NCBI GenBank assembly: GCA_039934415.1
Contig: JBDTME010000001.1
Location: 137,417 to 201,416, forward strand
Length of the DNA stretch: 64,000 nucleotides
Direction of reading: 5' to 3'
Source of the DNA: Patescibacteria group bacterium
GTDB lineage: Bacteria; Patescibacteriota; Microgenomatia; UBA1400; PJMF01
Position numbers and translations under genes: made by a program
Notes under the pieces: model-generated
Seen by the model: only the letters and a program-made list of their open reading frames with translations
The model's database searches: none
Told to the model about the DNA's origin: nothing
Shown: positions 1-64,000 of the stretch, piece after piece
How positions within the stretch are numbered: the stretch's first letter is position 1
Layout: each line of letters opens with the position of its first letter

Positions 1-226
1 GAGTAAGGACTACCCATAACTTGAGACGCTCGAGTTGAAACACGACGGAAGTATTTTTTCATAAGGCTTTCTGAATTGTATTCATTCTAAGTGGGTTTCA
101 AAAAAATGTGAATACCCTTTCACAATGACTATAAGAGACAAAATTGTAACCATCTCCCTCTTGTAGTGCATTTGTATAAGTGTCTATACTAAAAGTGAGG
201 TAATTATTTATTGCCTTTGTTTTCGT

Positions 227-1450
227 ATGGGAAATAATCAAATACTCATGCTAGGCTGGGAGTATCCACCACATAACAGTGGTGGACTTGGTGTGGCTTG
301 TGAAGGGCTAACTCAGGCATTGGCTGACGGGGGGACTGAAATTTGCTTTACTCTTCCGTATGAACATCCTGTTGATATTGATCATATGCACGTTCTGAGC
401 TGTTACAGTCGATTCGTCACACTCCCATTTGGCAAAAATTCTCCACCGTTTCAGGCGTATTCGACACAAGCATCTGGCACATCAAAAATTAATTTTGATC
501 CCAAAAATGTACGCTCAATGAGCTTTTCTGAACTGGAATACAAGGTCAATGCCTATGCAAACTCAATCTTAGATGCTGTGCGACAAGAGCATATCGCATC
601 AGATGTCATACATGCTCACGATTGGATGACGTATCCAGCAGCTCAATACCTGAAGAAAAAGTTACACAAACCTTTTGTTGCTCACGTCCACTCTACTGAA
701 TTTGATCGAGTTCCAACTGGAAACGGTAATCCTTTTATTACTCATGTTGAGGCAGAAGGTTTGCATAATGCTGATCGAGTCATTGCCGTGAGTGAGCTGA
801 CAAAATCTGTATTAATGGATAAGTATGGTGTTGCAGAGGATAAAATTGATGTTGTGCACAATGGTATTGATGTAGCGCCCAAAATTCAAACATTGCAGTT
901 TGCACAAGACCGGCCTGTTATCGTGTTTATGGGACGGCTCACAATGCAAAAAGGTGCTGAGTATTTTTTACAATTAGCCAAAAAAGTTTTAACCCGAATT
1001 CCGAATGCGCTGTTTGTTGTAGCTGGTCATGGTGATCAATACAGTATGCTACTGCTAGAAAATGCAAAACAAAAGCTGTCGTCGTCCGTCATATTTGCCG
1101 GTTTCCTTCGTGATCAACAAAAAGATTTCTTACTTGATCGGGCAGATGTCTTCGTCATGCCATCAATTTCAGAACCTTTTGGTTTAGTGGCATTGGAGGC
1201 TGTTCAGCGTGAGACACCCGTGATCATCTCAAAAACTTCTGGTGTCAAAGAAGTTTTGCCCGGAGCAATTGTGTTCGATTTTTGGGATACAGATCTTATG
1301 GCAGAAAGTATCGAAAAATTACTGAGGGATCCAACATACTATGAACAAGTTGTTGATCAGCAACTTGCTAGTTTAGGTGAAGTAAGCTGGAAGAAATCTG
1401 CAGAAAAAATAAAAGAGGTCTACCAACGAATTTTGAATCGAAGAAAATAA
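227..1450 (+). CDS. Glycogen/alpha-glucan synthase-like glycosyltransferase (GT-B fold, GT5/GT4-like)
   Basis: 407-aa ORF. N-terminal 'GWEYPPHNSGGLGVA' glycine loop resembles the KTGGL donor-binding motif of glycogen/starch synthases. C-terminal 'EPFGLVALEA' is the E-x7-E motif of retaining GT-B enzymes. First gene of an operon with GH57, GH15, sugar kinase and PGI. Confidence 0.65.
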   Translation: MGNNQILMLGWEYPPHNSGGLGVACEGLTQALADGGTEICFTLPYEHPVDIDHMHVLSCYSRFVTLPFGKNSPPFQAYSTQASGTSKINFDPKNVRSMSFSELEYKVNAYANSILDAVRQEHIASDVIHAHDWMTYPAAQYLKKKLHKPFVAHVHSTEFDRVPTGNGNPFITHVEAEGLHNADRVIAVSELTKSVLMDKYGVAEDKIDVVHNGIDVAPKIQTLQFAQDRPVIVFMGRLTMQKGAEYFLQLAKKVLTRIPNALFVVAGHGDQYSMLLLENAKQKLSSSVIFAGFLRDQQKDFLLDRADVFVMPSISEPFGLVALEAVQRETPVIISKTSGVKEVLPGAIVFDFWDTDLMAESIEKLLRDPTYYEQVVDQQLASLGEVSWKKSAEKIKEVYQRILNRRK

Positions 1451-1454
1451 GAAC

Positions 1455-2717
1455 ATGCCAAAAGTTTCACTCTATTTCGAACTTCATCAGCCCTACCGGT
1501 TAGCTCCTTATTCTATTTTTGAGGTCGGTAGGAATCACGAGTATTTTTCAACAAAATCACACGATAGTAACCGAGAGGTGTTTACAAAAGTTGCACTGAA
1601 ATCTTATATCCCCATGTTAAGTTTGCTCCTTAATTTGACGAAACAGTACAAAGAGTTCGTATGGGCTTTTTCGTGCTCGGGCATCTTTCTTGAACAAGCA
1701 GAAACGTACGTACCTGAAGTACTAGACCTGCTTCAGGAGTTGTTGCGTACGCGGCAAGTCGAAGTATTAGCGGAAACGTATTACCACTCACTTGCCTCTT
1801 TGTATTCCTCCCAAGAATTTTTTCAACAAGTCGATTTACACTCAAAAAAAATAGTTGAATTCTTTGGAGTCAAACCAACTGTTTTTCGAAACACAGAACT
1901 TATTTACTCTGACGCAATCGCTTCACTCGTGGGAGAGATGGGTTACACAGGGATATTGACTGAGGCAGTAGACCGCTATTTGGAAGGACAAAAACGAACA
2001 CAACTTTTCTCATCTTACTCGGCGAAGCGATTGCCTTTAATGCTCAAACATTCCCAACTATCAGATGACATTGCATTTCGATTTTCAGACAAAAGCTGGG
2101 TGAGCTATCCTTTGAAAGCAGAAACCTATGTTCATTGGTTAAATGAGTATCAACAAAATGAAATTGTTAATTTATTCATGGACTTCGAAACGTTTGGCGA
2201 ACATCAATGGGGTGAGACTGGGATTTTTGATTTTTTCCAACACGTTGTTCATCAGTTTATTCAGTATGAATGGAACCAATTCGTGACACCCAGTCAAGCA
2301 ATGCAACTAACCGACGCAAGAAAATTGCCGTTATATAAAGTTGCTGAACCAATTTCTTGGGCAGATATTGACCGAGACCTCTCGGCTTGGCGAGACAACG
2401 AGTTACAGCATGATACATTGCGTTTAATCTATGAATTAGAGTCTCAAGTTAAAGCTACCAATGATAAACAGTTACTGCATGACTGGAGGAAATTACAAAC
2501 CAGCGATCACTTTTATTATATGTGTGTTAAATGGTCTGCTGATGGTGACGTTCATGCGTATTTTAGCCCTTATGAGAACCCTATGGATGCATACGTTAGG
2601 TTCACAACAGTACTTGCTGACATTCAATCTCGTATCTCACAATATCAAGCAAAACCGAGTAGAGTTAGAAGCATGAAGTCATTGAAAAAGAGAGCGCCCG
2701 AGTTTATTCAATATTAA
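1455..2717 (+). CDS. Glycoside hydrolase family 57 protein (alpha-amylase / branching-enzyme-like)
   Basis: 420-aa ORF starting 5 nt after the upstream stop. 'FELHQPYR' matches GH57 conserved region I (HQP). 'GILTEAV' is a candidate nucleophile Glu region. 'FMDFETFGEHQWGE' resembles the GH57 D-x-E-x-FGHW region. Confidence 0.6.
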   Translation: MPKVSLYFELHQPYRLAPYSIFEVGRNHEYFSTKSHDSNREVFTKVALKSYIPMLSLLLNLTKQYKEFVWAFSCSGIFLEQAETYVPEVLDLLQELLRTRQVEVLAETYYHSLASLYSSQEFFQQVDLHSKKIVEFFGVKPTVFRNTELIYSDAIASLVGEMGYTGILTEAVDRYLEGQKRTQLFSSYSAKRLPLMLKHSQLSDDIAFRFSDKSWVSYPLKAETYVHWLNEYQQNEIVNLFMDFETFGEHQWGETGIFDFFQHVVHQFIQYEWNQFVTPSQAMQLTDARKLPLYKVAEPISWADIDRDLSAWRDNELQHDTLRLIYELESQVKATNDKQLLHDWRKLQTSDHFYYMCVKWSADGDVHAYFSPYENPMDAYVRFTTVLADIQSRISQYQAKPSRVRSMKSLKKRAPEFIQY

Positions 2718-2722
2718 TTACA

Positions 2723-4741
2723 GTGATATCTATGGCACGTGCAACAGTACTTTCAAATGGAAACATGCTTGTATGTCTTGATGAAACAGGATTTGTACGA
2801 GATCTTTATTTTCCTTATGTTGGGCTCTCAAATCATGTGAGTGGCTATAAGCATCGCATTGGAATTATGGTGGACAAGACATTTTCGTGGCTGGATGATG
2901 GTCAATGGAAAATCAAAATTTCATACAAAAAAGAAACAATGGTGAGTCAGATGATTGCTCATAACGAACAATTAAAAGTTAGTCTTGTAACTGAAGACCT
3001 GGTATATAACGAAACGAATGTCTTTTTACGAAAAGTTGATATCTATAACCATCAGGAAAAACTAGTCGACATCAAACTTTTTTTCGGGCAAGAGTTCATA
3101 ATTGATGAAGGAAATAAACGTAATACTGGCTTCTACGACCCAACGCACAATGCGATTGTGCACTACAAAGGTCGTCGCGTGTTCATCGTGAATGGCATGA
3201 CTGATTCAGGAAACTCGATCGACGATTATACCGTTGGTTCATTTCAATATGAAAATCGAGAAGGGTCATATAGAGATGCTGAAGACGGTGAGTTAAGTAA
3301 AAATGCTGTTGAGCATGGTTCAGTTGATTCAGTGATTCGATTTTGCACATCTTGTGAAAGTGATCGTAAAACCAGTGTATATTACTGGATTTGTGCTGGT
3401 AAAACACTCAATGAGGCTTACACTCTCAACTCGATGGTACTCCAAAAACAACCTGAGGCAATGCTGCACTCAACCGAACAGTATTGGAATGCCTGGTTGA
3501 ACAAACGTCCCCTGCCAAAAGGCGTGCTTTCAGATTCGAAAAAGAGATTGTTTGACACCTCATTATTTGTCATGCGTGCCCACGTCGATAATCGTGGAGG
3601 AATTATCGCTTCTGCTGATTCGAACATGATCGAGTTTGGCAAAGACGATTATTCATATGTGTGGCCACGTGATGCAGCCTTTATTACGATGACATTGGAC
3701 CAAGCTGGCTATACTGAAGTGACCAAGCCATTTTTTTTATTTTGCAAAGACGTTTTACATGAAGACGGATACTTGCATCACCGATTTAGACCTGATGAGA
3801 GTTTGGGATCGACCTGGCACTCTAGTATCGCTCAAAATGACTGGTTGAAGAATAAAATTTTGCAGCTCCCCATTCAAGAAGACGAAAGTGCGGCCGTCAT
3901 ATTTGCCTTATGGAAACATTATGAGATCACAAAGGACATTGAATTTATGGAGATGTTGTTTAAGCCTCTGACTGAAAAAATCGCGAATTTTCTGATGAGT
4001 TTTCGAGACGATAAGTTAGGACTACCTCTTCATTCTTATGATTTATGGGAAGAGAAAATAGGCGTTTCTACTTATACCTGTGCTTGTGTGTATGGTGGCT
4101 TGATGGCAGCAGCTAAATTTTCAGAACTACTTGGCAAGCGTAACCACTTGCGTCTATACAGGGAAGCAGCGAACCAAATTAAACAAGCAGCTATTGACCA
4201 CTTATTCAGCCCAGAATTAAATTCGTTTGTTCGGTATGCTTACGTTCAGGATGGCAAAGTTGATCGGTTTGAAGTAATAGACGCAAGTTCTTTATTTGGC
4301 TTATGGTACTTCGACATGTTATCACCTGATGACCCTTTGTTTATTGCAACAGAAGAAGCCGTACAGAAACGATTAAAAAATCTAAGTCCACTCGGTGGTT
4401 TTATTCGTTATGAAAATGATAATTATTTTAAATCAACTCAGTATTCTAACTCATGGTTTATCATTACTATGTGGGAAGCGCAGCGTGTGTTACATCGACC
4501 AGTACTTAGTGATCAAGATATTGAGTATGTGAAATCTGTTTTAAACTGGGTAGAAAAATATCAGTCTCCATCTGGTGTTCTAGCAGAACAGATTGACCCA
4601 ATAACTGGTGCTCCCCTTTCTGCTACCCCATTAGTCTGGAGTCATTCAGTGTATGTAGAAACAGTTTTGATGTATATTAAGAAATTGAAAGAGGTTGGTT
4701 TGCTTGATGAACAGACTAATGAACTCCAATATGCTCAATGA
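2723..4741 (+). CDS. Glycoside hydrolase family 15 (glucoamylase/glucodextranase-like) with N-terminal beta-sandwich domain
   Basis: 672-aa ORF. 'YSYVWPRDAAF' matches the W-P-R-D motif at the start of the GH15 (alpha/alpha)6 catalytic domain. 'LWEE' (residue ~444) and a later 'W...E' region fit the general acid/base positions. Size matches archaeal/bacterial GH15 enzymes. Confidence 0.65.
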   Translation: MISMARATVLSNGNMLVCLDETGFVRDLYFPYVGLSNHVSGYKHRIGIMVDKTFSWLDDGQWKIKISYKKETMVSQMIAHNEQLKVSLVTEDLVYNETNVFLRKVDIYNHQEKLVDIKLFFGQEFIIDEGNKRNTGFYDPTHNAIVHYKGRRVFIVNGMTDSGNSIDDYTVGSFQYENREGSYRDAEDGELSKNAVEHGSVDSVIRFCTSCESDRKTSVYYWICAGKTLNEAYTLNSMVLQKQPEAMLHSTEQYWNAWLNKRPLPKGVLSDSKKRLFDTSLFVMRAHVDNRGGIIASADSNMIEFGKDDYSYVWPRDAAFITMTLDQAGYTEVTKPFFLFCKDVLHEDGYLHHRFRPDESLGSTWHSSIAQNDWLKNKILQLPIQEDESAAVIFALWKHYEITKDIEFMEMLFKPLTEKIANFLMSFRDDKLGLPLHSYDLWEEKIGVSTYTCACVYGGLMAAAKFSELLGKRNHLRLYREAANQIKQAAIDHLFSPELNSFVRYAYVQDGKVDRFEVIDASSLFGLWYFDMLSPDDPLFIATEEAVQKRLKNLSPLGGFIRYENDNYFKSTQYSNSWFIITMWEAQRVLHRPVLSDQDIEYVKSVLNWVEKYQSPSGVLAEQIDPITGAPLSATPLVWSHSVYVETVLMYIKKLKEVGLLDEQTNELQYAQ

Positions 4742-5666
4742 GAATAAAAACAACTTTTTTTTAGCTATTGATGGTGGAGGCACGAAAACAACCGTCTGGA
4801 TTGCCGATGAAAGTGGGAACGTTTTGGGTAGAGCGACGACTGGCCCTATGAGTCTTGCTGCAACGACTGAGGCATTGGCCATGGAACATTTTATGACAGC
4901 CATTTCTGAGGCTGTTGAACACCTGGATGTAGCAGGGTTCTCGCAAGTTGTGGTAGGTCTTGCTGGCGTTGACACAGATGAAGAAATCGCCGATGCGTAT
5001 CGTATTTTTTCAACTGCCTTGCATGAACGATTTTCTTTTCTTAATTTTAAAGTTGTGAACGACATTGTGATTGCCCTTGCAAGTGGAAGTACTTCTCCGA
5101 ATACAATATGTTTGATCTCAGGTACTGGTTCTAATTGCTATGGTAGAAATGAACAAGGTGAAACAGCAAAAACTGGTGGCATGGATTACTTGCTCTCAGA
5201 TCAGGGTAGTGGGTTTGAAATTGGACAGCAGGTCCTACGTGCGGCTGTGAAGAGTTTTGATGGGAGATCAAAAAAGACTATGATTGAGGAATTGGTCTGC
5301 CAACATTTTTTTATTGAATCGATTAGTCAATTGAAAGATAAAGTCTACCATCCACTTTTAAATAAAACTCAAATTGGACAATTGTCACAAATTTGTTTTG
5401 CTGCTAAAGAACAACACGATGCGATAGCAAATGAAATAATTGCTGCTTCGATTGAGGAACTTGTAGAAATGGTTGTGACAGTGATGAAGAGGCTTCACCT
5501 AACCAAAAAGTTGACCGATGTTGTTTTAATTGGCGGAATAGCCACCGACCCAGTTGTACACATTCAGCTTGAAGCTAGATTACTAACTCATTTTTCGCAA
5601 ATAAAACTTATTGTTCCAGCTCACCCTCCAGTGTATGGAGCGCTCCAACTGGCTTTACAGAAGTAA
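4695..5666 (+). CDS. BadF/BadG/BcrA/BcrD-type ATPase family sugar kinase (N-acetylglucosamine/glucose kinase-like)
   Basis: 'FFLAIDGGGTKTTVWIAD' is the phosphate-1 motif of ASKHA (BadF/ROK) sugar kinases; an 'ISGTGSNCYG' adenosine-loop-like motif follows. Lies between the glucoamylase and PGI, so a glucokinase role is inferred. The listed ATG overlaps the upstream gene; the true start is probably an internal Met near 4707-4731. Confidence 0.55.
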   Translation: MVCLMNRLMNSNMLNENKNNFFLAIDGGGTKTTVWIADESGNVLGRATTGPMSLAATTEALAMEHFMTAISEAVEHLDVAGFSQVVVGLAGVDTDEEIADAYRIFSTALHERFSFLNFKVVNDIVIALASGSTSPNTICLISGTGSNCYGRNEQGETAKTGGMDYLLSDQGSGFEIGQQVLRAAVKSFDGRSKKTMIEELVCQHFFIESISQLKDKVYHPLLNKTQIGQLSQICFAAKEQHDAIANEIIAASIEELVEMVVTVMKRLHLTKKLTDVVLIGGIATDPVVHIQLEARLLTHFSQIKLIVPAHPPVYGALQLALQK

Positions 5667-5709
5667 TATCAAACTTGAATCACTGACATTTCTGTGCGAT
5701 GATCGCCCT

Positions 5710-7014
5710 ATGAAACTTCTTTACTCCTCCACTTTTTTATATCAGGCTCATGGGGTAACTCATGGTATCAGCAATGAGACCGTTAATGAAAACAAGAAGA
5801 AAGTTGAAGGTGCACTCACCCGAGTCGATAAAAAGGTAGAAAATAAAGAGTACGGTTTTATCAACATTTTATCTGATAAAAAAATGTTGAAGCAAATGGA
5901 GACTGTATTTCACAGTATTCGATTCGCAAAGACTTTAGTCGTGGTAGGAATAGGGGGTTCAGATCTTGGTGGACGAGCAGTTCAACAAGCATTGGAGATG
6001 GATAGACCTGCCATGGACGTCTTTTTCCATGGGGATTCGACTGATCCTGTAGCTATTACTCGATTATTACGTCAGATTGATCTAGATGAGACAGTCTTTT
6101 GTATTATTTCCAAATCTGGGGAAACAATTGAGACAATCTCACAGTATGTTTTGTTTAAAGCGATCATGAAGCAACAGACTGACGAGTGGGCAAATCATTT
6201 TGTATTTATCACCGATGCAAAAAAAGGAATTCTTCGTGAAGAAGCAGTTGAACATGATATTTTGACCTTACCAATTCCTGATGATGTTGGGGGTCGTTTT
6301 TCAGTTCAGACGACTGTAGGACTTTTTCCTTCGCTTGCCATGAGTGTCGATGTTGAGCAGCTTTTAAAAGGGGCAGAGAGTGTAATCAAGGAGTACCGCC
6401 AAATAGCAAAAGATATTGCTATGGATCAATTTTTATTGTACTCACAAGGCATAAAAGTAAATATTTTAATGCCCTACTCAGTTCAACTTGAAGAATTTGC
6501 GCGATGGTATCGTCAACTTTGGGCAGAATCATTGGGCAAACTAGGGGATAAAGGTATTTTACCTATTCAAGCAAGAGGTCCAGCAGATCAGCACTCTCAG
6601 GTTCAGTTTTATACACAAGGTACACTTCTCCACTCATTACTCTTCTTACGTTTAGAAAAGCGTGAGGATGATTACACACTCGATGAAGTCGATATCCCAG
6701 CAGTCAGTTACTTAAAAGGACTTTCGTATCACAAGATTATCAATGTTGAGCAAGAAGCCACTGCTCTAGCTCTAAAAAAACTAGGTAGACCATCTGCAAC
6801 TTTATCCTTAGATACACTTGATGCATTCGGACTAGGCCAGCTATTTATGGTTTTTGAATTAGCTGTCGTCTATTTAGCTGAAATGTTGGAAGTTAATGCT
6901 TTCGACCAGCCAGGAGTCGAAGAAGGTAAAGTAATGATGTACGCATTACTTGGACGATCGGGCTATGAAGACAAAAAGAAAGAGATAGAACAACTCATGA
7001 AAAAAGGAGATTAA
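5710..7014 (+). CDS. pgi: Glucose-6-phosphate isomerase (bifunctional-type short PGI)
   Basis: 'GIGGSDLGG' at nt 5947-5973 is the PGI signature. Further PGI-like regions include 'SKSGETIET' and 'GGRFS'. Start placed at the internal Met (MKLLYSS...), because the listed ORF start at 5611 overlaps the upstream kinase by 56 nt. Confidence 0.75.
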   Translation: MKLLYSSTFLYQAHGVTHGISNETVNENKKKVEGALTRVDKKVENKEYGFINILSDKKMLKQMETVFHSIRFAKTLVVVGIGGSDLGGRAVQQALEMDRPAMDVFFHGDSTDPVAITRLLRQIDLDETVFCIISKSGETIETISQYVLFKAIMKQQTDEWANHFVFITDAKKGILREEAVEHDILTLPIPDDVGGRFSVQTTVGLFPSLAMSVDVEQLLKGAESVIKEYRQIAKDIAMDQFLLYSQGIKVNILMPYSVQLEEFARWYRQLWAESLGKLGDKGILPIQARGPADQHSQVQFYTQGTLLHSLLFLRLEKREDDYTLDEVDIPAVSYLKGLSYHKIINVEQEATALALKKLGRPSATLSLDTLDAFGLGQLFMVFELAVVYLAEMLEVNAFDQPGVEEGKVMMYALLGRSGYEDKKKEIEQLMKKGD

Positions 7015-8492
7015 TTTAGAGGAGTTGTACTTGGCTTTGTTAAATCAATGATGATATAGACAGGTGTTTTCTCGATTACTGTATATCTGTTTTCCAAGTC
7101 GTGCGCTTCATCATCATAATTGGTTGAAACATAAATAGTTGCACCTTTTTGAATTTTGTCTTCAATATCTACACCTATGGGCCACCCTGTTCGATTGGTT
7201 TGAAACAGAAAGTATGTATCACCATCAGCAGGTGCAATAACTTTTGCATCAGTTGGTGTAAGTCTGTCAACGACTTGACCAGCTTCAACATAGTCCCAGT
7301 GATTTACATTGAAATTCCCTTTAAGTTGTTGCCACGCGAGTAGTAACATCCCTACGTTTAAACTTACTACAATTCCTAGTGCTATTTTTTGGCTAGAGAG
7401 TAGATTGGTTAGTATTTTTAGTAACTCCCAACTACCAAGTGAAATAGAGATACAAACAATAGGAGTCATTAAATTTTGGTAGTAATCGTGCTGCACATTT
7501 CCTGTTGCGATCACGGAAAAAAAGAGAGCAATGCTCAACCACCAGAAAAGATAGACAACTTTATCTCGGCTTATTCTTACGAATGCCAGTGGCAAGAAGA
7601 GTATTCCAATATATCCTAAAAACATTTTAGTCAGTCGTTCATAACCCAACCAACGAAACCAAGCAGGTCTGAATCTGATACCATTACTATTAAATAGCCA
7701 AGTTAAGGCGGGAATACCTTCAGGGTATTGTGCAATCCACTTCCTCCAATAATACAGGGGTATGAATGCAATCAGAGCGTATGAGATCAGACCCAGAAAA
7801 AACTGTGCAGAAAGAAATTTTTGAACATCTTTTATTGTTTTAAACTGAAATAGGATTAGGCCTAAATAGACTGGCGCGAGAAAGGCAACGAATGGTTTGA
7901 GAAGTAGTGCAAGTGAAAGACCCACAGCAGACACGAGTAACCACTTTAAGTTTTTTGTGCTCAACCAATTTGAAAAACCTAACAATGAAAATGTTGAAAA
8001 AAATAACATGTATGGTTCGGGCAAAATTGTGCGTGAGTAGTAAACAGAGTATGGCAAGACCGCAAACATGATCGCTGTTACAACAGCAACTCTTTTTCCA
8101 GACAAATTTCTCACTAGGAAATATAAACTCAATAAAGTTCCCAGTGAGACAAGATTTGATAAGAAACGGCTAGTAGGCACAAGTGGTAAAACAGGGATTA
8201 CTTTTAACACAACTGCAGTAAAGGCATTAATGAATGGAAACTCCACCATCCTGTAGCCATGTTGTGCGTTGTTAAGGTTATTGGGAATTGTAGAAAGATC
8301 TTGATAAGTTGGGTGAAGTAGGTCGATACCGTGTTTTAGATATTCACGAGTTACTGAAGCAGTATCTGATTGTCGCCAGCTATGCCAATCAGCCAAAGGA
8401 TAATTAATGCGATAGAGTCTGACCACGAAAGCTACCAGGACAATAAAAGCAATCAGTTTCCACTCATGTTGGGCAATTTTTGATGTGGTCAT
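7011..8492 (-). CDS. GT-C fold membrane glycosyltransferase (PMT_2 / ArnT-like)
   Basis: 493-aa polytopic membrane protein with 10+ predicted TMs. The first extracytoplasmic loop 'DWHSWRQSD' is acidic, as in ArnT/PMT catalytic loops. Soluble C-terminal domain. One of many paralogous GT-C-like proteins in the window. Confidence 0.5.
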   Translation of the reverse strand: MTTSKIAQHEWKLIAFIVLVAFVVRLYRINYPLADWHSWRQSDTASVTREYLKHGIDLLHPTYQDLSTIPNNLNNAQHGYRMVEFPFINAFTAVVLKVIPVLPLVPTSRFLSNLVSLGTLLSLYFLVRNLSGKRVAVVTAIMFAVLPYSVYYSRTILPEPYMLFFSTFSLLGFSNWLSTKNLKWLLVSAVGLSLALLLKPFVAFLAPVYLGLILFQFKTIKDVQKFLSAQFFLGLISYALIAFIPLYYWRKWIAQYPEGIPALTWLFNSNGIRFRPAWFRWLGYERLTKMFLGYIGILFLPLAFVRISRDKVVYLFWWLSIALFFSVIATGNVQHDYYQNLMTPIVCISISLGSWELLKILTNLLSSQKIALGIVVSLNVGMLLLAWQQLKGNFNVNHWDYVEAGQVVDRLTPTDAKVIAPADGDTYFLFQTNRTGWPIGVDIEDKIQKGATIYVSTNYDDEAHDLENRYTVIEKTPVYIIIDLTKPSTTPLN

Positions 8493-8494
8493 GA

Positions 8495-10333
8495 TTATTG
8501 TTTTGGTTTTGGTAATACCGCAGTCTCAACTTTTGAACCTGGTAACTGTGGCCGCATCTTACCTTCTGCTAACTCTCTAGCAAAATAAGAGATGACGAAT
8601 CCACTAAGAGCCCAGTATGTAAAGGCAATTTTGGATGAGGCATAGACGTCAATGTAAACAGCATTCACCAGTAAAGCCACACTTCCTGTTACAAAACCGA
8701 TGGCTACTGCTTTGGCAAAAGATGAAGCTGAACTCAGTAATATCTTACCACTCAAAAACATTCCTATGACAATCGTGCCATAAAAAGTGATAACACCTAG
8801 CAGTCCTGTTTCACCTAGTGTCCTGAGAAAATTATTATCAGTACTTTCGGCCTCTGTAAAATCATCGACGTTGGCTTTAGTTAATGTTGCATAACCAGAG
8901 CCAAGTAGTGGGTTACTTTGGAAGCCGCGTATAGCTTGCGGCCAAAGTGTGTCTAGTCGAATCGCCATAGAAAGACCATACTTGAGTGCATTTTCAGAAT
9001 AGACTCGATCTCTAGTAAAAGACGAAGTTGTAGCGACTCCACTTGCACTCACGGTGGTTACAAAGACTGTATCTGGTACTTGAACATAGACGTCGGACGG
9101 TTGTTGAGTTGTAGGGCGTTCATCTGACGGAACGAGCACGTGCGTATTTTCCTGATCTTCTGCAGTAACAGCATGGCCGTTTTCTGGTGGTTTTACGTCT
9201 GGAAGTTTTGGTGTGTATTTTTGAATGATCGCGCTGAAATTCCCTTGCAACAAACTTTTACGACTCTCGTTCAAGCTGTCGTATGTATCCATTAATGCCG
9301 GATGAGGTTGAAGGATTTGTAAGAATCGCTCAAAAATAGAGTCACCAAATGTGAAAAACATGTATAAGATCATGAACGCAGTCAAAGATCCACGACTAAA
9401 TCCCCACCAAAGTTTCCTTTTCCAAGTAGATTGTTGAGCGACAAACAGTGCAATGAGCAGCATTGCGCCTACCACAAAGCCAGCAAACGAAGCTCTGGAA
9501 GCACTCATGATGAGTAGCCACAGTCCGGCTGTGTACGAGATGAAAAGTGGCACTTTCCATCGCCACTTCTTGGTAGCAAAGAAAATAGCAAGTAACATTG
9601 GCAAGGCAACAGCTAAATAACCGGCCATGTCATAGTGACCACCAAATGTAGATTGAACACGTGCATGTTCTGTTAGATACAGACGTTGTCCCTTACTAAA
9701 CTCACGGTTCATTGTGGAATACAGTGGCCAATAAAAAAACTTTTGGCCGTAACCATACATGGAAATAAGTACCACTGTGGTTGCAAAAATGGCTAGCATC
9801 CAAGTGAAATCTTTTTTTGTTTTGACGGCAGAATAAGCGACAAAGAAGAGTGAGAAATATTCTAAATATCTAAAATAATGCAAAAGAGTTTTTCCTACAT
9901 GAAGCGGTTGTAGAGGAATAGTTTTAGTAATATAGACTGCAGAGATGGTGGATAAGATTCCTACGATTGAATAGGCCAATATTATCCAAGTAAACGGTGT
10001 TTTCCATTGAGCTTTTTTTCGCAGGATTTGTATACCGTAGATCACTATGGTTGCCGCTACAAACAGATCCTCTAGTCTGAGTCGAACAATATAACCTGGG
10101 ATAATATCAGCGAGTGGTAGTTTGGGATAAAGCGGGATGAAAGCAAACAGGAAAGCAGATAGGATCAAAAGAATGTGATTGTCCAACCAATGCAACACTC
10201 GTACAAATCTTGAAGATTTTTTTTCACTGATTGGTAAAGATTTACTCATTGATGTACTTTCAATGCGATCAATTTTTACTAGTGGTTGAGAGCCGATTAA
10301 AGGCTTCTTGGTAGATTTTTTTCTTTTCTGCAT
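8495..10333 (-). CDS. O-antigen ligase / Wzy_C-domain membrane protein (WaaL/PglL-like)
   Basis: 612 aa, about 10 N-terminal TMs. A roughly 170-aa Pro/Thr/Ser-rich extracytoplasmic loop is followed by 'NPLLGSGYATL...ESTDNNFLRTLGETGLLG', resembling the Wzy_C 'HNSYLqvlaElGiiG' block, with D where ligases have the catalytic His; more TMs follow. A probable true start is the internal Met (MSKSLPIS...) at about 10249, which removes the overlap with the upstream GT2. Confidence 0.5.
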   Translation of the reverse strand: MQKRKKSTKKPLIGSQPLVKIDRIESTSMSKSLPISEKKSSRFVRVLHWLDNHILLILSAFLFAFIPLYPKLPLADIIPGYIVRLRLEDLFVAATIVIYGIQILRKKAQWKTPFTWIILAYSIVGILSTISAVYITKTIPLQPLHVGKTLLHYFRYLEYFSLFFVAYSAVKTKKDFTWMLAIFATTVVLISMYGYGQKFFYWPLYSTMNREFSKGQRLYLTEHARVQSTFGGHYDMAGYLAVALPMLLAIFFATKKWRWKVPLFISYTAGLWLLIMSASRASFAGFVVGAMLLIALFVAQQSTWKRKLWWGFSRGSLTAFMILYMFFTFGDSIFERFLQILQPHPALMDTYDSLNESRKSLLQGNFSAIIQKYTPKLPDVKPPENGHAVTAEDQENTHVLVPSDERPTTQQPSDVYVQVPDTVFVTTVSASGVATTSSFTRDRVYSENALKYGLSMAIRLDTLWPQAIRGFQSNPLLGSGYATLTKANVDDFTEAESTDNNFLRTLGETGLLGVITFYGTIVIGMFLSGKILLSSASSFAKAVAIGFVTGSVALLVNAVYIDVYASSKIAFTYWALSGFVISYFARELAEGKMRPQLPGSKVETAVLPKPKQ

Positions 10334-11246
10334 GTCGCAGTATTATACCAAAAAGGACGATCCGAAGTAAGCAGCCAAGCCTCAGGATCTTTCTAGTCAA
10401 TTTAGCCTTCCAGGCAGGAAAATGCTTTTGGGCCAGATGATTCAAGCCAATCAATTCACCGAGTGTCGCTCGAGCGGGAGAACTGCTTGCGGATCCAAAA
10501 TGAGTAATTTCCGTACTCGGAGTATATACTATATCCCAGTGATGATGACGTGCCCTTAAGCAGTACTCGACATCCTCTGAGTACATGAAAATGCCTTCAT
10601 CGAGTAAGCCTATCTGATTAATGACTTCACGTCTAATCATCATTGCTGTTCCGCCTAACCATCCAATCGCCTGTTCAGTGTCAAAGAATGCATCATGTTC
10701 AATGTGGTAGCTCCATCGTGAAGGAAAAATGGCTAAACTTGCTGGCAAAGGTAATAACCACCATAGGATTATTGTCCAAAGATTTGGGAGTGCGCCTCCT
10801 TGTTTTTGAAGTGTGCCATCGAGATTAAGTAACTTGCAACTGATGATGCCAACTTTGTCGAGTGAATTATTTTGAGCTTGTTCGGCTGTGTTTTTATCTG
10901 GATAGCGTGTGAAGACGTTTAGCAACTCTCTGATTGCGTGCGGATGAACCGTTGTGTCAGAGTTCAATAAAAAAATGTATGTCCCTTTAGATCTACGTAT
11001 TCCGATATTATTTGCTTGAGCGAAACCTAGATTATCAGAGTTCGCAATAAGCGTAATGTGTTCGTGGAAGAGTTTTTTTAATTGATGAATTGAAGTATCC
11101 GTCGAATGATTATCAATGACAATCAGTTCACCATCGATGTTAGAGTGAATATACTCATCAAGTACAGACTGAACAGCTTGGCAAGTCAAATCTGCAGTGT
11201 TATAGGAAACAATAATAGTGGAAATGAGTGGAGCAGGACTTTTCAT
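10269..11246 (-). CDS. Family 2 glycosyltransferase (GT-A) with C-terminal amphipathic/TM tail
   Basis: 'IIVSYNTADLT...IVIDNHSTDTS...IFLLNSDT' are classic GT2 motifs (N-terminal beta-strand and DxD-type 'LNSDT'). Hydrophobic C-terminus as in polyprenyl-phosphate sugar synthases. Confidence 0.65.
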   Translation of the reverse strand: MKSPAPLISTIIVSYNTADLTCQAVQSVLDEYIHSNIDGELIVIDNHSTDTSIHQLKKLFHEHITLIANSDNLGFAQANNIGIRRSKGTYIFLLNSDTTVHPHAIRELLNVFTRYPDKNTAEQAQNNSLDKVGIISCKLLNLDGTLQKQGGALPNLWTIILWWLLPLPASLAIFPSRWSYHIEHDAFFDTEQAIGWLGGTAMMIRREVINQIGLLDEGIFMYSEDVEYCLRARHHHWDIVYTPSTEITHFGSASSSPARATLGELIGLNHLAQKHFPAWKAKLTRKILRLGCLLRIVLFGIILRHAEKKKIYQEAFNRLSTTSKN

Positions 11247-11839
11247 TATTGGAACCAGCGGGCTCGCCCCAGTCTATAATTCAATTCTTTAGCTGTTCTT
11301 TTTTTCAGTTCCTTAGCTGGTACTCCACCAACGATACTCATTGTTGGAACGTCTTTAGTGACAACTGCCCCAGCTGCAATTATTGCGCCTCGCCCTATTG
11401 TGACTCCAGGTAAAATAATAGCTCGCGGACCAATGAAGACGTAGTCTTCAATAATAACCTTAGCTTCAATAGCATGAAAATCATTCGAGTTTACATCGTG
11501 CTGGCTTGTCCAGATCATCACTTCAGATGCAATGTCAACATGGTTGCCTATTTTTAATCCACCTTGCGAGTTTAGTAACTGCTTACGACCATCTAATGTT
11601 GCTTTCTCCCCTATGATCGTATCTTCACCAATGGAAATATGCCGTGGGTCGTAAATTCGTGCCATCATGTGAATTGTCGAGCCATGACCAATTCTCATGC
11701 CGAATAGTCGATAGAAAAACCGACGAATGTGATGAAAGGGAACAAAACCTACACCCCACCATAAAAATCCAGTGACGAACTCGAGAATGATCGTGTCTAT
11801 CCGGCGGTAAATTTTTTGATGGATTGGAAGTGTGCTCAT
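11246..11839 (-). CDS. Hexapeptide-repeat (LbH) sugar O/N-acetyltransferase
   Basis: 197 aa. Repeated [LIV]-G-x-x-x-x hexapeptides ('IGHGSTIHMMARIYDPRHISIGEDTIIGEKATL', 'IGPRAIILPGVTIGRGAIIAAGAVV'). N-terminal hydrophobic segment as in WcaF/PglD-like enzymes. Confidence 0.65.
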   Translation of the reverse strand: MSTLPIHQKIYRRIDTIILEFVTGFLWWGVGFVPFHHIRRFFYRLFGMRIGHGSTIHMMARIYDPRHISIGEDTIIGEKATLDGRKQLLNSQGGLKIGNHVDIASEVMIWTSQHDVNSNDFHAIEAKVIIEDYVFIGPRAIILPGVTIGRGAIIAAGAVVTKDVPTMSIVGGVPAKELKKRTAKELNYRLGRARWFQ

Positions 11840-11875
11840 AAGTGAAATTGGATATACACTTAGATTCTAGCACAC

Positions 11876-12883
11876 CTACTCATCCTCTTTTTTAGTGTAT
11901 TTCTTCCCAAGATGCTCGTAAGCGTGTCTAGTGACAACTCTCCCTCTTGGAGTTCGTTTTAAAAATCCAATTTGAATGAGATAAGGTTCTAAGACTTCCT
12001 CTATCGTAATAGTATCCTCACTCAAAGTTGCAGCGATGGTAGAAAGTCCAACAGGTCCCCCATTATGGCGAAGAATCAATTGTTCCAGTAGTCTTCGGTC
12101 AGAGTGGTCTAGACCATAGGTATCAATTGCAAACATGTCCAGGGCTTTACTTACTTCTGTTAAAGAGATTGCACCATCTGACATCATCTGAGCATAATCA
12201 CGAATACGTTTAAGTAATTTTAGAGCTATGCGAGGCGTGCCTCTTGAGCGTTGGCCAATTTCAAGTGCTGCTGCGTCGTCAATTTTAACATTTAACTTTT
12301 GAGCAGCTTTTAAAGCTATTGTCTTTAACTCTTCAGGCTTGTAGTACTCCAGCCGATGAATCAAGCCAAACCGATCCCGAAACGGTCCGGCTAATGCTCC
12401 AAATCGAGTCGTTGCTCCGACCAAAGTAAAGCGGGGCAAATCAAGTCGAACAGTTCTAGCTGAGGGACCTTTTCCTAAAATGATATCGAGAGCAAAATCT
12501 TCCATGGCTGGATACAATGTTTCTTCAACTGTTTTTGGAAGGCGATGAATCTCATCAATAAATAAAATGTCACCATCCTCCAAGTTAGTGAGAATTGCAG
12601 CGAGATCACCAGGTTTTGTTAGCGCAGTTCCTGATGTGATCCGAATGTTTTTATCCATTTCCTTTGCAATTAAATGGGACAACGTGGTTTTCCCCAATCC
12701 TGGTGGACCATAAAACAAAGTGTGATCCATAACTTCTTCTCTTTGTTTTGCAGCAGTCAAGGAAATTTGCAAAGATTTTTTGATAGTTTCCTGTCCCAAA
12801 AATTCATCCCAACTTTTAGCTCTCAGCGAGATAAGAAGGATTTCGTCTTCAGGTGTTGTAGATTCGAAAGGAGTATCTGTCAT
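11876..12883 (-). CDS. ruvB: Holliday junction branch-migration ATPase RuvB
   Basis: 335 aa. Walker A 'GPPGLGKTT', Walker B 'ILFIDEIHRL', sensor regions and a C-terminal winged helix. Overlaps ruvA by 4 nt. Confidence 0.9.
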   Translation of the reverse strand: MTDTPFESTTPEDEILLISLRAKSWDEFLGQETIKKSLQISLTAAKQREEVMDHTLFYGPPGLGKTTLSHLIAKEMDKNIRITSGTALTKPGDLAAILTNLEDGDILFIDEIHRLPKTVEETLYPAMEDFALDIILGKGPSARTVRLDLPRFTLVGATTRFGALAGPFRDRFGLIHRLEYYKPEELKTIALKAAQKLNVKIDDAAALEIGQRSRGTPRIALKLLKRIRDYAQMMSDGAISLTEVSKALDMFAIDTYGLDHSDRRLLEQLILRHNGGPVGLSTIAATLSEDTITIEEVLEPYLIQIGFLKRTPRGRVVTRHAYEHLGKKYTKKEDE

Positions 12884-13446
12884 TTCGATAACTGTTTTAT
12901 GGCTAATTTAATCACTGATTGGATGCTCATTGCATCATAGTCTATATGTTGCAAAGCCCTGTAAATCTCATCTGTGCCATAACCAAAGTTTTCCAAAGCA
13001 GCTACAACGTCTGCGTATTGTTGAGATTCTGGTTTGAGATCCAACTCTTTGAGGGTGCCTAATTTGGAACGCAGATCAATAATGATTTTCTGTGCTAGCT
13101 TTTTGCCTACTCTTGGAATTTGAGTAAAAAAACCAATATCAGCCTGTTGTACTGCTTGAGTAATTGGCTCCACTCCCCGGTCAGCTATATGCAGCGCTGA
13201 CTTTGGGCCGATTCCGGAAACACTCAATAAGTACTCAAATAATACTTGGTCAGAGGGTGACAAAAAGCCGTAGAAAGAAATTTCATCTTCTCTGACGTGT
13301 GTGTGTATACATAATTCTACTGTTGGTTTATGTAACAGCTGACTGAGTGTGGATGTACCAACATTGACGGCATATCCGACGCCAGCAACGTCAATAATAA
13401 GTTGTTTTCCTAGTAATTTGGGAATACCTCGTAAGCTACCAATCAT
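12880..13446 (-). CDS. ruvA: Holliday junction DNA helicase subunit RuvA
   Basis: 188 aa. 'MIGSLRGI' N-terminus typical of RuvA. Helix-hairpin-helix 'GIGPKSAL'. Lies between ruvC and ruvB. Confidence 0.8.
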   Translation of the reverse strand: MIGSLRGIPKLLGKQLIIDVAGVGYAVNVGTSTLSQLLHKPTVELCIHTHVREDEISFYGFLSPSDQVLFEYLLSVSGIGPKSALHIADRGVEPITQAVQQADIGFFTQIPRVGKKLAQKIIIDLRSKLGTLKELDLKPESQQYADVVAALENFGYGTDEIYRALQHIDYDAMSIQSVIKLAIKQLSK

Positions 13447-13503
13447 AGTTCGGTCTTTATTCGTTTTTTTAACTATACAAGCTAACCTTCATCTCGTGAA
13501 GCT

Positions 13504-14004
13504 CTAGATATTATTTGCTTTTTTTGTCTTTTTACAAACTTGATGTGTCAATCCTATCGCGAGTGCGTCCAAAGTATCATCAAGCAATTTCTCACTCGCA
13601 GGGATTTTCAACTGTAATCGAACCATTTTTTCAATTGCTTTTTTATCAGCCTTGCCATTACCAGTGGCTGCCTGTTTTACTTCAATTGGAGAGTACTCAA
13701 AAATTTTCATGCTATGTTGTAAGCATAAGCCTGTGATTGCACCACGAACTTCAGCTACTCTCATCGCGGTTTTGACGTTTTTAGAAAAAAACAGAGTTTC
13801 AATTGCTAAATCAGTCGGTTGATAGAGTTGAATCATTTTCTCTAGAAATGATATGACTTGAGAAAGCCTTTGAAAGAAAGTTTCATTTTTGTTTGTTTCT
13901 ATGCTCCCGTATTGAAAGCTAGCCTGATCTAATTTGCCAATGACTACCGCCCAACCACAACGATCATAACCTGGATCGATAGCAAGAATTGTAGGAGTAC
14001 TCAT
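13504..14004 (-). CDS. ruvC: Crossover junction endodeoxyribonuclease RuvC
   Basis: 166 aa. 'ILAIDPGYDRCGWAV' is the RNase-H-like N-terminal catalytic Asp motif of RuvC. Gene order is ruvC-ruvA-ruvB. Confidence 0.8.
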   Translation of the reverse strand: MSTPTILAIDPGYDRCGWAVVIGKLDQASFQYGSIETNKNETFFQRLSQVISFLEKMIQLYQPTDLAIETLFFSKNVKTAMRVAEVRGAITGLCLQHSMKIFEYSPIEVKQAATGNGKADKKAIEKMVRLQLKIPASEKLLDDTLDALAIGLTHQVCKKTKKANNI

Positions 14005-15209
14005 TTGTTAAGAGTAGTAAAAATGTCTAACAACTTTTTTGCACTCAGTTCCCATGTGAATTTTTTGAGTTGATTGTCTGCTCGTTTCTCAAATTCCTTA
14101 CGTTCTTTCTGATTCAAATTCAGAGCTTTGTCGATTCCTTTCATGACATGAATAGAATTGTAGGGATTTACCAATACCCCAGCTTCACCAACAACTTCTG
14201 GCAAGCTAGTAGTTTCTGAAACTACAGGTACAACGTGGAATAACAATGATTCCAGTGCAGGCATTCCAAACCCTTCATGGATCCCAATCAATATTGAACA
14301 AAGAGCATGGGTGTACAGTATAGTTTTTTCCTCTTCATCTACATAACCTGTTAAAATAATATCTGACTTGCATACACTTTTTTTAATTCTATTTAAAATA
14401 GGTTCGGCTAGCCAGCCAGTTTTTCCAGCTATAACGAGTTTTAAGTCTCTCAGCGGATGATTGATCCTTTGATTTTTTCTTTTCTTTCTTTTTCCACTAG
14501 TAGTAAGTTGTTTGACTTCACTTTGATATTTCAGTTTTAAATGCTCAAAAGCCTCAACGAGTTGAACAATGTTTTTTCGTGGTTGTAATGTTCCCACGTA
14601 TAAAATATATGGTGCGTCGATTTTAAATTTATGAAATACCGTCTGACGCATATTTTGATTTTCTCGATGAGAAATTTGTGCATTCATCGCAGGATAAATA
14701 ACGGAAATTTTTTCCGGTTGTATTTTGTATTGTTTCTGCAAATCTTGTTTTGTGTACTCGCTAATGGCCACAATACGTTTTGCTTTCTGAACTGAGTACT
14801 TAGTCCATAGCTTGAGTTGCCAGTAGTCTTTCAGTTTGAATTGGCGAGGAAAATGAAGAAATCCTAGATCCATAACGCAGGAAACATACGGAATTGGGCA
14901 TAATCGAGGAGCGTAGTGTCCTGGTGTGAAAAACAGATCGAGTTCTTTTCGCATCTTAAATAATGCTAGAGGTAATCCCCATTGTGTAGCGAAGGCTTTT
15001 GGTTTGATCCAATGATAGGTCCAGCCAGTGCGCTCTTCCGGCATACCTTGTACTGGCTTGTTTGTCAGAAAGATCGTAAATATAAAATCGGCGTTATTTC
15101 GTGTTTGCTCCTCAATCTGTTTCATCAATTCAAAAGCATACACGTTGCTACCAACTCGGTTGTCTACATTAGCCTCATTGCCATCAATGCCTATCCGGAA
15201 ATTACTCAT
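14001..15209 (-). CDS. Family 4 glycosyltransferase (GT-B)
   Basis: 402 aa. C-terminal Glycos_transf_1-like 'YILYVGTLQPRKN...EGFGMPALES' with the E-x7-E motif. Confidence 0.65.
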   Translation of the reverse strand: MSNFRIGIDGNEANVDNRVGSNVYAFELMKQIEEQTRNNADFIFTIFLTNKPVQGMPEERTGWTYHWIKPKAFATQWGLPLALFKMRKELDLFFTPGHYAPRLCPIPYVSCVMDLGFLHFPRQFKLKDYWQLKLWTKYSVQKAKRIVAISEYTKQDLQKQYKIQPEKISVIYPAMNAQISHRENQNMRQTVFHKFKIDAPYILYVGTLQPRKNIVQLVEAFEHLKLKYQSEVKQLTTSGKRKKRKNQRINHPLRDLKLVIAGKTGWLAEPILNRIKKSVCKSDIILTGYVDEEEKTILYTHALCSILIGIHEGFGMPALESLLFHVVPVVSETTSLPEVVGEAGVLVNPYNSIHVMKGIDKALNLNQKERKEFEKRADNQLKKFTWELSAKKLLDIFTTLNK

Positions 15210-16432
15210 ATGGTCGCCCTCTCTTCCACTGCTCTGCGATACACTTTAATGGTTTTTTCGGCGGTCGTATCCCAGTTGAATAGTTGAAGTTGCAATTTCA
15301 TAGCTTGTCTACGATGTTCTCGTTCACTGCTATCTTCATTCAATAACTGCTCTAAACCGGTTCGGATACTTTCCACTTCTAGTGGATCGATCAGTTTTGC
15401 AGCTATGCCGCTAATTTCAGACATAGCAGAATTTTGCGAAGTAAGTACCGGTGTCCGATACGAAAACGCTTCTAGAATTGGTAAACCAAAACCTTCATAT
15501 AGTGAAGGATATGCAAAAACTTTAGCATTCTTAAATAAAGTGGTGAGAGTCTTATTTCCAACTCCTCCAAGCAAATGCAGACCTTCTGTCTCTGGATCAA
15601 TTTCTACACCCCACTGCGTCTTGCCTGCAATAACAAGGTCGTACTCTTTTTGGAAAGGTCTCCAGGCTTCAACTAAACGCTCAACATTCTTTCGAGGTTC
15701 GAGCGAGCCCACGAATAAAATAAATGGTTTTGATATGTTAACTTTTTTTAATAAGGCATCTTGTTCTTCTCTTGATAACGAGAGCTGATGTTCAGCTGGT
15801 AACGCTTCATAAACGAGGTGAACTTTCTCTGGTTTGAATCCTAATAGTTCAATGACATCTTTTTTAGTGGCATGACTGACAGCGATAACATGGGAATCAG
15901 TTTGCTTTAGTCTTTTCCAAGCAGCTTGATGTTTTGATAAGGTACTAGGATGTGCTGTCTCAGGAAATTTCAAAATAGCTAGGTCGTGAATGGTTGCTAC
16001 GATTGGAACCGTACTGGCTGGTGGTATTAATTCTTCCCATGCATGGTAGACATCGGTTTTTTCAATGATTGATTCAATTGGTGGCCAGCTGAGTTGATAC
16101 CAAAGTGTGGGCCAAATACTTGGAGGGAGCGGTAATACTTTTGAGTTACTTAACTTCTTATGCTCTTCAATAAATTTTCGAAGCATAGGCTGCTGGCGTA
16201 GCGAACTACCAAATGCGCTAATTTTAACGTCATTTTGTCTAAGTAATGCACTCACCAAATTTGTCGTATAAAAGGAGACGCCTCGTTTGTAGACAATAGG
16301 TGAGATATCAATCGTGATGTTGAGTGTTGTCGGCAAAACTGCCACCTTTCGTGAAAACTCGGACAAACCCAAGATTGGGTTCGTCAAAGAGCTGACCTGG
16401 TTGGTAATTATATTGTAGTAAATACTGTTCAA
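15206..16432 (-). CDS. Family 4 glycosyltransferase (GT-B)
   Basis: 408 aa. 'FILFVGSLEPRKN...EGFGLPILEA' (E-x7-E). The N-terminal 'LNITIDISP' is typical of GT4 starts, so the true start is probably a TTG/near-cognate codon around 16334; the listed ATG overlaps the upstream gene by 125 nt. Confidence 0.65.
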   Translation of the reverse strand: MNSIYYNIITNQVSSLTNPILGLSEFSRKVAVLPTTLNITIDISPIVYKRGVSFYTTNLVSALLRQNDVKISAFGSSLRQQPMLRKFIEEHKKLSNSKVLPLPPSIWPTLWYQLSWPPIESIIEKTDVYHAWEELIPPASTVPIVATIHDLAILKFPETAHPSTLSKHQAAWKRLKQTDSHVIAVSHATKKDVIELLGFKPEKVHLVYEALPAEHQLSLSREEQDALLKKVNISKPFILFVGSLEPRKNVERLVEAWRPFQKEYDLVIAGKTQWGVEIDPETEGLHLLGGVGNKTLTTLFKNAKVFAYPSLYEGFGLPILEAFSYRTPVLTSQNSAMSEISGIAAKLIDPLEVESIRTGLEQLLNEDSSEREHRRQAMKLQLQLFNWDTTAEKTIKVYRRAVEERATI

Positions 16433-17831
16433 TGTAATGATTTGGATCAGTCAGGTCAGTTAAATAATCAAAAACGATCACGTTCTGATAATCCAGTGCT
16501 CGAACCATATTCGGTTCAACCTGAGAGAACTCTGTTTTAGTTGTGGTACCCACATTAATCGTCGAAAATGGTTGATGGGTATACCAGTCCCAAGGTGAAA
16601 AAGGATGATCAAAACCGAACACAATGACTGTGTTTGTTGAAGAAAACTGACCATCAATAGTTCTGATTACAGTTCTCCAATCTTCCCTATGGTATTGTGG
16701 ATCCATGAAATATGAAAAAGTCCCAAAGAGATGAGTAGCCACTAATATGCTCAGCAAGCCAACAGCGGCAAGCTTAGTCCTTTTCCATTCCCAACCATAC
16801 ACCACCATAGTAGCGAGTAACAGTTCCATTGCTGGTAAAGCGAATAAGACTCTTTTAGGTTGCAGTACTGGCAAGAAGAAAGAAAAAATCCAAATTGAAA
16901 ATACTGGAAGAACGAACCAGCACCCGACGACTAAACTGGTGGTCATGCCAATTCGTTTACGTAAACTCCATAGTAGAAATAGTAATGTAATAATGAAAAT
17001 GAGACTAATCGAGATAAAAACTATGTTGGTTTCCAAGTTTATTACTCCAAATAAAAACTTTCCAAAAACAAGTTGTAATGCCTTGAGCTGAGGGGTACTG
17101 ACCACCATTTCCCATGTTGGTGTTTGAGTGCGCAGATGAGCACTCACTTGCAGTTGTTCTTTGAGGAAAGGTAACCATGGCAAGAAGGCGATTGTAGTGA
17201 TAACACCTGAAATTACTGCTTGTCTGACATGAACCACATTTCGACGTGTGCATAAAAACAAAAGCTGACCGATGAGTGCAAAAGGATAAAGATAAGTTGA
17301 GTACAAGCCTGCAATACTAGTGAAAATAAACAGGATGAGGAGCTTTGGTTTTATAATTGAGTGTTCACTCATATACAAGACTAGTAACCAGCCCAAAGCA
17401 GCCCAAAGTCCTGTTAATGCATAGGGCCGAAGCTCTTGCGAATAAAATAGATGAAAAGGGTTAAAAGATAACAGCAATGCCGTCAAAATAGCTATTTTTT
17501 GGTTTGTCAGCTTCTTTGCTATCAAGTAGGTCACCCAAATCATTACAAGTCCATCTGAAAGTGGACTAAGTCGGAGCCACCATTCTGAATGACTAACTAC
17601 CGTCATGAAATGAGTAATTAGGTGCATTAGAGGTGGTTGAAAATCTTCTTTGATCATGAGCTGCTGAGACAGAGGTCGTGCACTCTCAATTGCTTGTGCT
17701 GCCTCATCAAGCCAGAAGGAACCATTGAGCAAGGGAATTCTGAGGAGGAATGCTAAGATCAAAATTGGCCATATAAACCAACTTTTTGAGCTATTCTCCA
17801 GGCTAAAACTAAGTTTCGGATTTTTTTTCAC
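16308..17831 (-). CDS. GT-C fold membrane glycosyltransferase (PMT_2/ArnT-like)
   Basis: 507 aa, polytopic. First loop 'SFWLDEAAQAIESAR' carries a DE motif like the PMT/ArnT catalytic loop. Soluble C-terminal domain. Confidence 0.5.
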   Translation of the reverse strand: MKKNPKLSFSLENSSKSWFIWPILILAFLLRIPLLNGSFWLDEAAQAIESARPLSQQLMIKEDFQPPLMHLITHFMTVVSHSEWWLRLSPLSDGLVMIWVTYLIAKKLTNQKIAILTALLLSFNPFHLFYSQELRPYALTGLWAALGWLLVLYMSEHSIIKPKLLILFIFTSIAGLYSTYLYPFALIGQLLFLCTRRNVVHVRQAVISGVITTIAFLPWLPFLKEQLQVSAHLRTQTPTWEMVVSTPQLKALQLVFGKFLFGVINLETNIVFISISLIFIITLLFLLWSLRKRIGMTTSLVVGCWFVLPVFSIWIFSFFLPVLQPKRVLFALPAMELLLATMVVYGWEWKRTKLAAVGLLSILVATHLFGTFSYFMDPQYHREDWRTVIRTIDGQFSSTNTVIVFGFDHPFSPWDWYTHQPFSTINVGTTTKTEFSQVEPNMVRALDYQNVIVFDYLTDLTDPNHYIEQYLLQYNYQPGQLFDEPNLGFVRVFTKGGSFADNTQHHD

Positions 17832-17916
17832 AGATATTCAATAGTATACCTGTAAAACTGCATCAGCCCAACTCTGGCTTATTTTCTTCATCAGTTTCCC
17901 TATAAATATGTCTTTG

Positions 17917-17925
17917 TGGTATAAT
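17917..17925 (+). promoter_or_regulatory. Extended -10 element TGGTATAAT, 7 nt upstream of ATG (candidate leaderless promoter)
   Basis: 'tctttgTGgTATAATcccgatcATG': the TG-n-TATAAT consensus ends 7 nt before the start codon at 17933. No Shine-Dalgarno is possible. Confidence 0.4.
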
Positions 17926-17932
17926 CCCGATC

Positions 17933-18271
17933 ATGAAGTACGCCTGGTGGGTCATCTTCTTCTTATCCATCTTTTTATTCTGCACACAACGGGTTGCTGC
18001 AGTTGAGATTAGTGGTTTTGATCCCACCTCTCCTTACGTTGTTCATTCAGTGCCACTCATAGTCTCAGAACCTTTTGTGCCAGTCCTTGCTCCGACAGTT
18101 GCACCTATGCCAGGGACAATTGCTGACACTTCTGTGACAGTTGAATCACAGACTGAAGTGCAAACTGTGACTGACATTTCATATGATAATCAGAAAACCT
18201 ATGAGTCTTTCTTTACTAAAATGGGCAAAGAACTATCTTCACTGGTTTCTAAAATAAAAGCCGCAATGTAA
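17933..18271 (+). CDS. Small secreted protein of unknown function (signal peptide)
   Basis: 112 aa. 'MKYAWWVIFFLSIFLFCTQRVAAVEISG' is a signal peptide. The mature part is Pro/Val/Thr-rich. No recognisable domain. Confidence 0.4.
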   Translation: MKYAWWVIFFLSIFLFCTQRVAAVEISGFDPTSPYVVHSVPLIVSEPFVPVLAPTVAPMPGTIADTSVTVESQTEVQTVTDISYDNQKTYESFFTKMGKELSSLVSKIKAAM

Positions 18272-18317
18272 ATCAGGTCTCATCGTTTTTTTCTTTTTCA
18301 GATAACACCCTTATTGC

Positions 18318-18812
18318 TTGTTTCTAAGCTACAATATACTTATGTCCCTTCACTCCTCTATCCCTAGAATTCCATTCACTGCTGATGCATATGCCAAGAT
18401 GCAGGCAGAGTATCGAGAGTTGTTGAAGGAGCAGGATGAGCTAGTAGTCAGAGTAAACACTGCTCGATTAATGGGTGACTTGTCAGAGAACGGTGCGTAT
18501 AAATATGGCAAGATTGAGTTGGGAAATGTGCGACATCGTCTACGAGATTTGAAACACCTGATTACACATGGCGAAGTGGTTACTGCTTCGAAGTCAGGTT
18601 TCATTAGTTTTGGAAGCACTATAACTTTACAAAATGCTGCAAAAAAAATGACGTTCACTCTTGTAAGTGAGTTTGAATCTGATCCAGCGCAGGGAAAACT
18701 CTCCGACTCAAGCCCAATAGGTCAAGCTGTCAAAGGAAAAAAGATTGGTGATAGCGTAGTAGTTGTAACTCCGAATGGTGAGATGATGTACGAGATTGCT
18801 TCAGTTGAGTAA
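18318..18812 (+). CDS. greA: Transcription elongation factor GreA
   Basis: The N-terminal coiled-coil region has acidic tip residues ('DLSENGAYKYGKIELG'). The C-terminal FKBP-like domain 'SPIGQAVKGKKIGDSVVVVTPNGEMMYEIASVE' matches the GreA C-terminus. Probable true start at the internal Met near 18342. Confidence 0.75.
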   Translation: MFLSYNILMSLHSSIPRIPFTADAYAKMQAEYRELLKEQDELVVRVNTARLMGDLSENGAYKYGKIELGNVRHRLRDLKHLITHGEVVTASKSGFISFGSTITLQNAAKKMTFTLVSEFESDPAQGKLSDSSPIGQAVKGKKIGDSVVVVTPNGEMMYEIASVE

Positions 18813-19136
18813 ATGAATGTTTACTTCGGTTTTCAACATTTCCACTAACTCTGGATCCATATACTGATACTCGTCAGGAATATTGAGATTGACTATTTTT
18901 TTGTCTTTCATCTCAATTTGGAAATTTTCTTCTAAATATTCACGATGCTTTTTTTCCATTACAAAAATGATGTCAGCCCACTGAAGATCTTTTGAATTAA
19001 TATGATGAGCCGCACTTCCTGAAGTACCTGCCGAGCGAACTGATAATCCCGAAACAGTTTTGAAAATGTGTTCAGCGGTTGGGCTTCTATATTGATTGTA
19101 GGTACAAATGAAAAGAAGATTCATAAAATATTTCAA
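18801..19136 (-). CDS. Low-molecular-weight phosphatase family protein (LMW-PTP/ArsC-like)
   Basis: 111 aa. 'FICTYNQYRSP' fits the C-X5-R(S/T) P-loop of LMW phosphotyrosine phosphatases / arsenate reductases (nt 19086-19106). Immediately downstream of apbE. Confidence 0.5.
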   Translation of the reverse strand: MKYFMNLLFICTYNQYRSPTAEHIFKTVSGLSVRSAGTSGSAAHHINSKDLQWADIIFVMEKKHREYLEENFQIEMKDKKIVNLNIPDEYQYMDPELVEMLKTEVNIHLLN

Positions 19137-19145
19137 AACTATTTT

Positions 19146-20018
19146 CTAGTAGAACAACTCCCCTTTCCAATCGTCACTGACCTGAAGCGTAGCATCCGCA
19201 TTGACGATCAGATATTCTGCTTTTAACTCACTAGCTATTTCAGCATAATTTTCAGCTGGTGCAAAACTGAGACACGAGGTCATCTGGTCAGCTAAAAATG
19301 TTGAAGAAGAAATTGCAGCGTTTCCGAGCATCGAGGATACTGGTTTGCCCGTAGAAGCATTAACGAGGTGATGCCAGTTTTTCCATGCCCGTTTAAAGAT
19401 GTCCGAAACAGCAAGCCCTTGATTTTGGAGTCCGACAATTCCGATGGCAGTATCAGGCTTACCAGGATATTCGATGGCAACTTGCCAAGGTGAACCATCT
19501 CTTTTTTGTGTTCCAAACATGTCTCCACCACCTTCAACAAGATGATTCATGAACTTGTGTTTTTTCAAAATATTACTGATTTGGTCTATCCAGTATCCCT
19601 TACCGATGCCGCCGACGTCGAAAACTATAGGTCCATCTGTAATTAAAATTGTCTTGTGCACTGACCACTTGGGTGGTTTCCATTCTATTGTCTTTGGTGC
19701 TTTGCCAAAATTGTAATCTTGGTCATAACCAATTTCTTCAAAAAGCGTGGCAACACTCACATCAAACGCGCCATCACTCAATATACTTATTCTCTGTCCT
19801 GCTTGCAGCATCATAGCTAAAGTCTCGGAAATCTCATACTCACCTTGTTGTGCGTGACGAAATTTATTTGCTTCACTTGTAGAGATGAAACGAGAATACT
19901 GTTGATCGAACTGGTTCGTTTGTTCAAAAATATCTGTTATGACATTTTGTGGCAATTGTTCCACATCGACAGACACCTGCCAATGTGTACCCATCGATTC
20001 GAAAGAAAGGTTGAACAT
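19146..20018 (-). CDS. apbE: FAD:protein FMN transferase (ApbE family)
   Basis: 290 aa. N-terminal 'SMGTHWQVSV' (ApbE MGT start) and 'GGIGKGYWID' (nt 19593-19613) match the ApbE 'GGIAKGYAVD' flavin-binding motif. Eight nt downstream of the FMN-binding lipoprotein gene. Confidence 0.7.
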   Translation of the reverse strand: MFNLSFESMGTHWQVSVDVEQLPQNVITDIFEQTNQFDQQYSRFISTSEANKFRHAQQGEYEISETLAMMLQAGQRISILSDGAFDVSVATLFEEIGYDQDYNFGKAPKTIEWKPPKWSVHKTILITDGPIVFDVGGIGKGYWIDQISNILKKHKFMNHLVEGGGDMFGTQKRDGSPWQVAIEYPGKPDTAIGIVGLQNQGLAVSDIFKRAWKNWHHLVNASTGKPVSSMLGNAAISSSTFLADQMTSCLSFAPAENYAEIASELKAEYLIVNADATLQVSDDWKGELFY

Positions 20019-20026
20019 AGCAGAAA

Positions 20027-20479
20027 TTAGATTTGAGCTTTGAGATCTTGAAGTGAGGCGTTAAACGCATTGGTTGTTAAGGAAGACCCACCTACCCGGT
20101 CAATATTGGTGAGTTCACTCAACTTTTTTCCTTTAATAACAGCAGGTAAACCTTCAGCAAATTTCGTCTGGCGATCAACTGAAATTGGTTTTAATCCATG
20201 TATCTCAGTTTTTGCATCAGAAATAATGCCGTTTTCATCTAGTACTAAAGTAAATCCGACAGCCTCTTCTCCAGCAGGCGATTGATACTTTGTTGTTACA
20301 CTAACTTCCTTACCTTTGGTCATTCCTTCTGATGTTTTTTGGGTAGGTGCTGGTGTCATTTCGGCGGTAACTTCAGGAGTAACTGTTTGGTCTGAAGAAG
20401 AAGGCTGCGGCTGGCATGCTGCCAAAAGTACGCTTGAAACAATTGCGACACTGAGTAGAAGAGTAGTGGATTTTGGCAT
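20027..20479 (-). CDS. FMN-binding-domain lipoprotein (candidate ApbE substrate)
   Basis: 150 aa. Lipoprotein signal peptide with lipobox 'LAAC'. C-terminal 'IDRVGGSSLTTNAF' (nt 20072-20101) resembles the FMN_bind motif 'D-x-x-(S/T)-G-A-(T/S)-x-T' that ApbE flavinylates. A perfect AGGAGG Shine-Dalgarno lies 5 nt upstream of the ATG. Confidence 0.5.
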   Translation of the reverse strand: MPKSTTLLLSVAIVSSVLLAACQPQPSSSDQTVTPEVTAEMTPAPTQKTSEGMTKGKEVSVTTKYQSPAGEEAVGFTLVLDENGIISDAKTEIHGLKPISVDRQTKFAEGLPAVIKGKKLSELTNIDRVGGSSLTTNAFNASLQDLKAQI

Positions 20480-20484
20480 GTTGG

Positions 20485-20490
20485 CCTCCT
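20485..20490 (-). promoter_or_regulatory. Shine-Dalgarno AGGAGG for the FMN-binding lipoprotein gene
   Basis: The minus-strand sequence reads 'AGGAGGccaacATG'. Most other genes in the window lack a comparable ribosome-binding site. Confidence 0.55.
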
Positions 20491-20528
20491 ATAATGTATG
20501 TAATATATAGACGAAGATAGATAATACC

Positions 20529-21386
20529 ATGAAAAGAAATTTGTTACCGATAAAAATTCTAATACTCTATCTTATTTTACTAATGCTGATTGGTAGCTTA
20601 AGTCAAGCAGGATTATCACTGAGTGTGTGGTTTACTCAGTTTAGAAATTTCGCTTTAGTACTAGGTGGAGCGCAAGCAGTCTATAGTCTTTTGCTCTTTT
20701 TAAAAAAAACAAAGCCAACTATATTCGACCACCGATTGATTACCTGTGCAATTCTATTTTTGTTATTCTACTCTGATAATCCTTGGTATTTTTTCTTTGG
20801 TTTGGGTGTCAGTGTCGAACTTCTGCAACGCTTCATTCGCTTGCCGACTGGTCCTGTAGTGAACCCTGCAGGTTTCGTTGTATTGATTGCAACACTAATG
20901 GGTTACTACCCAGTCTGGTGGGGAGCAAGTTTTGCACCTCGAACCCCTTTGTCTTTTGGTGGTATAAGTGTGGCGGTACTTTTTACAATTCCTTTTGGTT
21001 TATACGTTGCATATAAATATAGAAAATTAAAAATCATCTTTTCTTTATTATTGGCATTTGCTTTGTCTTACCTTTTCATATCTCAACACAGTCCTCTTTT
21101 TATAATCACAGAAGGTACTTTCCTATTCTTTGCTTTAGTAATGGCAATTGAACCAAAGACGTCACCTGTAATACGCAATGAGCAAATAGTATACGGAGTT
21201 ACGTTAGGAATATTAGTTACGCTTGCAAATATAATTAATTTCCCTGAAACATTTGTTGGTCCTCTAGTCCTATGCAATATCATTTTTAATATGTATAGAA
21301 ATCGAAAATTTTTAGCTACGAAGTTTCGTCGATCTTCCGTACCCACCTCGCCAGTAGTAACTGGCAGTGCTACAATCAGCCAATGA
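20529..21386 (+). CDS. Polytopic membrane protein, possible reduced RnfD/NqrB-like subunit
   Basis: 285 aa, 7-8 TMs. 'FFALVMAIEPKTSPV' (nt 21141-21167) resembles the 'FFMATDPVTSP' block of the NQR2_RnfD_RnfE family. Divergent from the apbE/FMN-bind pair, separated by 49 bp. The assignment is tentative. Confidence 0.35.
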   Translation: MKRNLLPIKILILYLILLMLIGSLSQAGLSLSVWFTQFRNFALVLGGAQAVYSLLLFLKKTKPTIFDHRLITCAILFLLFYSDNPWYFFFGLGVSVELLQRFIRLPTGPVVNPAGFVVLIATLMGYYPVWWGASFAPRTPLSFGGISVAVLFTIPFGLYVAYKYRKLKIIFSLLLAFALSYLFISQHSPLFIITEGTFLFFALVMAIEPKTSPVIRNEQIVYGVTLGILVTLANIINFPETFVGPLVLCNIIFNMYRNRKFLATKFRRSSVPTSPVVTGSATISQ

Positions 21387-22366
21387 GTACACTACGTTTT
21401 TCTAACCAAATAGTTTTAATTACTGGGGCAGCAGGTTTCATTGGTTCACATTTGGCAGAAACTATCATGAACGAAGGTGGTCAAGTCATTGGGGTAGACA
21501 ACTTTATTACTGGCCAAAAGAAACATATTGACATGCTCGTTGAGCAATTTGGAACAGCATTCAAGTTTATTGAGGCAGATGTGAGCTCCAATCCTGAAGA
21601 GTACTTAGCTGAAGAGCAGAAAATAGATTTAATTTTACATTTTGCTTCACCAGCCAGTCCCCCGAAATATCAAGAACACCCTATGGAGACCTATTTAGTA
21701 AATAGCATGGGTACTCATCAACTTTTATCTTTTTTACGCGTTCACCATCCCCAAGCCAAGTTTTTGTTTGCTTCTACCTCAGAAATTTATGGAAATCCAC
21801 TCGTTCATCCACAAACAGAAATGTACTGGGGAAATGTTAATCCTAATGGCGTGCGCTCTTGTTATGATGAATCGAAGCGCATGGGAGAAACAATTTGTGG
21901 TGTTTTTCAAAGAGACTTTGAGATGGATGTGAGGATGGTTCGCATTTTTAACACATACGGTCCTCGGATTGATCTAGAAGATGGTCGTATTATCCCTAGT
22001 TTTATTAATGCTGTTCTAAATAAAACTCCAATGCTGATTTTTGGAGATGGTTCCCAGACACGTTCCTTTTGTTATGTTGATGATTTAGTTTCAGGTATCT
22101 TAGCACTTGCAGTACACCCTGATGGTAATGGACAGACTCTCAATTTGGGTAACCCCGGTGAGTTTACAGTGCTTGAAACTGTAAAAGTGTTTGAATTAAT
22201 TGTTGGAGAATCTCTTGCCTTAGAACATAGACCATTACCTCAGGATGATCCAATGCGTCGACAACCAGACATCACAAAAGCAAAATCCTTACTGAATTGG
22301 GAGCCGAAAGTCAGTTTTGAACAAGGTCTAATTAAAACACTTCAATACTTCCAGGCTCAGCATTAA
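21383..22366 (+). CDS. UDP-glucuronate decarboxylase (UDP-xylose synthase, SDR family)
   Basis: 327 aa. 'ITGAAGFIGSHL' Rossmann motif. 'YDESKRMGE' is the YxxxK catalytic motif as in UXS 'YDEGKRVAE'. 'NTYGPR' also fits. Confidence 0.75.
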   Translation: MSTLRFSNQIVLITGAAGFIGSHLAETIMNEGGQVIGVDNFITGQKKHIDMLVEQFGTAFKFIEADVSSNPEEYLAEEQKIDLILHFASPASPPKYQEHPMETYLVNSMGTHQLLSFLRVHHPQAKFLFASTSEIYGNPLVHPQTEMYWGNVNPNGVRSCYDESKRMGETICGVFQRDFEMDVRMVRIFNTYGPRIDLEDGRIIPSFINAVLNKTPMLIFGDGSQTRSFCYVDDLVSGILALAVHPDGNGQTLNLGNPGEFTVLETVKVFELIVGESLALEHRPLPQDDPMRRQPDITKAKSLLNWEPKVSFEQGLIKTLQYFQAQH

Positions 22367-22386
22367 ATTTTAATCTCTGAAAATTT

Positions 22387-22860
22387 ATGAAAATTTTAAT
22401 TACGTTCGCGTCGATAGGTGGCAATACCATGATGGTTGCTCAAAAAATCGAAGAACTTTTGAAAGCACACGGCCAGGCTGAAGTAGAGTTAGTTGATATG
22501 GCTGAACTCGAACCAGCAACATTAAGCTCGTACCCGATTGTTTTTATAGGATCTTCTACCTGGGGTGATGGAGAATATAATGACTATTCACAAGTTTTTT
22601 TTGACAATTTGAAAGCAGCTACTGTTGACCTTAGCCAAAGCCGGTTTGCCATTTTTGGTTTAGGGGAAACTTTTTATCCAGTTTTTTGCGGTGCAGTTGA
22701 ACATATGCAGCAAGATTTGCAGACGAAACAGGCACAACTACTGGGTGAAGCTTTGAAAATTGATGGCTTTCCAGACGAGAATGTCATGCAATCTGTTGAG
22801 AAATGGGTAGAAGACATCATAAATGATGTAAATTTCACCTCTTCTCACATCGAGAAATAA
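22387..22860 (+). CDS. Flavodoxin (short-chain)
   Basis: 157 aa. 'KILITFASIGGNTMMVAQKI' matches the flavodoxin FMN phosphate-binding signature (T/S-x-T-G-x-T). 'FIGSSTWGDGE' is the typical isoalloxazine loop. Confidence 0.65.
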   Translation: MKILITFASIGGNTMMVAQKIEELLKAHGQAEVELVDMAELEPATLSSYPIVFIGSSTWGDGEYNDYSQVFFDNLKAATVDLSQSRFAIFGLGETFYPVFCGAVEHMQQDLQTKQAQLLGEALKIDGFPDENVMQSVEKWVEDIINDVNFTSSHIEK

Positions 22861-22900
22861 TTGCTATGGTGGGGATATTTGAATTCAGGTTCATTCTAAG

Positions 22901-24166
22901 ATGAAGTATTTTCGCTCACTCATATCACATCCCTTTTTAAGAGGAACTTTCATCTTCACATCTCTCTCTTTTGTGGCCAGTTTGTTTAGTTATGCTTTTA
23001 ACTTTTTGCTGGCACACGTTGTATCCCGGACGCAATATGGTGAGTATTCAGCAGCTATTTCGTATTTCTCATTATTCACTGTCCCGTTTGGCGCGCTGAG
23101 CTTAATTTTAATGAAAAAAATAGGCCAAATATCTTTGTCACAGCGGGAAAGTTATGTATTAGCCGTAGAAAAATCGTTCTATCAAAGTATTGCTAAATAT
23201 TTACCACTTATCGCTATCATTTCTTTATTAGTGGGAGTGGTGCTCTTGTTTGTTTCTCGTTTACAACTTTCAAGTGTCGCGTTCGTCCTTGTTTTAACTG
23301 GGATGACTTTTTTTATTACAATTTACACATCATTTTTTCAGGCGAAGAAACAATTTGTATTTGCTGGAGTATTTCTTTGTTTGTTATCTTTGCTCAAAGT
23401 ACTTACTGGCGGAGTTTCGGCTTTTTTCCGAGATGATCTTTGGGAGTTATATCTCATGATTGGAATCATACACGTACTGATGATCTTATTTGCGAAATGG
23501 TATTTGAGGAGAGATGGAAAAAAGATGAGCGTGAATGTTACTTTTCCAAAATTTTCCATTTTAATTGCTCAACAATCTTTTTACATACCGGTTATTACTT
23601 TTCTAGGTTTGGTCGCGATGACTAATATTGATATCATGATTGTCAAACGCTTTTTCGATGCCGCTGACGTAGGTTCGTATGCAGCGATTTCTCTGTTAGG
23701 AAGAATTATCTTATATGTTAGTTTACCTCTAACTACTGTTGCATTTGCTTTTTTCACCGACAAAGAAACAAATAATCACAGTAATTCTGTGCTGTGGATT
23801 AGTTTGGGATTTCTAGCTATTTTAGGAGTCATCAGTGTCGCAGGTTATACGCTTTTTCCAATGTTAGTTGTGAAAATTATTTTTGGGGCACAATATTTGT
23901 CTATTTCTTCTGTAGTTTGGTTAGCTGCAGTGTTTGGTTCTATTTATTCTTTGGCCACCTTGCTTGGTCAATACTGGGTAGCTCAACACCACCCAATTAG
24001 CATGGCTTCTCTATTATGCGCTGCAATACAAGCTGTTTGGTTAATGGTCATGCATGACACGTTTGTCACGGTGTTGTCGATCTCAATTGTGTGCTCAACA
24101 GTCTTACTAGTTATTTACTTGTCTGCCCTCATTTATCACCAAAGGTGGATCTATGTTTCAGCGTGA
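22901..24166 (+). CDS. Wzx-like oligosaccharide flippase / polysaccharide biosynthesis protein (MOP superfamily)
   Basis: 421 aa, about 12 TMs. N-terminal 'LLAHVVSRTQYGEYSAAISY' resembles the Polysacc_synt 'lARlLgpeeyGvys' block. Confidence 0.45.
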   Translation: MKYFRSLISHPFLRGTFIFTSLSFVASLFSYAFNFLLAHVVSRTQYGEYSAAISYFSLFTVPFGALSLILMKKIGQISLSQRESYVLAVEKSFYQSIAKYLPLIAIISLLVGVVLLFVSRLQLSSVAFVLVLTGMTFFITIYTSFFQAKKQFVFAGVFLCLLSLLKVLTGGVSAFFRDDLWELYLMIGIIHVLMILFAKWYLRRDGKKMSVNVTFPKFSILIAQQSFYIPVITFLGLVAMTNIDIMIVKRFFDAADVGSYAAISLLGRIILYVSLPLTTVAFAFFTDKETNNHSNSVLWISLGFLAILGVISVAGYTLFPMLVVKIIFGAQYLSISSVVWLAAVFGSIYSLATLLGQYWVAQHHPISMASLLCAAIQAVWLMVMHDTFVTVLSISIVCSTVLLVIYLSALIYHQRWIYVSA

Positions 24167-24950
24167 CAGCCATTTCTTAAGTCTTATTGTCCCTGCCTTT
24201 CGTCAAGAAAAAACAATCGTTAAGAATATAAAACAGCTCCTGAATGTGTTGGATACTATTCGATACGACTATGAACTCATCATTGTCATTGATGGGAAAG
24301 TTGACGAATCTTTGAAGATTTTAAAAAAAGCGAAATTGGGAAAGACAACAATTGTTAGTTATAAACAAAACCGTGGCAAAGCGTTTGCGATTAGAATGGG
24401 GATGAATCGTGCTAAAGGTGACTATGTCATGTTTATAGATTCAGGATTAGAAATCGATCCAAACGGAATCTCGATGTTACTTGAGCATATGGAGTGGTAT
24501 GACGCTGATGTGATTGTTGGGTCGAAGAGGCACCCAGCTTCTCATGTGAACTATACTTGGCAGCGGAAAATACTGAGTTATGGGTACTATTATTTTGTGC
24601 GATTGTTCTTTGGGTTAAATGTCAGAGATACTCAAGCGGGAATCAAAATTTTCAAGAAATCAGTTTTGGAAAAAATCTTGCACAGATTAGTGGAAAAGAG
24701 ATTTGCGGGAGATTTGGAAATGTTGGTTGTAGCAAGGCAAGTGGGGTCAAGACGTATCTTTGAGGCACCGATTAAGTTAAATTACGAGTTCAGTACATTG
24801 ACTTCAGCTGCTACTTATCGATCGATATTTTTCATTATTGTGGATACGTTAGCTATTTTCTATCGAGCACATATTATTAGATATTACCGAGGGACGCATC
24901 ATCGATTAGTAGAGCCAAAAGACATTCGAATCTACCGTCTGACGAAATGA
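24153..24950 (+). CDS. Family 2 glycosyltransferase, dolichyl/polyprenyl-phosphate sugar synthase-like (DPM1/GtrB/ArnC type)
   Basis: 265 aa. 'LSLIVPAFRQEKTI...IIVIDGKVDES...FIDSGLE' are GT2 motifs. A C-terminal hydrophobic helix 'IFFIIVDTLAIFY' as in GtrB/ArnC. Confidence 0.6.
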   Translation: MFQRDSHFLSLIVPAFRQEKTIVKNIKQLLNVLDTIRYDYELIIVIDGKVDESLKILKKAKLGKTTIVSYKQNRGKAFAIRMGMNRAKGDYVMFIDSGLEIDPNGISMLLEHMEWYDADVIVGSKRHPASHVNYTWQRKILSYGYYYFVRLFFGLNVRDTQAGIKIFKKSVLEKILHRLVEKRFAGDLEMLVVARQVGSRRIFEAPIKLNYEFSTLTSAATYRSIFFIIVDTLAIFYRAHIIRYYRGTHHRLVEPKDIRIYRLTK

Positions 24951-26059
24951 TAAATAAGACAAGAAGTATCATTATCTTTAATTGGCGTGACCCTAGTGAT
25001 CCTCTGGCTGGAGGCGCTGAGCGAGTTACACTCAAGCACGCCCAATACTGGGTTGCAGTTGGTCATCAAGTAACTTGGGTGAGCGGTACTTTTCCAGGTT
25101 GTAAGAAAGAGGAAAATAAGGGAAAAATTCGCTTCATCAGATTAGGTAGTTCGAGAACACTATTTCTCAGAGCTTGGTGGATTTTTTGGATTCGATTAAA
25201 CGGCAACTTTGACGTTGTAATTGATGAAGTGCATGGTTTGCCCATGTTTTCTCCATTATGGTCCGGAGACAAAAAGGTGATTACTTTCATTCATGAGGTT
25301 GCACAGGAAATTTGGGCGGAGATGTTCGCTGTTCCCATTAGCTGGCTTGGTCAATGGTTTGAGCGTTGGATTTTTCCGAGGATCTATCACTCCACCCTTT
25401 TTTGGGTAGACTGCCAATCAACTTTACTTGATTTAGTCAAAATTGGAATTCCTATGAAAAGGATTTCAGTCATTCCTTGTGCAATCGACCCAGTTCCTAA
25501 CATTCCTAAACAATCGAAAGAGAAAGATTTAACACTTATTTTTGTAGCGCGACTCGTCAAAATGAAAGGGATTGAGTTTGCTTTGCAATCCTTTGCAAGG
25601 ATTTTGCAAGATGAACCAAAAGCAAAGCTTTGGGTTGTCGGAGGTGGTTCAACTGAGTATCTAAAAACTTTGCATGTTATTTGTAAAAAGTTGAATATTA
25701 TAAAGCAAGTCAGGTTCTATGGGTTAGTTGAAGAAAAACAAAAATTTATTTTACTCGCAAAAGCACATTTTCTCATTCACACGTCAATTAGAGAGGGTTT
25801 TGGATTAACAGTGCTTGAAGCAAATTCACAACGGACCCCAGCAGCAGTGTTTGACGTTCCAGCCTTAAGAGATCTCGTGAATGATCAAAATGGTATTATT
25901 GTGCCATTTGAAGATACGGATCAATTGGCTCGACAGATTCTGTTGCTTTTTCAGAATGATAAGCGCTATGGGAGAATTCAAAAAACGGCGTATACTTTTA
26001 GTCAACAATTTAGATGGAGCACCTTCACTCAACAGAGTGAAGCGTTGGTGAAGGTATGA
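24947..26059 (+). CDS. Family 4 glycosyltransferase (GT-B)
   Basis: 370 aa. 'LIFVARLVKMKG...IREGFGLTVLEA' with E-x7-E. Confidence 0.6.
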   Translation: MINKTRSIIIFNWRDPSDPLAGGAERVTLKHAQYWVAVGHQVTWVSGTFPGCKKEENKGKIRFIRLGSSRTLFLRAWWIFWIRLNGNFDVVIDEVHGLPMFSPLWSGDKKVITFIHEVAQEIWAEMFAVPISWLGQWFERWIFPRIYHSTLFWVDCQSTLLDLVKIGIPMKRISVIPCAIDPVPNIPKQSKEKDLTLIFVARLVKMKGIEFALQSFARILQDEPKAKLWVVGGGSTEYLKTLHVICKKLNIIKQVRFYGLVEEKQKFILLAKAHFLIHTSIREGFGLTVLEANSQRTPAAVFDVPALRDLVNDQNGIIVPFEDTDQLARQILLLFQNDKRYGRIQKTAYTFSQQFRWSTFTQQSEALVKV

Positions 26060-27201
26060 GTAGTTCTGTACAATTTTTCCCCTTGGCGAAACCTGTACTG
26101 GGACGGGAGGAAGAAAAAGCGGTTATTGAGGCTTTACGTTCTGGTTGGATTACATTGGGCCCAAAAACTGCAGAGTTCGAAGAGCAATTTTGTAAATACA
26201 TTGGCTGTAAATACGCGATTGCGCTTAATTCTGCAACCGCAGCATTGCACATCGCATTTTTTGATTTGAATTTAAAGCCTGGAGACGAAGTGATTGTTCC
26301 TGCTTTTACATTTGCGGCTACTGTCAACACAGTTATTCATTCTGGAGGAACTCCTGTTTTAGCTGATGTTGATCCCGAAACGTTTTGTCTTAATCCTAAA
26401 TCAGTTGAGGCAAAAATCACTTCTCGCACGCGAGCAATTTGTGCTGTTCATTATGCAGGTCATCCTTGTGATATGGATGCGCTTGAAAAACTTGCCAAAA
26501 AACATCATTTAGAAATCGTAGAAGATGCTGCCACTGCAGTGGGTACGGAGTACCATGGAAAAAAAATTGGTAACTCGAATCATTCAGTTTGTTTTAGTTT
26601 TCATCCGATAAAAAACATGACCACAGGGGACGGTGGAATGCTGACGATCAATGATAAAGAAAAAGCAGACCGGATGCGTCTACTCCGTTTGCAAGGTATG
26701 AACAAAGAAGCATGGAAACGGTTGGATAAGTCGGGTTCCTGGTTCTATGAGATCGTTGCACCTGGATTTAAGTACAACATGACGGATATATCGGCAGCAA
26801 TTGGTATAGAACAGCTCAAAAAACTCGACAAATTTGACAAGAGAAGAACGGCTATAGTGAAAATGTATAAAAAATTACTTAAGAATAAAGAACTCACTTT
26901 TCAAAAAATTCAACGAGATGTTGTTCACAGTCACAACCTTTTTCCAATCTTGCTGCCTGAACGACTTATTTCAAAACGTAATGAAATCATTGATAAATTA
27001 AAAGAGGCTCAAATTGGGGCAAACGTCTATTATATTCCACTCAATTATCATCCGTACTATCAAGAAAAGTTTGGTTGGAAAAAAGGTGAGTATCCAGTGA
27101 CGGAATCAATTTATTCTCGGTTGATAAATTTGCCACTCTACCCTAGTTTGAAAAATCAAGACATTGAATACATTGCTGAACACGTTGCAAAACTATTATG
27201 A
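26056..27201 (+). CDS. DegT/DnrJ/EryC1/StrS-family PLP-dependent sugar aminotransferase
   Basis: 381 aa. 'SFHPIKNMTTGDGGM' contains the PLP-Lys motif of this family. 'DEVIVPAFTFAAT' also matches. Confidence 0.8.
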   Translation: MSSSVQFFPLAKPVLGREEEKAVIEALRSGWITLGPKTAEFEEQFCKYIGCKYAIALNSATAALHIAFFDLNLKPGDEVIVPAFTFAATVNTVIHSGGTPVLADVDPETFCLNPKSVEAKITSRTRAICAVHYAGHPCDMDALEKLAKKHHLEIVEDAATAVGTEYHGKKIGNSNHSVCFSFHPIKNMTTGDGGMLTINDKEKADRMRLLRLQGMNKEAWKRLDKSGSWFYEIVAPGFKYNMTDISAAIGIEQLKKLDKFDKRRTAIVKMYKKLLKNKELTFQKIQRDVVHSHNLFPILLPERLISKRNEIIDKLKEAQIGANVYYIPLNYHPYYQEKFGWKKGEYPVTESIYSRLINLPLYPSLKNQDIEYIAEHVAKLL

Positions 27202-28085
27202 TGTACATTCCAGATCGGAAGAGTCTTTCAGTTATTTTAAAAAAATCAGATCAATATCAAAATTGGGTTGACCAATATTTGGTGGATATTGCCGATCAAG
27301 TAAAGATTCAGCACGAGGATGCCTTTTTATATCATCACCAAGACAAATTTGATTCTGAGATGTTTGGATTGAAAGTTGGCAAAATTGAGGACGTCATTGG
27401 TGAAAATAAGTCAAATATTTTACATGTTGTCAATGAATTCTTTGAGACTAACCCATACGAGTATTGTGTAATTCGTTTGGCCCAGCACTTCATTGATTGG
27501 ATTCAAGCATTTCAACAACATGGTGCACTCTTTTTGGATGCTACCGTAGAATTAGTTTGTGACGTTCACAAAGTGAGTACTCCCTCAATTTCTCCGTTGG
27601 TCACTGAGGAGCTTAGTCAGAAAATGATTGACCAGACTTTGGAGATTGCCAGTTCATTCTGCCACGGTCGTTTTTTTACTGATCCAGATCTTCAAAAGGG
27701 GTTTGAAGTGTACACAACTTGGATTCAGAATTCGATTGATAAAAAAGCTGCTGATAGAACTTTCGTGTTATACGACCAAGATCAGGTTCATGGTTTTGCT
27801 ACGATCAAAGGTGGTCTTCTTGGTGATCTAAAGAGTTGGCGAATTCAGTTAGTTGGAAAGCATGGGAACTCGGTTCGCTCTGGGGTGGCTGAAACATTAT
27901 TACAACATGTTATCGCAGTTGCTCAACAAGACAATGTTGACGTTGTTTTGATTGCAACGCAATGCACTAACATCCCTGCCTTACGGGCATATCAGAGTGC
28001 TGGATTTTCACCATATGGGAGTGGAGTCACTTTAGGTTGGAAAAAACATCGGAAGTCGATTCAAGAGGATACTAGCCAAGTTTAA
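27198..28085 (+). CDS. GNAT-fold N-acetyltransferase (WecD-like two-domain sugar N-acetyltransferase)
   Basis: 295 aa. C-terminal GNAT motif A 'VRSGVAETLL' (R-x-x-G-x-A) and 'LRAYQSAGF'. Overlaps the upstream aminotransferase by 4 nt, a WecE/WecD-like arrangement. Confidence 0.45.
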   Translation: MMYIPDRKSLSVILKKSDQYQNWVDQYLVDIADQVKIQHEDAFLYHHQDKFDSEMFGLKVGKIEDVIGENKSNILHVVNEFFETNPYEYCVIRLAQHFIDWIQAFQQHGALFLDATVELVCDVHKVSTPSISPLVTEELSQKMIDQTLEIASSFCHGRFFTDPDLQKGFEVYTTWIQNSIDKKAADRTFVLYDQDQVHGFATIKGGLLGDLKSWRIQLVGKHGNSVRSGVAETLLQHVIAVAQQDNVDVVLIATQCTNIPALRAYQSAGFSPYGSGVTLGWKKHRKSIQEDTSQV

Positions 28086-29631
28086 CAATTAAGTTATCTC
28101 CTGACTGATACACAACGTCTTTTTCTTTTAACCCCAATTCCTTTAATGTCGCAAAACTTGTTCTGACAAGTGCATGAGTAAGTGAGTATTTTTTGGCCAA
28201 TTCTTTGAGCGATATTGTTAAAATAGGGTAAACTTCCTGAATTTTCATTAGCCCTGGATTATCGGCATTTACAAATACCTGTGCATTAGTGTGATATACC
28301 AACAGAGTGGTGTTTTGGTGTGGTACAGACACAATCCTTAGTGGTTTCTTTTGCTTGTTGATATAAGAAAAAATCTGCTGAAGCTCGCTAGTGACGCTAC
28401 GATTTTTGTCTTGTATTACTCCTTTTATTTGGACTGATAAAATAATCACAAGGTTTACGATGAGAAGCACCGTTGTTCCTAGTACTACAACAGTACTAAA
28501 TCGTGTACTAAGTGATTCAAAAACAAGGTACGCACTTAAAAGAGATGAAGGTACCGTTGCCATCTCAAGATAGCGTTGTCCTTCCCCTATTGGCATTAAA
28601 AATTTTATTTTTAACACCAATACACCGAAACAATAGAAGAACAAGATCCAAGCTGCATAAGTTAAGAATAGCGGTGAAATATTTATAAGATTGAAGTACC
28701 CTGCTCCAACAATGAGAAAACCACTGATCGCCCATGGATTTAAGCCAAACACTGCTACCGGTGAAAACACTGATAAAAATCGATAGATTTGACCCACCCA
28801 ATCAGTTTTGGTCTCTTTCTTTAGGACGCCTCTGACTTGATGGGCAAAACGATAATCAAGATTACAAATCCAGAAATAAATATTATAGAGATGTCCTTTT
28901 AGGACTCTTAAGTAGTAGCCTTTTGTTAAACTAACTGCCAACACGAACCCAACTAAAAACACTTGTACAAACAGTGCTGTATTCAGGTAATAAGTGAAAA
29001 ATATTGTGATGAAAAGATAGGATTGAGTTGCGAAACGATGTGTTAGAAATATGAATGTGCCAAAAATAATACCAAGGTATAGATAAATAGGATTGTGAAT
29101 ATAGTAAAAATTTAACAAACTAAGAGTGAGTATCGAAAAGTTGAGGTAGCCCAATGATCTAGGGGTTAAATAGCTATTTTCTAAAGCTACCATTGGTGTC
29201 AAAGCGTACATGAGTTGTGCAAGTAAAGATAAGCCTATATTTCCGGTGAAGTAATGTGTAACACTAAATATGAGCAAGACCTGTATAGAGTCAAAGAATG
29301 GGGCGATGAATCCTTGGAAGTTCAATAGTGTTTTGGGTGGTATAAAAGACAGTATCCAAGGAAAAACAGGTGGATAATCAAAATATCCTTCAATAATAAA
29401 TTGTTCCGAGAGCTTCTTTTGAGGAATGTGATGATTATTTTTGCGAATATGTGCTGTCTCTAATAAACGAGTCCAGACATCTACACCAAATAGCTTATTG
29501 AATAACCTTGGGTAGGATTGTAGAAAAAAACTTAAAATTGGGATGATTATTGCGAAAGGTGACATGTGGCGATAGTATAGGATAGCAAAAGCTATGAACA
29601 AAATAAAGCCTTCAATCAAACCCAAACCCAA
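28072..29631 (-). CDS. Polytopic membrane protein, possibly GT-C-like
   Basis: 519 aa, about 12 TMs followed by a C-terminal soluble domain. 'GQRYLEMATVP' sits at the same relative position as the 'SRY..P' block of neighbouring GT-C paralogs. Probable true start at the internal Met (MSPFAII...) near 29565. Confidence 0.35.
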   Translation of the reverse strand: MGLGLIEGFILFIAFAILYYRHMSPFAIIIPILSFFLQSYPRLFNKLFGVDVWTRLLETAHIRKNNHHIPQKKLSEQFIIEGYFDYPPVFPWILSFIPPKTLLNFQGFIAPFFDSIQVLLIFSVTHYFTGNIGLSLLAQLMYALTPMVALENSYLTPRSLGYLNFSILTLSLLNFYYIHNPIYLYLGIIFGTFIFLTHRFATQSYLFITIFFTYYLNTALFVQVFLVGFVLAVSLTKGYYLRVLKGHLYNIYFWICNLDYRFAHQVRGVLKKETKTDWVGQIYRFLSVFSPVAVFGLNPWAISGFLIVGAGYFNLINISPLFLTYAAWILFFYCFGVLVLKIKFLMPIGEGQRYLEMATVPSSLLSAYLVFESLSTRFSTVVVLGTTVLLIVNLVIILSVQIKGVIQDKNRSVTSELQQIFSYINKQKKPLRIVSVPHQNTTLLVYHTNAQVFVNADNPGLMKIQEVYPILTISLKELAKKYSLTHALVRTSFATLKELGLKEKDVVYQSGDNLIVKLG

Positions 29632-30622
29632 CTGGAGCTATGACATCTCAGTCATCATCGTATGCAGAAATGGGAAACAAGTCACTGAGAATTGTTTAAA
29701 AGGGATTCAGAAAACTAAAGTAAAAGAGATCATTGTAATAGATAATAATTCTTCTGATGGTACAGCTCAATTATTAGATCTATATTCCCGAAAAGATAAA
29801 CGTTTTTATATTATTCACAATGCTGCCAATAATGGCTTTGCAGAAGCAAATAACCAAGGATTCAAAGCTGCTACCGCAAATTTCATTCTTTTTCTAAATA
29901 ATGACACTGAGATAGATCATGATTTCATTCCACCTCTACTAAAGAGTCTCAAACAATCGAAAGTAGCAGCTGTACAACCTATGATTCTGTTTCCTGACGG
30001 TACAATTGATTCTATCGGATCTTATTTAACTCCTACAGGGTTTTTATACCATCGAGCGCATCGAATGAAACCAAATTCAAATTTCCTAAAAGAAGAACCG
30101 GTTTACACACTAAAAGGTGCTTGCATGCTTTGGAAACGTTCAGTCTTGGAGGAGATAGGTCAATTTAATGAAAGTTATTTTGCATATTTTGAAGAGACTG
30201 ATTTGTGTCATCGTGCAATCAACGTGGGTTATGAAGTCGTATACAATCCCCGCTCAACAATTACACATCTAGGCGGATTTACTTCAAATTTAATGGATCA
30301 ACATTTTATCCAGTATCACAATACAAAAAACAGAATAACTACTTATTTCTGTAACTTACCACTTTCGTTATTACTCACTATGTTGCCAATTCATCTGCTA
30401 CTTTCTGAGCTGCTTGTATTCAAAACAATATTTAGTAAAAAACTTCGACTTGCTTGGACTATTCAGAAAGGGTTAATTGAAGGGGTTGTTACTGGAATCT
30501 TGCGCCGCATTCGCGCGATTTCTAAGCCAGCAGTGAGTCTGAGTATCGTCATGAAGCGACCCAGCTTGAAGTATTACAAAGCACTTTTTTCTTCATTACA
30601 AGGTTATACAGAGATATGGTGA
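29594..30622 (+). CDS. Family 2 glycosyltransferase with C-terminal TM helices
   Basis: 342 aa. 'ISVIIVCRNGKQ...IVIDNNSSDGT...NNGFAEANNQG...LNNDTE' are GT2 motifs. C-terminal hydrophobic helices 'LPLSLLLTMLPIHLLLSELLVF'. Confidence 0.65.
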   Translation: MNKIKPSIKPKPNWSYDISVIIVCRNGKQVTENCLKGIQKTKVKEIIVIDNNSSDGTAQLLDLYSRKDKRFYIIHNAANNGFAEANNQGFKAATANFILFLNNDTEIDHDFIPPLLKSLKQSKVAAVQPMILFPDGTIDSIGSYLTPTGFLYHRAHRMKPNSNFLKEEPVYTLKGACMLWKRSVLEEIGQFNESYFAYFEETDLCHRAINVGYEVVYNPRSTITHLGGFTSNLMDQHFIQYHNTKNRITTYFCNLPLSLLLTMLPIHLLLSELLVFKTIFSKKLRLAWTIQKGLIEGVVTGILRRIRAISKPAVSLSIVMKRPSLKYYKALFSSLQGYTEIW

Positions 30623-31116
30623 CACAGTTTCTTAAAGATATATTTTTAACAAATTCAGCCACTTACAGTGGTTTTCCCAACTTTACTGTTTTTTTACCCA
30701 GTGCGATGAGAGACTTGTATTTTGATTACTATGGAAGTGGTACTGGGGCTAAAATTTTACTTATTTTTCTGGTACTCATCCTTTTACCTGCTATGTTTAG
30801 CAAACAGTTTAGACTGAGATATTTTTCAAGAACAGCTTTGTTATTAATTTGCAGTGTGTATGGAAGTTCAACTCAGGTGAGGTTGGCAAACACAGAGATC
30901 CAGCTGAGTGCTATTGGGTTCCCCATACCTCGCATTTCAACCCAGATAGTATATTTCATTTTTTTTGTTGCAACTATTCAGGGGTATTATTTTGTAAGAA
31001 AGTTATGTAACAAAAATTGTCGTAAAGTAATTGTTTATACAGTGGATGCGAGTTTCATCTTGCTTTTCCTCATGTTTCTTCTACCATTTTGGTCAGGAGA
31101 ACTTTTTTCACTATGA
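30616..31116 (+). CDS. Small 4-TM membrane protein (GtrA-like candidate)
   Basis: 166 aa with about 4 hydrophobic helices. Located between a GT2 and a large GT-C-like gene. Confidence 0.3.
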   Translation: MVTQFLKDIFLTNSATYSGFPNFTVFLPSAMRDLYFDYYGSGTGAKILLIFLVLILLPAMFSKQFRLRYFSRTALLLICSVYGSSTQVRLANTEIQLSAIGFPIPRISTQIVYFIFFVATIQGYYFVRKLCNKNCRKVIVYTVDASFILLFLMFLLPFWSGELFSL

Positions 31117-33635
31117 AGAAACAATTTAGATCCAATCTTCTTTTAACAATTTGTGTTGCTTCCTTGCTCTCAGTCCTACTAGTTTTTTTTGTGGGACACA
31201 AGATCCCATATATAAACATTCTTCAAAATTTCGTTTTAACGTTCTGTCTTATTATCTTTTTTGTGAGTCTAAAGTTTAGTTTCCCTAAGTTTAGAGCTGT
31301 GATTATATTAACTACATTTGTTTTAGCTACTTTTTTGTGGTTTGAAAAGAATTCTAGTGCTCTACTTTATACTTTTGTAACACTTTGGTTATTACCACCT
31401 TTAACTTTTCAAAGTGTTAAACGCTTTGTCCTTTTGTTTAAGAATGTTATTTCATATTTGTATCAAAAACATTTTTGGGGAATGCTAGTTCTCAGCTTAT
31501 TTTTTGGGGTTTTTTTGTTTTACAGCAACTCATTTCAGTCATTTTTTGAAGGTGACGAGTGGATATATTTTCGTAATTACAATAATTTGTTAAATAGTAA
31601 GATCTGGTTTATTGAAGGATTTCTACAATCATTTAAGGCTGCTGACTCAGCTACCCCTCATATTACGCCAATAGCAGACATGTTCTTTGTAATTGAGTTC
31701 AAGATTTTTGGTCTTAATTTTATTCAATATCTAGTTACTTCGATTAGCGTTCATATATTCACCAGCATTGTATTAGCTCTTTTAGTTTTTGAAATGACAA
31801 GATCGAAATTAACAACATTAATCTCAACTATCTTCTTTGCTTTTAATTCAATACACTCTGAAGCAATCACTTGGATCATGGCTTCCTTAAATACTGAATT
31901 GGCGGTATTTTTTGGGTTAGCAAGTCTGTTGTTTTTACAAAAGTCCTTTGTGCAAAAAAAAACAAACACATATTTATTTTTAGGATATCTCAGTTTGTTA
32001 TTTTCATTATGGAGTAAAGAGACAGCAGTCATTTTTATTCTTGCAGCTGCTTTTTTAATGTGGAAAAACCGTAGTAAGCTTGAAAAAAAGTTTCACTTTA
32101 AACTATTCTCCATTGTTTTAATTATCTTTCTTTTGACCGAGTTAGTAGGCCGTAGAGCACAAATTCACTTTCAATCTTCGATTGGCACAAACTCTCCTTT
32201 ATTATATCGAGTATTTGATTTGTATTATGAAATTAATCCCGCGTTACTAATTTTCCGATGTATGAGCCTTTTTTTAAAAATGCTGGCACAGTCAATTATT
32301 CCTGTAAAAGTAATAAGTTCTTTATCAATTGTTCTAACTGATTTTCAGTTTCCTTTTTTTAATCAAGAGAAAGCAGTTGGAGGTACTACTTATGTAAATT
32401 TTATTCAGTCACCCATGCCAGAAATGATTAGTTATATTTTGGGATTGTTTGTTTTGTTCTTTATTTTAGTCAGTAAAAAACTTCAATTGAATAAACTCTT
32501 TACATGGGGAGTAGCCTACTGGTTTTTGGGTTTACTACCGATCCTGAGCATCCTGGTTGGGTTCCCCTGGCTAGCTTACTCTCCTTATGTTGGCTCAAGA
32601 CACTTCTATCATTTGATGCCAGGATTGGCATTGTCTGTAGGTATTGTGGTTACTTCATTAGCTAAATGGGTCAAAATTAAAAAAAATGAAAGGGTCGCTC
32701 AACTTTTTTTATGTTTAATTACTTTTTCATATATTTATGTCCAGTACAGAGTTCAAGCATTTGATACATTAACAAGGAAAAAAGCTGCAGACTTTACTGC
32801 ACGCAAGAATATTGTTGAGACATTAGTCAAAGATCTTGATCCGATTCCTAAAAAAACAATTATTTACACCACTAGTAATCGAAACTACTATGGCTTCGGT
32901 CTACTTATGTTGCCCTTTCAAACTGCTTTTTCTCATATGTTGCCTGTTATCTTTTCGGAGAACTTCAATTTGCATGGGCTTTTATATCCGAGTTCCTTCT
33001 ACAGTAATGAATACTTTAAAGATTCCACAGATGGATTAGCGACTCAAGGATACTTTGAAGAAAATGGATATGGTCTTGGCTATTTTTTAGAAAAACCAAA
33101 ATTAATTAGAGCTCTAGAGCATGCTGATCTGGGCGTTGAGTACGTATATGCATATCGATTTAATGGCGATGATAACACCTTTTCAAACATGACTGATGAA
33201 TTACGATCTGAATTGAGCAGAGTGCTTGAGTCAAGAATGATGTTCCGAAAATGGAGAACGGAAGAATTCCCGGATGATTTTTTTCTATTTCAAGTTGACC
33301 CAAATTGGCTGGTAAAAAAACAAGAGACTAGCTACTCTATCTTTGATGAGAGAAATAAACCCATTTTAGAAATAGAAATATTTAGGGATATGAAGAAAGT
33401 AAATTTTTTTCAGTTTGTTACCGATCAAGTTGTGGAAGGAAAGAAGATTGACACCAAAATTGGAACAGATACTCTAAATTCTGATCTAGGTCTGAGTAGA
33501 GTGAAATACTACCCTAACTGGAATGAGAACATCTTCTTTGTGGCAGGAGGTCGAGGTACAACATTTTATAGATTTAAAGTATTTCAAAAAGAAGAGGCTA
33601 AGTTGATCTATAGAACTTTGGAATTTGTGGACTAA
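31089..33635 (+). CDS. Large GT-C-like membrane protein with C-terminal extracytoplasmic domain
   Basis: 848 aa, about 14 TMs in the N-terminal 560 aa. First loop 'SFFEGDEWIYFRNY' carries a DE motif. 'SRHFYHLMP' is the SRY-type block. The C-terminal roughly 290-aa soluble domain has no recognisable motif. Confidence 0.45.
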   Translation: MVRRTFFTMKKQFRSNLLLTICVASLLSVLLVFFVGHKIPYINILQNFVLTFCLIIFFVSLKFSFPKFRAVIILTTFVLATFLWFEKNSSALLYTFVTLWLLPPLTFQSVKRFVLLFKNVISYLYQKHFWGMLVLSLFFGVFLFYSNSFQSFFEGDEWIYFRNYNNLLNSKIWFIEGFLQSFKAADSATPHITPIADMFFVIEFKIFGLNFIQYLVTSISVHIFTSIVLALLVFEMTRSKLTTLISTIFFAFNSIHSEAITWIMASLNTELAVFFGLASLLFLQKSFVQKKTNTYLFLGYLSLLFSLWSKETAVIFILAAAFLMWKNRSKLEKKFHFKLFSIVLIIFLLTELVGRRAQIHFQSSIGTNSPLLYRVFDLYYEINPALLIFRCMSLFLKMLAQSIIPVKVISSLSIVLTDFQFPFFNQEKAVGGTTYVNFIQSPMPEMISYILGLFVLFFILVSKKLQLNKLFTWGVAYWFLGLLPILSILVGFPWLAYSPYVGSRHFYHLMPGLALSVGIVVTSLAKWVKIKKNERVAQLFLCLITFSYIYVQYRVQAFDTLTRKKAADFTARKNIVETLVKDLDPIPKKTIIYTTSNRNYYGFGLLMLPFQTAFSHMLPVIFSENFNLHGLLYPSSFYSNEYFKDSTDGLATQGYFEENGYGLGYFLEKPKLIRALEHADLGVEYVYAYRFNGDDNTFSNMTDELRSELSRVLESRMMFRKWRTEEFPDDFFLFQVDPNWLVKKQETSYSIFDERNKPILEIEIFRDMKKVNFFQFVTDQVVEGKKIDTKIGTDTLNSDLGLSRVKYYPNWNENIFFVAGGRGTTFYRFKVFQKEEAKLIYRTLEFVD

Positions 33636-33645
33636 GAAAATCTGA

Positions 33646-35649
33646 TTACTTTTCTACTTCTACATACTCAGGATTTTTTGCTAATACGTAGATTTTTCTT
33701 TCCAAATATCCACTACTCGCGACTTCTTTTAGCATGTAACGGTTTTTAGGGTATGTCTCACTGGCACCGCTTTGTAGGTACGATTTCCAACGAGGTATAT
33801 CATGATCAAGAATATAGAACTTTGCCTGATCACTTGATGACATCGTTTTTTTAACAAATTGGGGGAATCCAGGTTTAAATTCCTTGTTGTCCCAAATAAA
33901 ATTATCAGGTTTTATTTCAGCTGCTACGAAGAAGCCGTTGGTTAAGACAGTTTTCTTCGTGATTTTGCTTACAAGTAGTAAATTATCTGATGCACCACCT
34001 ATGATATAGCTATCAGCAGGCACAACAGTTGCAACCCATTTTAGATATCTAACTTCATTCTGAATTGCCCGAAAACTGGTCGGTAATTTACTTAGTAAAG
34101 GCCAGATGGTTGAAAACATCGTTAGTAGGACAAGAATTAATGAAACTACTCTTGTTCTCGTGCTGAATCGAGTTAAAAAAGATTCAAATCCTTCCTTAAT
34201 TGAGAAAGCAATCAATAAGGCTACCCAAATAATTAATGTTACAAACAGCTGGTTTTGACTAACAGCAGCAAGAGTCAACGATAATGCTGCCAAATAGAAT
34301 ATTTGAGTTCCGACTAAAGCCAAGCTATCCTTTTTGAAAAGAACTAGTTTAAATACGAAGGCAACAAAAACTGACATCAAGATAAAATGATATTTCCTTA
34401 CGGAAGGAAATGGGATAACAACATTTGTTCTAATAAAAGACGAATAAAAAAAGTAAGTAGAAACCGTAGAAAGTAAGATAATCAGCATGAGGAAAATAGC
34501 CCAGATTATAATCTTCTTCTTTTTTAGCAAAATAGAGACTATGCCAAGTCCAATTAACAGATATGCCTTGAGGTATTTTAATGTAAGTAAAGCTCCCATC
34601 ATGCTCAGACCTAGTATATTGATGAATTTTTGGGTGGCAGCACCTTTAAAATGAAGACTAGCACCGAGAACAGCATCCTTTGTTGAGGGGCCACTAGTGG
34701 GTACAAATAAGTCAGTAAGAAAGGAAAATTGGCCAACTGCTAGGTAATGAATAATTTCGAAATAGATGGAAATTCCAAAATATATTGTGAGTGCAATTAT
34801 ACTTTTATTTAGATGGTTCCAGTTGATCTCCATTTGGATATAAGGAAAAGATTTTTTGAAAGAGATGTTTTCAATCATGAGTAAAAGGCAGAAAATGAAA
34901 ATGAATGGTATGTCGCTGACAAACAGAAATGGTTTGTTTAGGCTCTGTAATGCAGCTACAGTTGCAAATGCATTTGTCCAAAATAGCGTTTTCTTATGTA
35001 TAGCCTGCCAAAGTACCCAAACATAGATGATGTACACAAATGAAACTAAAGGATAGATAAAAAACCTACCACTAGAATCATCGATCATGACACTATTGAA
35101 AATCAGAATTAGTGAGCCAATGACACCTCCTATTGAGATTTTTTCTTTTGAAGAGAACAGTAAATATGGGAATACAGCGACGACACAACCACTGAGTAAT
35201 AAGACAAAAGTAATGAGGGTGAGGCCGTCAATAAAATTTAAGTGTCTAAACGTAAATGTCATTAAAGGACACAAAAATAAGTAGTCGTAGTGGGTCAGTG
35301 CCTCTGATGTTTTACCTAGGGCACAATGCATTTGGTAATCTTGATCAGATCCAGAACCAATAGTTGAAAAAGTAAAAGCTTGTCGACCTGGCAGTTCTCT
35401 GGAATCTAATAAGCTATCTAAACGTGTCAGAAACGCAAGAGAAAATAAAATGCACAGTATAAAGTAGTATTTCATACAAAAGTTAATATAGATTTTTACC
35501 ATTGAATCAATCAATTTACAATGATACATTAATTGAGTTATTTTGAAATGATTGCACATTTTTCTTATGAGTAAGCAATTTAAAAAAACAAAAATTTTAG
35601 TTACTGGTGGAAATGGTTTTTTAGGCCAGAGAGTAATTTTAGCTCTCAA
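33646..35649 (-). CDS. Large polytopic membrane protein of unknown function (possible GT-C)
   Basis: 667 aa, many TMs. Probable true start at an internal Met (MKYYFIL...) near 35475; the listed start overlaps the divergent fcl. Confidence 0.35.
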   Translation of the reverse strand: MRAKITLWPKKPFPPVTKIFVFLNCLLIRKMCNHFKITQLMYHCKLIDSMVKIYINFCMKYYFILCILFSLAFLTRLDSLLDSRELPGRQAFTFSTIGSGSDQDYQMHCALGKTSEALTHYDYLFLCPLMTFTFRHLNFIDGLTLITFVLLLSGCVVAVFPYLLFSSKEKISIGGVIGSLILIFNSVMIDDSSGRFFIYPLVSFVYIIYVWVLWQAIHKKTLFWTNAFATVAALQSLNKPFLFVSDIPFIFIFCLLLMIENISFKKSFPYIQMEINWNHLNKSIIALTIYFGISIYFEIIHYLAVGQFSFLTDLFVPTSGPSTKDAVLGASLHFKGAATQKFINILGLSMMGALLTLKYLKAYLLIGLGIVSILLKKKKIIIWAIFLMLIILLSTVSTYFFYSSFIRTNVVIPFPSVRKYHFILMSVFVAFVFKLVLFKKDSLALVGTQIFYLAALSLTLAAVSQNQLFVTLIIWVALLIAFSIKEGFESFLTRFSTRTRVVSLILVLLTMFSTIWPLLSKLPTSFRAIQNEVRYLKWVATVVPADSYIIGGASDNLLLVSKITKKTVLTNGFFVAAEIKPDNFIWDNKEFKPGFPQFVKKTMSSSDQAKFYILDHDIPRWKSYLQSGASETYPKNRYMLKEVASSGYLERKIYVLAKNPEYVEVEK

Positions 35650-36508
35650 AAAAAATGGTCTGAGTAAAACTCAAATCTACTCTCCATCTTCAAAAGAGTT
35701 CGATTTAAGAAATAAAGAAGAATGTCGGGAGGTTATTAAAGGGGTAGACACTGTCATTCATTTGGCAGCAAATGTTGGTGGAATTGGCTATAATCAAAAA
35801 TTTCCGGGAAGTCTTTTTTTTGACAATGCCATCATGGGATTAAATTTGATCGAAGAAGCCAGAATAGCTGAAGTCAAAAAGTTTGTAGCAATTGGCACTG
35901 TATGTGCGTATCCCAAGTTCACACCCGTCCCCTTTAGAGAAGAGGACCTATGGTTGGGATATCCTGAAGAAACTAATGCTCCATATGGTTTGGCTAAGAA
36001 AATGTTACTTGTTCAAGCTCAAGCGTATAGAGCTCAATACGGTTTTAATACGATCTATTTAATTCCTGTAAACCTATATGGTCCTGGTGACAACTTTCAT
36101 CCTCAAAGTTCGCATGTCATCCCAGCTCTCATCCGAAAGTTTTATGAAGCGAAATTGAAAAAGAAGTCTCAAGTTAGTGTGTGGGGCACTGGGAACGCCA
36201 CACGTGAATTTTTATATGTTGATGATGCAGCTGAAGCCATTGTAAAAGCAACTCAGAATTATGATGGGGGTGATCCCGTCAATATCGGGAGTTCAGTTGA
36301 AATTAATATCAGTAATTTAGCTAGAATGATCTCAGATATCATTGGTTTTAAAGGTAAAATAGTTTTTGACAGTTCGAAGCCAGATGGTCAGCCAAGAAGA
36401 AAATTGGACACATCAAAGGCAAAAGAATTTTTTGATTTCGAAGCGAGTACCACATTCAATGCAGGCTTGAAAAAAACTATTACTTGGTTTATTGAGCACT
36501 ATGAATAG
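35567..36508 (+). CDS. fcl: GDP-L-fucose synthase (GDP-4-keto-6-deoxy-D-mannose 3,5-epimerase/4-reductase)
   Basis: 'KILVTGGNGFLGQ'. 'NAPYGLAKKM' is the YxxxK catalytic motif. 'NLYGPGDNFHPQSSHVIPALIRKF' closely matches the Fcl/WcaG '[24 protein letters not shown]' block. Start set at the Met before KILVTGG. Confidence 0.8.
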   Translation: MSKQFKKTKILVTGGNGFLGQRVILALKKNGLSKTQIYSPSSKEFDLRNKEECREVIKGVDTVIHLAANVGGIGYNQKFPGSLFFDNAIMGLNLIEEARIAEVKKFVAIGTVCAYPKFTPVPFREEDLWLGYPEETNAPYGLAKKMLLVQAQAYRAQYGFNTIYLIPVNLYGPGDNFHPQSSHVIPALIRKFYEAKLKKKSQVSVWGTGNATREFLYVDDAAEAIVKATQNYDGGDPVNIGSSVEINISNLARMISDIIGFKGKIVFDSSKPDGQPRRKLDTSKAKEFFDFEASTTFNAGLKKTITWFIEHYE

Positions 36509-36520
36509 AGAAAACCGTTT

Positions 36521-37522
36521 ATGATAAATCAACAGACAACTCCAATAGTCATCACATCAATTTTTTCTCCTAACGAGGTGATAAAGCAGTTTGTAAAAAA
36601 AGGTTTCAAATTATACATCGCAGGTGACAAAAAGACACCTAAAAATTGGTCATTTGAAAACTGTGAATATCTCTCTATTGAGAGTCAGTTCAGATATGAG
36701 AAGCTAGCGGAAATCACTCCTGAAAATCATTATGCTCGGAAAAACTTTGCATATTTAGCTGCTATAGAATCTGGAGCATCTGAGATTTTTGAAACTGATG
36801 ATGACAATTACCCACAAAGTAATTATCCCAGTTTCCTGGAAAAGTCTACACAAAGTGTTCAAATATTAAAGAGTTCAGATCGGTTTTTTAATATTTATTC
36901 GGAGTTTCTGGCAGGTGATCAAGTAGTTTGGCCTAGAGGATATCCTTTAAAACAGATTTTAAATACACCTAAAAAACTCAGTAGGAAGACAAAAACAATA
37001 AATACCTTTATTCAGCAATCTTTGATTGATAATGATACAGATGTTGATGCTATTTATCGATTGACTAATAATAGACCAGTTACTTTTATCAAAGATAAAA
37101 AGTTGGCTTTAGATAAACATGTCTATGCTCCATTTAACTCTCAAAATACTGCGTGGTTTCCTCCTGCTTACTTATTTCTATACTTACCATCAACAGTTGG
37201 GAGTCGCGTCTGTGATATCCTTAGAGGATGGATCGCGCAACGTATGAGTTGGGAGATTGATTCTCATCTACTTTTTCTTTCACCTTGTGCGTATCAACTG
37301 AGGAATGAACATGATTATTTAAAAGATTTTAAAGATGAGTTGCCATTGTATATCGAAACGGAGAGAACAATTGAAATTTTAGAAACTACAAGTTTAACAG
37401 GCAGCACCCAATCGAAATTTGTGCAAATATATCAGGCTTTGGCGAAAGCAAACATTGTTCAACCTGAAGAAGTAAACAAAGTAAAGGCATGGATCAAAAT
37501 ATTATCCACACTTTTAAAATGA
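36521..37522 (+). CDS. Hypothetical protein, candidate unclassified GT-A-like glycosyltransferase (DDD motif)
   Basis: 333 aa, soluble. 'ASEIFETDDDNYP' (DDD at nt 36797-36805) follows a predicted beta-strand, as D-x-D motifs do. No match to a family I can name from sequence alone. Confidence 0.35.
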   Translation: MINQQTTPIVITSIFSPNEVIKQFVKKGFKLYIAGDKKTPKNWSFENCEYLSIESQFRYEKLAEITPENHYARKNFAYLAAIESGASEIFETDDDNYPQSNYPSFLEKSTQSVQILKSSDRFFNIYSEFLAGDQVVWPRGYPLKQILNTPKKLSRKTKTINTFIQQSLIDNDTDVDAIYRLTNNRPVTFIKDKKLALDKHVYAPFNSQNTAWFPPAYLFLYLPSTVGSRVCDILRGWIAQRMSWEIDSHLLFLSPCAYQLRNEHDYLKDFKDELPLYIETERTIEILETTSLTGSTQSKFVQIYQALAKANIVQPEEVNKVKAWIKILSTLLK

Positions 37523-38271
37523 TGAAAAGAAACACTCAAACTACAGTTTCGCTAGCTATACTAGTTAAAAATGAGTTCCAATCCTCTGAGGTGATTTTTC
37601 CTCTTATACCCAAAGGCATTGTGGACACTGTTTTTGTTATAGATGGGGGATCTGTAGATGGTACGGTAGAGTACTATAAAAAAAATAATGTACAAGTGTA
37701 TGGTCAATCAGTTTCAGGTTTAGGAGGCGCAGTTTTTGAAGCGAGAAAACGTTGCAAAGATGATTCCTTCATACTGTTTCATCCGGATGGGAATGAAGAT
37801 CCTCTGGACATTGAAATTATTGCATCATACTTGAGAAGAGGTCGTGAATTTGTGATTCCATCAAGGATGATTAAAGGTGCTTGGAATGAAGAAGATACTG
37901 AGTATTTACGGCCTAGAAAATGGTTCAATAAATCAATGGCTCTCCTGAGTAATCTTTTGTGGAATGAGTCTAATCCATTTGTTTCTGAAATAGTACAAGG
38001 TTTCAGAGGAATTCGTTGTGATGTCTTTGACAATCTAAATTTAGATAGAACTGATTGTACTGTTGATTTTCAGATGGTAATTAGAGCTTTAAAACAGAAT
38101 ATCCCGATTTTAGAATTTCCAACGAAAGAAGGAAACCGATTGTTTGGAGAGACTCATTTTAAATCACTTGAGACAGGGGCTAAAGAATTGGACATGTTTG
38201 CTCAAGAAATTTTTAATGAAGAAACTTATTTTGTCGAGGCAAATGCAGCTCAGTTAGTTGAGGCCAGTTGA
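37489..38271 (+). CDS. Family 2 glycosyltransferase-like protein
   Basis: 260 aa. 'VSLAILVKNEF...VFVIDGGSVDGT' is a GT2 N-terminal signature. 'FHPDGNEDP' contains an acidic motif. Confidence 0.5.
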   Translation: MDQNIIHTFKMMKRNTQTTVSLAILVKNEFQSSEVIFPLIPKGIVDTVFVIDGGSVDGTVEYYKKNNVQVYGQSVSGLGGAVFEARKRCKDDSFILFHPDGNEDPLDIEIIASYLRRGREFVIPSRMIKGAWNEEDTEYLRPRKWFNKSMALLSNLLWNESNPFVSEIVQGFRGIRCDVFDNLNLDRTDCTVDFQMVIRALKQNIPILEFPTKEGNRLFGETHFKSLETGAKELDMFAQEIFNEETYFVEANAAQLVEAS

Positions 38272-38274
38272 CCT

Positions 38275-39474
38275 TCACCTTTTTATTTTTTTGTTTTTTG
38301 TCTTTGTATTATCATTTAAATACTCAACTATTTTTTTACTGATAAGATAGTTAGTGTCTGAGTTCCAGTGAGAATCATCTGGATAATATAAAGGAGTTGA
38401 GTGAGTGTTCTTATACTCTTCTACAGCTTCGTTCATATCTATTACTTCTACCTCATATTTTTTTAATGTTTTTTGTAGAATAATGAGTGCGTTCTGACTA
38501 TCAGGAATATTTTTGTAGGTTTCTAATTCCGCATGTGTTTTTGAAGGGAGAGCCACAACAATTAAACGAACTCCTCTCATATTCAGTTGATCGCTAGATT
38601 TTTTTAATGTTTCTGCTGATTTTACAATATCTTCAGTTTTCTTACCTTCAGTACCTAAAGTTGGATTATCAAAGTCTTTTTGCCAAAATAGCATTTTGCT
38701 TTGAGGATCATATGTAACAAAATTTTGTGTTGACTGTTTTGCGATTTCTTCCCTGCTATACATCAGATTTTTCAATTTGAAATCCAATTGAACGGAGGCA
38801 AAGCGAGTTAAAGAGTATTGTTTAAATAGAAACGCCCATTTTTCAAAAGTATTCGGTAACTGCTCATTCTCTGCTTTCCATTCCTGGTAAGAGTTCCACT
38901 TGTGTGGGATGTTGTAAGGCTCTTTTTCTTCAATAATATATTTCCATAAGGAATTGATAATTTCGCCTTCTGTACCTACTACAAAAATATATTTTGGTGT
39001 ATTGGACTTAAAACGGTAATCATCCCAGTAGTACTGTAATGATGTGGGTGAGTTGTAGGTTCTCAGGTTGTAATCTCTAGTCAATATTTCAGAGATGAGA
39101 TTCTCTTGTGTTTCTTGACCTCCCGCCACAAAAGAGCTTCCGAGAACAATTGCATCTATGGGTTTATCTAATAATTGCGGTTGATTTCTGTACCCATATT
39201 CATCCACTATAAACTCTTGTTTTCGGATTTCATTAGGTTTTGGGGAAAAACCAATACCATTTAACAAATCTCCAGTCATAGTTCCGCTATATCGACTCAT
39301 TGGTTTAAAAACTGCAAATCCAGCATCTTTTCCTGTATAGTTTGAAACATATTCCCATGCTCTAAAGTAAATGGGAATGTTTTCTCGGTTTAAAAAACCA
39401 TATATATCAATTAAGGATAAACATAGCCAAACAGCAAGTGGAATGTAATAGAAGAAATGTCTAGAGATACTCAT
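38275..39474 (-). CDS. DltD/AlgJ-like SGNH-fold acyltransferase partner (N-terminal membrane anchor)
   Basis: 399 aa. N-terminal TM. 'VLGSSFVAGG' (SGNH block I, GSS variant as in DltD; nt 39130-39141). C-terminal 'DDSHW' is the block V DxxH motif (nt 38368-38379). Three nt downstream of an MBOAT gene. Confidence 0.45.
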   Translation of the reverse strand: MSISRHFFYYIPLAVWLCLSLIDIYGFLNRENIPIYFRAWEYVSNYTGKDAGFAVFKPMSRYSGTMTGDLLNGIGFSPKPNEIRKQEFIVDEYGYRNQPQLLDKPIDAIVLGSSFVAGGQETQENLISEILTRDYNLRTYNSPTSLQYYWDDYRFKSNTPKYIFVVGTEGEIINSLWKYIIEEKEPYNIPHKWNSYQEWKAENEQLPNTFEKWAFLFKQYSLTRFASVQLDFKLKNLMYSREEIAKQSTQNFVTYDPQSKMLFWQKDFDNPTLGTEGKKTEDIVKSAETLKKSSDQLNMRGVRLIVVALPSKTHAELETYKNIPDSQNALIILQKTLKKYEVEVIDMNEAVEEYKNTHSTPLYYPDDSHWNSDTNYLISKKIVEYLNDNTKTKNKKIKR

Positions 39475-39477
39475 AAT

Positions 39478-40884
39478 TTAAAATTGAAAATAAATAAAAG
39501 CTATTGATCTTTTCACCATTGAAAAGGAAATACTGAAAAAAAGTAGACAACTAAAGAAAATCAATTTCCATACATTGGGTTGAATTGCTTTTAAATTCTT
39601 TTCTTTAATGCATATGATCCAAAATACACCGATTAACCAGGCTGGGATTGTAGCAAATAATATATTTTGGGTTATATCCTCAAGAGGAAAGAAAGTCCAA
39701 GTTGTCATGGCATGGAAAACCAGTTTGGCTTCAGAAAGTGTTTTAAATTTAAAGATTACCCAGAGACTAGACACCAGTATAAATGTCAAAATTTGACGAA
39801 TTCTTTTCGGTAACTTTGCAATAATATTTTGAGGGAGAATTCTTTCTGTTACTAAAAAACAGCCATGAAGTGTCCCCCATACTATATAGTTCCATCCAGC
39901 TCCATGCCAAAGACCAGCTAAAATCATTGTTATAAGTAAATTTAGGTTCGTTCGTATCTCTCCTTTTCTGTTTCCTCCCAATGGGATGTAAATATAGTCT
40001 CTTATCCAAAGAGAAAGTGAAATATTCCACTTTTGCCAAAAATCAGTTATTGAAACAGATGTATATGGTGAGTCAAAATTATCAGGAAAATGAAAACCAA
40101 AGAAAGAAGCTATCCCAATAGCCATTAGAGAGTAACCCAAAAAATCAAAGTACAACCGTAAACTAAAGCTAAGTGTGATAATAACAGCCTTCAGTGTATC
40201 AAGTTGGGTGATTAGGGTATCTAGATGCTCTTCTAATGGAAAAAGCTGATCAGCAATAAATGTTTTTAAAAATAAGCCCACAGAAAAAAACACTAATCCT
40301 CGAAAAAAACTTTGATAATCTACATATCTTTTTTTTATTTCTTGAAATATTTCTGAATACCTCACAATTGGTCCAGCTATTAGGTGAGGAAAAAGAAGTG
40401 CATACACAGTATAGTGAAAAAAATTAGTTGATGCCTTTATTTTTTTCTTATACACGTCTGTTAAATAGCTGATTCGTTGGAAAGTGATAAAGGAGATGCC
40501 TACCGGTAGAAAAATTTCAGTTGTTGAGAGTTTAGCAAGGAAAGTATTAGGGACAAGTAGAAATAGCTGACCGCTTAAGAAGTGTGTGTACTTAAAGTAT
40601 CCCAGTAATCCTAGGTTAGTAACAACACCCATTAGAAAAAACATTTTTCTTGAGTTTAAGTTTCTTGTTTTTCCAATTAACTGAGCAAGACAAAAATCAA
40701 AAAAAACTGGAATGAGTAAAACTTCTATGTTGTTCATCCCAAAACTGAGATAGAAAAGCAGACTGCCTATAATCAGAATTAAGTTAGATAAACGAGCTAA
40801 TCTGGGGGTACTTTGTGTAACTAGATATATTGCTAATAAAATTGGGAAAAAATAAATTAAAAAAAAATAATCTGAGAAATTCAT
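39478..40884 (-). CDS. MBOAT-family membrane-bound O-acyltransferase (AlgI/DltB/PatA-like)
   Basis: 468 aa, polytopic. 'LAGLWHGAGWNYIVWGTLHG' is the MBOAT signature with the conserved catalytic His. Confidence 0.8.
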   Translation of the reverse strand: MNFSDYFFLIYFFPILLAIYLVTQSTPRLARLSNLILIIGSLLFYLSFGMNNIEVLLIPVFFDFCLAQLIGKTRNLNSRKMFFLMGVVTNLGLLGYFKYTHFLSGQLFLLVPNTFLAKLSTTEIFLPVGISFITFQRISYLTDVYKKKIKASTNFFHYTVYALLFPHLIAGPIVRYSEIFQEIKKRYVDYQSFFRGLVFFSVGLFLKTFIADQLFPLEEHLDTLITQLDTLKAVIITLSFSLRLYFDFLGYSLMAIGIASFFGFHFPDNFDSPYTSVSITDFWQKWNISLSLWIRDYIYIPLGGNRKGEIRTNLNLLITMILAGLWHGAGWNYIVWGTLHGCFLVTERILPQNIIAKLPKRIRQILTFILVSSLWVIFKFKTLSEAKLVFHAMTTWTFFPLEDITQNILFATIPAWLIGVFWIICIKEKNLKAIQPNVWKLIFFSCLLFFSISFSMVKRSIAFIYFQF

Positions 40885-41217
40885 AAAATTCGAATTAACG
40901 TTAGAAGTTAGTATATAGCATGTTTTAGCAGGCTTGCCGTGCTATAAAAGTCAAAATCAATGTCACGGTAATACCTGATATTTCAGTATAATATCACGAC
41001 AAATCATATTTGTTTTGAAAACGCTTAAAATGTAAGCTTGTATGAAGCAGAACACTTTTTTTAGAGATAAATGAAAATAGTGTTTATTCTCGAATTAGTA
41101 CTTGTAGGAGCTCCATGAGCTTTACTTAGATAAAGAACATGGGTATTATATGACAGAAAGAAATATGAAGATGTTGCGGTATTTAATGATCATTTAAATA
41201 TATATTGTTAAGCATAT

Positions 41218-42204
41218 ATGAAACACATTGATAACCAAAAGGTTTTAGTGACAGGTGGAACTGGCTCCTGGGGAAATGAACTGGTTACTCAATTACTGAA
41301 CATGAAACCAGGTCCAGCTCAAATTAGAATCTATTCTAGAGGTGAACACAAACAGGTTGAGATGAAAGCTCGATTCAATAATCCGAAACTAAAGTTCATT
41401 ATTGGTGACGTGCGCGATAAGAATATTTTGAATTTTTCAATGAAAGGTGTTGATACAGTCTTTCATTTAGCGGCTTTAAAACATGTGCCGGTTTGTGAAG
41501 ATAACCCTTGGGAAGCAGTTTTAACTAATGTGTACGGAACGCAAAACGTTATTGAGACTGCCATTGATAACAAAGTAAAAGTAGTTGTAGATGTTTCAAC
41601 AGACAAAGCAGTCGATCCCTATAATTTATATGGTGTCGCAAAAGCCTGTGGAGAGAAATTGATTATCAATGCAAACAAACTTTCTGACTCGACGCAGTTT
41701 GTTTGTATTAGAGGTGGAAACGTGATTGGAACAAATGGTAGCGTTATCCCTCTCTTTAAGAAACAGATCTTAGAAGATAATCAAATTACAGTGACAGATG
41801 CTTCTATGACTCGTTACTTAATGAGTACAAAACAAGCAATCCATCTAATTTTTCAAGCCATTCAAAAACATACCGGTGGAGAAATATTTGTGTTAAATAT
41901 GCCCGGCACTACTGTCGACATCATTGCTAAAAGTATGATTGAACTTTTTGGGAATAAGAAGACAAAAGTTAAAGTGATTGGTGCCCGTCAAGGGGAAAAG
42001 AAGCATGAGGTGCTTATTTCTAAAAACGAAGCTGTATTTACTGAAGACACGAATGATTCTTTCTACACAATTCACCCAAGTTTTAAAAAAGTAGTGATAA
42101 AGAAACCGTTCAATCTTGAGGAATTTTCTTCTCTAAACACGAAACAACTTTCACAAACAGAACTTATCAATATGTTAAAAAAAGAAAATTGGTTGTTTTT
42201 ATAA
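41218..42204 (+). CDS. UDP-N-acetylglucosamine 4,6-dehydratase (PseB/FlaA1/CapD-like, soluble short form)
   Basis: 328 aa. 'VLVTGGTGSWGNELV', 'LKFIIGDVRD', 'FHLAALKHVP' and 'YGVAKACGE' match the PseB/FlaA1 family closely. Confidence 0.75.
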   Translation: MKHIDNQKVLVTGGTGSWGNELVTQLLNMKPGPAQIRIYSRGEHKQVEMKARFNNPKLKFIIGDVRDKNILNFSMKGVDTVFHLAALKHVPVCEDNPWEAVLTNVYGTQNVIETAIDNKVKVVVDVSTDKAVDPYNLYGVAKACGEKLIINANKLSDSTQFVCIRGGNVIGTNGSVIPLFKKQILEDNQITVTDASMTRYLMSTKQAIHLIFQAIQKHTGGEIFVLNMPGTTVDIIAKSMIELFGNKKTKVKVIGARQGEKKHEVLISKNEAVFTEDTNDSFYTIHPSFKKVVIKKPFNLEEFSSLNTKQLSQTELINMLKKENWLFL

Positions 42205-42213
42205 GGCTTCTTC

Positions 42214-43326
42214 ATGTCCTTTTTTTTGCTTTCTCATGTCATGTTTCAAAAAGGTGTCCCAATCTACGGTCCAGTACAAGTATTGGAACGATATTTAAAA
42301 GAACAGCGTGTATCAATTTCAACTGCATACTCGCCTCTTTTTCTTGAAGGCAAGTATATTCAAACTGGAAAAGTGAATAAGAAATTTTCAAAGCACTTCT
42401 CTAACATGATTGTAAAATATTTTTTTGATGTTCAATTTGCATTTCTCTTTTTATTGAAAAACAAACCTAAAAAAAATGATGTGGTGATTGCAGTTGATCC
42501 ACTAAACTGTGTAAGTGCCGTTATCTTAAGAGTTCTATTTAGGTTTACGCTCATTTATTACACTGCTGATTATTCAGACTCCCGCTTTCCGAGTGAAATC
42601 ATGAATCAAATCTATCATTGGTTAGACCAATTCTGTCTGAATAACTCTGATCAAAATTGGTGTGTGTCGGATCGAATTGTAGAAAAAAGAAAACAACAGA
42701 GAACGAAAACACCAGTCCACTTTGTTCCAAATACACCAATTCTTCCTGACGAGGTATCAAAAACACAGAAAGAGTCATCAAAGAATAAACTCTTATATGT
42801 TGGAAGTATGGATCAACACATGAATGTGCTAACTGTACTTGATGCAGTTAAAAAACTTTCTAAAACAAATAAAAGGATTCAATTGACATTGATTGGTGGT
42901 GGATTACTTGAACATCAAATTAAAGAACAGATTAAAAAAGAGAAAATGGAAAAAATTGTAGAATATTTTGGTCCACAGAAAAACAGTATTGTCATTGAAC
43001 AAATCAAAAAATCAGGAATTGGATTGGCCTTATATAGTGGTGGGAAACTTTGGAATAAATACGGAGATTCAATGAAAATTAGGGAATATCAGTATTTTGG
43101 CTTACCAGTAGTAACAACAGAAGTACCATCTAATGCAAAAGAGGTTGAAAAGATGGATTGTGGTATTGTATTAACAAGCAAACAACTTTCCGCTATGGTG
43201 ATTTGTTCAGCGGTGACAAAGATTCAAAAGAACTTTCTAGATTATTCTAAAAACACACATCTGCTGATGCAACAAAGACAGAAACACAAAATTTTAACAG
43301 ATTTGCTTAAGCCGTATCTTTCTTAA
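42214..43326 (+). CDS. Glycosyltransferase, GT4-like C-terminal domain
   Basis: 370 aa. 'LLYVGSMDQHMNVLTVLDAV...LTLIGGG' and 'YQYFGLPVVTTE' resemble the Glycos_transf_1 core. The N-terminal half is divergent. Confidence 0.45.
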   Translation: MSFFLLSHVMFQKGVPIYGPVQVLERYLKEQRVSISTAYSPLFLEGKYIQTGKVNKKFSKHFSNMIVKYFFDVQFAFLFLLKNKPKKNDVVIAVDPLNCVSAVILRVLFRFTLIYYTADYSDSRFPSEIMNQIYHWLDQFCLNNSDQNWCVSDRIVEKRKQQRTKTPVHFVPNTPILPDEVSKTQKESSKNKLLYVGSMDQHMNVLTVLDAVKKLSKTNKRIQLTLIGGGLLEHQIKEQIKKEKMEKIVEYFGPQKNSIVIEQIKKSGIGLALYSGGKLWNKYGDSMKIREYQYFGLPVVTTEVPSNAKEVEKMDCGIVLTSKQLSAMVICSAVTKIQKNFLDYSKNTHLLMQQRQKHKILTDLLKPYLS

Positions 43327-43338
43327 TTTGGACAATGT

Positions 43339-44292
43339 ATGACAGAAATAAACAACAGAGTGTTAATTACAGGCGGAACTGGTTTGTTAGGAACACATTT
43401 AATCCTTTCAAAACCTGAGAGCTGTTCAGTTTTCGCAAGCGTTCATCATTATAAAAATGTAATCGATGTGAAGAATTTAGAATATGTGGAGTTAGATGTC
43501 GCAAATCAGGCAGAAGTAGTAAAGGTTATTCAAGCAATTAAGCCAGCATTCATATTTCATACGGCAGCACATGGACGTGTGGATTTTTGTGAGTCCCATC
43601 CTGAAGAAGCACACGCTGTAAATTATGAAGCTACTCGTTTTATTGTAGATGCAGCTAATACTGTTGGTAGCCGGGTTATATTTTGTTCTACAAATATGAT
43701 TTTTGATGGTTTAGAAGCGCCTTATAATGAAAGTTCTCTTGTGACACCCCAAACGGTTTATGGAAAAACAAAGGTAAAAGCAGAAGTATATATCCGGGAA
43801 CATGCGAAGAATTACACAATTTTCCGATTGATGACCATGTATGGTTGGAACTGGCAACCTGAAAGAAAAAACATGATTTCTATGTCAATTGAAAAATTAA
43901 CAGCGAACCAGGATTTGTGGATGACCAATGATGTTTTTAATAACATGTTGTATGTAGCCGAGACTGCAAGAGTTTTCTGGAGTTCTATTCAATCAGAAAT
44001 AGCAAATCAGCAGACATATCACTTAGCAGGTAATGACTGTCTTAATAGATATGAAACTACTTTACAGGTGTGCAAAGTGTTTGAATTAAACAAAAAATTA
44101 GTTCATGAGGTCAGTTCGGATTACTTTAAAGGACAGGAAGTACCACGTTCACCTAATACTTGCTTTGATACATCGAAAATAGAAAGTAAATTTGAATACT
44201 CGCCTCTTTCTGTTATTGATGGCCTAATTGAGATGAAATCTGACCAACCAATGAGAAAAAGTTTAAATCGAAAGAACTATGAAGCAAGATAA
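43339..44292 (+). CDS. RmlD-like NAD(P)H-dependent 4-keto-sugar reductase (dTDP-4-dehydrorhamnose reductase family)
   Basis: 317 aa. 'VLITGGTGLLGTHL', 'FHTAAHGRVDFCESHPEEAHAVN', 'STNMIFDG' and 'TVYGKTKVKAE' (YxxxK) follow the RmlD substrate-binding-domain pattern. Confidence 0.55.
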   Translation: MTEINNRVLITGGTGLLGTHLILSKPESCSVFASVHHYKNVIDVKNLEYVELDVANQAEVVKVIQAIKPAFIFHTAAHGRVDFCESHPEEAHAVNYEATRFIVDAANTVGSRVIFCSTNMIFDGLEAPYNESSLVTPQTVYGKTKVKAEVYIREHAKNYTIFRLMTMYGWNWQPERKNMISMSIEKLTANQDLWMTNDVFNNMLYVAETARVFWSSIQSEIANQQTYHLAGNDCLNRYETTLQVCKVFELNKKLVHEVSSDYFKGQEVPRSPNTCFDTSKIESKFEYSPLSVIDGLIEMKSDQPMRKSLNRKNYEAR

Positions 44293-44959
44293 ACGTATTT
44301 TTCAAAAAGATTATTTTACTAAATATTACGAACCTATGACTGGAAAGTTTGGTCATCAGGATCTAGTTAGAAATAAGAATTGGTTCTATGGGTGGTTTAA
44401 CGCACTCCAAGAATGGTACAATTTTAAAGAAGGTAATGAGAAAAAAGTTTTGGAAATAGGTTGTTCAATCGGTGCTGCTTGTCAACTTCTTAGTGAGAGA
44501 GGATTTAAAGTTACAGGATCAGATATTAGTTCGTATGCGATTAAAGGTGCAAAAAAAGTTGTCCCTAAGGTCGCTTTCGAAGTGTTGGATATTGAAACTT
44601 CAAAGAAGTATCAAAATACATTTGATGTTATTTTTGCATTCGAAGTCATTGAACATCTGGGAGATTTAGATGCTGCATTTGCAAATATCTATCGAATGTT
44701 GAAAAAAGGTGGTGTGTTCATTGCATCTACGCCGTATCCTTATTCGTACGTGTTTATTGATAAAACGCACATAAATGTTCGTCATCCTCTAGATTGGATG
44801 CGACTCTTAAAACAACATAGGTTCAAGAACACTAAATGGAAACAAATAATGTTCATTCCATTTTTTTATCGTTACTCTCCTCTATTTCATTTTACATTAC
44901 CAATAGGGTTACCAACTCCATATGTGAACTCACCTATCTTTTTATATGGTAAAAAGTAA
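44279..44959 (+). CDS. Class I SAM-dependent methyltransferase
   Basis: 226 aa. 'VLEIGCSIGAACQLLSERGFKVTGSDIS' is SAM-binding motif I. 'VIFAFEVIEHL' is post-motif II. Confidence 0.65.
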   Translation: MKQDKRIFQKDYFTKYYEPMTGKFGHQDLVRNKNWFYGWFNALQEWYNFKEGNEKKVLEIGCSIGAACQLLSERGFKVTGSDISSYAIKGAKKVVPKVAFEVLDIETSKKYQNTFDVIFAFEVIEHLGDLDAAFANIYRMLKKGGVFIASTPYPYSYVFIDKTHINVRHPLDWMRLLKQHRFKNTKWKQIMFIPFFYRYSPLFHFTLPIGLPTPYVNSPIFLYGKK

Positions 44960-45010
44960 AATTAGTTTGAATATTCCAATCAATTACATTATCGTGTACT
45001 CTTTCTTCCA

Positions 45011-48000
45011 ATGAAAAAAAAATTCTTATTTTTAAATAAAAAAGAATTTCTCTCAGTTTTCATACTTCTTTGTATCTCACTTATGCCTTTTTCCTGGCTT
45101 CGAGGTGGATATACAGTACTTGGTCATGATTCAGGACTGCCAGTTTCACCAATAGCCCATTTTTCAGATCGACTCCAAACGTGGACTGATCGCTACGACG
45201 CTGGAGGTGATCAAACATTTGCACTTGGTGGTTTTTTCATACATGGCTTAGAAGCCCTTATTGCTCTAACCGGTTTTTCTTTGTCTACACAGCAAGCTAT
45301 TCAATTCAGTTTATACATCTTTTTAATTGGTGTGAGCATGTACTTTTTTTGTAAAATGAGTTGGGGAAGAGACAGTGAATTATTGGCAGTAAGTGCAGCA
45401 GTTTTTTACCAAATAAATCACTTTGTTTTGCAAGGGTGGTTTATTGCAGAGAGAACAAAGTTCTCGCTGTATATTGCACTGCCTCTATTATTGGTTTTAT
45501 TCTATAAACTCTTCACTTCGAAAGTCTCACCTATTAAAATTGGAATTTTGTCAGCGTTGGTCCTATTTTTCTTAAATGGTGGAGGGTTTCTCCCATTATT
45601 TGCAGGTGTATTCATTTCTCTTGGCGTATGGACATTAGTTCTTCTAAGAAGTACTGAACATTTCACCATAACTTTCAGAAAATTTTTGATATATTGTTTG
45701 ACTTTTTTTGTTTTCAATCTAATTCTGCAGTTATATTGGATTTTACCGTATGCAATTTATGTTAAAAATAATTTTCAAGCAGAAGTTAACCAGGCTGGAG
45801 GTACGGAGGGAGTAGTTAATTGGGTGTTATCAATTAGCCAAAACACCTCATATCTCAACCTGTTTAAGCTACAAGGAATTCAAGAGTGGTACGTAAATGA
45901 GCAACACCCATACGCAAAAATTTATTTTTCAAGTCGATTTTTAATGCTGTCAGCTTATATTTTTGTGTTTGTGCTAGTTTTTAACGCATTTAAGATTGCA
46001 AGAAACAAAAGAGTATTACAGTTAACCTGCTTAGCAACTGTGCTCGTCTCTATTTTCTTTATGGCAGGCTCTCATGCTCCATTTGGGGGCATATATTTGT
46101 GGATGATCAAACATGTACCAGGATTTATTGCTTTTAGAACACCTTATTATAAATTCGCACCTGCTTTTTTTGTAAGCTATGCGCCATTATTAGGATTTGC
46201 GATAGCTTCATTTTTTAAATTTAAGTTTGTCAAGCGTTTGCCTTATCTTTTAAAAGTGTTCATTCCAGTGGGACTTCTTTGTTTATATTTCTTTCCTTTT
46301 TTTACTATTAATTTTTTTCAGTACACAAATGAGCTTTCGACAAAAGTAAAAGTACCTCAGTATGTTTTTGAGTTCGCAAGTAGAAGTAACTCTGCGGAGT
46401 ACCCGTATAGACGAACTGCTTTGATACCAGGTAATAATCCAGAAAATTCAGTACACAGCTATACTTGGGGGTATTGGAGTTTGGCTTCATTAGAGTCACT
46501 CCTTGATCGACATGCATATATCACTCCTTCCTATGGTTTCACCTTAAATAAAAAAATGGTCGTAGACCTTTACGCAGCTTTAAGAAACAATGACCCTGTC
46601 TGGGAACAACTTGCTGATCATCTACAGATAGACAGTCTCCTCGTTCAAAAGGATTTTGTGCCTTACAAATATAAAGGAGTCGAAATATCCGCCGATTCTT
46701 ATGTTAAAGCAATTCAATCATCAGCCAGAGTGAAGCTGGAAGAAGATTTTGGTGAGTGGCAACTGTATAGTTTTGAGAAAAAGTTGTCACCTATCGCAGA
46801 TTCGTATGTGGAAGTACAAGATCAAACAGAACAGTTTGGAACCGCTAGTTTCGTGCATCAGTTGTTCAAGAATCCTAAAATAGTTTTTTCTGATAGGCCA
46901 ATGAATGACAATCTCATAACAAGGTCAGGATATGTAATCTTTCCGCAATGTCAGGATTGTCTTTTATTGAGAACACAAGTCTATTTTGCAAACCCTAACA
47001 TTATAGTGACCCCTGGTTCTACGCTTGAATCATTCAACTCATTATTTTTAGTTTTTTCAAAAAATAATCAAGCTTTGCCACCTGTCGATACTTTACAGTC
47101 ACTTTATGTTATTCAAGCTTCATTTAACAGAAAAGGTGAAAGTGGTGGTCGGATAGCGATCTGGCAGCGTTATACAACAGGTCTTGATTTATATCAGAAA
47201 GAGATTGATAAAACTTTGAAGAATTTTGATCGAACTACGACTCAGAATGCATTGTTGCAAGGATATTATAATAATCTGCTTTTTCAGTTATCAAACTTGA
47301 AAGATATCAGCAATTTGATAAATACAAAAGATGAAGCTGATATGTTTCTTTCAAACGTGAAAACAGTTAAAGAATTAATTGGCCGGATCGAGTCCCAGAT
47401 AGTCTCAACAAAAATCGTTCATTCAAATGTTTTTCTCGCAGATGTTCAAGAAAAAAACAATTTTTCTGTTTATGTTCATCAGCCATCATTGAACCAATAT
47501 AAATCCAATCTTCAAAACAAGATCACAGTACATTTTGATAATTCGGAACTATCTACACAAATTAATCCAAGCAGTGAGTGGGTGAAAGTAGGTACAGTTG
47601 AGCTCGATAAAGGTGGTCAAAAAATCACAGTCGATGACATTCCATTAGATAATAGTAGCTATTTCTCTGAACAGATAAGAAACGGTAGTGCATCACAAGA
47701 AGGACTTAGTGTTGAATTTGGTGCAACACAACCCTGCACCACCATGCCTATAGGTGAATTAACAGATAATAGATATAACTTATCTTTTGAAATAAAAAGT
47801 AACTTAGGGGAGGTCGAACCTTCTTTCCATATTGTAACTACTGATGATGTTTCTCCAGAGTTGCCTTTCTGGGGGGTAAAGCAAAAAGTTACAGACGGTT
47901 CTTGGAAAAAGATACTGCTACCTTTCGCTGGTTTATCTCATAAACAATATCTTTTCAAAATTTGTGATACAAGTGCGAAAGAGAACGCTGAACTTTCAAT

Positions 48001-48415
48001 CAGAAATCTCAACCTTGATCGAGCAGTCGAACCTTTAGTAGCGCTAGTTTCTGTTTCAGGCTCAGAACCTACTAACACTTTAACTCCGCTTATGACTTTC
48101 ACATCACAGAACAATACTCACTATGATATTAATATCCAGAACCCATATAAAGGTGTCTTGAGATTGCCACTCGCGTCAAATTCATATTGGAAACCTTCAG
48201 ACTCTTCCCTTGAAAATACACGTGTGGATGGGGCAATGTTGGGATACTATATTGACGAAAAAACTGAATCAGAGAATTTTACCATTTCATATGAGATTCA
48301 AAAATACTACGTTGCTGCATGGGTGATTTCAGTCTCAGGATTTATTGTAGCGATAATATATTTATTATTTAGTGTAATCAAAAATTATGCTGCAGAAGCA
48401 TCTACTAAACGTTAA
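45011..48415 (+). CDS. Giant membrane protein: N-terminal polytopic (GT-C-like) domain plus roughly 600-aa extracytoplasmic C-terminal domain with C-terminal TM anchor
   Basis: 1134 aa. About 12-14 TMs in the first roughly 480 aa, then a long soluble region rich in Asn/Ser/Thr. The final hydrophobic helix is 'YYVAAWVISVSGFIVAIIYLLFSVI'. The architecture resembles the AftD/YfhO-type membrane glycosyltransferases. Confidence 0.4.
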   Translation: MKKKFLFLNKKEFLSVFILLCISLMPFSWLRGGYTVLGHDSGLPVSPIAHFSDRLQTWTDRYDAGGDQTFALGGFFIHGLEALIALTGFSLSTQQAIQFSLYIFLIGVSMYFFCKMSWGRDSELLAVSAAVFYQINHFVLQGWFIAERTKFSLYIALPLLLVLFYKLFTSKVSPIKIGILSALVLFFLNGGGFLPLFAGVFISLGVWTLVLLRSTEHFTITFRKFLIYCLTFFVFNLILQLYWILPYAIYVKNNFQAEVNQAGGTEGVVNWVLSISQNTSYLNLFKLQGIQEWYVNEQHPYAKIYFSSRFLMLSAYIFVFVLVFNAFKIARNKRVLQLTCLATVLVSIFFMAGSHAPFGGIYLWMIKHVPGFIAFRTPYYKFAPAFFVSYAPLLGFAIASFFKFKFVKRLPYLLKVFIPVGLLCLYFFPFFTINFFQYTNELSTKVKVPQYVFEFASRSNSAEYPYRRTALIPGNNPENSVHSYTWGYWSLASLESLLDRHAYITPSYGFTLNKKMVVDLYAALRNNDPVWEQLADHLQIDSLLVQKDFVPYKYKGVEISADSYVKAIQSSARVKLEEDFGEWQLYSFEKKLSPIADSYVEVQDQTEQFGTASFVHQLFKNPKIVFSDRPMNDNLITRSGYVIFPQCQDCLLLRTQVYFANPNIIVTPGSTLESFNSLFLVFSKNNQALPPVDTLQSLYVIQASFNRKGESGGRIAIWQRYTTGLDLYQKEIDKTLKNFDRTTTQNALLQGYYNNLLFQLSNLKDISNLINTKDEADMFLSNVKTVKELIGRIESQIVSTKIVHSNVFLADVQEKNNFSVYVHQPSLNQYKSNLQNKITVHFDNSELSTQINPSSEWVKVGTVELDKGGQKITVDDIPLDNSSYFSEQIRNGSASQEGLSVEFGATQPCTTMPIGELTDNRYNLSFEIKSNLGEVEPSFHIVTTDDVSPELPFWGVKQKVTDGSWKKILLPFAGLSHKQYLFKICDTSAKENAELSIRNLNLDRAVEPLVALVSVSGSEPTNTLTPLMTFTSQNNTHYDINIQNPYKGVLRLPLASNSYWKPSDSSLENTRVDGAMLGYYIDEKTESENFTISYEIQKYYVAAWVISVSGFIVAIIYLLFSVIKNYAAEASTKR

Positions 48416-48749
48416 TCACTGGTACAGAAAGAACTTTCCTTATCTGATACCAGTGTCATTCTTGGTGCTTATCTCCTTCATTTTAGACAGAATTCCATAC
48501 TTAAATCTCTTTGCAGGAATGCTCTCAACAGTTTTAATCTTTGTTTCATTATTGTCTTTATGGTTCATTACACTTCGGACTTTATTGTCTTTCAGGTTGA
48601 TGATACTGAGTCTTTTTGTTGTTTTTCTACTATTTGATTTTTTACACTTGAGTAACTATTCAGAGACACTTGGAAGTGTGTTTTACTTATTTATGTTTCT
48701 TTTTATAATCTATTCTGTATGGCAAAAAAAACAGTTGTTTTCATCTTAA
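48387..48749 (+). CDS. Small 4-TM membrane protein (GtrA-like candidate)
   Basis: 120 aa. Four hydrophobic helices. Sits between the giant membrane protein and a GT-C gene. Confidence 0.3.
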   Translation: MLQKHLLNVNHWYRKNFPYLIPVSFLVLISFILDRIPYLNLFAGMLSTVLIFVSLLSLWFITLRTLLSFRLMILSLFVVFLLFDFLHLSNYSETLGSVFYLFMFLFIIYSVWQKKQLFSS

Positions 48750-50293
48750 TTTTTAGTATAAGCTTATTATTCAGATTTCAAAAAATCCATGTCCCTTTTT
48801 GGGTCGACGAGTTTTCTACAGCAAATCAGGCAGCATTACTACAAAAATACTCCTGGAAGTTATTTACCCAAAAAGACCGATATATTGAAGCTAGAAGCTT
48901 GAGTACTACTTCAATAGTGGCTGGTTCATTTTTAATCTTTGGTAAATCGGAAGAATCCGCACGATTACCAATTGAGATTATTGGATCTCTTATTCCTTTT
49001 CTTGTATTCTACTTATCAAAAATTCTTGTGCCGGAGCGCAAAGTTGTTAGGTTTAGTGCAACGTTATTAAGTATTACATCCTATTTTTTGATAACTTGGT
49101 CTAGGCAAGCTCGAGGATATGCATTACAGGAATTTTTACTATTACTAACGGTTATAGGTTATTTTCTCTTCTTCAATCATTCGAACATCCGAAAAAAAAT
49201 ATTTTGGCTAGTAATGTCTGGTCTTTCCATTATATTGGGATTGCTCACCCATCCAAGTTTCTTAATCGTCCCCATGTGTTTATTTACCCACCTAGTTTTA
49301 GTGCATAAAGAGCAACTTTTAAAGTTTCCCAAGAAGCGTTGGCTGACTTCCATCACAGCAGCAATTATTGGCTTGGTGGGTATCTTCTTTTTCAAAACCG
49401 GCTTGCTAGAACAAATCGTAACTCAGTGTCTTTCACTAGTTACACACGGGTTATCTAACAACATTTGGTACTACCACTCATTTCTGTGGAGAGAGTACGG
49501 TTTAGTTACTTTATTAGGAATAATAGGTTTGTTGTATTTAGTCATAAATAACTTTAAGAAGGGAATCTTGTTAACTGGAATTCTGGTAAGTTATCTTATT
49601 TTCGTATGTTTCTTATTCCCAGCAGTTGACTCCAGATATATTTTGCCAATTTTCCCATATCTGTTAGTGGGAATGGCTATATCTCTAGACTTACTCATTC
49701 AGTCAGTCTTTACTAAAGTAAATAAGAAGAGCAGTGAAAAGCAGCTATTAATATCTGTTTTGAGTGGTTGCTGTACTATTCTTGTCATACTAAATGGTCA
49801 CAAGTTTGATATTAAACCGAATAGTTTTTACTCTGTTAATCACGACTTTAGAGAGATTGCATTGATCGATTATGATCAAGTTTACTCAGTTATTAAGCAG
49901 AAAGGAGATTTAGCATCTGGAAAAACAGCCGTCATAGATACTTGGCCAGATCGACTAGAATGGTATCTAGGATTAGATTTTGAGCCTAATTATGTACTCA
50001 GGTGGGAAGATGCCGGTTTTATGAAACAGACACCGTTTAGGTTGCAATCTAATGGCGACAAAGTGCTTGTTGGTCGAAGTCAAACCAAACTCATCGCAAC
50101 TCAGCAAGACTTACTCAAGGTGTTATCACTTTATCCAAAGGGATTTATCTGGATAGATGACACATCTTTACCTGCTGAAGTTATTGATTACGCAAGGACA
50201 CATTTTAGACAAGAATTATATTTGGATCATTATCCACTTGATGATAACCCCTACTCAGTCTGGCCTGGGACATTGTATAGCTGGGGCTATTGA
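48719..50293 (+). CDS. GT-C fold membrane glycosyltransferase (PMT_2/ArnT-like)
   Basis: 524 aa. First loop 'PFWVDEFSTANQAAL' has a DE motif. 'WSRQARGYALQE' parallels 'YSRMAWEAN' and 'FSRGGWEVN' in the tandem paralogs. 'DSRYILPIFPYL' matches the ArnT-type 'PRYLLP' block. Soluble C-terminal domain. Confidence 0.55.
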   Translation: MAKKTVVFILIFSISLLFRFQKIHVPFWVDEFSTANQAALLQKYSWKLFTQKDRYIEARSLSTTSIVAGSFLIFGKSEESARLPIEIIGSLIPFLVFYLSKILVPERKVVRFSATLLSITSYFLITWSRQARGYALQEFLLLLTVIGYFLFFNHSNIRKKIFWLVMSGLSIILGLLTHPSFLIVPMCLFTHLVLVHKEQLLKFPKKRWLTSITAAIIGLVGIFFFKTGLLEQIVTQCLSLVTHGLSNNIWYYHSFLWREYGLVTLLGIIGLLYLVINNFKKGILLTGILVSYLIFVCFLFPAVDSRYILPIFPYLLVGMAISLDLLIQSVFTKVNKKSSEKQLLISVLSGCCTILVILNGHKFDIKPNSFYSVNHDFREIALIDYDQVYSVIKQKGDLASGKTAVIDTWPDRLEWYLGLDFEPNYVLRWEDAGFMKQTPFRLQSNGDKVLVGRSQTKLIATQQDLLKVLSLYPKGFIWIDDTSLPAEVIDYARTHFRQELYLDHYPLDDNPYSVWPGTLYSWGY

Positions 50294-50348
50294 GCATGTA
50301 ACAATTGCGTTTTGCCAACTATAATGAGAACTGTGGAATAGAGGCAAG

Positions 50349-51539
50349 ATGTTAAAACAACTTTTTTTTCGGTCTGGAGCTTATTTTGTGGGACTAGTCT
50401 CAGTCAAACTTGTTGCGACTTTTTTATTCGTTTTTTTAGCTCGATTTTTGCAACCAGATTTATTCGGAAAGTTGACATACTTTTTGACAATATTGTCGTT
50501 GTTGACCTTGATAACAGACTGGGGATTAGTTCAATGGTTTCAAGTTCACAGAACTTCAACCAACGAAGCAACATTGATTTCAAGGCTTGTGAGTGCCCGT
50601 TTTTTTACATTAACAGTTTCTGTATGTATTTTTCTCCTGTTTTCACTATCTTTTCATTCTTTTAGTCTTGTCGAGTCAGTCTTGTTCATAGCCCTACTTG
50701 TACCTGAGGCATTTCTGAGTATCACAGATGGATATTATTTAGTTCGCCATCGATCTGTTCTAATTGCGTTTAAACAACTGTCGAAATATATTTTTCCAAT
50801 ACTACTGGTTGTTTTTGTTCAAGACAAATTAACAATGCAAAATGTCATACTCAGTTTTTTGATCAGTTCAATTTGTACTTTGGTTTGGTATGTTCCAAAA
50901 AAATTCTTTCAAGTACCCTCTTTTTCGGTTTCCCAAATCAAGGAAACTCTATCAGAGTCAAGTTCGTACGCGACTTTAATACTTACATCCGCTCTCTATA
51001 GTCGAGGAGATGCAATAATCCTCGAATCAAAATTGGGTAATACTGCACTTGGGTTGTACTCTGCGGGCTACCGTTATTTAGATGCAATGAGTTTATTGCC
51101 AGCAGCTTTTGCTCAAAACCTATTTCATATCTCAGCTCAAAAAGAAAGTATAAATAAGCAGAAGATAATCACGATGACTGCTGTAATGGGTGGTTTGGGT
51201 GTTTTGTTTGGAGCATGTTTATTTGTATTCAGCCATTTCCTAACAACCGGATTGTTAGGTAGTGCTTATGAAGGTACTGAGATCATCGTAAAGATATTTG
51301 CTGTGGTTACTGTTCTCCTTTTTATTAACTCTCCATTAAGCACGATTGTTCAAAGCTCAACAGTTGTTAAGCAGTTTCTACCTTGGGGTATTATGAATAC
51401 AGTCTTAAACATTGGTTTGAATGTGGTTCTCATTCCTCTTGCTGGTGGAATAGGAGCAGCTTTCGTCATGTTATTTACTGAAGCGACTGGCTTATTAATC
51501 AATTTGTACTTTGTAAAACAGAGACTAAAAAAAGAATGA
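50349..51539 (+). CDS. Wzx-like flippase / polysaccharide biosynthesis protein (MOP superfamily)
   Basis: 396 aa, about 12 TMs. 'FVFLARFLQPDLFGKLTYF' matches the Polysacc_synt 'lARlLgpeefG' N-terminal block. Confidence 0.55.
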   Translation: MLKQLFFRSGAYFVGLVSVKLVATFLFVFLARFLQPDLFGKLTYFLTILSLLTLITDWGLVQWFQVHRTSTNEATLISRLVSARFFTLTVSVCIFLLFSLSFHSFSLVESVLFIALLVPEAFLSITDGYYLVRHRSVLIAFKQLSKYIFPILLVVFVQDKLTMQNVILSFLISSICTLVWYVPKKFFQVPSFSVSQIKETLSESSSYATLILTSALYSRGDAIILESKLGNTALGLYSAGYRYLDAMSLLPAAFAQNLFHISAQKESINKQKIITMTAVMGGLGVLFGACLFVFSHFLTTGLLGSAYEGTEIIVKIFAVVTVLLFINSPLSTIVQSSTVVKQFLPWGIMNTVLNIGLNVVLIPLAGGIGAAFVMLFTEATGLLINLYFVKQRLKKE

Positions 51540-53077
51540 AAAAAAACGTCTCAATCGTCATCATTCATTACAAAACAATTGAGCTTTTAGAAAAATGCTT
51601 GAGTCGGCTTCAATTTGCAGGGCGATCTTTTGATATCATTGTTGTCGACAACGACTCAAAACAAGATTTCCACTCCTTGAAGAAGAGTTTTCCAGAAGTT
51701 CAATGGATTCTGAATGAGAGGAACAGAGGATTTTCTTTTGCAGCGAACCAGGGAATCTTAGCAGCTCATGCACGTTGGATTCTATTTCTTAACCCAGATG
51801 TACAGATCAGCAGCTATGAAGTTGAAGAGCTCTTTCACTACGCTGAAAAAGCACAATTGGATGCTCTTTCTCCTAATTTTAATGATGAAAGATATCGTAA
51901 GTCACTACCCACACTATCATCATTACTTTCAGAGTTTACTCCGTTAAATCAATTGAGTTATCCCAATACAGGACAGAAAACATTAGTAGGAGGTTGTCTT
52001 CTCATCCGGAAAAAAGTGATAGAAAAGATTGGTGGATGGGACGAAAGATTTTTTTTATGGTTTGAGGACAGCGACTTAACACAACGATTACTTTCCGCAA
52101 ACTTCCGAGTTGGATTTGCACCCTTTAACATAAAACATATTGGCGGCGCTTCAGTTGGCAAACTTAAAATAAATCTCAGAAACCAAACCTTCTTTCATTC
52201 TATGAATATTTATTCAATTAAGCATTTTTCTGGCTGGAAGCAAAAAGTGCTGCGATTTTTTGTCATCAATCGTTTTACCGCACAAAGTGGATATCCTATT
52301 TCTGAATCTGGATCGACATGGGTCGTACCTAATATGAAGTTAGAACTTTTGCTAAAATTCTTAGAGACTAATAGATACTTTTTTAGTTCTGCAGAACTCA
52401 CCATAGTGTCGTCTGTACTCAATACACAAAATATTTGGAAGTTAAGAGCAACTTTCCCAAGTGTGCGTTTTATTCCAATCACTAAGAATAAAGGTTTTAG
52501 CTCGACAGTTAATGTTGGTATGAGAGTTGCTACAACACCTTTGGTTGGAACACTGAACGATGATGTAATTCTTAATGCGGATACTCTTCCAGGGCTACTG
52601 GCTGCCTTTTCCCCATTGATCGGATCAATAAATCCAGTTATTTATTCAGAGCATGAAGAGCTGGAATCAGCTGGCATAAAAATTCTACCAAAAGGGAAAG
52701 CAGTACCTATTACGACGTTACCAGATGAAAACCTTACCTCTGTCTCAGCAACCAATGCAGCTTGTGTTCTTTATAATGCAAGTGCTCTTGCTGAAACAGG
52801 ATTATTTGACGAGAACTTCGGGTCCTATTTAGAGGACATTGACTTAAGTCTAAGGATAAGTAAACACGGCTTTTCGAACATCGTAGTTAAAGCCTCACAT
52901 GTTATTCATCTAAAACACTCTAGCTCGAAACATTTCGGAAAATACAAACAGTATCTAGACATGAAAAACTGGTGGTTAGTTATCTTGAAGAACTGGTCAA
53001 TCACACAAACCATTCAAAATTTCCCTATGATCCTTGTTGAACGGTTGAGAAACATATCAGGTCTGATCAAAAGTTAG
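51536..53077 (+). CDS. Two-domain family 2 glycosyltransferase
   Basis: 513 aa. N-terminal GT2 domain 'VSIVIIHYKTIELLEKCL...VVDNDSKQD...NRGFSFAANQG...LNPDVQ'. A second GT-A-like repeat begins about residue 290 ('ELTIVSSVLNT...ITKNKGFSSTVNVG...LNDDVI'). Confidence 0.6.
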   Translation: MKKNVSIVIIHYKTIELLEKCLSRLQFAGRSFDIIVVDNDSKQDFHSLKKSFPEVQWILNERNRGFSFAANQGILAAHARWILFLNPDVQISSYEVEELFHYAEKAQLDALSPNFNDERYRKSLPTLSSLLSEFTPLNQLSYPNTGQKTLVGGCLLIRKKVIEKIGGWDERFFLWFEDSDLTQRLLSANFRVGFAPFNIKHIGGASVGKLKINLRNQTFFHSMNIYSIKHFSGWKQKVLRFFVINRFTAQSGYPISESGSTWVVPNMKLELLLKFLETNRYFFSSAELTIVSSVLNTQNIWKLRATFPSVRFIPITKNKGFSSTVNVGMRVATTPLVGTLNDDVILNADTLPGLLAAFSPLIGSINPVIYSEHEELESAGIKILPKGKAVPITTLPDENLTSVSATNAACVLYNASALAETGLFDENFGSYLEDIDLSLRISKHGFSNIVVKASHVIHLKHSSSKHFGKYKQYLDMKNWWLVILKNWSITQTIQNFPMILVERLRNISGLIKS

Positions 53078-53997
53078 CTTTTTTGCCAGATACTTGAGAA
53101 ATATTTTACCGTTTCGGCTACACCCTGCTCAATGCTTATTTTAGGTGACCATTTCAACTGCTCTTTTGCTTTTGTGCTATTTGCTACCAAAACGAGCGGA
53201 TCGCCTGGTCGATCTGGAAAGTGTTTAACTTTTGCAGGTTTTCCAATCTCTTTTTCAATCATTTTAATTACATCGATCACTTTTGTGGGATTTTCTGTCG
53301 AAATATTATAATAATGATATTGCTGAGGGTGTGACTCAGCATAGGAAAGTGCAAGCGAGTGTGCACTTACGACATCTGAAACATGAATAAAATCTCTTTG
53401 AAATTCGCCACTTCCCCACACTGTTACTTCTTCTTCATCATAGATTTGCTTAATAAAGCGTGGAATTGCATGAGACTCTGGTTCATGATGTTCTTCTGGC
53501 CCATATAGATTAAAATAACGTAAAGCAACACCCGTCATGTGATAACTAGAAACGTAAGACGAGACAAGTGCTTCCATAGCTAATTTGGTCATGCCGTAAG
53601 GGTTTATAGGCAAGGTTCTATCATCTTCATTAATTGGTACGCTGAGTGGTTCTCCATAAATTGCAGCACTTGAGGAAAATAAGAATAACGGTACTTGATT
53701 CTCTCTCATAGCATCAAGCACATTCAAGGTCCCTGAAATGTTGGAATCAATGAATTTCTGAGGGAATTTGACAGACTCGCCTGATTCAATCAGTGCTGCT
53801 AAATGAAAGACTGCATCAGCATCACGAATCAATCTCATCATAGACTCAGCATCTCGAATGTCAGCAATCTCAGTAGGCATTTCAGAACTTTCTCTGAGAT
53901 CAATATTTCGCACTTGGTGTCCTTCTGACATTAATGATCGACAAAGTTGTTTACCCAGAAAACCACTTCCACCTGTCACAATTATTTTCTTTGCCAT
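53074..53997 (-). CDS. NAD-dependent nucleotide-sugar epimerase (GalE/UDP-glucose 4-epimerase-like SDR)
   Basis: 307 aa. 'KIIVTGGSGFLGKQL', 'FHLAAL' and 'YGMTKLAME' (YxxxK). Confidence 0.7.
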   Translation of the reverse strand: MAKKIIVTGGSGFLGKQLCRSLMSEGHQVRNIDLRESSEMPTEIADIRDAESMMRLIRDADAVFHLAALIESGESVKFPQKFIDSNISGTLNVLDAMRENQVPLFLFSSSAAIYGEPLSVPINEDDRTLPINPYGMTKLAMEALVSSYVSSYHMTGVALRYFNLYGPEEHHEPESHAIPRFIKQIYDEEEVTVWGSGEFQRDFIHVSDVVSAHSLALSYAESHPQQYHYYNISTENPTKVIDVIKMIEKEIGKPAKVKHFPDRPGDPLVLVANSTKAKEQLKWSPKISIEQGVAETVKYFSSIWQKS

Positions 53998-54007
53998 AAT
54001 TTTCTCC

Positions 54008-55228
54008 TTAAGCGACCCAGTGTCCTTGAATAAACAACATGATATTAATAAAACTCAAAACTGAACAGACAACAATATAACCGATTTTAACAGTTTTATG
54101 TTGAGAAAAAATTTGACCTAAAATGAAGAAAATGGGCAAACAAACTATGACATAACGAGACATGCTGGAAAAGTTACCTGTCAATGTCGGGAGAAAAAAA
54201 GCACCAAAGCTAAATGCCAGCTCTGCGTATGATAATTTAAATGCCTTTTTTTTAATCGTACCAAATAGTAGAAAAATCAGCATAACTCCTGTCGTTACAA
54301 ATTCTTGAACATATGCAAAGTATTTCCAGTCAAAAGGTCTAGCGGTCCATAATATTTTTAAGTACCTCCAACATACTTGCAAGAATGGAACCAGATTTTG
54401 TTGCCTACCAGCGCCAAAGGATGATTGAACATGGAAAAAATAGAGCGGGTCACCAAAAGTAAGATACAGATACAGCATGTAACTCAGTAATCCGAAAATG
54501 CCACAACTTATTGCCGTGAACTGCCAAAAATGTTTTGAAAAAGTGTTCAACTTGTCCCAAAGACGAAAAGAGTGTGTCTTGCTAAGATAAAAATCAAATC
54601 CCAGTGCAGGAATCATGAAGATGCCAACAATTCTTGTTGCAGTAAGCAATATCAGAGCACCCATGAGACGTAACCACCAGCCTTTCTTATATGAATACAA
54701 ACAAAAAATCAGTAATAGTAGAAAAAGTGCTTCGGTGTAAATAGCATGTAAAAAGAATGCAGTAGGAAAAAAGAGAAAACTGATAAAGATATCTTTTCTT
54801 TGTTGGAGCTCGTATTTTAAAGCAAGATATTTATTTAAAATGTAGAAAAAAAATACAGAACAAACAAAACTGAAACTTAGACTGAAAATAAACTGGAAAT
54901 TCCGAAGTCCAACTGTTGTTTGCGGTATAAAATGTGAGATTGCAGCTGCTACAGCTCCAATAACCAATGGGTAAACCGGAAAATAGGCTTGTAGGAGGCC
55001 AACTCCTTTATAACCCCTTTCGGAAATGATGATATACGCTCCTCCATCAAAATTCCCCCATCGCTTTACCCATGTGGGTAAAGTAGATTCTTGCTCAAGA
55101 GCATAGTTTGAAAATGTGTTTGTAAAAGGAATGGTGTACAGAGCAATGCCACCCAAGCAAAACAAGATCATCCACCACAATGAAGTTATTGAAAAAACCC
55201 TGAATAGTGACCATTCTTGATTAACCAT
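54008..55228 (-). CDS. Polytopic membrane protein, GT-C-like (mannosyltransferase-like)
   Basis: 406 aa, about 11 TMs and no large soluble domain. 'SRYVIVCLP' is the SRY-type block. Confidence 0.35.
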   Translation of the reverse strand: MVNQEWSLFRVFSITSLWWMILFCLGGIALYTIPFTNTFSNYALEQESTLPTWVKRWGNFDGGAYIIISERGYKGVGLLQAYFPVYPLVIGAVAAAISHFIPQTTVGLRNFQFIFSLSFSFVCSVFFFYILNKYLALKYELQQRKDIFISFLFFPTAFFLHAIYTEALFLLLLIFCLYSYKKGWWLRLMGALILLTATRIVGIFMIPALGFDFYLSKTHSFRLWDKLNTFSKHFWQFTAISCGIFGLLSYMLYLYLTFGDPLYFFHVQSSFGAGRQQNLVPFLQVCWRYLKILWTARPFDWKYFAYVQEFVTTGVMLIFLLFGTIKKKAFKLSYAELAFSFGAFFLPTLTGNFSSMSRYVIVCLPIFFILGQIFSQHKTVKIGYIVVCSVLSFINIMLFIQGHWVA

Positions 55229-56933
55229 TTTTTGTTGTAGTGCTACTTGTCCATCTATGTTTCAAATACCCAAAACCCAGAGCGATGACTGATATCAAGG
55301 TGATTGAATTACCTATTATGCGAGCTGGTGTCCATTGGGTAAAGGTGGAATGAATCAGAAAAGTACCGATCGGGAGCTCAAACGCAATTCTGCCTTGAGT
55401 TAACTCAGTATTCAAATATTGCACATTTCTTGTTTTTCCATCAGAGCTAACTACACTTGTTTGCCAACCAGAAAATTTCATCGTTGGTTCAATGATTGTG
55501 CTGGGTGTTTCCAAAGATAAAGAGTAGGTACGATGTGAACCCGTCCAATCACTGACTGTTGACTCACCAACACCCTCTATTAATGGTCTTGGTTGCCAGT
55601 CGCCAATGTTTAAATATGTAAATTCTTTTGTTCTATTCTCATTTTGAGTTGAAGTGCTCTGGGGATACAAATCGTAATCAATTTGATTTCTATGAAAAAA
55701 ATCAACTGGTTTGAGCTGACCAATCACATACACAGTAATGAAGCATAGCGCTAACAAGACTTTTTTCAGGTTTCTTGAAATTAGACTTGATGATTCCGCC
55801 CATAATATGGGGACGAGTGCTCCCAAAAGAATAGAAAGTCTCCAAGGAAATTGAATAATCTGTAGTGTAGGCACTAACTTCCAAAAATAGAAAGAAGTGG
55901 GAGTCTGTAAAAATATAAGAATGAGCACTGTTGTTGTCCAGAGCAAGATTTTTGTGGGTACATGGACTTTTTTGAAGAACGACTTGAAAAGAATAATGCT
56001 TGAAATCCAGATGACAAACAAAGTACTTATTCCAAGTTGGAAGCCGAGTGAGTCTACTGGCCCTGGATTTGAGAATCCAAAACCTAGCTGGCCAAATGCC
56101 AACTGATTGATCGTGGCAAAGTGATCAAAGAAATGATTTGCAATTCCAGCATCTCTTACTACAGTTTGGCTTGCTTCAACAAGAGCAGGTAACCAAAACC
56201 AGAGCGATAACGCTAAGCTGTAGAAAAAATTGAGAAAAATTGCAAACACAGCTTTTTTATTTTTATTATCAAATATTTTTACTACAGCAAATAAAAGTAT
56301 GATTGGTAAGGATATAAGAACCGTAACATTGTGACTGAGTAAATAGAGAGATGAAATTGAGATTGTGAACAATGTAGGTTTTTGTTTTTTTATAAGTTCA
56401 TTGATTGACCAAAAAACCCAGGGCAAAAGAGAAGCAGCTAACAACTCTCCCATACTACCTCTGAATAAAATGAGATTAACAATGTACGGTTGAATGCCGA
56501 ACAGCACCATACCTATCACTATAATGAACAATGATTTTCGTTCACTATGAAGCAATTTGTATACTCCCAACAATCCTCCGATGAAACTCATGATACTAAT
56601 TATTTTAAAAGTGGTTTCTGGATTTACCTTGATGAGGCTAAATGGGACTGACAAGAGATTAGGTAATGGATAATTAAAATTGAAGACGGGATATCCGTAG
56701 TGATTCATAAGATTCGGGGCGAATCTCGGCGGAAACTGACCTTCCTTTAAAGCAATTTTATAATTTGCAAAACGAGCAAGATGGTTTTCACCATCATTGG
56801 TATACGGGAATCCAGAACGGAAGTATGTGTGGAATACGACTAAAGTAAGCGAAAATATTAATAGGCTTAAGAGTACTCTCTTCATAGGATATTTCGATAA
56901 ACTTGTACTGTCTCTTGAGCAGCTTTTTTCCAC
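55221..56933 (-). CDS. Polytopic membrane protein with C-terminal extracytoplasmic domain (GT-C-like)
   Basis: 570 aa. First loop 'GFPYTNDGENHLARF' is acidic. The C-terminal roughly 170 aa are soluble. Confidence 0.35.
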   Translation of the reverse strand: MEKSCSRDSTSLSKYPMKRVLLSLLIFSLTLVVFHTYFRSGFPYTNDGENHLARFANYKIALKEGQFPPRFAPNLMNHYGYPVFNFNYPLPNLLSVPFSLIKVNPETTFKIISIMSFIGGLLGVYKLLHSERKSLFIIVIGMVLFGIQPYIVNLILFRGSMGELLAASLLPWVFWSINELIKKQKPTLFTISISSLYLLSHNVTVLISLPIILLFAVVKIFDNKNKKAVFAIFLNFFYSLALSLWFWLPALVEASQTVVRDAGIANHFFDHFATINQLAFGQLGFGFSNPGPVDSLGFQLGISTLFVIWISSIILFKSFFKKVHVPTKILLWTTTVLILIFLQTPTSFYFWKLVPTLQIIQFPWRLSILLGALVPILWAESSSLISRNLKKVLLALCFITVYVIGQLKPVDFFHRNQIDYDLYPQSTSTQNENRTKEFTYLNIGDWQPRPLIEGVGESTVSDWTGSHRTYSLSLETPSTIIEPTMKFSGWQTSVVSSDGKTRNVQYLNTELTQGRIAFELPIGTFLIHSTFTQWTPARIIGNSITLISVIALGFGYLKHRWTSSTTTKNG

Positions 56934-58003
56934 GAAAAACGGTATAACGTTTCGTTATTCAGAGCTACTCTCTTGTTTTTTTCGGCTGAGGATAAATTTA
57001 TTACCCGTTTGATACCATTAGCGATATCAGCGTGTTGTAATCCAACAAATTCAACACCATTACCTCCTATCTCAAGCAACGCAGGTGTGTTGCTCGAAAT
57101 AACTTGAGTACCACACTGCATAGCCTCAAGTAGTGGCAGACCAAAGCCTTCGTATAATGATGGTTGTACATACGCTTCTGCTGCAGTGTAGATAGCTGAG
57201 AGCGATTCTGTATCTTCTTTAGGAACATTGGTTATAAAGTGCACACGATTAGATACAGAGCTAAGTTGTACTTCAATTGCTTTCCATTCAGGGATAGGAA
57301 GAGGCTTAAAATTTGCTCCTACACAAACTAAGTGAATATTTGAATCAACTAAAGCTAAAGCCTTTACTAATTCTGGGATATTCTTGTTATAGTTGATATC
57401 CCCTACGTATAACAAATATTGATTAGGAAGATCATATCTTTTCCTGATTTGAGCTACGACGTGTGCAGAGCTTTTTTTAATTTCTGGATTGCCAGCTAAT
57501 GGAATTGCGGTGATTTTTTGCTGTGGGACTGGCAAATATCTAGTAATGTCTTGTTTTGAAGTTTGTGAGTCGGTTATGACAGCTGCGACACTTTTCAGTG
57601 CTTGTTTTTGTAAAAATAAACCAACATTGCCAGCAATACCTACTGGGTAGTGTGTAGGATAAAGCAAAGGAATCACATCATGAATTGTTACTACGACCTT
57701 CTGTGAGCTTCTGCCTAGGAACTGGTTTATGGCAGGTAATGGCAGTGTTTGTTGAAATAAATTGAAGTAGGGATAGTGAATAATATCAATCCCTTTTTTA
57801 CTCATGAAAGCATTAAATTGCTCCAATCCAATATCTTCACTTGTAAAATATTCATCTTGAGTGTTTTGCAGTTTTTCTAATTCTTGTGACAGGAATTTGG
57901 TATACACTCCAACACCTCTAATGGCATTAGCATTGCGTAGTGGAGATGTTTCGAGTAAAACCTTCATGTTAACTCCTTGTTCTTTTTTTCGAGCAATTCC
58001 CAA
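56882..58003 (-). CDS. Family 4 glycosyltransferase (GT-B)
   Basis: 373 aa. 'YLLYVGDINYNKN...EGFGLPLLEA' with E-x7-E. Confidence 0.65.
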   Translation of the reverse strand: MGIARKKEQGVNMKVLLETSPLRNANAIRGVGVYTKFLSQELEKLQNTQDEYFTSEDIGLEQFNAFMSKKGIDIIHYPYFNLFQQTLPLPAINQFLGRSSQKVVVTIHDVIPLLYPTHYPVGIAGNVGLFLQKQALKSVAAVITDSQTSKQDITRYLPVPQQKITAIPLAGNPEIKKSSAHVVAQIRKRYDLPNQYLLYVGDINYNKNIPELVKALALVDSNIHLVCVGANFKPLPIPEWKAIEVQLSSVSNRVHFITNVPKEDTESLSAIYTAAEAYVQPSLYEGFGLPLLEAMQCGTQVISSNTPALLEIGGNGVEFVGLQHADIANGIKRVINLSSAEKNKRVALNNETLYRFSWKKAAQETVQVYRNIL

Positions 58004-58758
58004 AGTTTTAGATATGACACAGGAAAATATAGGCCGCTATAGAGAGCAAACACAAACCCTGGGTAGCCGTCTACAAAGCCTTTGTGTCGAATGAATATGC
58101 TTAAAAAAATCATTAGAGGTTTGAATACCAAGTAAACGATGGTGTTTTTGATACTTATGTTGACTTTAGCTTCCCGCAACTGAGTTGCTTTTAATGACGT
58201 GTAATCATTCCACTTTCGCAAATATTCAGTAAACGTCGGGCTGCTGTAGTGAAGCAAATGACCATCTGCCCAACCTAAGTCACCATCTACATCCATTTGT
58301 TCGTGCACATCTTTTTGTGGCAAACGAGCTTTGCCGTTTTGGTACAAACGAATAACTGGATCTGGATATTGACCACCTTTTGTTAAAAATTTATTTAAGA
58401 ACCAATTTTTTCTTTTTATCCACCAGGCACTTGGCAGTTTTTTTTCATCGTGATGCATCATCTTCGTATGAACTTGCTGTATGAAATTAGCTAACTCATC
58501 ATCAACTACCTCATCGGCATCAAGCTGTAGTACTAACTCACCTTTCGCTTCGTTCATCGCCAACTGCTTGTTAATATGAAAAACTGGTTTGTTTGTGGTC
58601 TTTATTACTCTGGCACCAAGTTTTTTAGCAATTTCAACCGTATTATCAGTCGATGTACCATCAACCACAATTATTTCATCAGTAAATTTTTTTACCGATT
58701 GTAAACAACGAGCAATATTTTTCTCTTCATTGTATGTAGCTAGAACAACTGAAATCAT
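57964..58758 (-). CDS. Family 2 glycosyltransferase
   Basis: 264 aa. 'MISVVLATYNEEKNIARCLQSV...IIVVDGTSTDNT...LQLDADE' are textbook GT2 motifs. Confidence 0.7.
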   Translation of the reverse strand: MISVVLATYNEEKNIARCLQSVKKFTDEIIVVDGTSTDNTVEIAKKLGARVIKTTNKPVFHINKQLAMNEAKGELVLQLDADEVVDDELANFIQQVHTKMMHHDEKKLPSAWWIKRKNWFLNKFLTKGGQYPDPVIRLYQNGKARLPQKDVHEQMDVDGDLGWADGHLLHYSSPTFTEYLRKWNDYTSLKATQLREAKVNISIKNTIVYLVFKPLMIFLSIFIRHKGFVDGYPGFVFALYSGLYFPVSYLKLWELLEKKNKELT

Positions 58759-58774
58759 ATTTTTTTATAAACAA

Positions 58775-60385
58775 TTATAATAATTTCCAATGTCCATCCA
58801 TTTGGTCTCTAAAAATTAGCCACTTTTTGTCTGGAAACGGATCATCGTCGTGGTAGATAAAATAATATCTACCGATGTGATTTACCCTATACAACCCTAC
58901 TGTGTCAGGTCCGCTACGCTCAATCGTCTCAATTGCTTCAGTAGCTGGAATCTTTTCGTACCAAGCCACAATCACATACATATACCAGCCTAGGTCAATG
59001 ATACCAACATTTCCTGTAGGATGTTGGACGGTTAACTCAGTAAAAACAGGCAGAAATCCGAGTTGAAAATCAGGTGAAAATTGAGTTGGCCATACTACGA
59101 AGTATTGAAAGACATATCGGCTTGATTCGAAAATCAAAAAAGCAAAGAGCAAGCCAATTCCACACTGCTGAATGAGCCTCTTTTGTGTAGTTAGAAAGAG
59201 TTGAAGAGAATTAAATCCTATTGCTGCGAATACTGTGATCATTAAAAAGGTGAAGAGACTTCTGGTGGCGTGAGGTGAGTCAATAGTAAAGATAGATGGC
59301 AAAGGTGAGATCAGGAGATAGAAGAATGGTAACAAACGAAAAATCAAAACCCTTATTTTCTTGATGTCTTTCTTTTTTACTGCAAAAAATAATTCTTGCA
59401 AAATCCACAATTGAGAAATAACACCTACCAAAAATAGAATATAAATAGTCCAGTACAAATGACCTTGACCTAGTATTGAGTGCCAAGGATGTTGTCCACC
59501 ATGAATAATGAGAAAGTTGGGTAAAAAAGTATCGATGTAATGTTGTACTGCAATACCTGCAAAATAAACGTATTTACTCCCTAAAAATGGTGTCAAGAGA
59601 GTAGGTAAGGTATTTCTATATACTGGATACTCTGCCAAAACGTTTGCATCCTTGAAAAACAAAATATCAGATTTTTGAGTATTATTCTGATCAAATACTT
59701 TGAATATGACTACAAAAACAAGTGCGAATAAGCTGACAGGCAGCAACCATTTTTTGTACTGCTTTACACCCCTAAACAGCGGAATTGTTAACACAAAGAA
59801 AGGTAATAAAAGAAAAGGTGAGTTGTATGTCATTGCAGCACCAACGTAGATCAGAACTGCTGTAATATCTTTTACAAAAGAATACTGTCTATGATGAAGT
59901 AGCCATAGCGATGACATCATTAGTGCTAAGGCTAGATTTGCTTCCCACGCCATTCTTGAATAAAAAATAGCAAAAGGAGCAGTTGACAGAGCTAAAATAA
60001 AAAAAAGATAAAACAAACCACTTTGTTTTGTAAGGAATAACTGTTTTAACCAGAGAGCTGAGATGATGATGAGTACAATTCCTGAGATAGCAGCAGGCAG
60101 ACGTACGACAAAATCATTAGTTTGAAATTGAAATAGACCGGCAAGTAAATATATATATCCTGGTAATTTATAATCACCCAAAGATTTGAATTGTAACGGT
60201 GAATGTACATTCCATTCATCCACAGCTGCTTGTTTAATATACAAAGCATTAATTGCTAAAGCAGCCTCATCTCTGTTGAGTTGAGGTGGATATCGATCAA
60301 GTTTATATAGCCGTACTACTGCAGCAAAAATTAAGATAACAAAAATCATGCCAGTCAAAAAAAATTTCTGCTTTTTCTTATTCAT
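58775..60385 (-). CDS. GT-C fold membrane glycosyltransferase (PMT_2/ArnT-like), tandem paralog 3 of 3
   Basis: 536 aa. 'NRDEAALAINA' DE loop, 'YSRMAWEANLALAL' and 'PHATRSL' (nt 59255-59275). Overlaps the upstream paralog by 8 nt. Confidence 0.55.
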   Translation of the reverse strand: MNKKKQKFFLTGMIFVILIFAAVVRLYKLDRYPPQLNRDEAALAINALYIKQAAVDEWNVHSPLQFKSLGDYKLPGYIYLLAGLFQFQTNDFVVRLPAAISGIVLIIISALWLKQLFLTKQSGLFYLFFILALSTAPFAIFYSRMAWEANLALALMMSSLWLLHHRQYSFVKDITAVLIYVGAAMTYNSPFLLLPFFVLTIPLFRGVKQYKKWLLPVSLFALVFVVIFKVFDQNNTQKSDILFFKDANVLAEYPVYRNTLPTLLTPFLGSKYVYFAGIAVQHYIDTFLPNFLIIHGGQHPWHSILGQGHLYWTIYILFLVGVISQLWILQELFFAVKKKDIKKIRVLIFRLLPFFYLLISPLPSIFTIDSPHATRSLFTFLMITVFAAIGFNSLQLFLTTQKRLIQQCGIGLLFAFLIFESSRYVFQYFVVWPTQFSPDFQLGFLPVFTELTVQHPTGNVGIIDLGWYMYVIVAWYEKIPATEAIETIERSGPDTVGLYRVNHIGRYYFIYHDDDPFPDKKWLIFRDQMDGHWKLL

Positions 60386-62111
60386 AAAATCCTACTTCAA
60401 ACTTTGGTAAGCCATAACTATCATTGATTATTTTCTTATGAGTTGGCTCGAATTCAAGAGAGCCCGCTCGGGTGACTATAATAAACGGTTTAACTGCTGT
60501 GGGATATCTATCCTTCGGGTACGCTTTATATTCAATGTTTTCCCATGATTTGAGGATTAGTTCATGCTGCATAGCTACTTGTATTTCTTGAACTGTCAAA
60601 TCACCATAAGCCAGATACCAGAGAAAGAAACGATCATCTTCTATATTTATCCAAATTTTGTCATATTTGTTTCGATTTTGATCTACAGTTAATACAATAT
60701 CTTTGTATCCTTGTTGCCACCACATGGCACTTTTGACAGGATACACGTAAAAATAATCAACAACAAACATGATTAGTTGATAACTAACGAGCAAAATGAC
60801 AGCGTACAACACTGCTTGTTTTGTTCTTTGTTTCTTCAATGAGTGAAAACAATTTACGAAAGGAACTGCACCAATTGCCATCAGTAAAATAATGGGAGTG
60901 AGAGCATTCAGTGACCGCAGCGCGTGGGGGGTATCAGTCGGGACTGAAGCTGGCAGTAACGCAATCAGCCACCAAATACTGAGAAAAACAAGCACATTGG
61001 GCTGTTTTTTAACTCCATAATAAATACCTGAGACTAGTAAAGGTAAACTGAAAAGTAAGAACAGACCGTGTTCCCCTGTGCTATGTCGTAAGTTAGGATC
61101 ACCAGTCAAGAATAAGAAGGACAAATCAAAATGATCACTATAGTTTTCAAGTAAGCTTTGAATCTGCAAAAGCCAACCATGATAAAGCACTCTAGAGACA
61201 GTGTTATTTCCAGTTACATCTCTGAGCGCGTTGGATTGAATATTGTAAGGTGTTGGATCAAGAATAGAACTCGCACTCAGCCGAAACTGTTGACTGGCAG
61301 CATAATATGGTGAGGAAAAAATGGGAATCAATCCAATTCCCCATATGACCAAACAGACCAGATAAGGCAAACTGGACAGAAATAAATTTTTTACAAGATT
61401 CAAAGGTTTTCTCCACAGACTCCACTTCTCAATCGAAACAAAACAAAACCAAAAACATATGACTAGCACGGGCCAAACAAAGCGAACACTGTAGTACGAG
61501 TAAACACCAGCGATTGCCAATAAAACACTTCCAATCAACCATTTCTTTGATTTCAATGACAGCATCAAACAAAGTACAGCAGTCGTTACTAAAAACTGAC
61601 CGGTATATCCTTCAAATCCCGTTCGGGAAAATAAAATACTCCAGGGGCTGATAGCAACAATAAACCAACCAAGTAGTGAAACTCTCCAGCTCATTTTATC
61701 AGTTAGCCTTCTTTGAGTTAGCTCTCTCAATAATATGAAAACGACAAGGCCTTGCAACACTCCAACAACGGCACTTGGTAATCTCAATGTGAATTCACTT
61801 GATCCAAGTAATTTGAAAGAAAGACTTGCTAGCCAGATATACATGGGTAACTTGTAGTCTCCATAGGAAAGAAAGATGGTTTGAAAAGCTGAGTCACCAT
61901 GCATATCCTTTAAAGTTTGAGATATGGTTTTAGCATCAATAAATATCGCAGTCTCATCCCAGTACAAACCAACTGGAATTTTCCCTAATTGCCAAAATCG
62001 CAAGAAAATACTCAGTAAAAAAATACCTACTGATAAGAAAAAAACTTGTTTATGCTCAATATCTAATTTCTTCATAAGGCATTCAATGTATTTAGTTCGC
62101 CCTGTATACAA
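60378..62111 (-). CDS. GT-C fold membrane glycosyltransferase (PMT_2/ArnT-like), tandem paralog 2 of 3
   Basis: 577 aa. 'YWDETAIFIDA' DE loop, 'FSRTGFEGYTGQ' and 'PHALRSL' (nt 60909-60929). Confidence 0.55.
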   Translation of the reverse strand: MYTGRTKYIECLMKKLDIEHKQVFFLSVGIFLLSIFLRFWQLGKIPVGLYWDETAIFIDAKTISQTLKDMHGDSAFQTIFLSYGDYKLPMYIWLASLSFKLLGSSEFTLRLPSAVVGVLQGLVVFILLRELTQRRLTDKMSWRVSLLGWFIVAISPWSILFSRTGFEGYTGQFLVTTAVLCLMLSLKSKKWLIGSVLLAIAGVYSYYSVRFVWPVLVICFWFCFVSIEKWSLWRKPLNLVKNLFLSSLPYLVCLVIWGIGLIPIFSSPYYAASQQFRLSASSILDPTPYNIQSNALRDVTGNNTVSRVLYHGWLLQIQSLLENYSDHFDLSFLFLTGDPNLRHSTGEHGLFLLFSLPLLVSGIYYGVKKQPNVLVFLSIWWLIALLPASVPTDTPHALRSLNALTPIILLMAIGAVPFVNCFHSLKKQRTKQAVLYAVILLVSYQLIMFVVDYFYVYPVKSAMWWQQGYKDIVLTVDQNRNKYDKIWINIEDDRFFLWYLAYGDLTVQEIQVAMQHELILKSWENIEYKAYPKDRYPTAVKPFIIVTRAGSLEFEPTHKKIINDSYGLPKFEVGFYE

Positions 62112-63789
62112 GCCAGACTGGCTGACCCTTTAAATCCATAATTGTTTCAATTTCAGTTACATCTGAGAAAAACTGACGCTGCTTATATGTACTAGCAATC
62201 AAACCTTTTTCGTTCCCTGTTAGACTGTCAGAGAAGGTCACATTTTTAAAATTTAAGAATTCGCCTTGATCTTTTGGCGCTGCTGCGTTTTCAGATTGAA
62301 CATCACTTGGGTTAGTTTTTGAAAAAAACCAATAGTACATTGCAGGTCTGCCATACTCACGGGTAATATATACTTTTTCTCCTGATTGCGAGTTATTTTG
62401 AATGCTCTCAACCATTTGCTGATACCCATATTGCCACTCACTAGCATATAGCTTGGGATACGCGAGGAAGTAAAAGTTCAAGTACATGATTAATTCGATA
62501 CAAAATAACACAGCGACACCACTAAGTAGTATCTTTGAAAATGGCATTTTTCTTATATATTGAATAAGAGCAAATAGCCCTAACCCAAGTACACTCATAT
62601 ACACTGGCAAAATAGGTAATGTTCGCAATGCGTGAGGAACCGGCAGAGCTAATGAAGCTGGAATGAGGCCAATAACCCACCAGAGCCATAAAAAATGGTA
62701 TTTGCCTTGCCACTTTTTAATAAGCGTAAAAAGACTAAGAATTAGCAGTACAAAATCAGTGGGAAAGAATAAACCGAAGTACTGAATGGAGTGCCTAAAA
62801 TTTTGATCACCAGATAGAAAAAGAAAATCCAGACGTAAATGAGTAGCAGCGTTGATCATAATTGTTCTTAAGTAGAACCAATACCGATGGAAAAGCAGTT
62901 TTGTTACTACGTTCGATCCAAATTGTTGCATGTAAAAATTGCTTTCCAACACCTCTTTGCCTGTACTAAAAGTCGAGGTTTCTTGTAAACGATGGCCAAC
63001 ACTTGGATCACGAATGAACAACAAAATGGGTAACATTAACCCAAAAGCTAATACTGCAAGCATGCAGATTTGTTTCCAGTTTGTCTTGTACCGTACAATT
63101 AAAGGATATGCTAATACAATTCCGAGCAGCGGAGCGATCACCCGTGTTGCATGGTAGGTGTATGCTGATAAAACAAATAAAAGAACTGTCAAAGTGTAAA
63201 AAGAAAGCATCGCTTTTTTTTGATTCGGTTGAGATTGGACAATACTTCCTGCTCGCAATCCAAAATACACTCCGATACTCAATAACGCGGTCGCTAAATT
63301 CACTTCCCATCCTCCTCTAGAAAATTGTATTGCCCAAGGAGAAAAGCAAGTGATAATCATCGTAAGTATTTCTGGTTGAATCAGGGTTCTCCCCCATCCC
63401 ATCTCACTAGAATTATGAAGTTCTTCAGATTGGAACAAGAGACCAGCTATCTTGCCAGAAAAATAAACAATGAGAACGCCAGCAATCACTGAAGGTATCC
63501 GGACAGACCAGACTGATAAACCAAACACAAATAAAAAAGGAATGATGGAATAGAAATATAAGGCAGGTTTATAATCTCCGAACGACTCAAATGCCACAAC
63601 TGGAAACCAATGCCCATGATGGTCCATGCCAGTTTTTAAAACAGAATACGCATCATAACCCAACGCAGCTTCTTCCCAATATAGAGAGGGTGGGGTCACA
63701 TTCAATTTATATATTCTCAGCACAAGGCTTACCATTAAAATGACGAGAATTAACCCTGCTTTTTTTGAGAATTGAAATGGGATGCGCAT
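62092..63789 (-). CDS. GT-C fold membrane glycosyltransferase (PMT_2/ArnT-like), tandem paralog 1 of 3
   Basis: 565 aa. 'YWEEAALGYDA' EE/DE loop, 'FSRGGWEVNLATAL' and 'PHALRTL' (nt 62617-62637). Soluble C-terminal domain. Confidence 0.55.
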   Translation of the reverse strand: MRIPFQFSKKAGLILVILMVSLVLRIYKLNVTPPSLYWEEAALGYDAYSVLKTGMDHHGHWFPVVAFESFGDYKPALYFYSIIPFLFVFGLSVWSVRIPSVIAGVLIVYFSGKIAGLLFQSEELHNSSEMGWGRTLIQPEILTMIITCFSPWAIQFSRGGWEVNLATALLSIGVYFGLRAGSIVQSQPNQKKAMLSFYTLTVLLFVLSAYTYHATRVIAPLLGIVLAYPLIVRYKTNWKQICMLAVLAFGLMLPILLFIRDPSVGHRLQETSTFSTGKEVLESNFYMQQFGSNVVTKLLFHRYWFYLRTIMINAATHLRLDFLFLSGDQNFRHSIQYFGLFFPTDFVLLILSLFTLIKKWQGKYHFLWLWWVIGLIPASLALPVPHALRTLPILPVYMSVLGLGLFALIQYIRKMPFSKILLSGVAVLFCIELIMYLNFYFLAYPKLYASEWQYGYQQMVESIQNNSQSGEKVYITREYGRPAMYYWFFSKTNPSDVQSENAAAPKDQGEFLNFKNVTFSDSLTGNEKGLIASTYKQRQFFSDVTEIETIMDLKGQPVWLVYRAN

Positions 63790-63799
63790 GTAATATGAA

Positions 63800-63994
63800 T
63801 TACTTAGTATTTTGAAACTCAGAAAGTTCTAGTTTTCCAAAATAAAAATTTTCTTTTGCAGGACCTAACCTGTCCTCAAACGATTGATCTAACTCTTTCT
63901 TCATCCAGTCTTGTACGCCTGGCTCAGCCTCTTTAATCGTAAAATGGAGCTCTGCTGGTTCTTCAACTTTTGTTAGTAACTCAGCGCCAGGCAC
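63800..63994 (-). CDS. 3' end of an unidentified gene, truncated by the window edge
   Basis: The open frame runs to the window end. The 64-aa C-terminal fragment is acidic/Lys-rich with no recognisable motif. Confidence 0.25.
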   Translation of the reverse strand: MPGAELLTKVEEPAELHFTIKEAEPGVQDWMKKELDQSFEDRLGPAKENFYFGKLELSEFQNTK

Positions 63995-64000
63995 GTCAAC

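Follow-up and report, generated by a model that had tools for sequence, protein, structure and literature searches.

The GT-C genes of the window

The window, a 64 kb stretch of DNA from a Patescibacteria (CPR) bacterium with a reduced genome, harbors 12 large GT-C membrane enzymes that take up 22,074 nt (34%) of its length and account for 12 of the 52 ORFs with 150 aa or more (Table 1). The initial annotation had counted nine to twelve GT-C glycosyltransferases in a CPR-like lineage; lineage and enzyme class are both borne out, and the count lies at the upper end. All 12 ORFs are confirmed in position and strand, but three of the starts were probably too long. The start of c28072 is placed at 29565 instead of 29631 because its homologs measure 492–508 aa, that of c33646 at 35475 instead of 35649 because the NCBI protein has 609 aa, and that of c31089 at 31113 instead of 31089.

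Table 1. GT-C genes and neighboring glycan genes (GT-C labels give the lower coordinate of each ORF in the window, for c31089 as first read)
Feature	Coordinates	Strand	Evidence
c7011, GT-C glycosyltransferase, PMT_2/PMT type, 493 aa	7011..8492	-	Pfam PMT_2 3e-11, PMT 4e-11
Wzy_C (O-antigen ligase/polymerase-like) membrane protein adjoining c7011	8495..10333	-	Pfam Wzy_C 1.5e-9
c16308, GT-C glycosyltransferase, PMT_2 type, 507 aa	16308..17831	-	Pfam PMT_2 2.9e-8
11-TM membrane protein, possible second flippase (inference only)	22901..24166	+	11 hydrophobic segments
GT2 with C-terminal TM helix, candidate polyprenyl-phosphate sugar synthase	24153..24950	+	PDB matches
c28072, GT-C-fold protein, unannotated family, 497 aa	28072..29565	-	fold
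c31089, GT-C glycosyltransferase, divergent PMT_2 type, 840 aa	31113..33635	+	ortholog carries PMT_2
c33646, GT-C-fold protein, near-orphan family, 609 aa	33646..35475	-	fold
GT2-like, resembles AglJ/dolichyl-phosphate hexose transferase; second candidate lipid-sugar synthase	37489..38271	+	NCBIfam
AlgX-like SGNH (38275-39474) and MBOAT (39478-40884), glycan O-acetylation pair	38275..40884	-	Pfam
c45011, AftD-like GT-C glycosyltransferase, 1134 aa	45011..48415	+	orthologs carry PF11847 GT-C_AftD
c48719, GT-C glycosyltransferase, PMT_2 type, 524 aa	48719..50293	+	Pfam PMT_2 5e-7
Wzx-type flippase	50349..51539	+	Pfam Polysacc_synt 1.7e-12
c54008, GT-C glycosyltransferase, PIG-V/GT87/PMT_2-like, 406 aa	54008..55228	-	ortholog Pfam matches
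c55221, GT-C glycosyltransferase, PTPS_related/AftD-like, 570 aa	55221..56933	-	family members' Pfam matches
GT4 (56882-58003) and GT2 (57964-58758) inside conserved module B	56882..58758	-	Pfam
c58775, GT-C glycosyltransferase, PMT_2-type paralog, 536 aa	58775..60385	-	BLASTP c60378 7e-23, c62092 2e-20
c60378, GT-C glycosyltransferase, PMT_2 type, 577 aa	60378..62111	-	Pfam PMT_2 6.9e-7
c62092, GT-C glycosyltransferase, PMT_2-type paralog, 565 aa	62092..63789	-	BLASTP c60378 6e-53

All 12 proteins are polytopic (7–12 hydrophobic segments each by Kyte-Doolittle), and a Pfam match, paralogy, ortholog matches, or the fold itself assigns every one of them to GT-C. At least two Lys/Arg precede the first TM helix in 10 of the 12, and these basic N-terminal tails suggest an N-in topology, judged crudely by hydropathy and the positive-inside rule only and not by TMHMM. 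The GT-C HMM hits proposed as a check are present: four proteins (c7011, c16308, c48719, and c60378) match PMT_2 directly above the gathering score. The other eight are silent in Pfam on their own sequence; four of them (c31089, c45011, c54008, and c55221) reach GT-C Pfam families through orthologs only, and for c28072 and c33646 the fold is the sole evidence.

The set is more diverse than the PMT_2/ArnT-like paralog expansion first described. Only seven members are of the PMT_2 type, and in an NCBIfam search of the GT-C proteins neither ArnT nor any other model for lipid A modification was matched. Paralogy is recognizable by BLASTP for only three proteins, c58775, c60378, and c62092 (E-values 1e-20 to 1e-53); the 12 together split into seven or more sequence families, none of which detects another. 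No cross-hits were found between the profiles of seven alignments, which comprise six single families and one joint alignment of six PMT_2-type ORFs. Common to every family alignment is an invariant Asp shortly past the first TM helix, accompanied by further invariant polar residues. The “SR(Y/H)..P” block attributed to the whole set is seen in PMT_2-type members only.

Members with family matches

In c7011, the PMT domain is matched above gathering score as well as PMT_2, and a weak Agl23-like NCBIfam match is also present. An “LDEAA” motif follows the first TM helix of c16308, which is adjoined by two GT4 genes. The ortholog of c48719 adjoins flippase and GT2 orthologs at one other locus (L008), and c58775 has orthologs at 14 loci. 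The divergent c31089 carries a 4-TM N-terminal extension, after which the invariant Asp is found, and a 318-aa C-terminal domain. Its own sequence gives no direct Pfam match, but the ortholog P0129 (39% identity, 86% coverage) and a Daviesbacteria ortholog both carry PMT_2, and D148 and an “SKE” motif are conserved in the family.

The largest member, c45011, consists of an N-terminal GT-C module, a predicted extracytoplasmic region of about 670 aa, and a C-terminal TM helix. Its own sequence falls below Pfam detection, but PF11847 is present in most full-length orthologs, some of which are named AftD family, and AftD structures (6w98/6wbx, E 0.002) are the top PDB matches of the family profile. 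Neither c54008 nor c55221 has a direct match in Pfam or NCBIfam. Orthologs of c54008 (36–43% identity) match PMT_2 (three), ALG10 (two), PIG-V (1.6e-7), and GT87 (7.5e-6), and relatives of c55221, which has 15 orthologous loci in CPR genomes, match PTPS_related (3.7e-12) and GT-C_AftD (5.8e-6). The c54008 gene overlaps its upstream gene by 8 nt, and its ortholog is fused to that of c55221 in two genomes (L003 and L007).

Members recognized by fold

Structure comparison places c28072 nearest to the oligosaccharyltransferases STT3, AglB, and PglB, including the AglB C-terminal domain. It is not filed as an oligosaccharyltransferase, since it has only 497 aa, lacks the WWDYG motif, conserves a single acidic residue in loop 1, and has no sequence-level match to these enzymes in Pfam or NCBIfam. 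The structure model of c33646 is of moderate confidence only. Structural matches of the two proteins include AftA, AftB, AftD, EmbA, and PimE as well as the non-catalytic PIG-U/Gab1.

Genomic context and synteny

Two GT2 genes are candidates for lipid-sugar synthases, with every NCBIfam match to such enzymes lying under the cutoff. The product of 24153 finds GtrB sll0501 (5e-12), ArnC (4.6e-10), and DPMS (4e-8) as top PDB matches and resembles PgfS, ArnC, and PpgS in NCBIfam, and that of 37489 resembles AglJ (1.4e-16) and DPhHxTase (5e-6). The GT2 at 57964 is instead closest to GmaR, a flagellin (protein) glycosyltransferase. The 11-TM protein preceding 24153 has no Pfam or NCBIfam match, and no GtrA-type flippase or GtrA homolog was found in the window; a GtrB/GtrA/GT-C triad, considered for 29594-33635, is not borne out. 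Many further GT4/GT2 genes lie in the window together with nucleotide-sugar genes for epimerases, dehydratases (one PseB-like), a DegT aminotransferase, a GNAT enzyme, and a methyltransferase.

The GT-C genes lie in two modules that keep their gene order in other CPR genomes, which contradicts a recent local burst, and GT-C orthologs are kept full-length across distant CPR genomes. Synteny of module A extends to a Daviesbacteria genome, where the MBOAT/AlgX-like pair and a 57% identical ortholog of 37489 are retained. Module B is syntenic at 14 CPR loci with 2–8 GT-C ORFs each, the fewest being on the shortest contigs, and its most conserved gene is the GT2 at 57964 (55–67% identity at the 14 loci).

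Proposed function and alternative readings

The window is best explained, with a probability of roughly 0.7, as a cell-envelope glycan biosynthesis island in which 12 GT-C-fold glycosyltransferases of at least seven families act by the following route. Cytoplasmic enzymes would make and modify the nucleotide sugars, GT4 and GT2 enzymes would put together a lipid-linked glycan, and the GtrB/ArnC/DPMS-like 24153, probably with 37489, would load single sugars on polyprenyl phosphate. Wzx-type flippases would carry the lipid-linked units outward. On the outer face, each GT-C enzyme would use its first-loop Asp to transfer a lipid-carried sugar to a growing wall or surface polymer, or to surface proteins, with the large C-terminal domains binding the acceptor; the STT3-like c28072 possibly transfers a larger unit than one sugar. 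We infer donor, acceptor, orientation, and catalytic activity of the 12 from this context; most likely they assemble or decorate an envelope glycan on the extracytoplasmic side. Wall-polymer glycosylation in monoderm bacteria is known to follow such a scheme, in which a GT-A lipid-sugar synthase works with a flippase and a GT-C enzyme (PMC8035078).

That proteins (S-layer, pilins, or secreted proteins) are the main target, by PMT-like O-mannosylation or in an oligosaccharyltransferase-like manner, is rather unlikely but carries some weight. The many enzymes would then reflect different sugars or acceptor specificities. The PMT match of c7011, the structural neighbors of c28072, and the GmaR-like GT2 of module B fit such a role. 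Also in its favor, protein glycosylation in Caldicellulosiruptor is due to just one bacterial GT39 enzyme (PMC6151902), and for Saccharibacteria glycosylated pilins have been proposed (PMC11623550). On the other side, PMT_2 is equally typical of teichoic acid and wall polysaccharide enzymes (PMC8035078). The Pfam search found neither MIR nor PMT_4TMC, the domains that mark genuine protein O-mannosyltransferases, and c28072 lacks the acceptor-binding WWDYG motif. The O-mannosylation-like reading of the initial annotation is disfavored: the Wzx, Wzy_C, and MBOAT/AlgX genes are polysaccharide-like, the AftD-like enzyme indicates polymer branching, and the context favors glycan-polymer assembly or decoration. 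Decoration of membrane lipids in an ArnT- or PimE-like way is improbable. ArnT belongs to PMT_2, the GT87 and PIG-V families matched by c54008 orthologs act on lipid-anchored acceptors, and CPR cells scavenge lipids that they could remodel; against this, lipid A modification models are unmatched, LPS is not known from CPR, and the large soluble C-terminal domains and AftD-like architecture suit polymer acceptors.

Several of the 12 could also be catalytically dead GT-C folds that act as scaffolds, partner proteins that bind the acceptor, or exporters of polymer; active glycosyltransferases would then be far fewer. PIG-U/Gab1 offers a precedent among the structural matches, the translational coupling of c54008 and c55221 and their fusion in some genomes would suit partner proteins, and a review offers the speculation that small GT-C enzymes might depend on such partners (PMC8035078). 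The invariant Asp and polar residues of every family and the full-length orthologs in distant genomes make this a slim prospect. That HMM-silent members are transporters or permeases is hardly credible. Eight proteins lack a direct Pfam or NCBIfam match, and the suspicion concerns six of them; it is contradicted via orthologs for c31089, c45011, c54008, and c55221 and by fold for c28072 and c33646, whose Foldseek matches include transporters at a probability of 0.16 or below only.

Comparison with known systems

The monoderm transmembrane glycosylation systems (CsbB/GtcA/YfhO, GtlA/GtlB, GacI-L, and Csd pairs) combine a membrane GT-A that makes C55-P-sugar, a GtrA- or Wzx-type flippase, and a polytopic GT-C, often of PMT_2 or YfhO type and sometimes without a Pfam match, that acts on a wall polymer at the outer side of the membrane (PMC8035078). 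The window shares with them PMT_2-type and PTPS_related/YfhO-like GT-Cs, a GtrB/ArnC-like GT2, and a Wzx-type flippase, but no GtrA homolog was found in it. Those systems use one GT-A/GT-C pair per modification, and B. subtilis has three pairs scattered over a 4 Mb genome, whereas here twelve GT-Cs of at least seven families lie within 57 kb, with no more than two or three candidates for lipid-sugar synthases beside them. Enzymes of this kind are known. What is unusual is how densely they are packed in a reduced genome, and no annotation exists for two of the families. Oligosaccharyltransferases differ from c28072 by their WWDYG motif, and the protein O-mannosyltransferases (GT39, PMT1/2/4) differ in domains and context.

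The GT-C set for mycobacterial arabinogalactan/LAM (EmbA/B/C, AftA-D, PimE, and Mpt enzymes) is likewise partly clustered, and in it many different GT-Cs work one after another, outside the membrane and from polyprenyl-phosphate sugars, on the same complex wall polysaccharide. The likeness extends to the AftD family and architecture of c45011 and to the structural matches of c28072 and c33646. It differs in that sequence-level orthology is confined to the AftD-type protein and that the present host has a reduced genome with no evidence of an arabinan or mycolate pathway. To judge from the PseB-like, DegT, RmlD-like, and GNAT genes, the window's sugars seem to be hexoses of the amino, deoxy, or acetylated kind.

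Reading frames and membrane architecture

All twelve candidate GT-C genes (GT-C denotes the polytopic membrane glycosyltransferase fold; genes are named by their left coordinate) are open reading frames on the strands given in the initial annotation, and three of their starts had probably been placed too far upstream. Their combined length of 22,074 nt takes up 34% of the window. Each encodes 7–12 hydrophobic segments by the Kyte-Doolittle scale, probably an undercount, and both AF2 models (c28072 and c33646) take on helical bundles. At least two Lys/Arg residues precede the first helix in 10 of the 12.

The start of c28072 is set at 29565 because its homologs, 492–508 aa long, align from that point; a longer ORF would run into the divergent gene at 29594. 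The start of c33646 is 35475, and an NCBI protein with 100% identity has 609 aa. For c31089 the start is probably 31113. The NCBI gene call for c31089, ABI425_00880, has 682 aa. Nine homologs align over 86–100% of the 840-aa form, and the deposited call therefore seems to be short of about 158 N-terminal residues that make up four predicted TM helices.

Features of the glycosyltransferase region and of related loci
Feature	Location	Strand	Content
Left edge	227-7014	+	Glycogen-synthase-like GT4/GT5, GH57, GH15, BadF-type ATPase/kinase, phosphoglucose isomerase
Genes amid glycan genes	19146-22860		ApbE, lipoprotein-like 150-aa ORF, RnfD/NqrB-like membrane protein, flavodoxin
Low-GC region	28000-50000		GC 0.33-0.36 (0.37-0.41 on both sides)
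c28072	28072-29565	-	GT-C, STT3-like fold
Module A	~29.6-48.4 kb		GT2 (29594), c31089, c33646, STELLO-like protein, AglJ-like GT2, AlgX-like protein, MBOAT, PseB-like dehydratase, GT4, RmlD-like protein, methyltransferase, c45011
Small ORF	30616-31116		166 aa
c31089	31113-33635	+	GT-C (start probable)
c33646	33646-35475	-	GT-C
STELLO-like soluble protein	36521-37522	+	Adjoins AglJ-like GT2
Module B	53-64 kb		Epimerase, c54008, c55221, GT4, GT2, c58775, c60378, c62092
c54008 and c55221	54008-56933		Overlap of 8 nt
Fused c55221-c54008	L003:3293-6106		Two GT-C modules
Fused c55221-c54008	L007:9938-12778		Two GT-C modules
Insertion in Daviesbacteria module A	L020:4743-7124		Carbamoyltransferase, SxtJ-like protein, DUF5989

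Assignment to the GT-C fold

The initial annotation proposed nine to twelve GT-C enzymes of a PMT_2/ArnT-like type. The GT-C assignment holds for all twelve, with evidence of unequal strength that comprises Pfam matches, paralogy, orthologs, fold, and an invariant Asp. Curated GT-C models are matched directly by four ORFs, through paralogy by two, and through orthologs by four; c28072 and c33646 show no sequence-level match to such a model and are placed by the three-dimensional similarity of their models to solved GT-C enzymes. The expected Pfam PMT_2 domain (PF13231) is found above the gathering threshold in c7011, c16308, c48719, and c60378, and c7011 alone among the 12 also matches PF02366 (PMT, N-terminal module); the other eight stay below the PMT_2 threshold on their own sequence. 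Two of these, c58775 and c62092, are clearly paralogous to c60378 (BLASTP E 1e-20 to 1e-53) and, like c31089, are tied to PMT_2 via paralogs or orthologs. Six ORFs (c28072, c31089, c33646, c45011, c54008, and c55221) have no Pfam match even at E ≤10 and none in NCBIfam, and were assigned through relatives and structure.

A genome scan with c55221 yielded 15 CPR loci, from which the c55221 and c54008 orthologs were taken. The c54008 set matches PMT_2 (three members), ALG10 (two), PIG-V (1.6e-7), and GT87 (7.5e-6); in the c55221 set, two members match PTPS_related (3.7e-12) and one GT-C_AftD (5.8e-6). Among ten full-length orthologs of c31089 one matches PMT_2, as does the Daviesbacteria ortholog, and the farther matches are TPR-PMT_2 proteins. 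About 200 full-length homologs were found for c45011, most with PF11847 (GT-C_AftD) and some named as members of the alpha-(1->3)-arabinofuranosyltransferase family; full-length orthologs share 30–53% identity. The best PDB matches of a 41-sequence c45011 profile are the mycobacterial AftD entries 6w98 and 6wbx (E 0.002, mainly over the C-terminal part). The layout of c45011 also resembles AftD: a TM module at the N-terminus is followed by a soluble stretch of about 670 residues and by a last helix at the C-terminus. Its putative AftD membership is carried through orthologs, not by its own sequence. PDB-sequence profile searches with the c55221, c54008, c31089, and c33646 families gave nothing significant, and hhalign comparisons of a six-member PMT_2-type profile with the silent families, represented by single sequences or by small alignments, were uninformative (probabilities <10%).

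An acidic residue after the first helix is a hallmark of GT-C enzymes. D-E or E-E follows TM1 in five PMT_2-type ORFs, and the family alignments show an invariant Asp a short way past the first helix in c55221 (D47), c54008 (D61), c31089 (D148), c33646 (D44), c28072 (D29), and c45011 (D40 and D53). Each family alignment contains this Asp, and on all the evidence taken together the count is 12 of 12. The acidic first-loop motif described earlier is thus recovered as a conserved residue, with the orientation of the loop read from the basic N-tails only. A transporter or permease fold, named in the initial annotation as the alternative, is rejected for c28072 and c33646 by the fold searches; transporters appear in the Foldseek search with c28072 only at probability ≤0.16.

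Two families without a curated model

The c28072 family comprises 635 representative clusters, all “hypothetical,” with members also in WOR-3 and Magnetococcales. It has no Pfam or NCBIfam model, and only 3 of 89 relatives weakly match PMT_2. The AlphaFold model is excellent (pLDDT 96.4, pTM 0.94). In Foldseek, STT3 and PglB fill the first twelve places (TMq 0.53–0.61), and the oligosaccharyltransferases (OSTs) STT3/AglB/PglB are the strongest fold likeness of all families. This backs the weak AglB-S2 match (E 0.89) that was the only one obtained with the c28072 profile against PDB sequences. As modeled, c28072 appears to be a compact version of the fold, C-terminal domain included. The WWDYG motif is absent and aligns with the stretch PHQNTT, which places c28072 outside the OST family. 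Its loop 1 carries a single invariant Asp, where OSTs are defined by DxD/ExD in loops 1 and 2.

c33646 is close to an orphan: a database of 5.8 billion proteins holds seven homologs, none of them annotated, and a metagenome scan gave no relatives. The quality of its model is moderate (pLDDT 68.8, pTM 0.71). Despite the few homologs, a Daviesbacteria genome keeps c33646 beside its c31089 ortholog.

Paralogy and conserved modules

The set had been described as a paralog expansion within about 57 kb, which applies only to the trio c58775/c60378/c62092. All-against-all BLAST and phmmer gave no significant pairs beyond this trio. Profiles of seven alignments, six of single families and one (A1) joining the six PMT_2-type ORFs, which match it by construction, gave no cross-matches within the window. 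Gene order, in turn, is conserved. Module B is syntenic in 14 CPR loci, where its GT2 shares 55–67% identity and one to three additional PMT_2-type copies lie upstream. Each locus holds 2–8 GT-C ORFs, the shortest contigs having the fewest. In one locus (L008) the synteny reaches further to c48719, the flippase, a double GT2, and a c45011-like gene. The c55221–c54008 pair is fused into one protein of 937–946 aa in two genomes, and both profiles match it. Module A recurs in a Daviesbacteria genome with orthologs that are 31–57% identical. From the lack of cross-matches and the conserved gene order it follows that the twelve GT-C enzymes are an old, diverse set kept by selection and not a recent burst.

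The drop in GC across module A could reflect a separate origin or differing constraints. The STELLO-like protein adjoins the AglJ-like GT2 in Daviesbacteria as well; STELLO is a plant Golgi glycosyltransferase family. The insertion in the Daviesbacteria module, absent from the window, suggests a carbamoylated sugar in that genome. Four module B loci (L003, L008, L015, and L016) are deposited as “uncultured Pseudomonadales.” They carry the CPR-type module with orthologs that are 41–49% identical, and the label looks wrong.

Donor supply and comparison with known systems

The closest solved structures to the GT2 at 24153 are GtrB, ArnC, and DPMS, and the GT2 at 37489 has similarity to AglJ and to Dol-P-hexose transferase. 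These two proteins would be natural suppliers of polyprenyl-phosphate sugars to the GT-C enzymes, and they lend indirect support to a putative polyprenyl-phosphate-linked sugar donor. For monoderm bacteria it is established that a lipid-sugar synthase of the GT-A type works with a flippase and a GT-C enzyme on wall polymers (PMC8035078). Because of this scheme and the GtrB/ArnC/DPMS-like and AglJ-like proteins, the GT-C enzymes are proposed to assemble or decorate an envelope glycan outside the cytoplasmic membrane, with putative donor, acceptor, and activity. The closest functional analogues would be multi-component glycosylation systems of Gram-positive bacteria and the Emb/Aft/Pim set of GT-C enzymes in mycobacteria.

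Protein glycosylation by the same enzymes is the main rival to an envelope glycan, or a function parallel to it. The OST-like fold of c28072 and the PF02366 module of c7011 stand beside the lack of any MIR or PMT_4TMC match in the 12 ORFs. Without these domains, membership in the eukaryote-type protein O-mannosyltransferases (GT39, PMT1/2/4) fails. The ArnT-like label (GT83) fares no better because no ArnT NCBIfam model is matched among the 10 ORFs scanned; in the fold searches ArnT is just one among many structural neighbors. Of a Gtr-type three-component system the GtrB-like GT2 at 24153 is seen, no GtrA match occurs in any ORF scanned, and a Wzx-type flippase is present instead. A GtrB/GtrA/GT-C triad of 29594, 30616, and c31089 was rejected, as the GT2 looks rhamnosyltransferase/MftF-like instead and the small ORF at 30616 shows only about two hydrophobic segments, besides lacking a GtrA match.

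The envelope-glycan proposal can be extended to a joint reading, to which we give a tentative probability of roughly 0.3. It describes a CPR assembly line in which a dozen GT-C enzymes, dependent on lipid-linked sugars, would build a complex wall-associated heteropolysaccharide or glycoconjugate outside the membrane and which would include two database-unknown families, one of them an STT3-like transferase with its WWDYG replaced. If true, the c28072 family would be a compact STT3-like transferase whose altered acceptor site recognizes a new kind of acceptor, and the scale of the system would be matched only by the mycobacterial arabinogalactan/LAM pathway.

Implications for CPR envelopes

CPR/Patescibacteria are ultra-small, mostly uncultured episymbionts whose surface is the point of host contact, and to our knowledge next to nothing is known of their envelope chemistry. 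The fold and chemistry seen here are familiar ones; so dense a set of GT-C genes is unusual for a reduced genome, with 22 kb spent on twelve putative extracytoplasmic glycosyltransferases where the main contig measures 510 kb. There are, in addition, two unmodelled GT-C families, one STT3-like and WWDYG-less, and a fused GT-C pair. The modules are kept across distant CPR lineages, which suggests that an elaborate surface glycan is a core trait maintained by selection and not one that could be dispensed with. The two modules, the AftD-like enzyme, the fused pair, and the two unannotated families are targets for further work, and many “hypothetical” CPR membrane proteins could be better annotated. 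The literature searches made found general remarks on abundant CPR glycosyltransferases (PMC5220378) and a description of CPR glycosylation as unexplored (PMC11623550), and no description of GT-C enrichment.

Source lineage and gene surroundings

The guess of a CPR-like lineage was correct. Exact protein matches lead to a Patescibacteria group bacterium MAG at NCBI (locus tags ABI425_00880, _00885, and _00935; contig of 510,469 bp), with relatives among Pacebacteria/Paceibacterota and Daviesbacteria MAGs. Scans of the whole 64 kb gave neither a tRNA gene nor an Rfam family that reached its gathering score. The remaining window is largely devoted to glycan metabolism, with at least six GT4 and at least five GT2 genes, several SDR epimerases/dehydratases, a DegT aminotransferase, a GNAT protein, a methyltransferase, a Polysacc_synt (Wzx-type) flippase, a Wzy_C protein, and an MBOAT/AlgX O-acetylation pair. 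RuvABC and GreA are interspersed among these genes, and the locus is therefore chromosomal. Separate gene groups occupy the left edge and 19146-22860 (see table).

Follow-up and report, generated by a model that had tools for sequence, protein, structure and literature searches.

The 64-kb stretch of DNA analysed here (the window), from an uncultured Patescibacteria (CPR) bacterium, carries on its minus strand a run of glycan-assembly genes around one polytopic membrane protein, denoted Wzy_C(Asp) below. The genes of this run, together with the candidate start codon of the central one, are the following.

7011 to 8492, minus strand: PMT/PMT_2-type GT-C glycosyltransferase of 493 aa (Pfam), directly downstream of Wzy_C(Asp)
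8495 to 10333, minus strand: Wzy_C(Asp), a polytopic membrane glycosyltransferase of the WaaL fold, 612 aa as annotated
10247 to 10249, minus strand: candidate true start codon of Wzy_C(Asp), M29, 19 nt past the stop codon of the upstream GT2 gene
10269 to 11246, minus strand: GT2 glycosyltransferase of 325 aa (Pfam), directly upstream of Wzy_C(Asp)
11246 to 11839, minus strand: WcaF-like hexapeptide O-acetyltransferase of 197 aa (Pfam, NCBIfam)
11876 to 17831, minus strand: upstream part of the conserved locus (by synteny), with RuvB, RuvA, RuvC, two GT4 glycosyltransferases and a second PMT_2 GT-C

The open reading frame at 8495-10333, proposed in a first-pass annotation, is real: its 612-aa product is 100% identical to an NCBI protein of a Patescibacteria MAG. 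Translation probably starts at M29 (nt 10249), given that residues 1-40 show no conservation and that the PLYPK motif lies 67 residues from the N-terminus here compared with a median of 33 in homologs. The protein itself has more than 2,000 homologs, and the clade to which it belongs comprises about 309 clusters (50% identity, E <= 1e-30) spread over at least 273 GTDB species. Wzy_C(Asp) is single-copy in the window, where a search for a second Wzy_C paralog found none.

The assignment to the Wzy_C/WaaL type, likewise proposed from the sequence, was borne out by a profile search, in which Pfam Wzy_C (PF04932) matched the 612-aa protein above the gathering threshold of 31.7 bits, with a score of 38.3 (E 1.5e-9). 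It does so in two stretches, the better of which aligns residues 453-517 with profile positions 78-148, and all 67 of 67 aligned homologs match the same family. With an AF2 model (pLDDT 80.8, pTM 0.83) as the query, Foldseek retrieved WaaL (7tpg_B) from the PDB (E 2.1e-4, probability 1.00, TMt 0.60); besides this structure, there was nothing with E <0.2, and SEDS structures were absent from the matches. Sequence searches of the PDB, with the single sequence and then with the family profile, did not retrieve 7TPG and yielded Cox5c as the sole hit (E 0.6); such searches being uninformative, kinship with WaaL rests on Pfam and the fold. The protein was matched neither by the FtsW/RodA family (FTSW_RODA_SPOVE) nor by any TPR or other protein-recognition module in Pfam. 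The WaaL-like predicted fold and a long external loop near the C-terminus place it in the GT-C_B (WaaL/SEDS) class, and, as judged from the model, it is a real WaaL/Wzy-fold membrane glycosyltransferase.

The putative acceptor-activating position and other invariant residues

Family conservation is unusually strong: across 120 homologs that share about 50% identity, 133 positions are at least 95% conserved, and the spacing of the landmarks is fixed. The features that bear on catalysis and on the external loops are listed here.

8795 to 8914, minus strand: Wzy_C signature block, residues 474-513, NPLLGSGYATLTK...FTEAESTDNNFLRTLGETGLLG, inside the best Pfam stretch (453-517)
8837 to 8839, minus strand: codon of D499, the proposed general base, an invariant Asp where WaaL has its acceptor-activating His
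8957 to 8959, minus strand: codon of R459, in an AIRLD motif, counterpart of R288 of E. coli WaaL and R265 of CmWaaL
8996 to 9211, minus strand: family-specific insert of the large external loop, residues 375-446, partly ordered
9494 to 9496, minus strand: codon of R280, in a SASR motif, counterpart of R215 of E. coli WaaL and R191 of CmWaaL
9629 to 9733, minus strand: invariant extracytoplasmic loop, residues 201-235, YWPxYSTMNREFSKG..L.LT.HARVQSTF.GHYD

The block first noticed, NPLLGSG...STDNNFLRTLGETGLLG, was located at residues 474-513; nearly every position in it is invariant (67-120 homologs). Within it, four independent lines of evidence agree that D499 occupies the position of the catalytic His of WaaL (H338 in E. 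coli, H313 in C. metallidurans). Counting back from the match ends puts H338 of E. coli WaaL and D499 alike at position 130 of the Wzy_C profile. As full-length hhalign of the family against E. coli WaaL stalled at the insertion, C-terminal segments were trimmed, and the resulting fragment alignments, individually weak (E 0.02-0.1), pair D499 with H338, N500 with N339, G510 with G349 and G513 with G352, as well as S455 with S284 and R459 with R288. The H-N-x9-G-x2-G spacing of WaaL is reproduced exactly around D499, with Asp in place of His, and H338 of E. coli WaaL aligns with H313 of 7TPG. The motif register proposed in the first-pass annotation thus proved right. The 67 aligned homologs show no variation at D499 or in the surrounding motif; among 150 diverse representatives, Asp occupies this site in all informative members except one (P0216), and none of the approximately 140 informative ones has His.

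The same alignments, hhalign and those to the WaaL HMM, supply the counterparts of R280, and hhalign that of R459; both arginines are invariant in the family. [quoted passage not shown] In sequence, then, Wzy_C(Asp) possesses the two arginines of an O-antigen ligase (WaaL, GT121) and, in place of its conserved His, D499. In clan GT-C1, the Asp of SEDS and the Asp/Glu of the polymerases (BP-Pol) align with the His of O-Lig and have been proposed as acceptor activators; SEDS, and the inverting Wzy-type polymerase families with GT127 as the sole exception, carry a conserved Asp or Glu there (PMC10920833), and Asp262 of RodA has been described as "analogous to His338 in WaaL" (PMC10449877). The combination of Asp/Glu with one or two arginines that characterizes these polymerases is present as D499, R280 and R459. 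The Asp thus points away from WaaL/PglL-type ligases and towards polymerase-type catalysis, and, the carboxylate being the normal state of related polymerases, the protein is most likely a builder of a conserved surface polysaccharide rather than a broken ligase. The altered chemistry that the His-to-Asp change had been thought to indicate finds no support, as the carboxylate is usual at this position in clan GT-C1 polymerases and SEDS (PMC10920833, PMC10449877). In addition, R459 and G470 are separated by 10 residues, a spacing that recalls the RX10G motif known from Wzy of P. aeruginosa (PMC12004945).

The loop 201-235 holds R225, the counterpart of R161 of E. coli WaaL, along with H223, H233 and D235. 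The large external loop, residues 335-505, is net acidic and predicted to be extracytoplasmic. This is the loop that the first-pass annotation described as a long Pro/Thr-rich linker; the loop exists, but the term overstates the case. In the insert 375-446, Pro (11%) and Thr (14%) are about twice as frequent as in the whole protein, the commonest residue is Val, a beta-hairpin is predicted at 421-441, and P383, D404, P407, P412, D414, V415, P420, G432, R443 and S446 are invariant, while the spacing of the flanking landmarks differs by only about 20 residues across homologs. By sequence, therefore, the segment is an insert of constrained length in which some residues never vary, rather than a low-complexity linker.

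Gene neighbourhood and fusions to a second membrane glycosyltransferase

The Wzy_C(Asp) locus, about 20 kb long, is kept in approximately 80 Patescibacteria species, with the genes on one strand in the order acetyltransferase, GT2, Wzy_C(Asp), PMT, GT4, GT2, GT4, GT4, ManC, Bac_transf PGT and DUF4012. Of 80 loci, nearly all have the PMT-type GT-C downstream of Wzy_C(Asp) in the same orientation, about 77 have the GT2 next to it, and the WcaF-like O-acetyltransferase keeps its position among loci at 60-83% identity. Within the window, PGT, ManC and DUF4012 found no match, and the downstream half of the locus is accordingly missing here. A priming GT adjoins DUF4012 also in an EPS locus of Bifidobacterium (PMC5412050). 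Several kinds of partner were not recognised in the conserved locus, namely, a Wzz/PCP chain-length regulator, a separate Wzy-like polymerase in the relatives, a PBP partner, and an acceptor gene for a pilin or S-layer protein; no LPS genes were seen within the window. Unannotated multi-TM ORFs do occur in conserved loci, for example, ORFs of 433 aa (L088) and 539 aa (L085).

The Bac_transf priming transferase, GT4 and GT2 of the relatives' locus, with an occasional adjacent Wzx, uphold the earlier proposal of an en-bloc (Und-PP-glycan) pathway. The two Wzx-like flippases on which that proposal partly drew fared differently: the ORF at 50349-51539 matches Polysacc_synt, but the one at 22901-24166 has no Pfam support even at E <= 1 and was dropped as a Wzx candidate. 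The nearest confirmed Wzx is 40 kb from the Wzy_C(Asp) gene, and a Wzx directly upstream occurs in a single locus (L085). A functional link to the two distant ORFs is not supported; the neighbours conserved with Wzy_C(Asp) are the acetyltransferase, the adjoining GT2 and the PMT-type GT-C. We also considered, and rejected, a GtrB/GtrA/GT-C trio for the conserved arrangement of GT2, small ORF and PMT: the small ORF has 2 TM only and no GtrA Pfam match, the second GT2 lacks a TM segment, and the adjacent GT2 scored no better than E 0.02 against ArnC/GtrB-type models.

In the window, Wzy_C(Asp) and the PMT-type GT-C are separate adjacent genes, but 66 of the 150 representatives are at least 700 aa long, and two of these (P0158 and P0175) are natural fusions of Wzy_C(Asp) with PMT_2 orthologs (38-42% identity). 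The other two classes of extension are PMT_2-like at the profile level, with probabilities of 92% and 47%. As far as the literature was searched, frequent fusion to a GT-C_A domain is not reported for inverting Wzy-type polymerases, and papers on O-antigen ligases or Wzy_C in CPR/Patescibacteria, or on Wzy_C combined with PMT_2, gave no relevant description of the family.

Polymerase, ligase or oligosaccharyltransferase

Going beyond what is documented above (fold and family, mapped residues, conservation, synteny, fusions), we infer an Und-PP donor, an Asp base, a polymerase role and coupling to the GT-C. Wzy_C(Asp) would be an active glycosyltransferase with the WaaL/SEDS/Wzy fold (GT-C_B, similar to CAZy clan GT-C1) that works outside the cytoplasm and uses an undecaprenyl-diphosphate-linked oligosaccharide as the donor. 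The diphosphate would be held by R280 and R459, with R225. The invariant D499, where the next TM helix begins, would take the proton from the acceptor hydroxyl, the part played by Asp262 in RodA and by the His in WaaL. The adjacent, sometimes fused PMT-type GT-C may add a sugar donated by a polyprenyl monophosphate onto the same product. The reading that we prefer on this analysis, and to which we would give about an even chance, is that of an active Und-PP-glycan transferase, namely, a Wzy-type inverting polymerase of a conserved envelope polysaccharide of the Patescibacteria lineage, working with the PMT-type GT-C.

The carboxylate shared with polymerases and SEDS, the unusual conservation, and the single copy in a Wzx/Wzy-style locus together suggest one invariant donor/acceptor pair, for which a polymerase of a conserved envelope polysaccharide is the most likely explanation; low sequence diversity has been found to accompany an invariant donor and acceptor (PMC10920833). 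With the inverting Wzy-type polymerases of clan GT-C1 (GT125-GT129), Wzy_C(Asp) shares, in addition to its putative catalytic residues and the RX10G-like R459-G470, a locus that in relatives includes a priming PGT and GTs, whereas these polymerases are normally highly divergent and the Wzy_C(Asp) family is very conserved. Several observations count against the polymerase: the nearest sequence model is that of an O-antigen ligase, as is the one structure matched, the ligase-style spacing is retained around the substituted position, no Wzz/PCP partner was recognised, and the PGT half of the locus is missing from the window. The essential acceptor-activating Asp at the equivalent position in SEDS enzymes (RodA/FtsW, GT119; PMC10449877, PMC10920833) comes in the same GT-C_B class and in enzymes whose high conservation fits a single donor and a single acceptor. 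Unlike SEDS, however, Wzy_C(Asp) has neither a Foldseek match to their structures nor the FtsW/RodA Pfam match and class B PBP partner that define them, and its context is glycan assembly with a Bac_transf PGT as opposed to cell division and PBPs.

Among the alternatives, a catalytically dead scaffold can be set aside most readily. Loss of the ligase His, together with the frequent fusion or adjacency to another enzyme, could be taken to mean that a pseudo-enzyme merely organises partners such as the PMT-type GT-C, as the first-pass annotation allowed. Yet D499, the STDNN-LR-LGETG block, R225, the Und-PP-binding R280 and R459, and the 35-residue external loop are invariant at about 50% identity, which is how an active site maintained by purifying selection looks, and related families use Asp/Glu at this site for catalysis (PMC10920833, PMC10449877). 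This reading, which we reject, is highly improbable. A terminal ligase, a monoderm analogue of WaaL that would transfer a finished Und-PP-polysaccharide to a non-protein anchor (a lipoglycan-like glycolipid or a cell-wall glycan), is a more serious competitor, although an unlikely one. The resemblance to WaaL (7TPG/7TPJ and the E. coli enzyme) extends from the Wzy_C signature and the fold to about 12 TM helices, a large external loop ahead of the last helices, both diphosphate-binding arginines and the N-x9-G-x2-G spacing after the catalytic position, and strong conservation could be explained by a single invariant acceptor. GT121 O-Lig members are reported in Gram-positive bacteria, and WadA, in which a GT121 domain is fused to GT25, provides a precedent for the fusion of such an Und-PP-dependent GT-C_B enzyme with a glycosyltransferase that prepares the same acceptor (PMC10920833), with the difference that the partner of Wzy_C(Asp) is a membrane GT-C_A (PMT/ArnT-like, polyprenyl-monophosphate-sugar dependent) and not the soluble GT25. 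Nevertheless, GT121 ligases carry a conserved His at the D499 position, where a carboxylate marks polymerases and SEDS (PMC10920833), and the conserved locus offers no recognised separate polymerase to feed such a ligase. Wzy_C(Asp) differs from WaaL further in an extra external-loop insert of about 100 residues, in the strongly conserved loop 201-235, and in the lack of a match to 7TPG at the sequence level, family profile included. Its host is predicted to be monoderm, so that a lipid A-core acceptor is not expected, and the O-antigen/LOS option that had been raised is unlikely in CPR, whose envelope is predicted to be Gram-positive-like (PMC6744442).

Equally improbable, in our view, is a PglL/PilO/WsaB-type protein O-oligosaccharyltransferase, which, with Asp as the base, would move an Und-PP-linked glycan en bloc to Ser, Thr or Tyr residues of some secreted protein (for instance, a type IV pilin or S-layer protein). 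It would fit the abundance of type IV pili and the predicted Gram-positive-like envelope in CPR (PMC6744442) and the occurrence of Wzy_C as a domain of PglL, PilO and the predicted S-layer O-OTases WsaB and WsfB, which act in Gram-positive envelopes (PMC2943079); the Und-PP-glycan donor would be common to all of these. The closest structure is a ligase in this comparison, too, and the adjacent GT-C belongs to the PMT family, whose founding members O-mannosylate proteins. On the other side, PglL, like WaaL, has His at the position that no informative member of the Wzy_C(Asp) family fills with His. The corresponding residue of PglS is also His (H324), and H324A served as the inactive control (PMC12800693). 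Moreover, unlike PglL, PilO, PglS, WsaB and WsfB, Wzy_C(Asp) has no TPR or extra C-terminal recognition domain, its locus shows no candidate pilin or S-layer acceptor, and the very high conservation of its external loop would be atypical of promiscuous O-OTases.

Implications for the Patescibacteria envelope

The envelope of CPR/Patescibacteria mediates their episymbiotic lifestyle and is biochemically essentially uncharacterised. More specifically, and more tentatively than the polymerase assignment itself, Wzy_C(Asp) is conceivably the dedicated polymerase (or ligase) of one invariant, lineage-defining envelope glycopolymer in Pacebacteria/Microgenomates-type CPR, forming a two-active-site machine with the PMT-like GT-C, to which it is fused in many species; one site would use the Asp base to transfer Und-PP-linked blocks, and the second would attach a polyprenyl-P-linked sugar to the same product. 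If so, this would be a previously undescribed "polymerise-and-decorate" tandem of GT-C_B and GT-C_A, and it might offer both a marker of and a handle on the uncharacterised cell surface of CPR episymbionts.

The apparent His-to-Asp anomaly resolves into the known polymerase/SEDS state of the catalytic position and does not imply a loss of activity. Telling polymerase from ligase should also be useful, given that "O-antigen ligase family" is the label that annotation pipelines currently give to such proteins even where the organism lacks O-antigen. Wzy_C(Asp) stands for a clade of the WaaL/Wzy/SEDS superfamily that is large, strongly conserved and so far unstudied, with a clear catalytic hypothesis, an Asp base and two arginines, and that provides targets for mutagenesis and heterologous reconstitution.

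Fold and sequence conservation

The minus-strand ORF at exactly 8495-10333 encodes 612 aa, in a window of ~40% GC; a Patescibacteria-group MAG encodes a 100% identical product, annotated 'hypothetical protein', and public annotation reads either 'hypothetical' or 'O-antigen ligase family protein'. Because the first ~40 residues are unconserved, the distance from the N-terminus to PLYPK is 67 residues versus a median of 33 in homologs, and an in-frame ATG (M29, nt 10249) follows the stop of the upstream GT2 gene by 19 nt, the true protein is probably 584 aa long, starting at M29; the choice between the two starts is without effect on the other results.

The family assignment made in the first-pass annotation holds: the 612-aa protein matches Pfam Wzy_C with 38.3 bits (gathering cutoff 31.7, E 1.5e-9), the best stretch being residues 453-517 (profile positions 78-148 of 149), with the match split in two because an insert interrupts the domain; all 67 aligned homologs match as well. 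NCBIfam yields a match to IctB alone, below threshold, and no PDB chain was found by sequence with either the single protein or the 67-sequence profile. The AlphaFold2 model built from the 67-sequence alignment is confident (mean pLDDT 80.8, pTM 0.83), and Foldseek matches it significantly to one PDB structure only, the Cupriavidus metallidurans O-antigen ligase (O-Lig) WaaL (7tpg_B; E 2.1e-4, probability 1.00, TM score 0.60 normalised on WaaL), the next match having E 0.27; SEDS structures are absent from the PDB matches of this model. Hydropathy and charge analysis places the K/R-rich N-terminus and short loops inside and the net acidic loop 335-505 (171 residues) outside, a predicted topology that agrees with that of WaaL.

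The family is very conserved, with 133 positions at least 95% conserved among 120 homologs that share ~50% identity with the query. Invariant in the 67-sequence alignment are R225, R280, S455, R459, G470, G478 and G480, the block S497-T-D499-N-N-x-L-R-x-L-G-E-T-G, and the external loop 201-235 (Y-W-P-x-Y-S-T-M-N-R-E-F-S-K-G...H-A-R-V-Q-S-T-F-x-G-H-Y-D). When 1.84 billion cluster representatives were scanned exhaustively with HMMER, 4,339 matched at E <= 1e-3, of which 819 reached E <= 1e-10 and 309 reached E <= 1e-30. In the 150 top-ranking representatives, the D499 site holds Asp in 124 by motif search and in 16 more by hmmalign; the lone non-Asp sequence covering the site (P0216) reads TANDY, none of the site-covering members has His, and the rest are C-terminally truncated fragments that end short of the site. 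Such a near-universal Asp within a motif invariant at ~50% identity is the hallmark of a functional residue, not of decay.

In E. coli K-12 WaaL, H336-L-H338-N339 is invariant, and alignment with 7TPG pairs H338/H313, R215/R191 and R288/R265; in 7TPG, R191 and R265 are the diphosphate-binding arginines, and H313 is the acceptor-activating histidine (PMC10920833). Four lines of comparison place D499 opposite H338. Pfam Wzy_C covers residues 205-354 of E. coli WaaL (profile positions 6-146), and a count back from the match ends along an ungapped helix puts H338 and D499 alike at profile position 130. With the two family alignments cut down to their C-terminal segments, hhalign pairs D499/H338, N500/N339, G510/G349 and G513/G352 and, under permissive or global settings, also S455/S284 and R459/R288; these short-fragment alignments, each weak (E 0.02-0.1), agree with the Pfam-level register. 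The H-N-x9-G-x2-G spacing is identical, with Asp for His. Finally, the WaaL HMM pairs the window-protein HARVQSTFGGHYD...SASR segment with E. coli NDRISFGVGTATGAAY...TQTR, which gives R225/R161 and R280/R215 (E between 3e-6 and 8e-5 in the best-scoring family members). Thus, the His-to-Asp change proposed earlier is borne out by alignment, with D499 at the catalytic His position, and the pairings R280/R215, R459/R288 and D499/H338 show that the arginine framework was kept and His alone exchanged.

The segment 375-446, previously described as a Pro/Thr-rich linker, does contain about twice the protein average of these residues (Pro 11%, Thr 14%), Val being the commonest; what did not survive is its nature as a linker. 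P383, D404, P407, P412, D414, V415, P420, G432, R443 and S446 are invariant, the AlphaFold2 model has a beta-hairpin at 421-441 and pLDDT <50 in 391-406 only, and, in 65 homologs, the STMNRE-to-AIRLD distance stays within 238 to 259 residues and the AIRLD-to-DN distance is exactly 42 in every one. Rather than a mucin-like spacer, this is a structured, family-specific insert of the catalytic external loop.

A conserved glycan locus

The gene lies in a same-strand run:

7011-8492, minus strand, PMT/PMT_2-type GT-C (membrane glycosyltransferase), flanking
8495-10333, minus strand, Wzy_C(Asp) gene
10269-11246, minus strand, GT2, flanking
11246-11839, minus strand, WcaF-like hexapeptide acetyltransferase, flanking

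Farther upstream in the window are RuvB, RuvA, RuvC, two GT4 genes and another PMT_2. The GTDB scan, with one genome per species, found relatives in 273 species, nearly all labelled Patescibacteria, Pacebacteria, Paceibacterota, Microgenomates or Woesebacteria, with a more divergent member in Roizmanbacteria; as far as sampled, the family is restricted to Patescibacteria. Dozens of GTDB representative MAGs with the Patescibacteria-specific locus (among L004-L083, the 80 relatives' loci compared here) are titled 'uncultured Pseudomonadales bacterium', and others Methylococcaceae, Limisphaerales, Flavobacteriaceae or Vitreimonas; these titles are almost certainly taxonomic mislabels.

GT2 is directly upstream in ~77 of the 80 loci, PMT_2 directly downstream in nearly all that have flanking sequence, and the positions of the acetyltransferase, RuvBAC and the GT4 pair are kept. 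The placement of ruvC, ruvA and ruvB (window 11876-14004, minus strand) inside a glycan locus, with the GT4 pair on one side and the acetyltransferase on the other, recurs in ~80 species-level genomes, and the functional reason is not obvious. In the wider flanks of relatives, the same-strand order runs PMT, GT4, GT2, small 2-TM ORF, GT4, GT4, ManC-like NTP-transferase, Bac_transf priming phosphoglycosyl transferase (PGT) and DUF4012, with the PGT, which falls right at the limit of the 8-kb flank, picked up in 48 of 80 loci. In some relatives, the gene adjoins an EamA transporter or a multi-TM protein of 433 aa that carries no annotation, and a Polysacc_synt (Wzx) gene is directly upstream in L085. 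A priming GT likewise adjoins DUF4012, followed by wzz, in the Bifidobacterium longum CPS/EPS locus (PMC5412050), and DUF4012 is reported to be enriched in CPR and Gram-positive bacteria, for which a shared Gram-positive-like envelope has been argued (PMC6744442). Judged by gene content, the layout appears to be that of an Und-PP-dependent, Wzx/Wzy-style surface-polysaccharide pathway, with the Wzy_C(Asp) protein as its sole recognisable polymerase/ligase candidate.

The downstream half of the locus (GT4, GT2, small ORF, GT4, GT4, ManC, Bac_transf PGT, DUF4012), present in L087 and L088, is missing in the window and its closest relatives, L004 and L005; PGT, ManC and DUF4012 homologs are absent throughout the 64-kb window. 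In this lineage-specific rearrangement (window 5611-8492, L004 and L005), its place is taken by PGI on the opposite strand, and in L005 by G6PD and 6PGD on that strand.

Fusions and neighbouring glycan genes

Long forms of 700-1,270 aa, with the Wzy_C(Asp) module N-terminal, make up 66 of the 150 best representatives. In P0158 and P0175, the fusion partner is an ortholog of the PMT_2 encoded next downstream in the window (38-42% identity over ~490 residues; Pfam PMT/PMT_2). In ~25 representatives, the C-terminal extension is homologous to the window ORF 31089-33635 (family HMM E 4e-23) and has profile-level similarity to the catalytic, N-terminal portion of PMT_2 (hhalign probability 92%, E 6e-7); a third extension, in ~38, shows weaker kinship (probability 47% to PMT_2, 77% to the second class). 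This third class is the most numerous (members of 970-1270 aa, e.g. L085 6001-9399), its ~600-aa C-terminal part lacking a Pfam match, and one member, P0138, carries an additional calcineurin-like metallophosphoesterase domain. Since its fused homolog resembles PMT_2 at the profile level, ORF 31089-33635 is probably an unannotated GT-C glycosyltransferase. GT-C_A-type enzymes use polyprenyl-monophosphate sugars (PMC10920833, Table 1), and the recurrence of these fusions speaks for a coupling of the two external reactions on a single product; WadA, a GT121-GT25 fusion, is a precedent (PMC10920833).

The plus-strand ORF 31089-33635 (848 aa, ~13 TM, no Pfam match) belongs to a compact module, 29594-33635, with a GT2 (29594-30622) and a 166-aa 2-TM ORF (30616-31116). 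The density of polyprenyl-phosphate-sugar-dependent enzymes in the window is unusually high: at least four PMT_2-type GT-Cs (7011-8492, 16308-17831, 48719-50293, 60378-62111) and further multi-TM ORFs with weak profile similarity to them, probably also GT-Cs (31089-33635, 55221-56933, 58775-60385). GC content falls from ~0.40 at 1-28 kb to 0.33-0.36 at 28-50 kb, where GT2/GT4 genes are dense, alongside sugar-nucleotide dehydratases/epimerases, a methyltransferase and several large ORFs without a Pfam match (e.g. the 1134-aa ORF 45011-48415); this stretch may be a glycan island that is variable or was acquired horizontally. At 38275-40884 (minus strand), an MBOAT membrane O-acyltransferase (39478-40884) adjoins an AlgX-like SGNH protein (38275-39474), which looks like an AlgI/AlgX- or Dlt/Pat-style pair for extracytoplasmic polysaccharide O-acylation. 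An alpha-glucan/glycogen-type cluster (227-7014, plus strand) comprises a GT5/GT4 glycogen-synthase-like protein, GH57, glucoamylase-like GH15, a sugar-kinase-like BadF/BcrAD-type ATPase and PGI. The 421-aa ORF 22901-24166 (plus strand), between a flavodoxin gene and a GT2/GT4/DegT/GNAT run, had been called Wzx-like and has no Pfam support for it (best SLATT_6, E 0.026); it could just as well be a Wzy that escaped recognition, or some other transporter.

Catalytic state and function

In the CAZy classification of Und-PP-sugar-dependent GTs, clan GT-C1 unites SEDS (GT119), O-antigen ligases (GT121) and inverting Wzy-type polymerases (GT125-GT129); the essential SEDS Asp aligns with the O-Lig His, and a conserved Asp/Glu stands opposite it in all polymerase families but one, both being proposed acceptor activators (PMC10920833). 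RodA Asp262 deprotonates the acceptor, 'analogous to His338 in WaaL' (PMC10449877). The corresponding His of PglS, H324, is the hypothesised catalytic base, with H324A used as an inactive control (PMC12800693). By comparison with these enzymes, a carboxylate at this position is a known active state, that of polymerases rather than ligases or O-oligosaccharyltransferases (O-OTases). The altered chemistry earlier read into the Asp thus gives way to an ordinary substitution, which published clan-level analysis already explains. Among such enzymes, sequences vary least where donor and acceptor do not change (SEDS, ECA polymerase) and most in ordinary Wzy (PMC10920833), and the unusual conservation of this family fits, by analogy, a single conserved substrate pair. 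Weak support comes from the RX10G motif of P. aeruginosa Wzy (PMC12004945), matched by R459-X10-G470; a motif of this type is found in 87 of 125 representatives.

The Wzy_C(Asp) protein would, then, be catalytically active, with D499 as the general base and R280 and R459 binding a donor oligosaccharide linked to Und-PP; its most probable role, at about even odds, is that of polymerase of a conserved envelope polysaccharide. Wzy_C membership and the WaaL fold sustain part of the earlier PglL/WaaL-type label, and would suit a terminal ligase to a lipid or wall anchor or a PglL-like protein O-OTase; the missing His weakens that label, and we consider both alternatives unlikely, to a similar degree. 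Far less probable still is the dead scaffold that the Asp had suggested, given how strictly D499 and its motif are conserved.

Our literature search found no paper linking CPR/Patescibacteria to this family or describing a Wzy_C-PMT_2 pairing. What is new is not the substitution itself but a large, unusually conserved CPR-specific clade in which a ligase-like signature is combined with what appears to be a polymerase-type base. Equally part of this definition are the clade's own insert, its conserved locus of ~20 kb and its repeated fusions to GT-C.

Follow-up and report, generated by a model that had tools for sequence, protein, structure and literature searches.

The closest described systems are the 'Nqr/Rnf-like' complexes (Méheust et al. 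2021, eLife, PMC8238504; Huang et al. 2024, mSystems, PMC11334425), which have been predicted only and are biochemically uncharacterised. Their gene clusters are found chiefly in Actinobacteria and the candidate phyla radiation (PMC8238504). The transmembrane subunit is without the flavinylated Thr that NqrB and RnfD carry; in an AlphaFold-multimer model, the flavinylation site of its partner lies beside the flavin pocket of this subunit (PMC11334425). To be classified by the published pipeline, a cluster needed PF04205 or PF02424 matches with a signal peptide, together with a PF03116-PF00175 fusion. Among other ApbE-family enzymes, Listeria monocytogenes FmnB is a lipoprotein that works outside the cell with FAD from a dedicated ECF exporter (PMC9973259), and the Klebsiella pneumoniae ApbE has no signal peptide, is cytosolic and flavinylates a soluble fumarate reductase (PMC12052999). 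Here we describe a locus within 64,000 nucleotides of DNA (the window) from a Patescibacteria group bacterium, a host with a tiny genome, in which a set of three genes, for ApbE, a surface lipoprotein and an RnfD/NqrB-type membrane protein, probably moves electrons across the membrane.

A conserved three-gene unit

All open reading frames named in an earlier sequence-only reading of this DNA were recovered where it had placed them (Table 1), and its central proposal of a flavinylation-associated, membrane-linked redox module holds for apbE, the FMN_bind-type lipoprotein gene and the RnfD/NqrB-like gene, which form the core unit. apbE starts 8 bp 3' of the lipoprotein gene, and the divergent gap was confirmed at exactly the length proposed. 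Similarly tight divergent spacing (39–71 bp) is seen in the relatives L035, L036, L037 and L040; the divergent region of the window contains no persuasive match to the sigma-70 consensus.

Table 1. Features of the locus, in window coordinates
Feature	Position	Strand	Evidence or remark
LMW-PTP-like ORF	18801-19136	-	PF01451 partial match
ApbE-family FAD:protein FMN transferase, 290 aa	19146..20018	-	PF02424
Divergent FMN_bind-type lipoprotein, 150 aa	20027..20479	-	LAAC lipobox, DRVGGSSLTT
Divergent intergenic region, 49 bp	20480..20528	.	between lipoprotein-apbE operon and RnfD-like gene
Small stand-alone RnfD/NqrB-like membrane protein, 285 aa	20529..21386	+	PF03116, AF2, Foldseek
SDR epimerase/decarboxylase, 327 aa	21383-22366	+	between RnfD-like and flavodoxin genes
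Short-chain flavodoxin, 157 aa	22387..22860	+	PF00258, NF005216; tentative accessory only

The neighbourhood is conserved in relatives: of 26 informative, non-redundant loci, all from Patescibacteria where a name is available, 23 retain ApbE, the lipoprotein and the divergent RnfD-like gene as a set, and 23 have apbE next to the lipoprotein gene. The flanks are otherwise unrelated among relatives. No conserved fourth gene pointing to an acceptor was found at the triad loci, and the surroundings of the close-family loci were likewise free of NAD(P)H-binding domains and FNR-like ORFs.

The remaining neighbours fared less well. The flavodoxin (PF00258, 82 bits; NF005216, 103 bits) does lie 1.0 kb downstream of the RnfD-like gene on the same strand, as had been described, but the intervening SDR gene, which is part of the surrounding glycan locus and not of the core, had been omitted. 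The link of the flavodoxin to the module is weak, since a flavodoxin neighbours the triad in only four of 22 informative loci (the window, L001, L035 and L060, and not the 18 others), three of the four being the closest relatives; it is a possible cytosolic electron donor. The LMW phosphatase had also been counted as a member. The ORF matches PF01451 partially (35 bits), with CTYNQYRS as its CX5R(S) motif, and is present in the window alone among the loci compared. The statement that no other respiratory genes are visible stands for the ~28 kb around the locus that were checked, which contain glycan biosynthesis genes and RuvABC.

The lipoprotein carries a predicted flavinylation site

The lipoprotein consists of a signal peptide with a LAAC lipobox, a low-complexity linker of ~35 aa and a globular domain of ~90 aa, in which DRVGGSSLTT lies 17 residues from the C-terminus; lipobox and motif are thus as previously noted. 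Its AF2 model has pLDDT >90 for residues 57–150 and puts S133 where the last helix begins, and Foldseek ranked IscU above RnfG among the matches. The FMN_bind assignment is less direct than had been suggested, in that the window protein gives no match to PF04205 at E≤1, an outcome that the earlier reading had itself named as refuting its proposal. The assignment is rescued by orthologues and by the continuity of the motif: the family matches this profile weakly in 56 of 99 members, triad orthologues with SGAS or AGAT motifs exceed its cutoff, and the family grades into orthologues of the same context with canonical D-x-x-S-G-A-S/T motifs. Because these orthologues pass the threshold and carry the canonical motif, we regard DRVGGSSLTT as a derived flavinylation motif, with two departures from D-x-x-[S/T]-G-A-[S/T], G replacing S/T and S replacing A. 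Among the 99 aligned family sequences Ser occupies position 133 in 96 and Thr in two, and this residue, those adjacent to it and the upstream Asp are each conserved in 96–99 members. Ser133 is the predicted acceptor of a covalently bound FMN.

Of 11 AGGAGG copies in the window, only two sit 3–13 nt upstream of a start codon whose open frame runs to 60 aa or more. The first is 5 nt ahead of the lipoprotein ATG, and the second precedes a GTG within a longer ORF.

ApbE and its candidate substrate are predicted on opposite sides of the membrane

The transferase is readily recognised, with a PF02424 match of 146 bits (cutoff 25.6) and matches to solved ApbEs at E 1e-16. GGIGKGYWID, which had been singled out earlier, aligns with the FAD-site motif of the solved enzymes and, like GGGD, WHH and ADQMTS, is invariant in eight orthologues. 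Five residues precede the first conserved strand (F..MGT.W), and the same holds for all 28 unique triad ApbEs; no signal peptide, lipobox or TM segment was found in the window protein or any of these 28. ApbE is thus predicted to be cytosolic. In triad loci the lipoprotein is in every case either exported or membrane-anchored with an outward-facing domain, which would put the membrane between enzyme and substrate. This topology does not fit simple extracytoplasmic flavin trafficking of the FmnB/PplA kind that had been proposed. Orthologues with fully canonical motifs are accompanied by the same signal-less ApbE.

A small RnfD/NqrB-like membrane protein

The membrane protein matches PF03116 at 32.3 bits (cutoff 27.7) over its C-terminal half only, and a profile search against the PDB relates it to RnfD at E 5e-8. 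The AF2 model (pLDDT 91) has 10 TM helices, rather than the 7–8 counted previously, with cytosolic N- and C-termini. Foldseek aligned the whole protein with RnfD (9eri_D) and NqrB (7xk3_B), at TMq 0.67 and probability 1.00; lower-ranked matches to the fold include Rh, Amt and urea transporters. The suggested likeness of MAIEPKTSP to RnfD/NqrB is substantiated by its alignment with MATDYASSPV and ATDPVTSP of the solved RnfD and NqrB. Conserved motifs are NPA, WWG and EPKTSP, with S, N or D following WWG[ATV]. The loop with the flavinylated Thr is absent, the post-NPA loop being ~30 aa shorter than in RnfD. A cytosolic ...TG(S)AT tail forms the C-terminus of this protein and of 3–4 close relatives, and is missing from most triads that retain ApbE. 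Other members of the superfamily are fused, P0207 to an FNR-like FAD/NAD-binding domain and P0202 to a Rieske domain, which favours a role in electron transfer over transport.

Discussion

We interpret the module as a minimal and unfused form of the flavin-based 'Nqr/Rnf-like' conduit for electron transfer across the membrane, with a probability of roughly 0.6. The RnfD/NqrB-like protein would span the membrane and hold non-covalent flavin(s), which we infer by analogy with NqrB and RnfD. The tethered lipoprotein would dock on its outer face, carrying FMN phosphoester-linked to Ser133 after transfer from FAD by ApbE. Electrons would then pass from a cytosolic donor, for which the flavodoxin is the sole candidate encoded nearby and in some relatives only, through the RnfD-like protein to the lipoprotein FMN, and onward to some extracytoplasmic acceptor. 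Several observations count against this reading: the predicted separation of ApbE from the lipoprotein by the membrane, the two departures of the motif from the canonical form, the missing PF04205 match and the ranking of IscU over RnfG for the window lipoprotein, and the absence of an NAD(P)H-binding or FNR-like partner and of a conserved fourth gene at the loci compared.

The locus shares with the Nqr/Rnf-like clusters a two-subunit plan, in which an NqrB/RnfD-like TM protein without the flavinylated Thr is paired with an extracytosolic NqrC/RnfG-type FMN_bind subunit, and a clustered apbE, and the fused representative P0207, which was retrieved by the window family profile, also has WWG and EPKTSP. 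These complexes (PMC8238504, PMC11334425) are therefore a closer parallel than the PplA/FmnB pair invoked by the sequence-only reading. In contrast to them, the window TM protein is missing the C-terminal FAD/NAD-binding domain (PF00970/PF00175) by which the published class is operationally defined, its partner is below the PF04205 threshold with GGSS in place of [S/T]GA[S/T], and ApbE is signal-less. Given the matches, signal peptides and fusion required by the published pipeline, the window cluster would escape that classification. With Rnf (RnfABCDGE) and Na+-NQR (NqrA-F) it has in common the RnfD/NqrB fold with the NPA and (A)T[DE]P.TSP motifs, an RnfG/NqrC-type FMN_bind partner and ApbE-dependent flavinylation chemistry, but only two of six subunits are present, no RnfA/B/C/E or NqrA/D/E/F genes lie nearby and the covalent-FMN loop is deleted. 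Electron flow is thus presumably one-way, not semicircular and ion-pumping.

FmnB/PplA likewise comprises a monoderm-type FMN_bind surface lipoprotein, with two FMN_bind domains in PplA, encoded alongside an ApbE-family transferase. Its electrons arrive via Ndh2 and demethylmenaquinone rather than an RnfD-like protein, and none of those genes was seen at the window locus. The gene types for such an extracellular electron-transfer unit, with flavodoxin and LMW phosphatase as functional members, can be found here, and the genes for the RnfD-like protein, SDR and flavodoxin share one orientation. However, the phosphatase is unique to the window, flavodoxin is infrequent, ApbE is not a lipoprotein, unlike FmnB, and the Pfam-annotated neighbours of six triad loci examined include no Ndh2, EetA/B or DmkA/B-type gene. 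The synteny data largely refute this version as it was stated, and we regard it as very improbable.

The position of ApbE could instead mean that the same electron-transfer pair operates with a lipoprotein that ApbE does not flavinylate, and that binds flavin non-covalently or not at all. ApbE would then do a cytosolic job, such as FAD pyrophosphatase activity or flavin handling as in Treponema Ftp, supply of flavin to the RnfD-like protein at its cytosolic face, or flavinylation of a cytosolic target, for example the TGSAT-type C-terminal tail of a few RnfD-like proteins. The lack of an export signal in all triads, the non-canonical motif in most lipoproteins, the tail itself and the Klebsiella precedent (PMC12052999) agree with this. 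The Klebsiella enzyme shares the missing signal peptide, but its substrate FMN_bind domain is cytosolic whereas the only candidate substrate in the window is exported. The conservation of acceptor, neighbours and Asp is hard to explain without modification, canonical-motif orthologues have the same signal-less ApbE, and the tail is not general among ApbE-retaining triads; we therefore think this unlikely, though the most credible of the alternatives. Less plausible still is flavin acquisition by a flavin-auxotrophic symbiont, with the lipoprotein capturing FMN or riboflavin, the RnfD-like protein as permease, and a cytosolic ApbE/Ftp processing the flavin or handing it over to a recipient such as flavodoxin. 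The transporter matches of the fold, a cytosolic ApbE, the flavodoxin gene adjacent in some relatives and the non-redox surroundings would suit it. Against it stand the FNR-like and Rieske fusions among small RnfD-like relatives and the retention by the lipoprotein of an acceptor motif of the flavinylation type in place of a generic binding site, and no RnfD/NqrB homologue is known to transport flavin.

On our preferred reading, the module would be a simpler version of a system already predicted in the literature, and its oddity is an ApbE predicted to be internal with a target that is exported.

Conservation of the ApbE, lipoprotein and RnfD-like triad

Relatives were gathered from a species-representative genome collection, from metagenomes and by exact look-up, and all ORFs in their loci were screened by means of profiles derived from the window families. 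The close family comprises 34 non-redundant RnfD-like loci, 26 of which have sufficient upstream sequence to be judged. In 23 of these 26 the divergent arrangement seen in the window is kept, with a lipoprotein homologue and ApbE facing the RnfD-like gene; the gap between the lipoprotein and RnfD-like genes measures 39–71 bp, with no relatedness between loci in the outer flanks. Conservation of the neighbourhood, which the sequence-only reading had named as a check on its proposed flavin-trafficking and electron-transfer module, is thus borne out. The profile screen of all loci revealed no fourth recurring gene. Because only the three triad genes recur across loci, the triad is the functional unit, the phosphatase and SDR genes being bystanders and the flavodoxin at best accessory. 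No RnfA/B/C/E or NqrA/D/E/F-type genes were present among the Pfam-annotated neighbours at six triad loci, and none of the close-family loci has an FNR-like ORF nearby.

Features of the triad and adjacent genes in the window
Feature	Position	Strand	Profile match (cutoff)	Remarks
LMW-PTP-like ORF, 111 aa	18801-19136	-	PF01451, 35.3 bits (23.2)	
ApbE	19146-20018	-	PF02424, 146.4 bits (25.6)	
Lipoprotein, 150 aa	20027-20479	-		Lipoprotein signal ...VLLAAC, low-complexity linker, C-terminal domain
RnfD/NqrB-like membrane protein, 285 aa	20529-21386	+	PF03116, 32.3 bits (27.7)	Divergent from the lipoprotein gene across a 49-bp gap
SDR sugar-nucleotide enzyme, 327 aa	21383-22366			Between the membrane protein and flavodoxin genes; absent from the sequence-only reading
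Flavodoxin, short-chain	22387-22860	+	PF00258, 82.2 bits (25)	

All ORFs named in the sequence-only reading are present where it had placed them, although its module was drawn too widely. The flavodoxin gene exists and passes the PF00258 cutoff, but its membership was overstated, since a flavodoxin lies near the triad in only four of 22 informative loci (the window, L001, L035 and L060). The LMW phosphatase, also counted as a member, can be dropped, as the window is the sole locus to carry it and it is absent from the relatives' loci. This ORF is truncated (~30–40 aa below the family norm), its best PF01451 stretch covers only profile positions 2–47 of 144, and its CX5R(S) P-loop reads CTYNQYRS; its 3' end overlaps that of the convergent greA (18318-18812, +) by 12 bp. 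The SDR gene was likewise rejected as a module member, being carried only by the window and L001 and fitting the flanking glycan locus.

The triad is flanked in the window by a large surface-glycan locus and ruvABC. The glycan biosynthesis region (7011-17831 and 22901-30622) encodes PMT_2 (twice), Wzy_C and several GT2 and GT4 glycosyltransferases, together with a hexapeptide acyltransferase, a DegT aminotransferase and a GNAT protein; ruvABC is inserted in it at 11876-14004, and the G+C content of the window falls from ~0.40 to ~0.34 past 28 kb. An Rfam scan of the window returned no matches, and between 18.7 and 23 kb promoter-like matches were fewer than in shuffled sequence and terminator-like matches about equal.

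Three close-family lineages have an RnfD-like gene with neither ApbE nor lipoprotein in the flanking sequence available: L039 (Moraniibacteriota), L004/L051-L053 (Moranbacteria) and L007. In L039 the gene adjoins type IV secretion (conjugation-like) genes (PrgI, TraC-like, TraG-type ATPase) and a CAP-domain protein. A Moranbacteria locus (L040:648-1094) carries a second FMN_bind-like paralogue, TM-anchored and with the motif DKVGKSSLTT, ~5 kb from its triad.

A signal-less ApbE paired with an exported partner

Judged by profile and motifs, the window ApbE is a predicted member of the FAD:protein FMN transferase family, as the sequence-only reading had proposed from GGIGKGYWID on the minus strand. 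Its PF02424 match, well above cutoff, spans profile positions 1–258 of 266, and solved FAD:protein FMN transferases align with it at an E-value of 1e-16, the GGIGKGYWID FAD-site motif included. The FAD- and metal-site motifs (G.GKGY, GGD, the catalytic His and AD...T) align with those of the E. coli and Pseudomonas enzymes, and GGIGKGYWID, GGGD, WHH and ADQMTS do not vary in eight triad orthologues; the catalytic roles of these residues we take to be those assigned in the literature.

An N-terminal signal peptide or lipobox is typical of extracytosolic ApbEs, if not strictly defining. We found no signal peptide, lipobox or hydrophobic segment in any of the 28 unique triad ApbEs, in all of which the first conserved β-strand begins 5–13 residues after the start (5 in the window). 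A signal peptide hidden in an upstream extension was ruled out, because only 8 bp separate the window apbE start from a stop codon before it, and the 28 orthologues share that start. Their partners, by comparison, are always exported and carry no twin-arginine motif, which holds for orthologues with canonical flavinylation motifs too. Outside the triad, too, a cytosolic ApbE occurs together with an exported GSS-motif protein: at L042:8001-9477 a distant GSSLT-type lipoprotein (VVNGSSLTP, 31% identity) lies beside a signal-less 293-aa ApbE with no RnfD-like gene nearby.

The lipoprotein as a probable, divergent FMN_bind-type protein

The lipoprotein, with its LAAC lipobox, was read correctly from the sequence; in this Patescibacteria MAG, NCBI annotates it as 'hypothetical' and the neighbouring membrane protein as 'RnfD'. 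AGGAGG stands 5 nt before its ATG and, as had been noticed earlier, is the sole such hexamer in the window well placed before the start of a full-length ORF. The protein has a single FMN_bind-type domain, which ends ...IDRVGGSSLTTNAFNASLQDLKAQI. Roughly half of the family are lipoproteins and the rest are anchored by an N-terminal signal-anchor helix, and in both forms the globular domain is predicted to be extracytoplasmic.

A match to the FMN_bind profile, whose absence the sequence-only reading had itself named as a refutation, is lacking in the window protein (PF04205, no match at E<=1) but present in a number of its relatives. Five of eight orthologues tested (L058, L059, L065, L066 and L093, from more divergent triads) pass the cutoff at 23–29 bits against 22, and weak FMN_bind matches occur in 56 of 99 family members. 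The motifs of the passing orthologues (DVVSGASLTT, DRVSGASVTT, DTIAGATVTT and DRIGGASLTT) are canonical or nearly so. DRVGGSSLTT is almost invariant in the window clade and identical in 69 of the 99 homologues, while GGAS, SGAS and AGAT variants occur within the same gene context. Compared with D-x-x-[S/T]-G-A-[S/T], the window D-R-V-G-G-S-S retains the Asp, Gly and acceptor Ser and differs at positions 4 and 6; at the acceptor position 96 of the 99 carry Ser and two carry Thr. An A-to-V change in a flavinylation motif leaves ~50% flavinylation, and Ser acceptors are functional (PMC12052999, section 8). Given the family motifs and the conservation of the acceptor, Ser133 is the probable homologue of the flavinylated Ser/Thr in FMN_bind proteins.

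The AF2 model of the lipoprotein is confident for residues 57–150, with a β3-α-α layout and Ser133 at the N-terminus of the last helix. Foldseek ranked IscU first and RnfG below it, and IscU was also the top match to PDB profiles. An IscU-like Fe-S scaffold was nevertheless excluded, because the mature protein is without cysteine, and FMN_bind matches occur in its family.

The membrane protein is related to RnfD and NqrB

The sequence-only reading had seen in MAIEPKTSP a resemblance to RnfD/NqrB, and this kinship is upheld by a PF03116 score above cutoff, the match covering the C-terminal half only, and by alignment of the block with MATDYASSPV and ATDPVTSP in RnfD and NqrB chains of solved structure. 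The estimate of 7–8 TM helices has to be revised, as the AF2 model (pLDDT 91) shows ten. Full-length Foldseek matches were RnfD and NqrB (TMq 0.56–0.67, probability 1.00), with Rh, Amt and urea channels ranked lower. Judged by how charges are distributed, the two termini lie at the predicted cytosolic face, as do the segments KKTKP, KYRKLK and, at the C-terminus, RNRK...RR, with the WWG loop on the predicted outer face.

Covalent FMN in RnfD and NqrB is borne by the loop that follows the NPA helix. The corresponding loop in the window protein is ~30 residues shorter than in A. woodii RnfD, and no flavinylated Thr ([S/T]GAT) was found in it. The sole GA[S]-like site, WWGAS, was ruled out as a cryptic flavinylation site, since it lacks an Asp upstream and orthologues may carry N or D in place of its Ser. 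From the end of the last TM helix to the C-terminus there are 28 aa, and all 31 close homologues are 260–343 aa long. The tail (window 21300-21386), predicted to be cytosolic, ends ...SPVVTGSATISQ, and close relatives (P0002, P0005 and P0006) have the endings ...QTGSATMNG, ...QTGATINSS and ...SATINA. It looks like an ApbE flavinylation tag and would lie on the same membrane side as the signal-less ApbE; as a general ApbE target it was discarded, since apart from the window it occurs in no more than three or four close relatives.

A library-wide profile search retrieved 1357 cluster representatives of small (250–300 aa) RnfD-like proteins. In P0207 (495 aa), a distant relative and the only one with this fusion, the RnfD-like domain is followed by C-terminal FAD_binding_6 and NAD_binding_1 domains, which is the published Nqr/Rnf-like form, and in P0202 (363 aa) it is joined to an extra TM/lipobox segment and a Rieske [2Fe-2S] domain. 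Such fusions to FNR-like and Rieske domains indicate that the small RnfD-like family functions in transmembrane electron transfer. Another relative, P0169 (L074:1050-2723, 557 aa), has a ~290-aa Cys-rich, extracytoplasmic-looking extension, and an FMN_bind-like ORF (VNGASLT) comes before its gene.

A distant clade of stand-alone small RnfD-like proteins (L008-L034 and L075-L096) occurs in Omnitrophota, Aenigmatarchaeota, Elusimicrobiota and other MAGs, with no ApbE or FMN_bind neighbour at these loci. At 26 of them a conserved secreted protein of ~115–140 aa directly follows the RnfD-like gene (e.g. L017:2631-3056); it has no Pfam match, and its His-rich and C-terminal Cys motifs are, by eye, reminiscent of superoxide reductase. 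Five loci of this clade (L016:1928-2548, L018, L082, L090 and L091) have a secreted cupredoxin/COX2-like neighbour (PF13473, 26.7 bits, slightly below cutoff), a further hint of small RnfD-like proteins feeding redox proteins outside the cytoplasm.

Comparison with known flavin-based systems

The core triad and the redox role put forward in the sequence-only reading hold; its analogy with the Listeria PplA/FmnB pair fits less well than one with the predicted Nqr/Rnf-like complex. Unlike FmnB, a lipoprotein, the window ApbE is signal-less; unlike two-domain PplA, the window lipoprotein has one FMN_bind-type domain; and none of the triad neighbourhoods examined contains Ndh2, EetAB or DmkAB genes. 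Unlike in rnf and nqr, the membrane protein gene is not within a six-gene operon.

'NQR/RNF-like' flavinylation clusters were reported from 127 genomes, mostly Actinobacteria and candidate phyla radiation, the class being defined by a PF03116-PF00175 fusion beside FMN_bind or ApbE genes (Méheust 2021, PMC8238504, sections 13, 23). Modelling of such a complex gave a TM domain without flavinylated Thr (Huang 2024, PMC11334425, section 9; Fig. 4F-G), the partner's flavinylation site docking by the non-covalent flavin pocket of the TM subunit (section 9). The window triad is alike in combining, in one cluster, a TM protein without flavinylated Thr, an extracytosolic FMN_bind partner and apbE. It differs in that the membrane protein has no fused cytosolic NAD-binding domain (PF00175), the partner is under the Pfam FMN_bind threshold and the ApbE has no signal peptide, and any one of these differences would exclude it from the published class. 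FMN_bind and ApbE genes without a signal peptide were dropped by the published pipeline (PMC8238504, section 6). Our literature search found no paper describing an unfused variant, and nothing on ApbE with Patescibacteria or Saccharibacteria besides Méheust 2021. What is new is an unfused variant of the predicted Nqr/Rnf-like kind, itself known from predictions.

Where flavinylation might occur

We favour, at a probability of slightly under 0.6, the explanation that the triad is an Nqr/Rnf-like transmembrane electron conduit in minimal, unfused form, whose lipoprotein would be the predicted target of flavinylation by ApbE. For the topology of enzyme and substrate three readings remain. FMN may be joined to the lipoprotein in the cytosol before Sec export, which has its appeal, since FAD is cytosolic and the tags that ApbE modifies are short and unstructured; we know of no precedent for ApbE-type flavinylation preceding export. 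The triad ApbE may instead have a separate cytosolic role, or may get outside by some other route.

A broader version of the conduit reading, which we hold tentatively and consider rather unlikely, is that throughout Patescibacteria a signal-less ApbE flavinylates the unfolded lipoprotein precursor in the cytosol before Sec export, giving a minimal two-protein conduit without an NAD(P)H-binding domain, possibly flavodoxin-fed. If true, pre-export flavinylation would spare a minimal genome a dedicated FAD exporter, and ApbE-type flavinylation ahead of export would be seen here for the first time.

Implications for Patescibacteria

Patescibacteria are thought to be without respiratory chains. 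Published surveys, which took a Pfam FMN_bind/ApbE match plus a signal peptide as criterion, found them strikingly poor in extracytosolic flavinylation (PMC8238504). Triad members with a partner below the FMN_bind cutoff, as in the window, fall outside both survey criteria, and those with a cutoff-passing partner would be counted as flavinylation components outside any named class. The interest of the triad rests mainly on its topology paradox and on how widespread it seems to be in a phylum believed to be without such machinery. A cytosolic ApbE with an exported substrate poses the question of where and when flavinylation occurs, and asks in turn how FAD gets to extracytosolic ApbEs elsewhere in bacteria. 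With only three small genes, the triad lends itself as a model in which to study transmembrane electron transfer of the RnfD/NqrB type. If such a conserved, minimal flavin conduit does lead to the cell surface, it would provide these episymbionts with redox activity there or with a sink for electrons.
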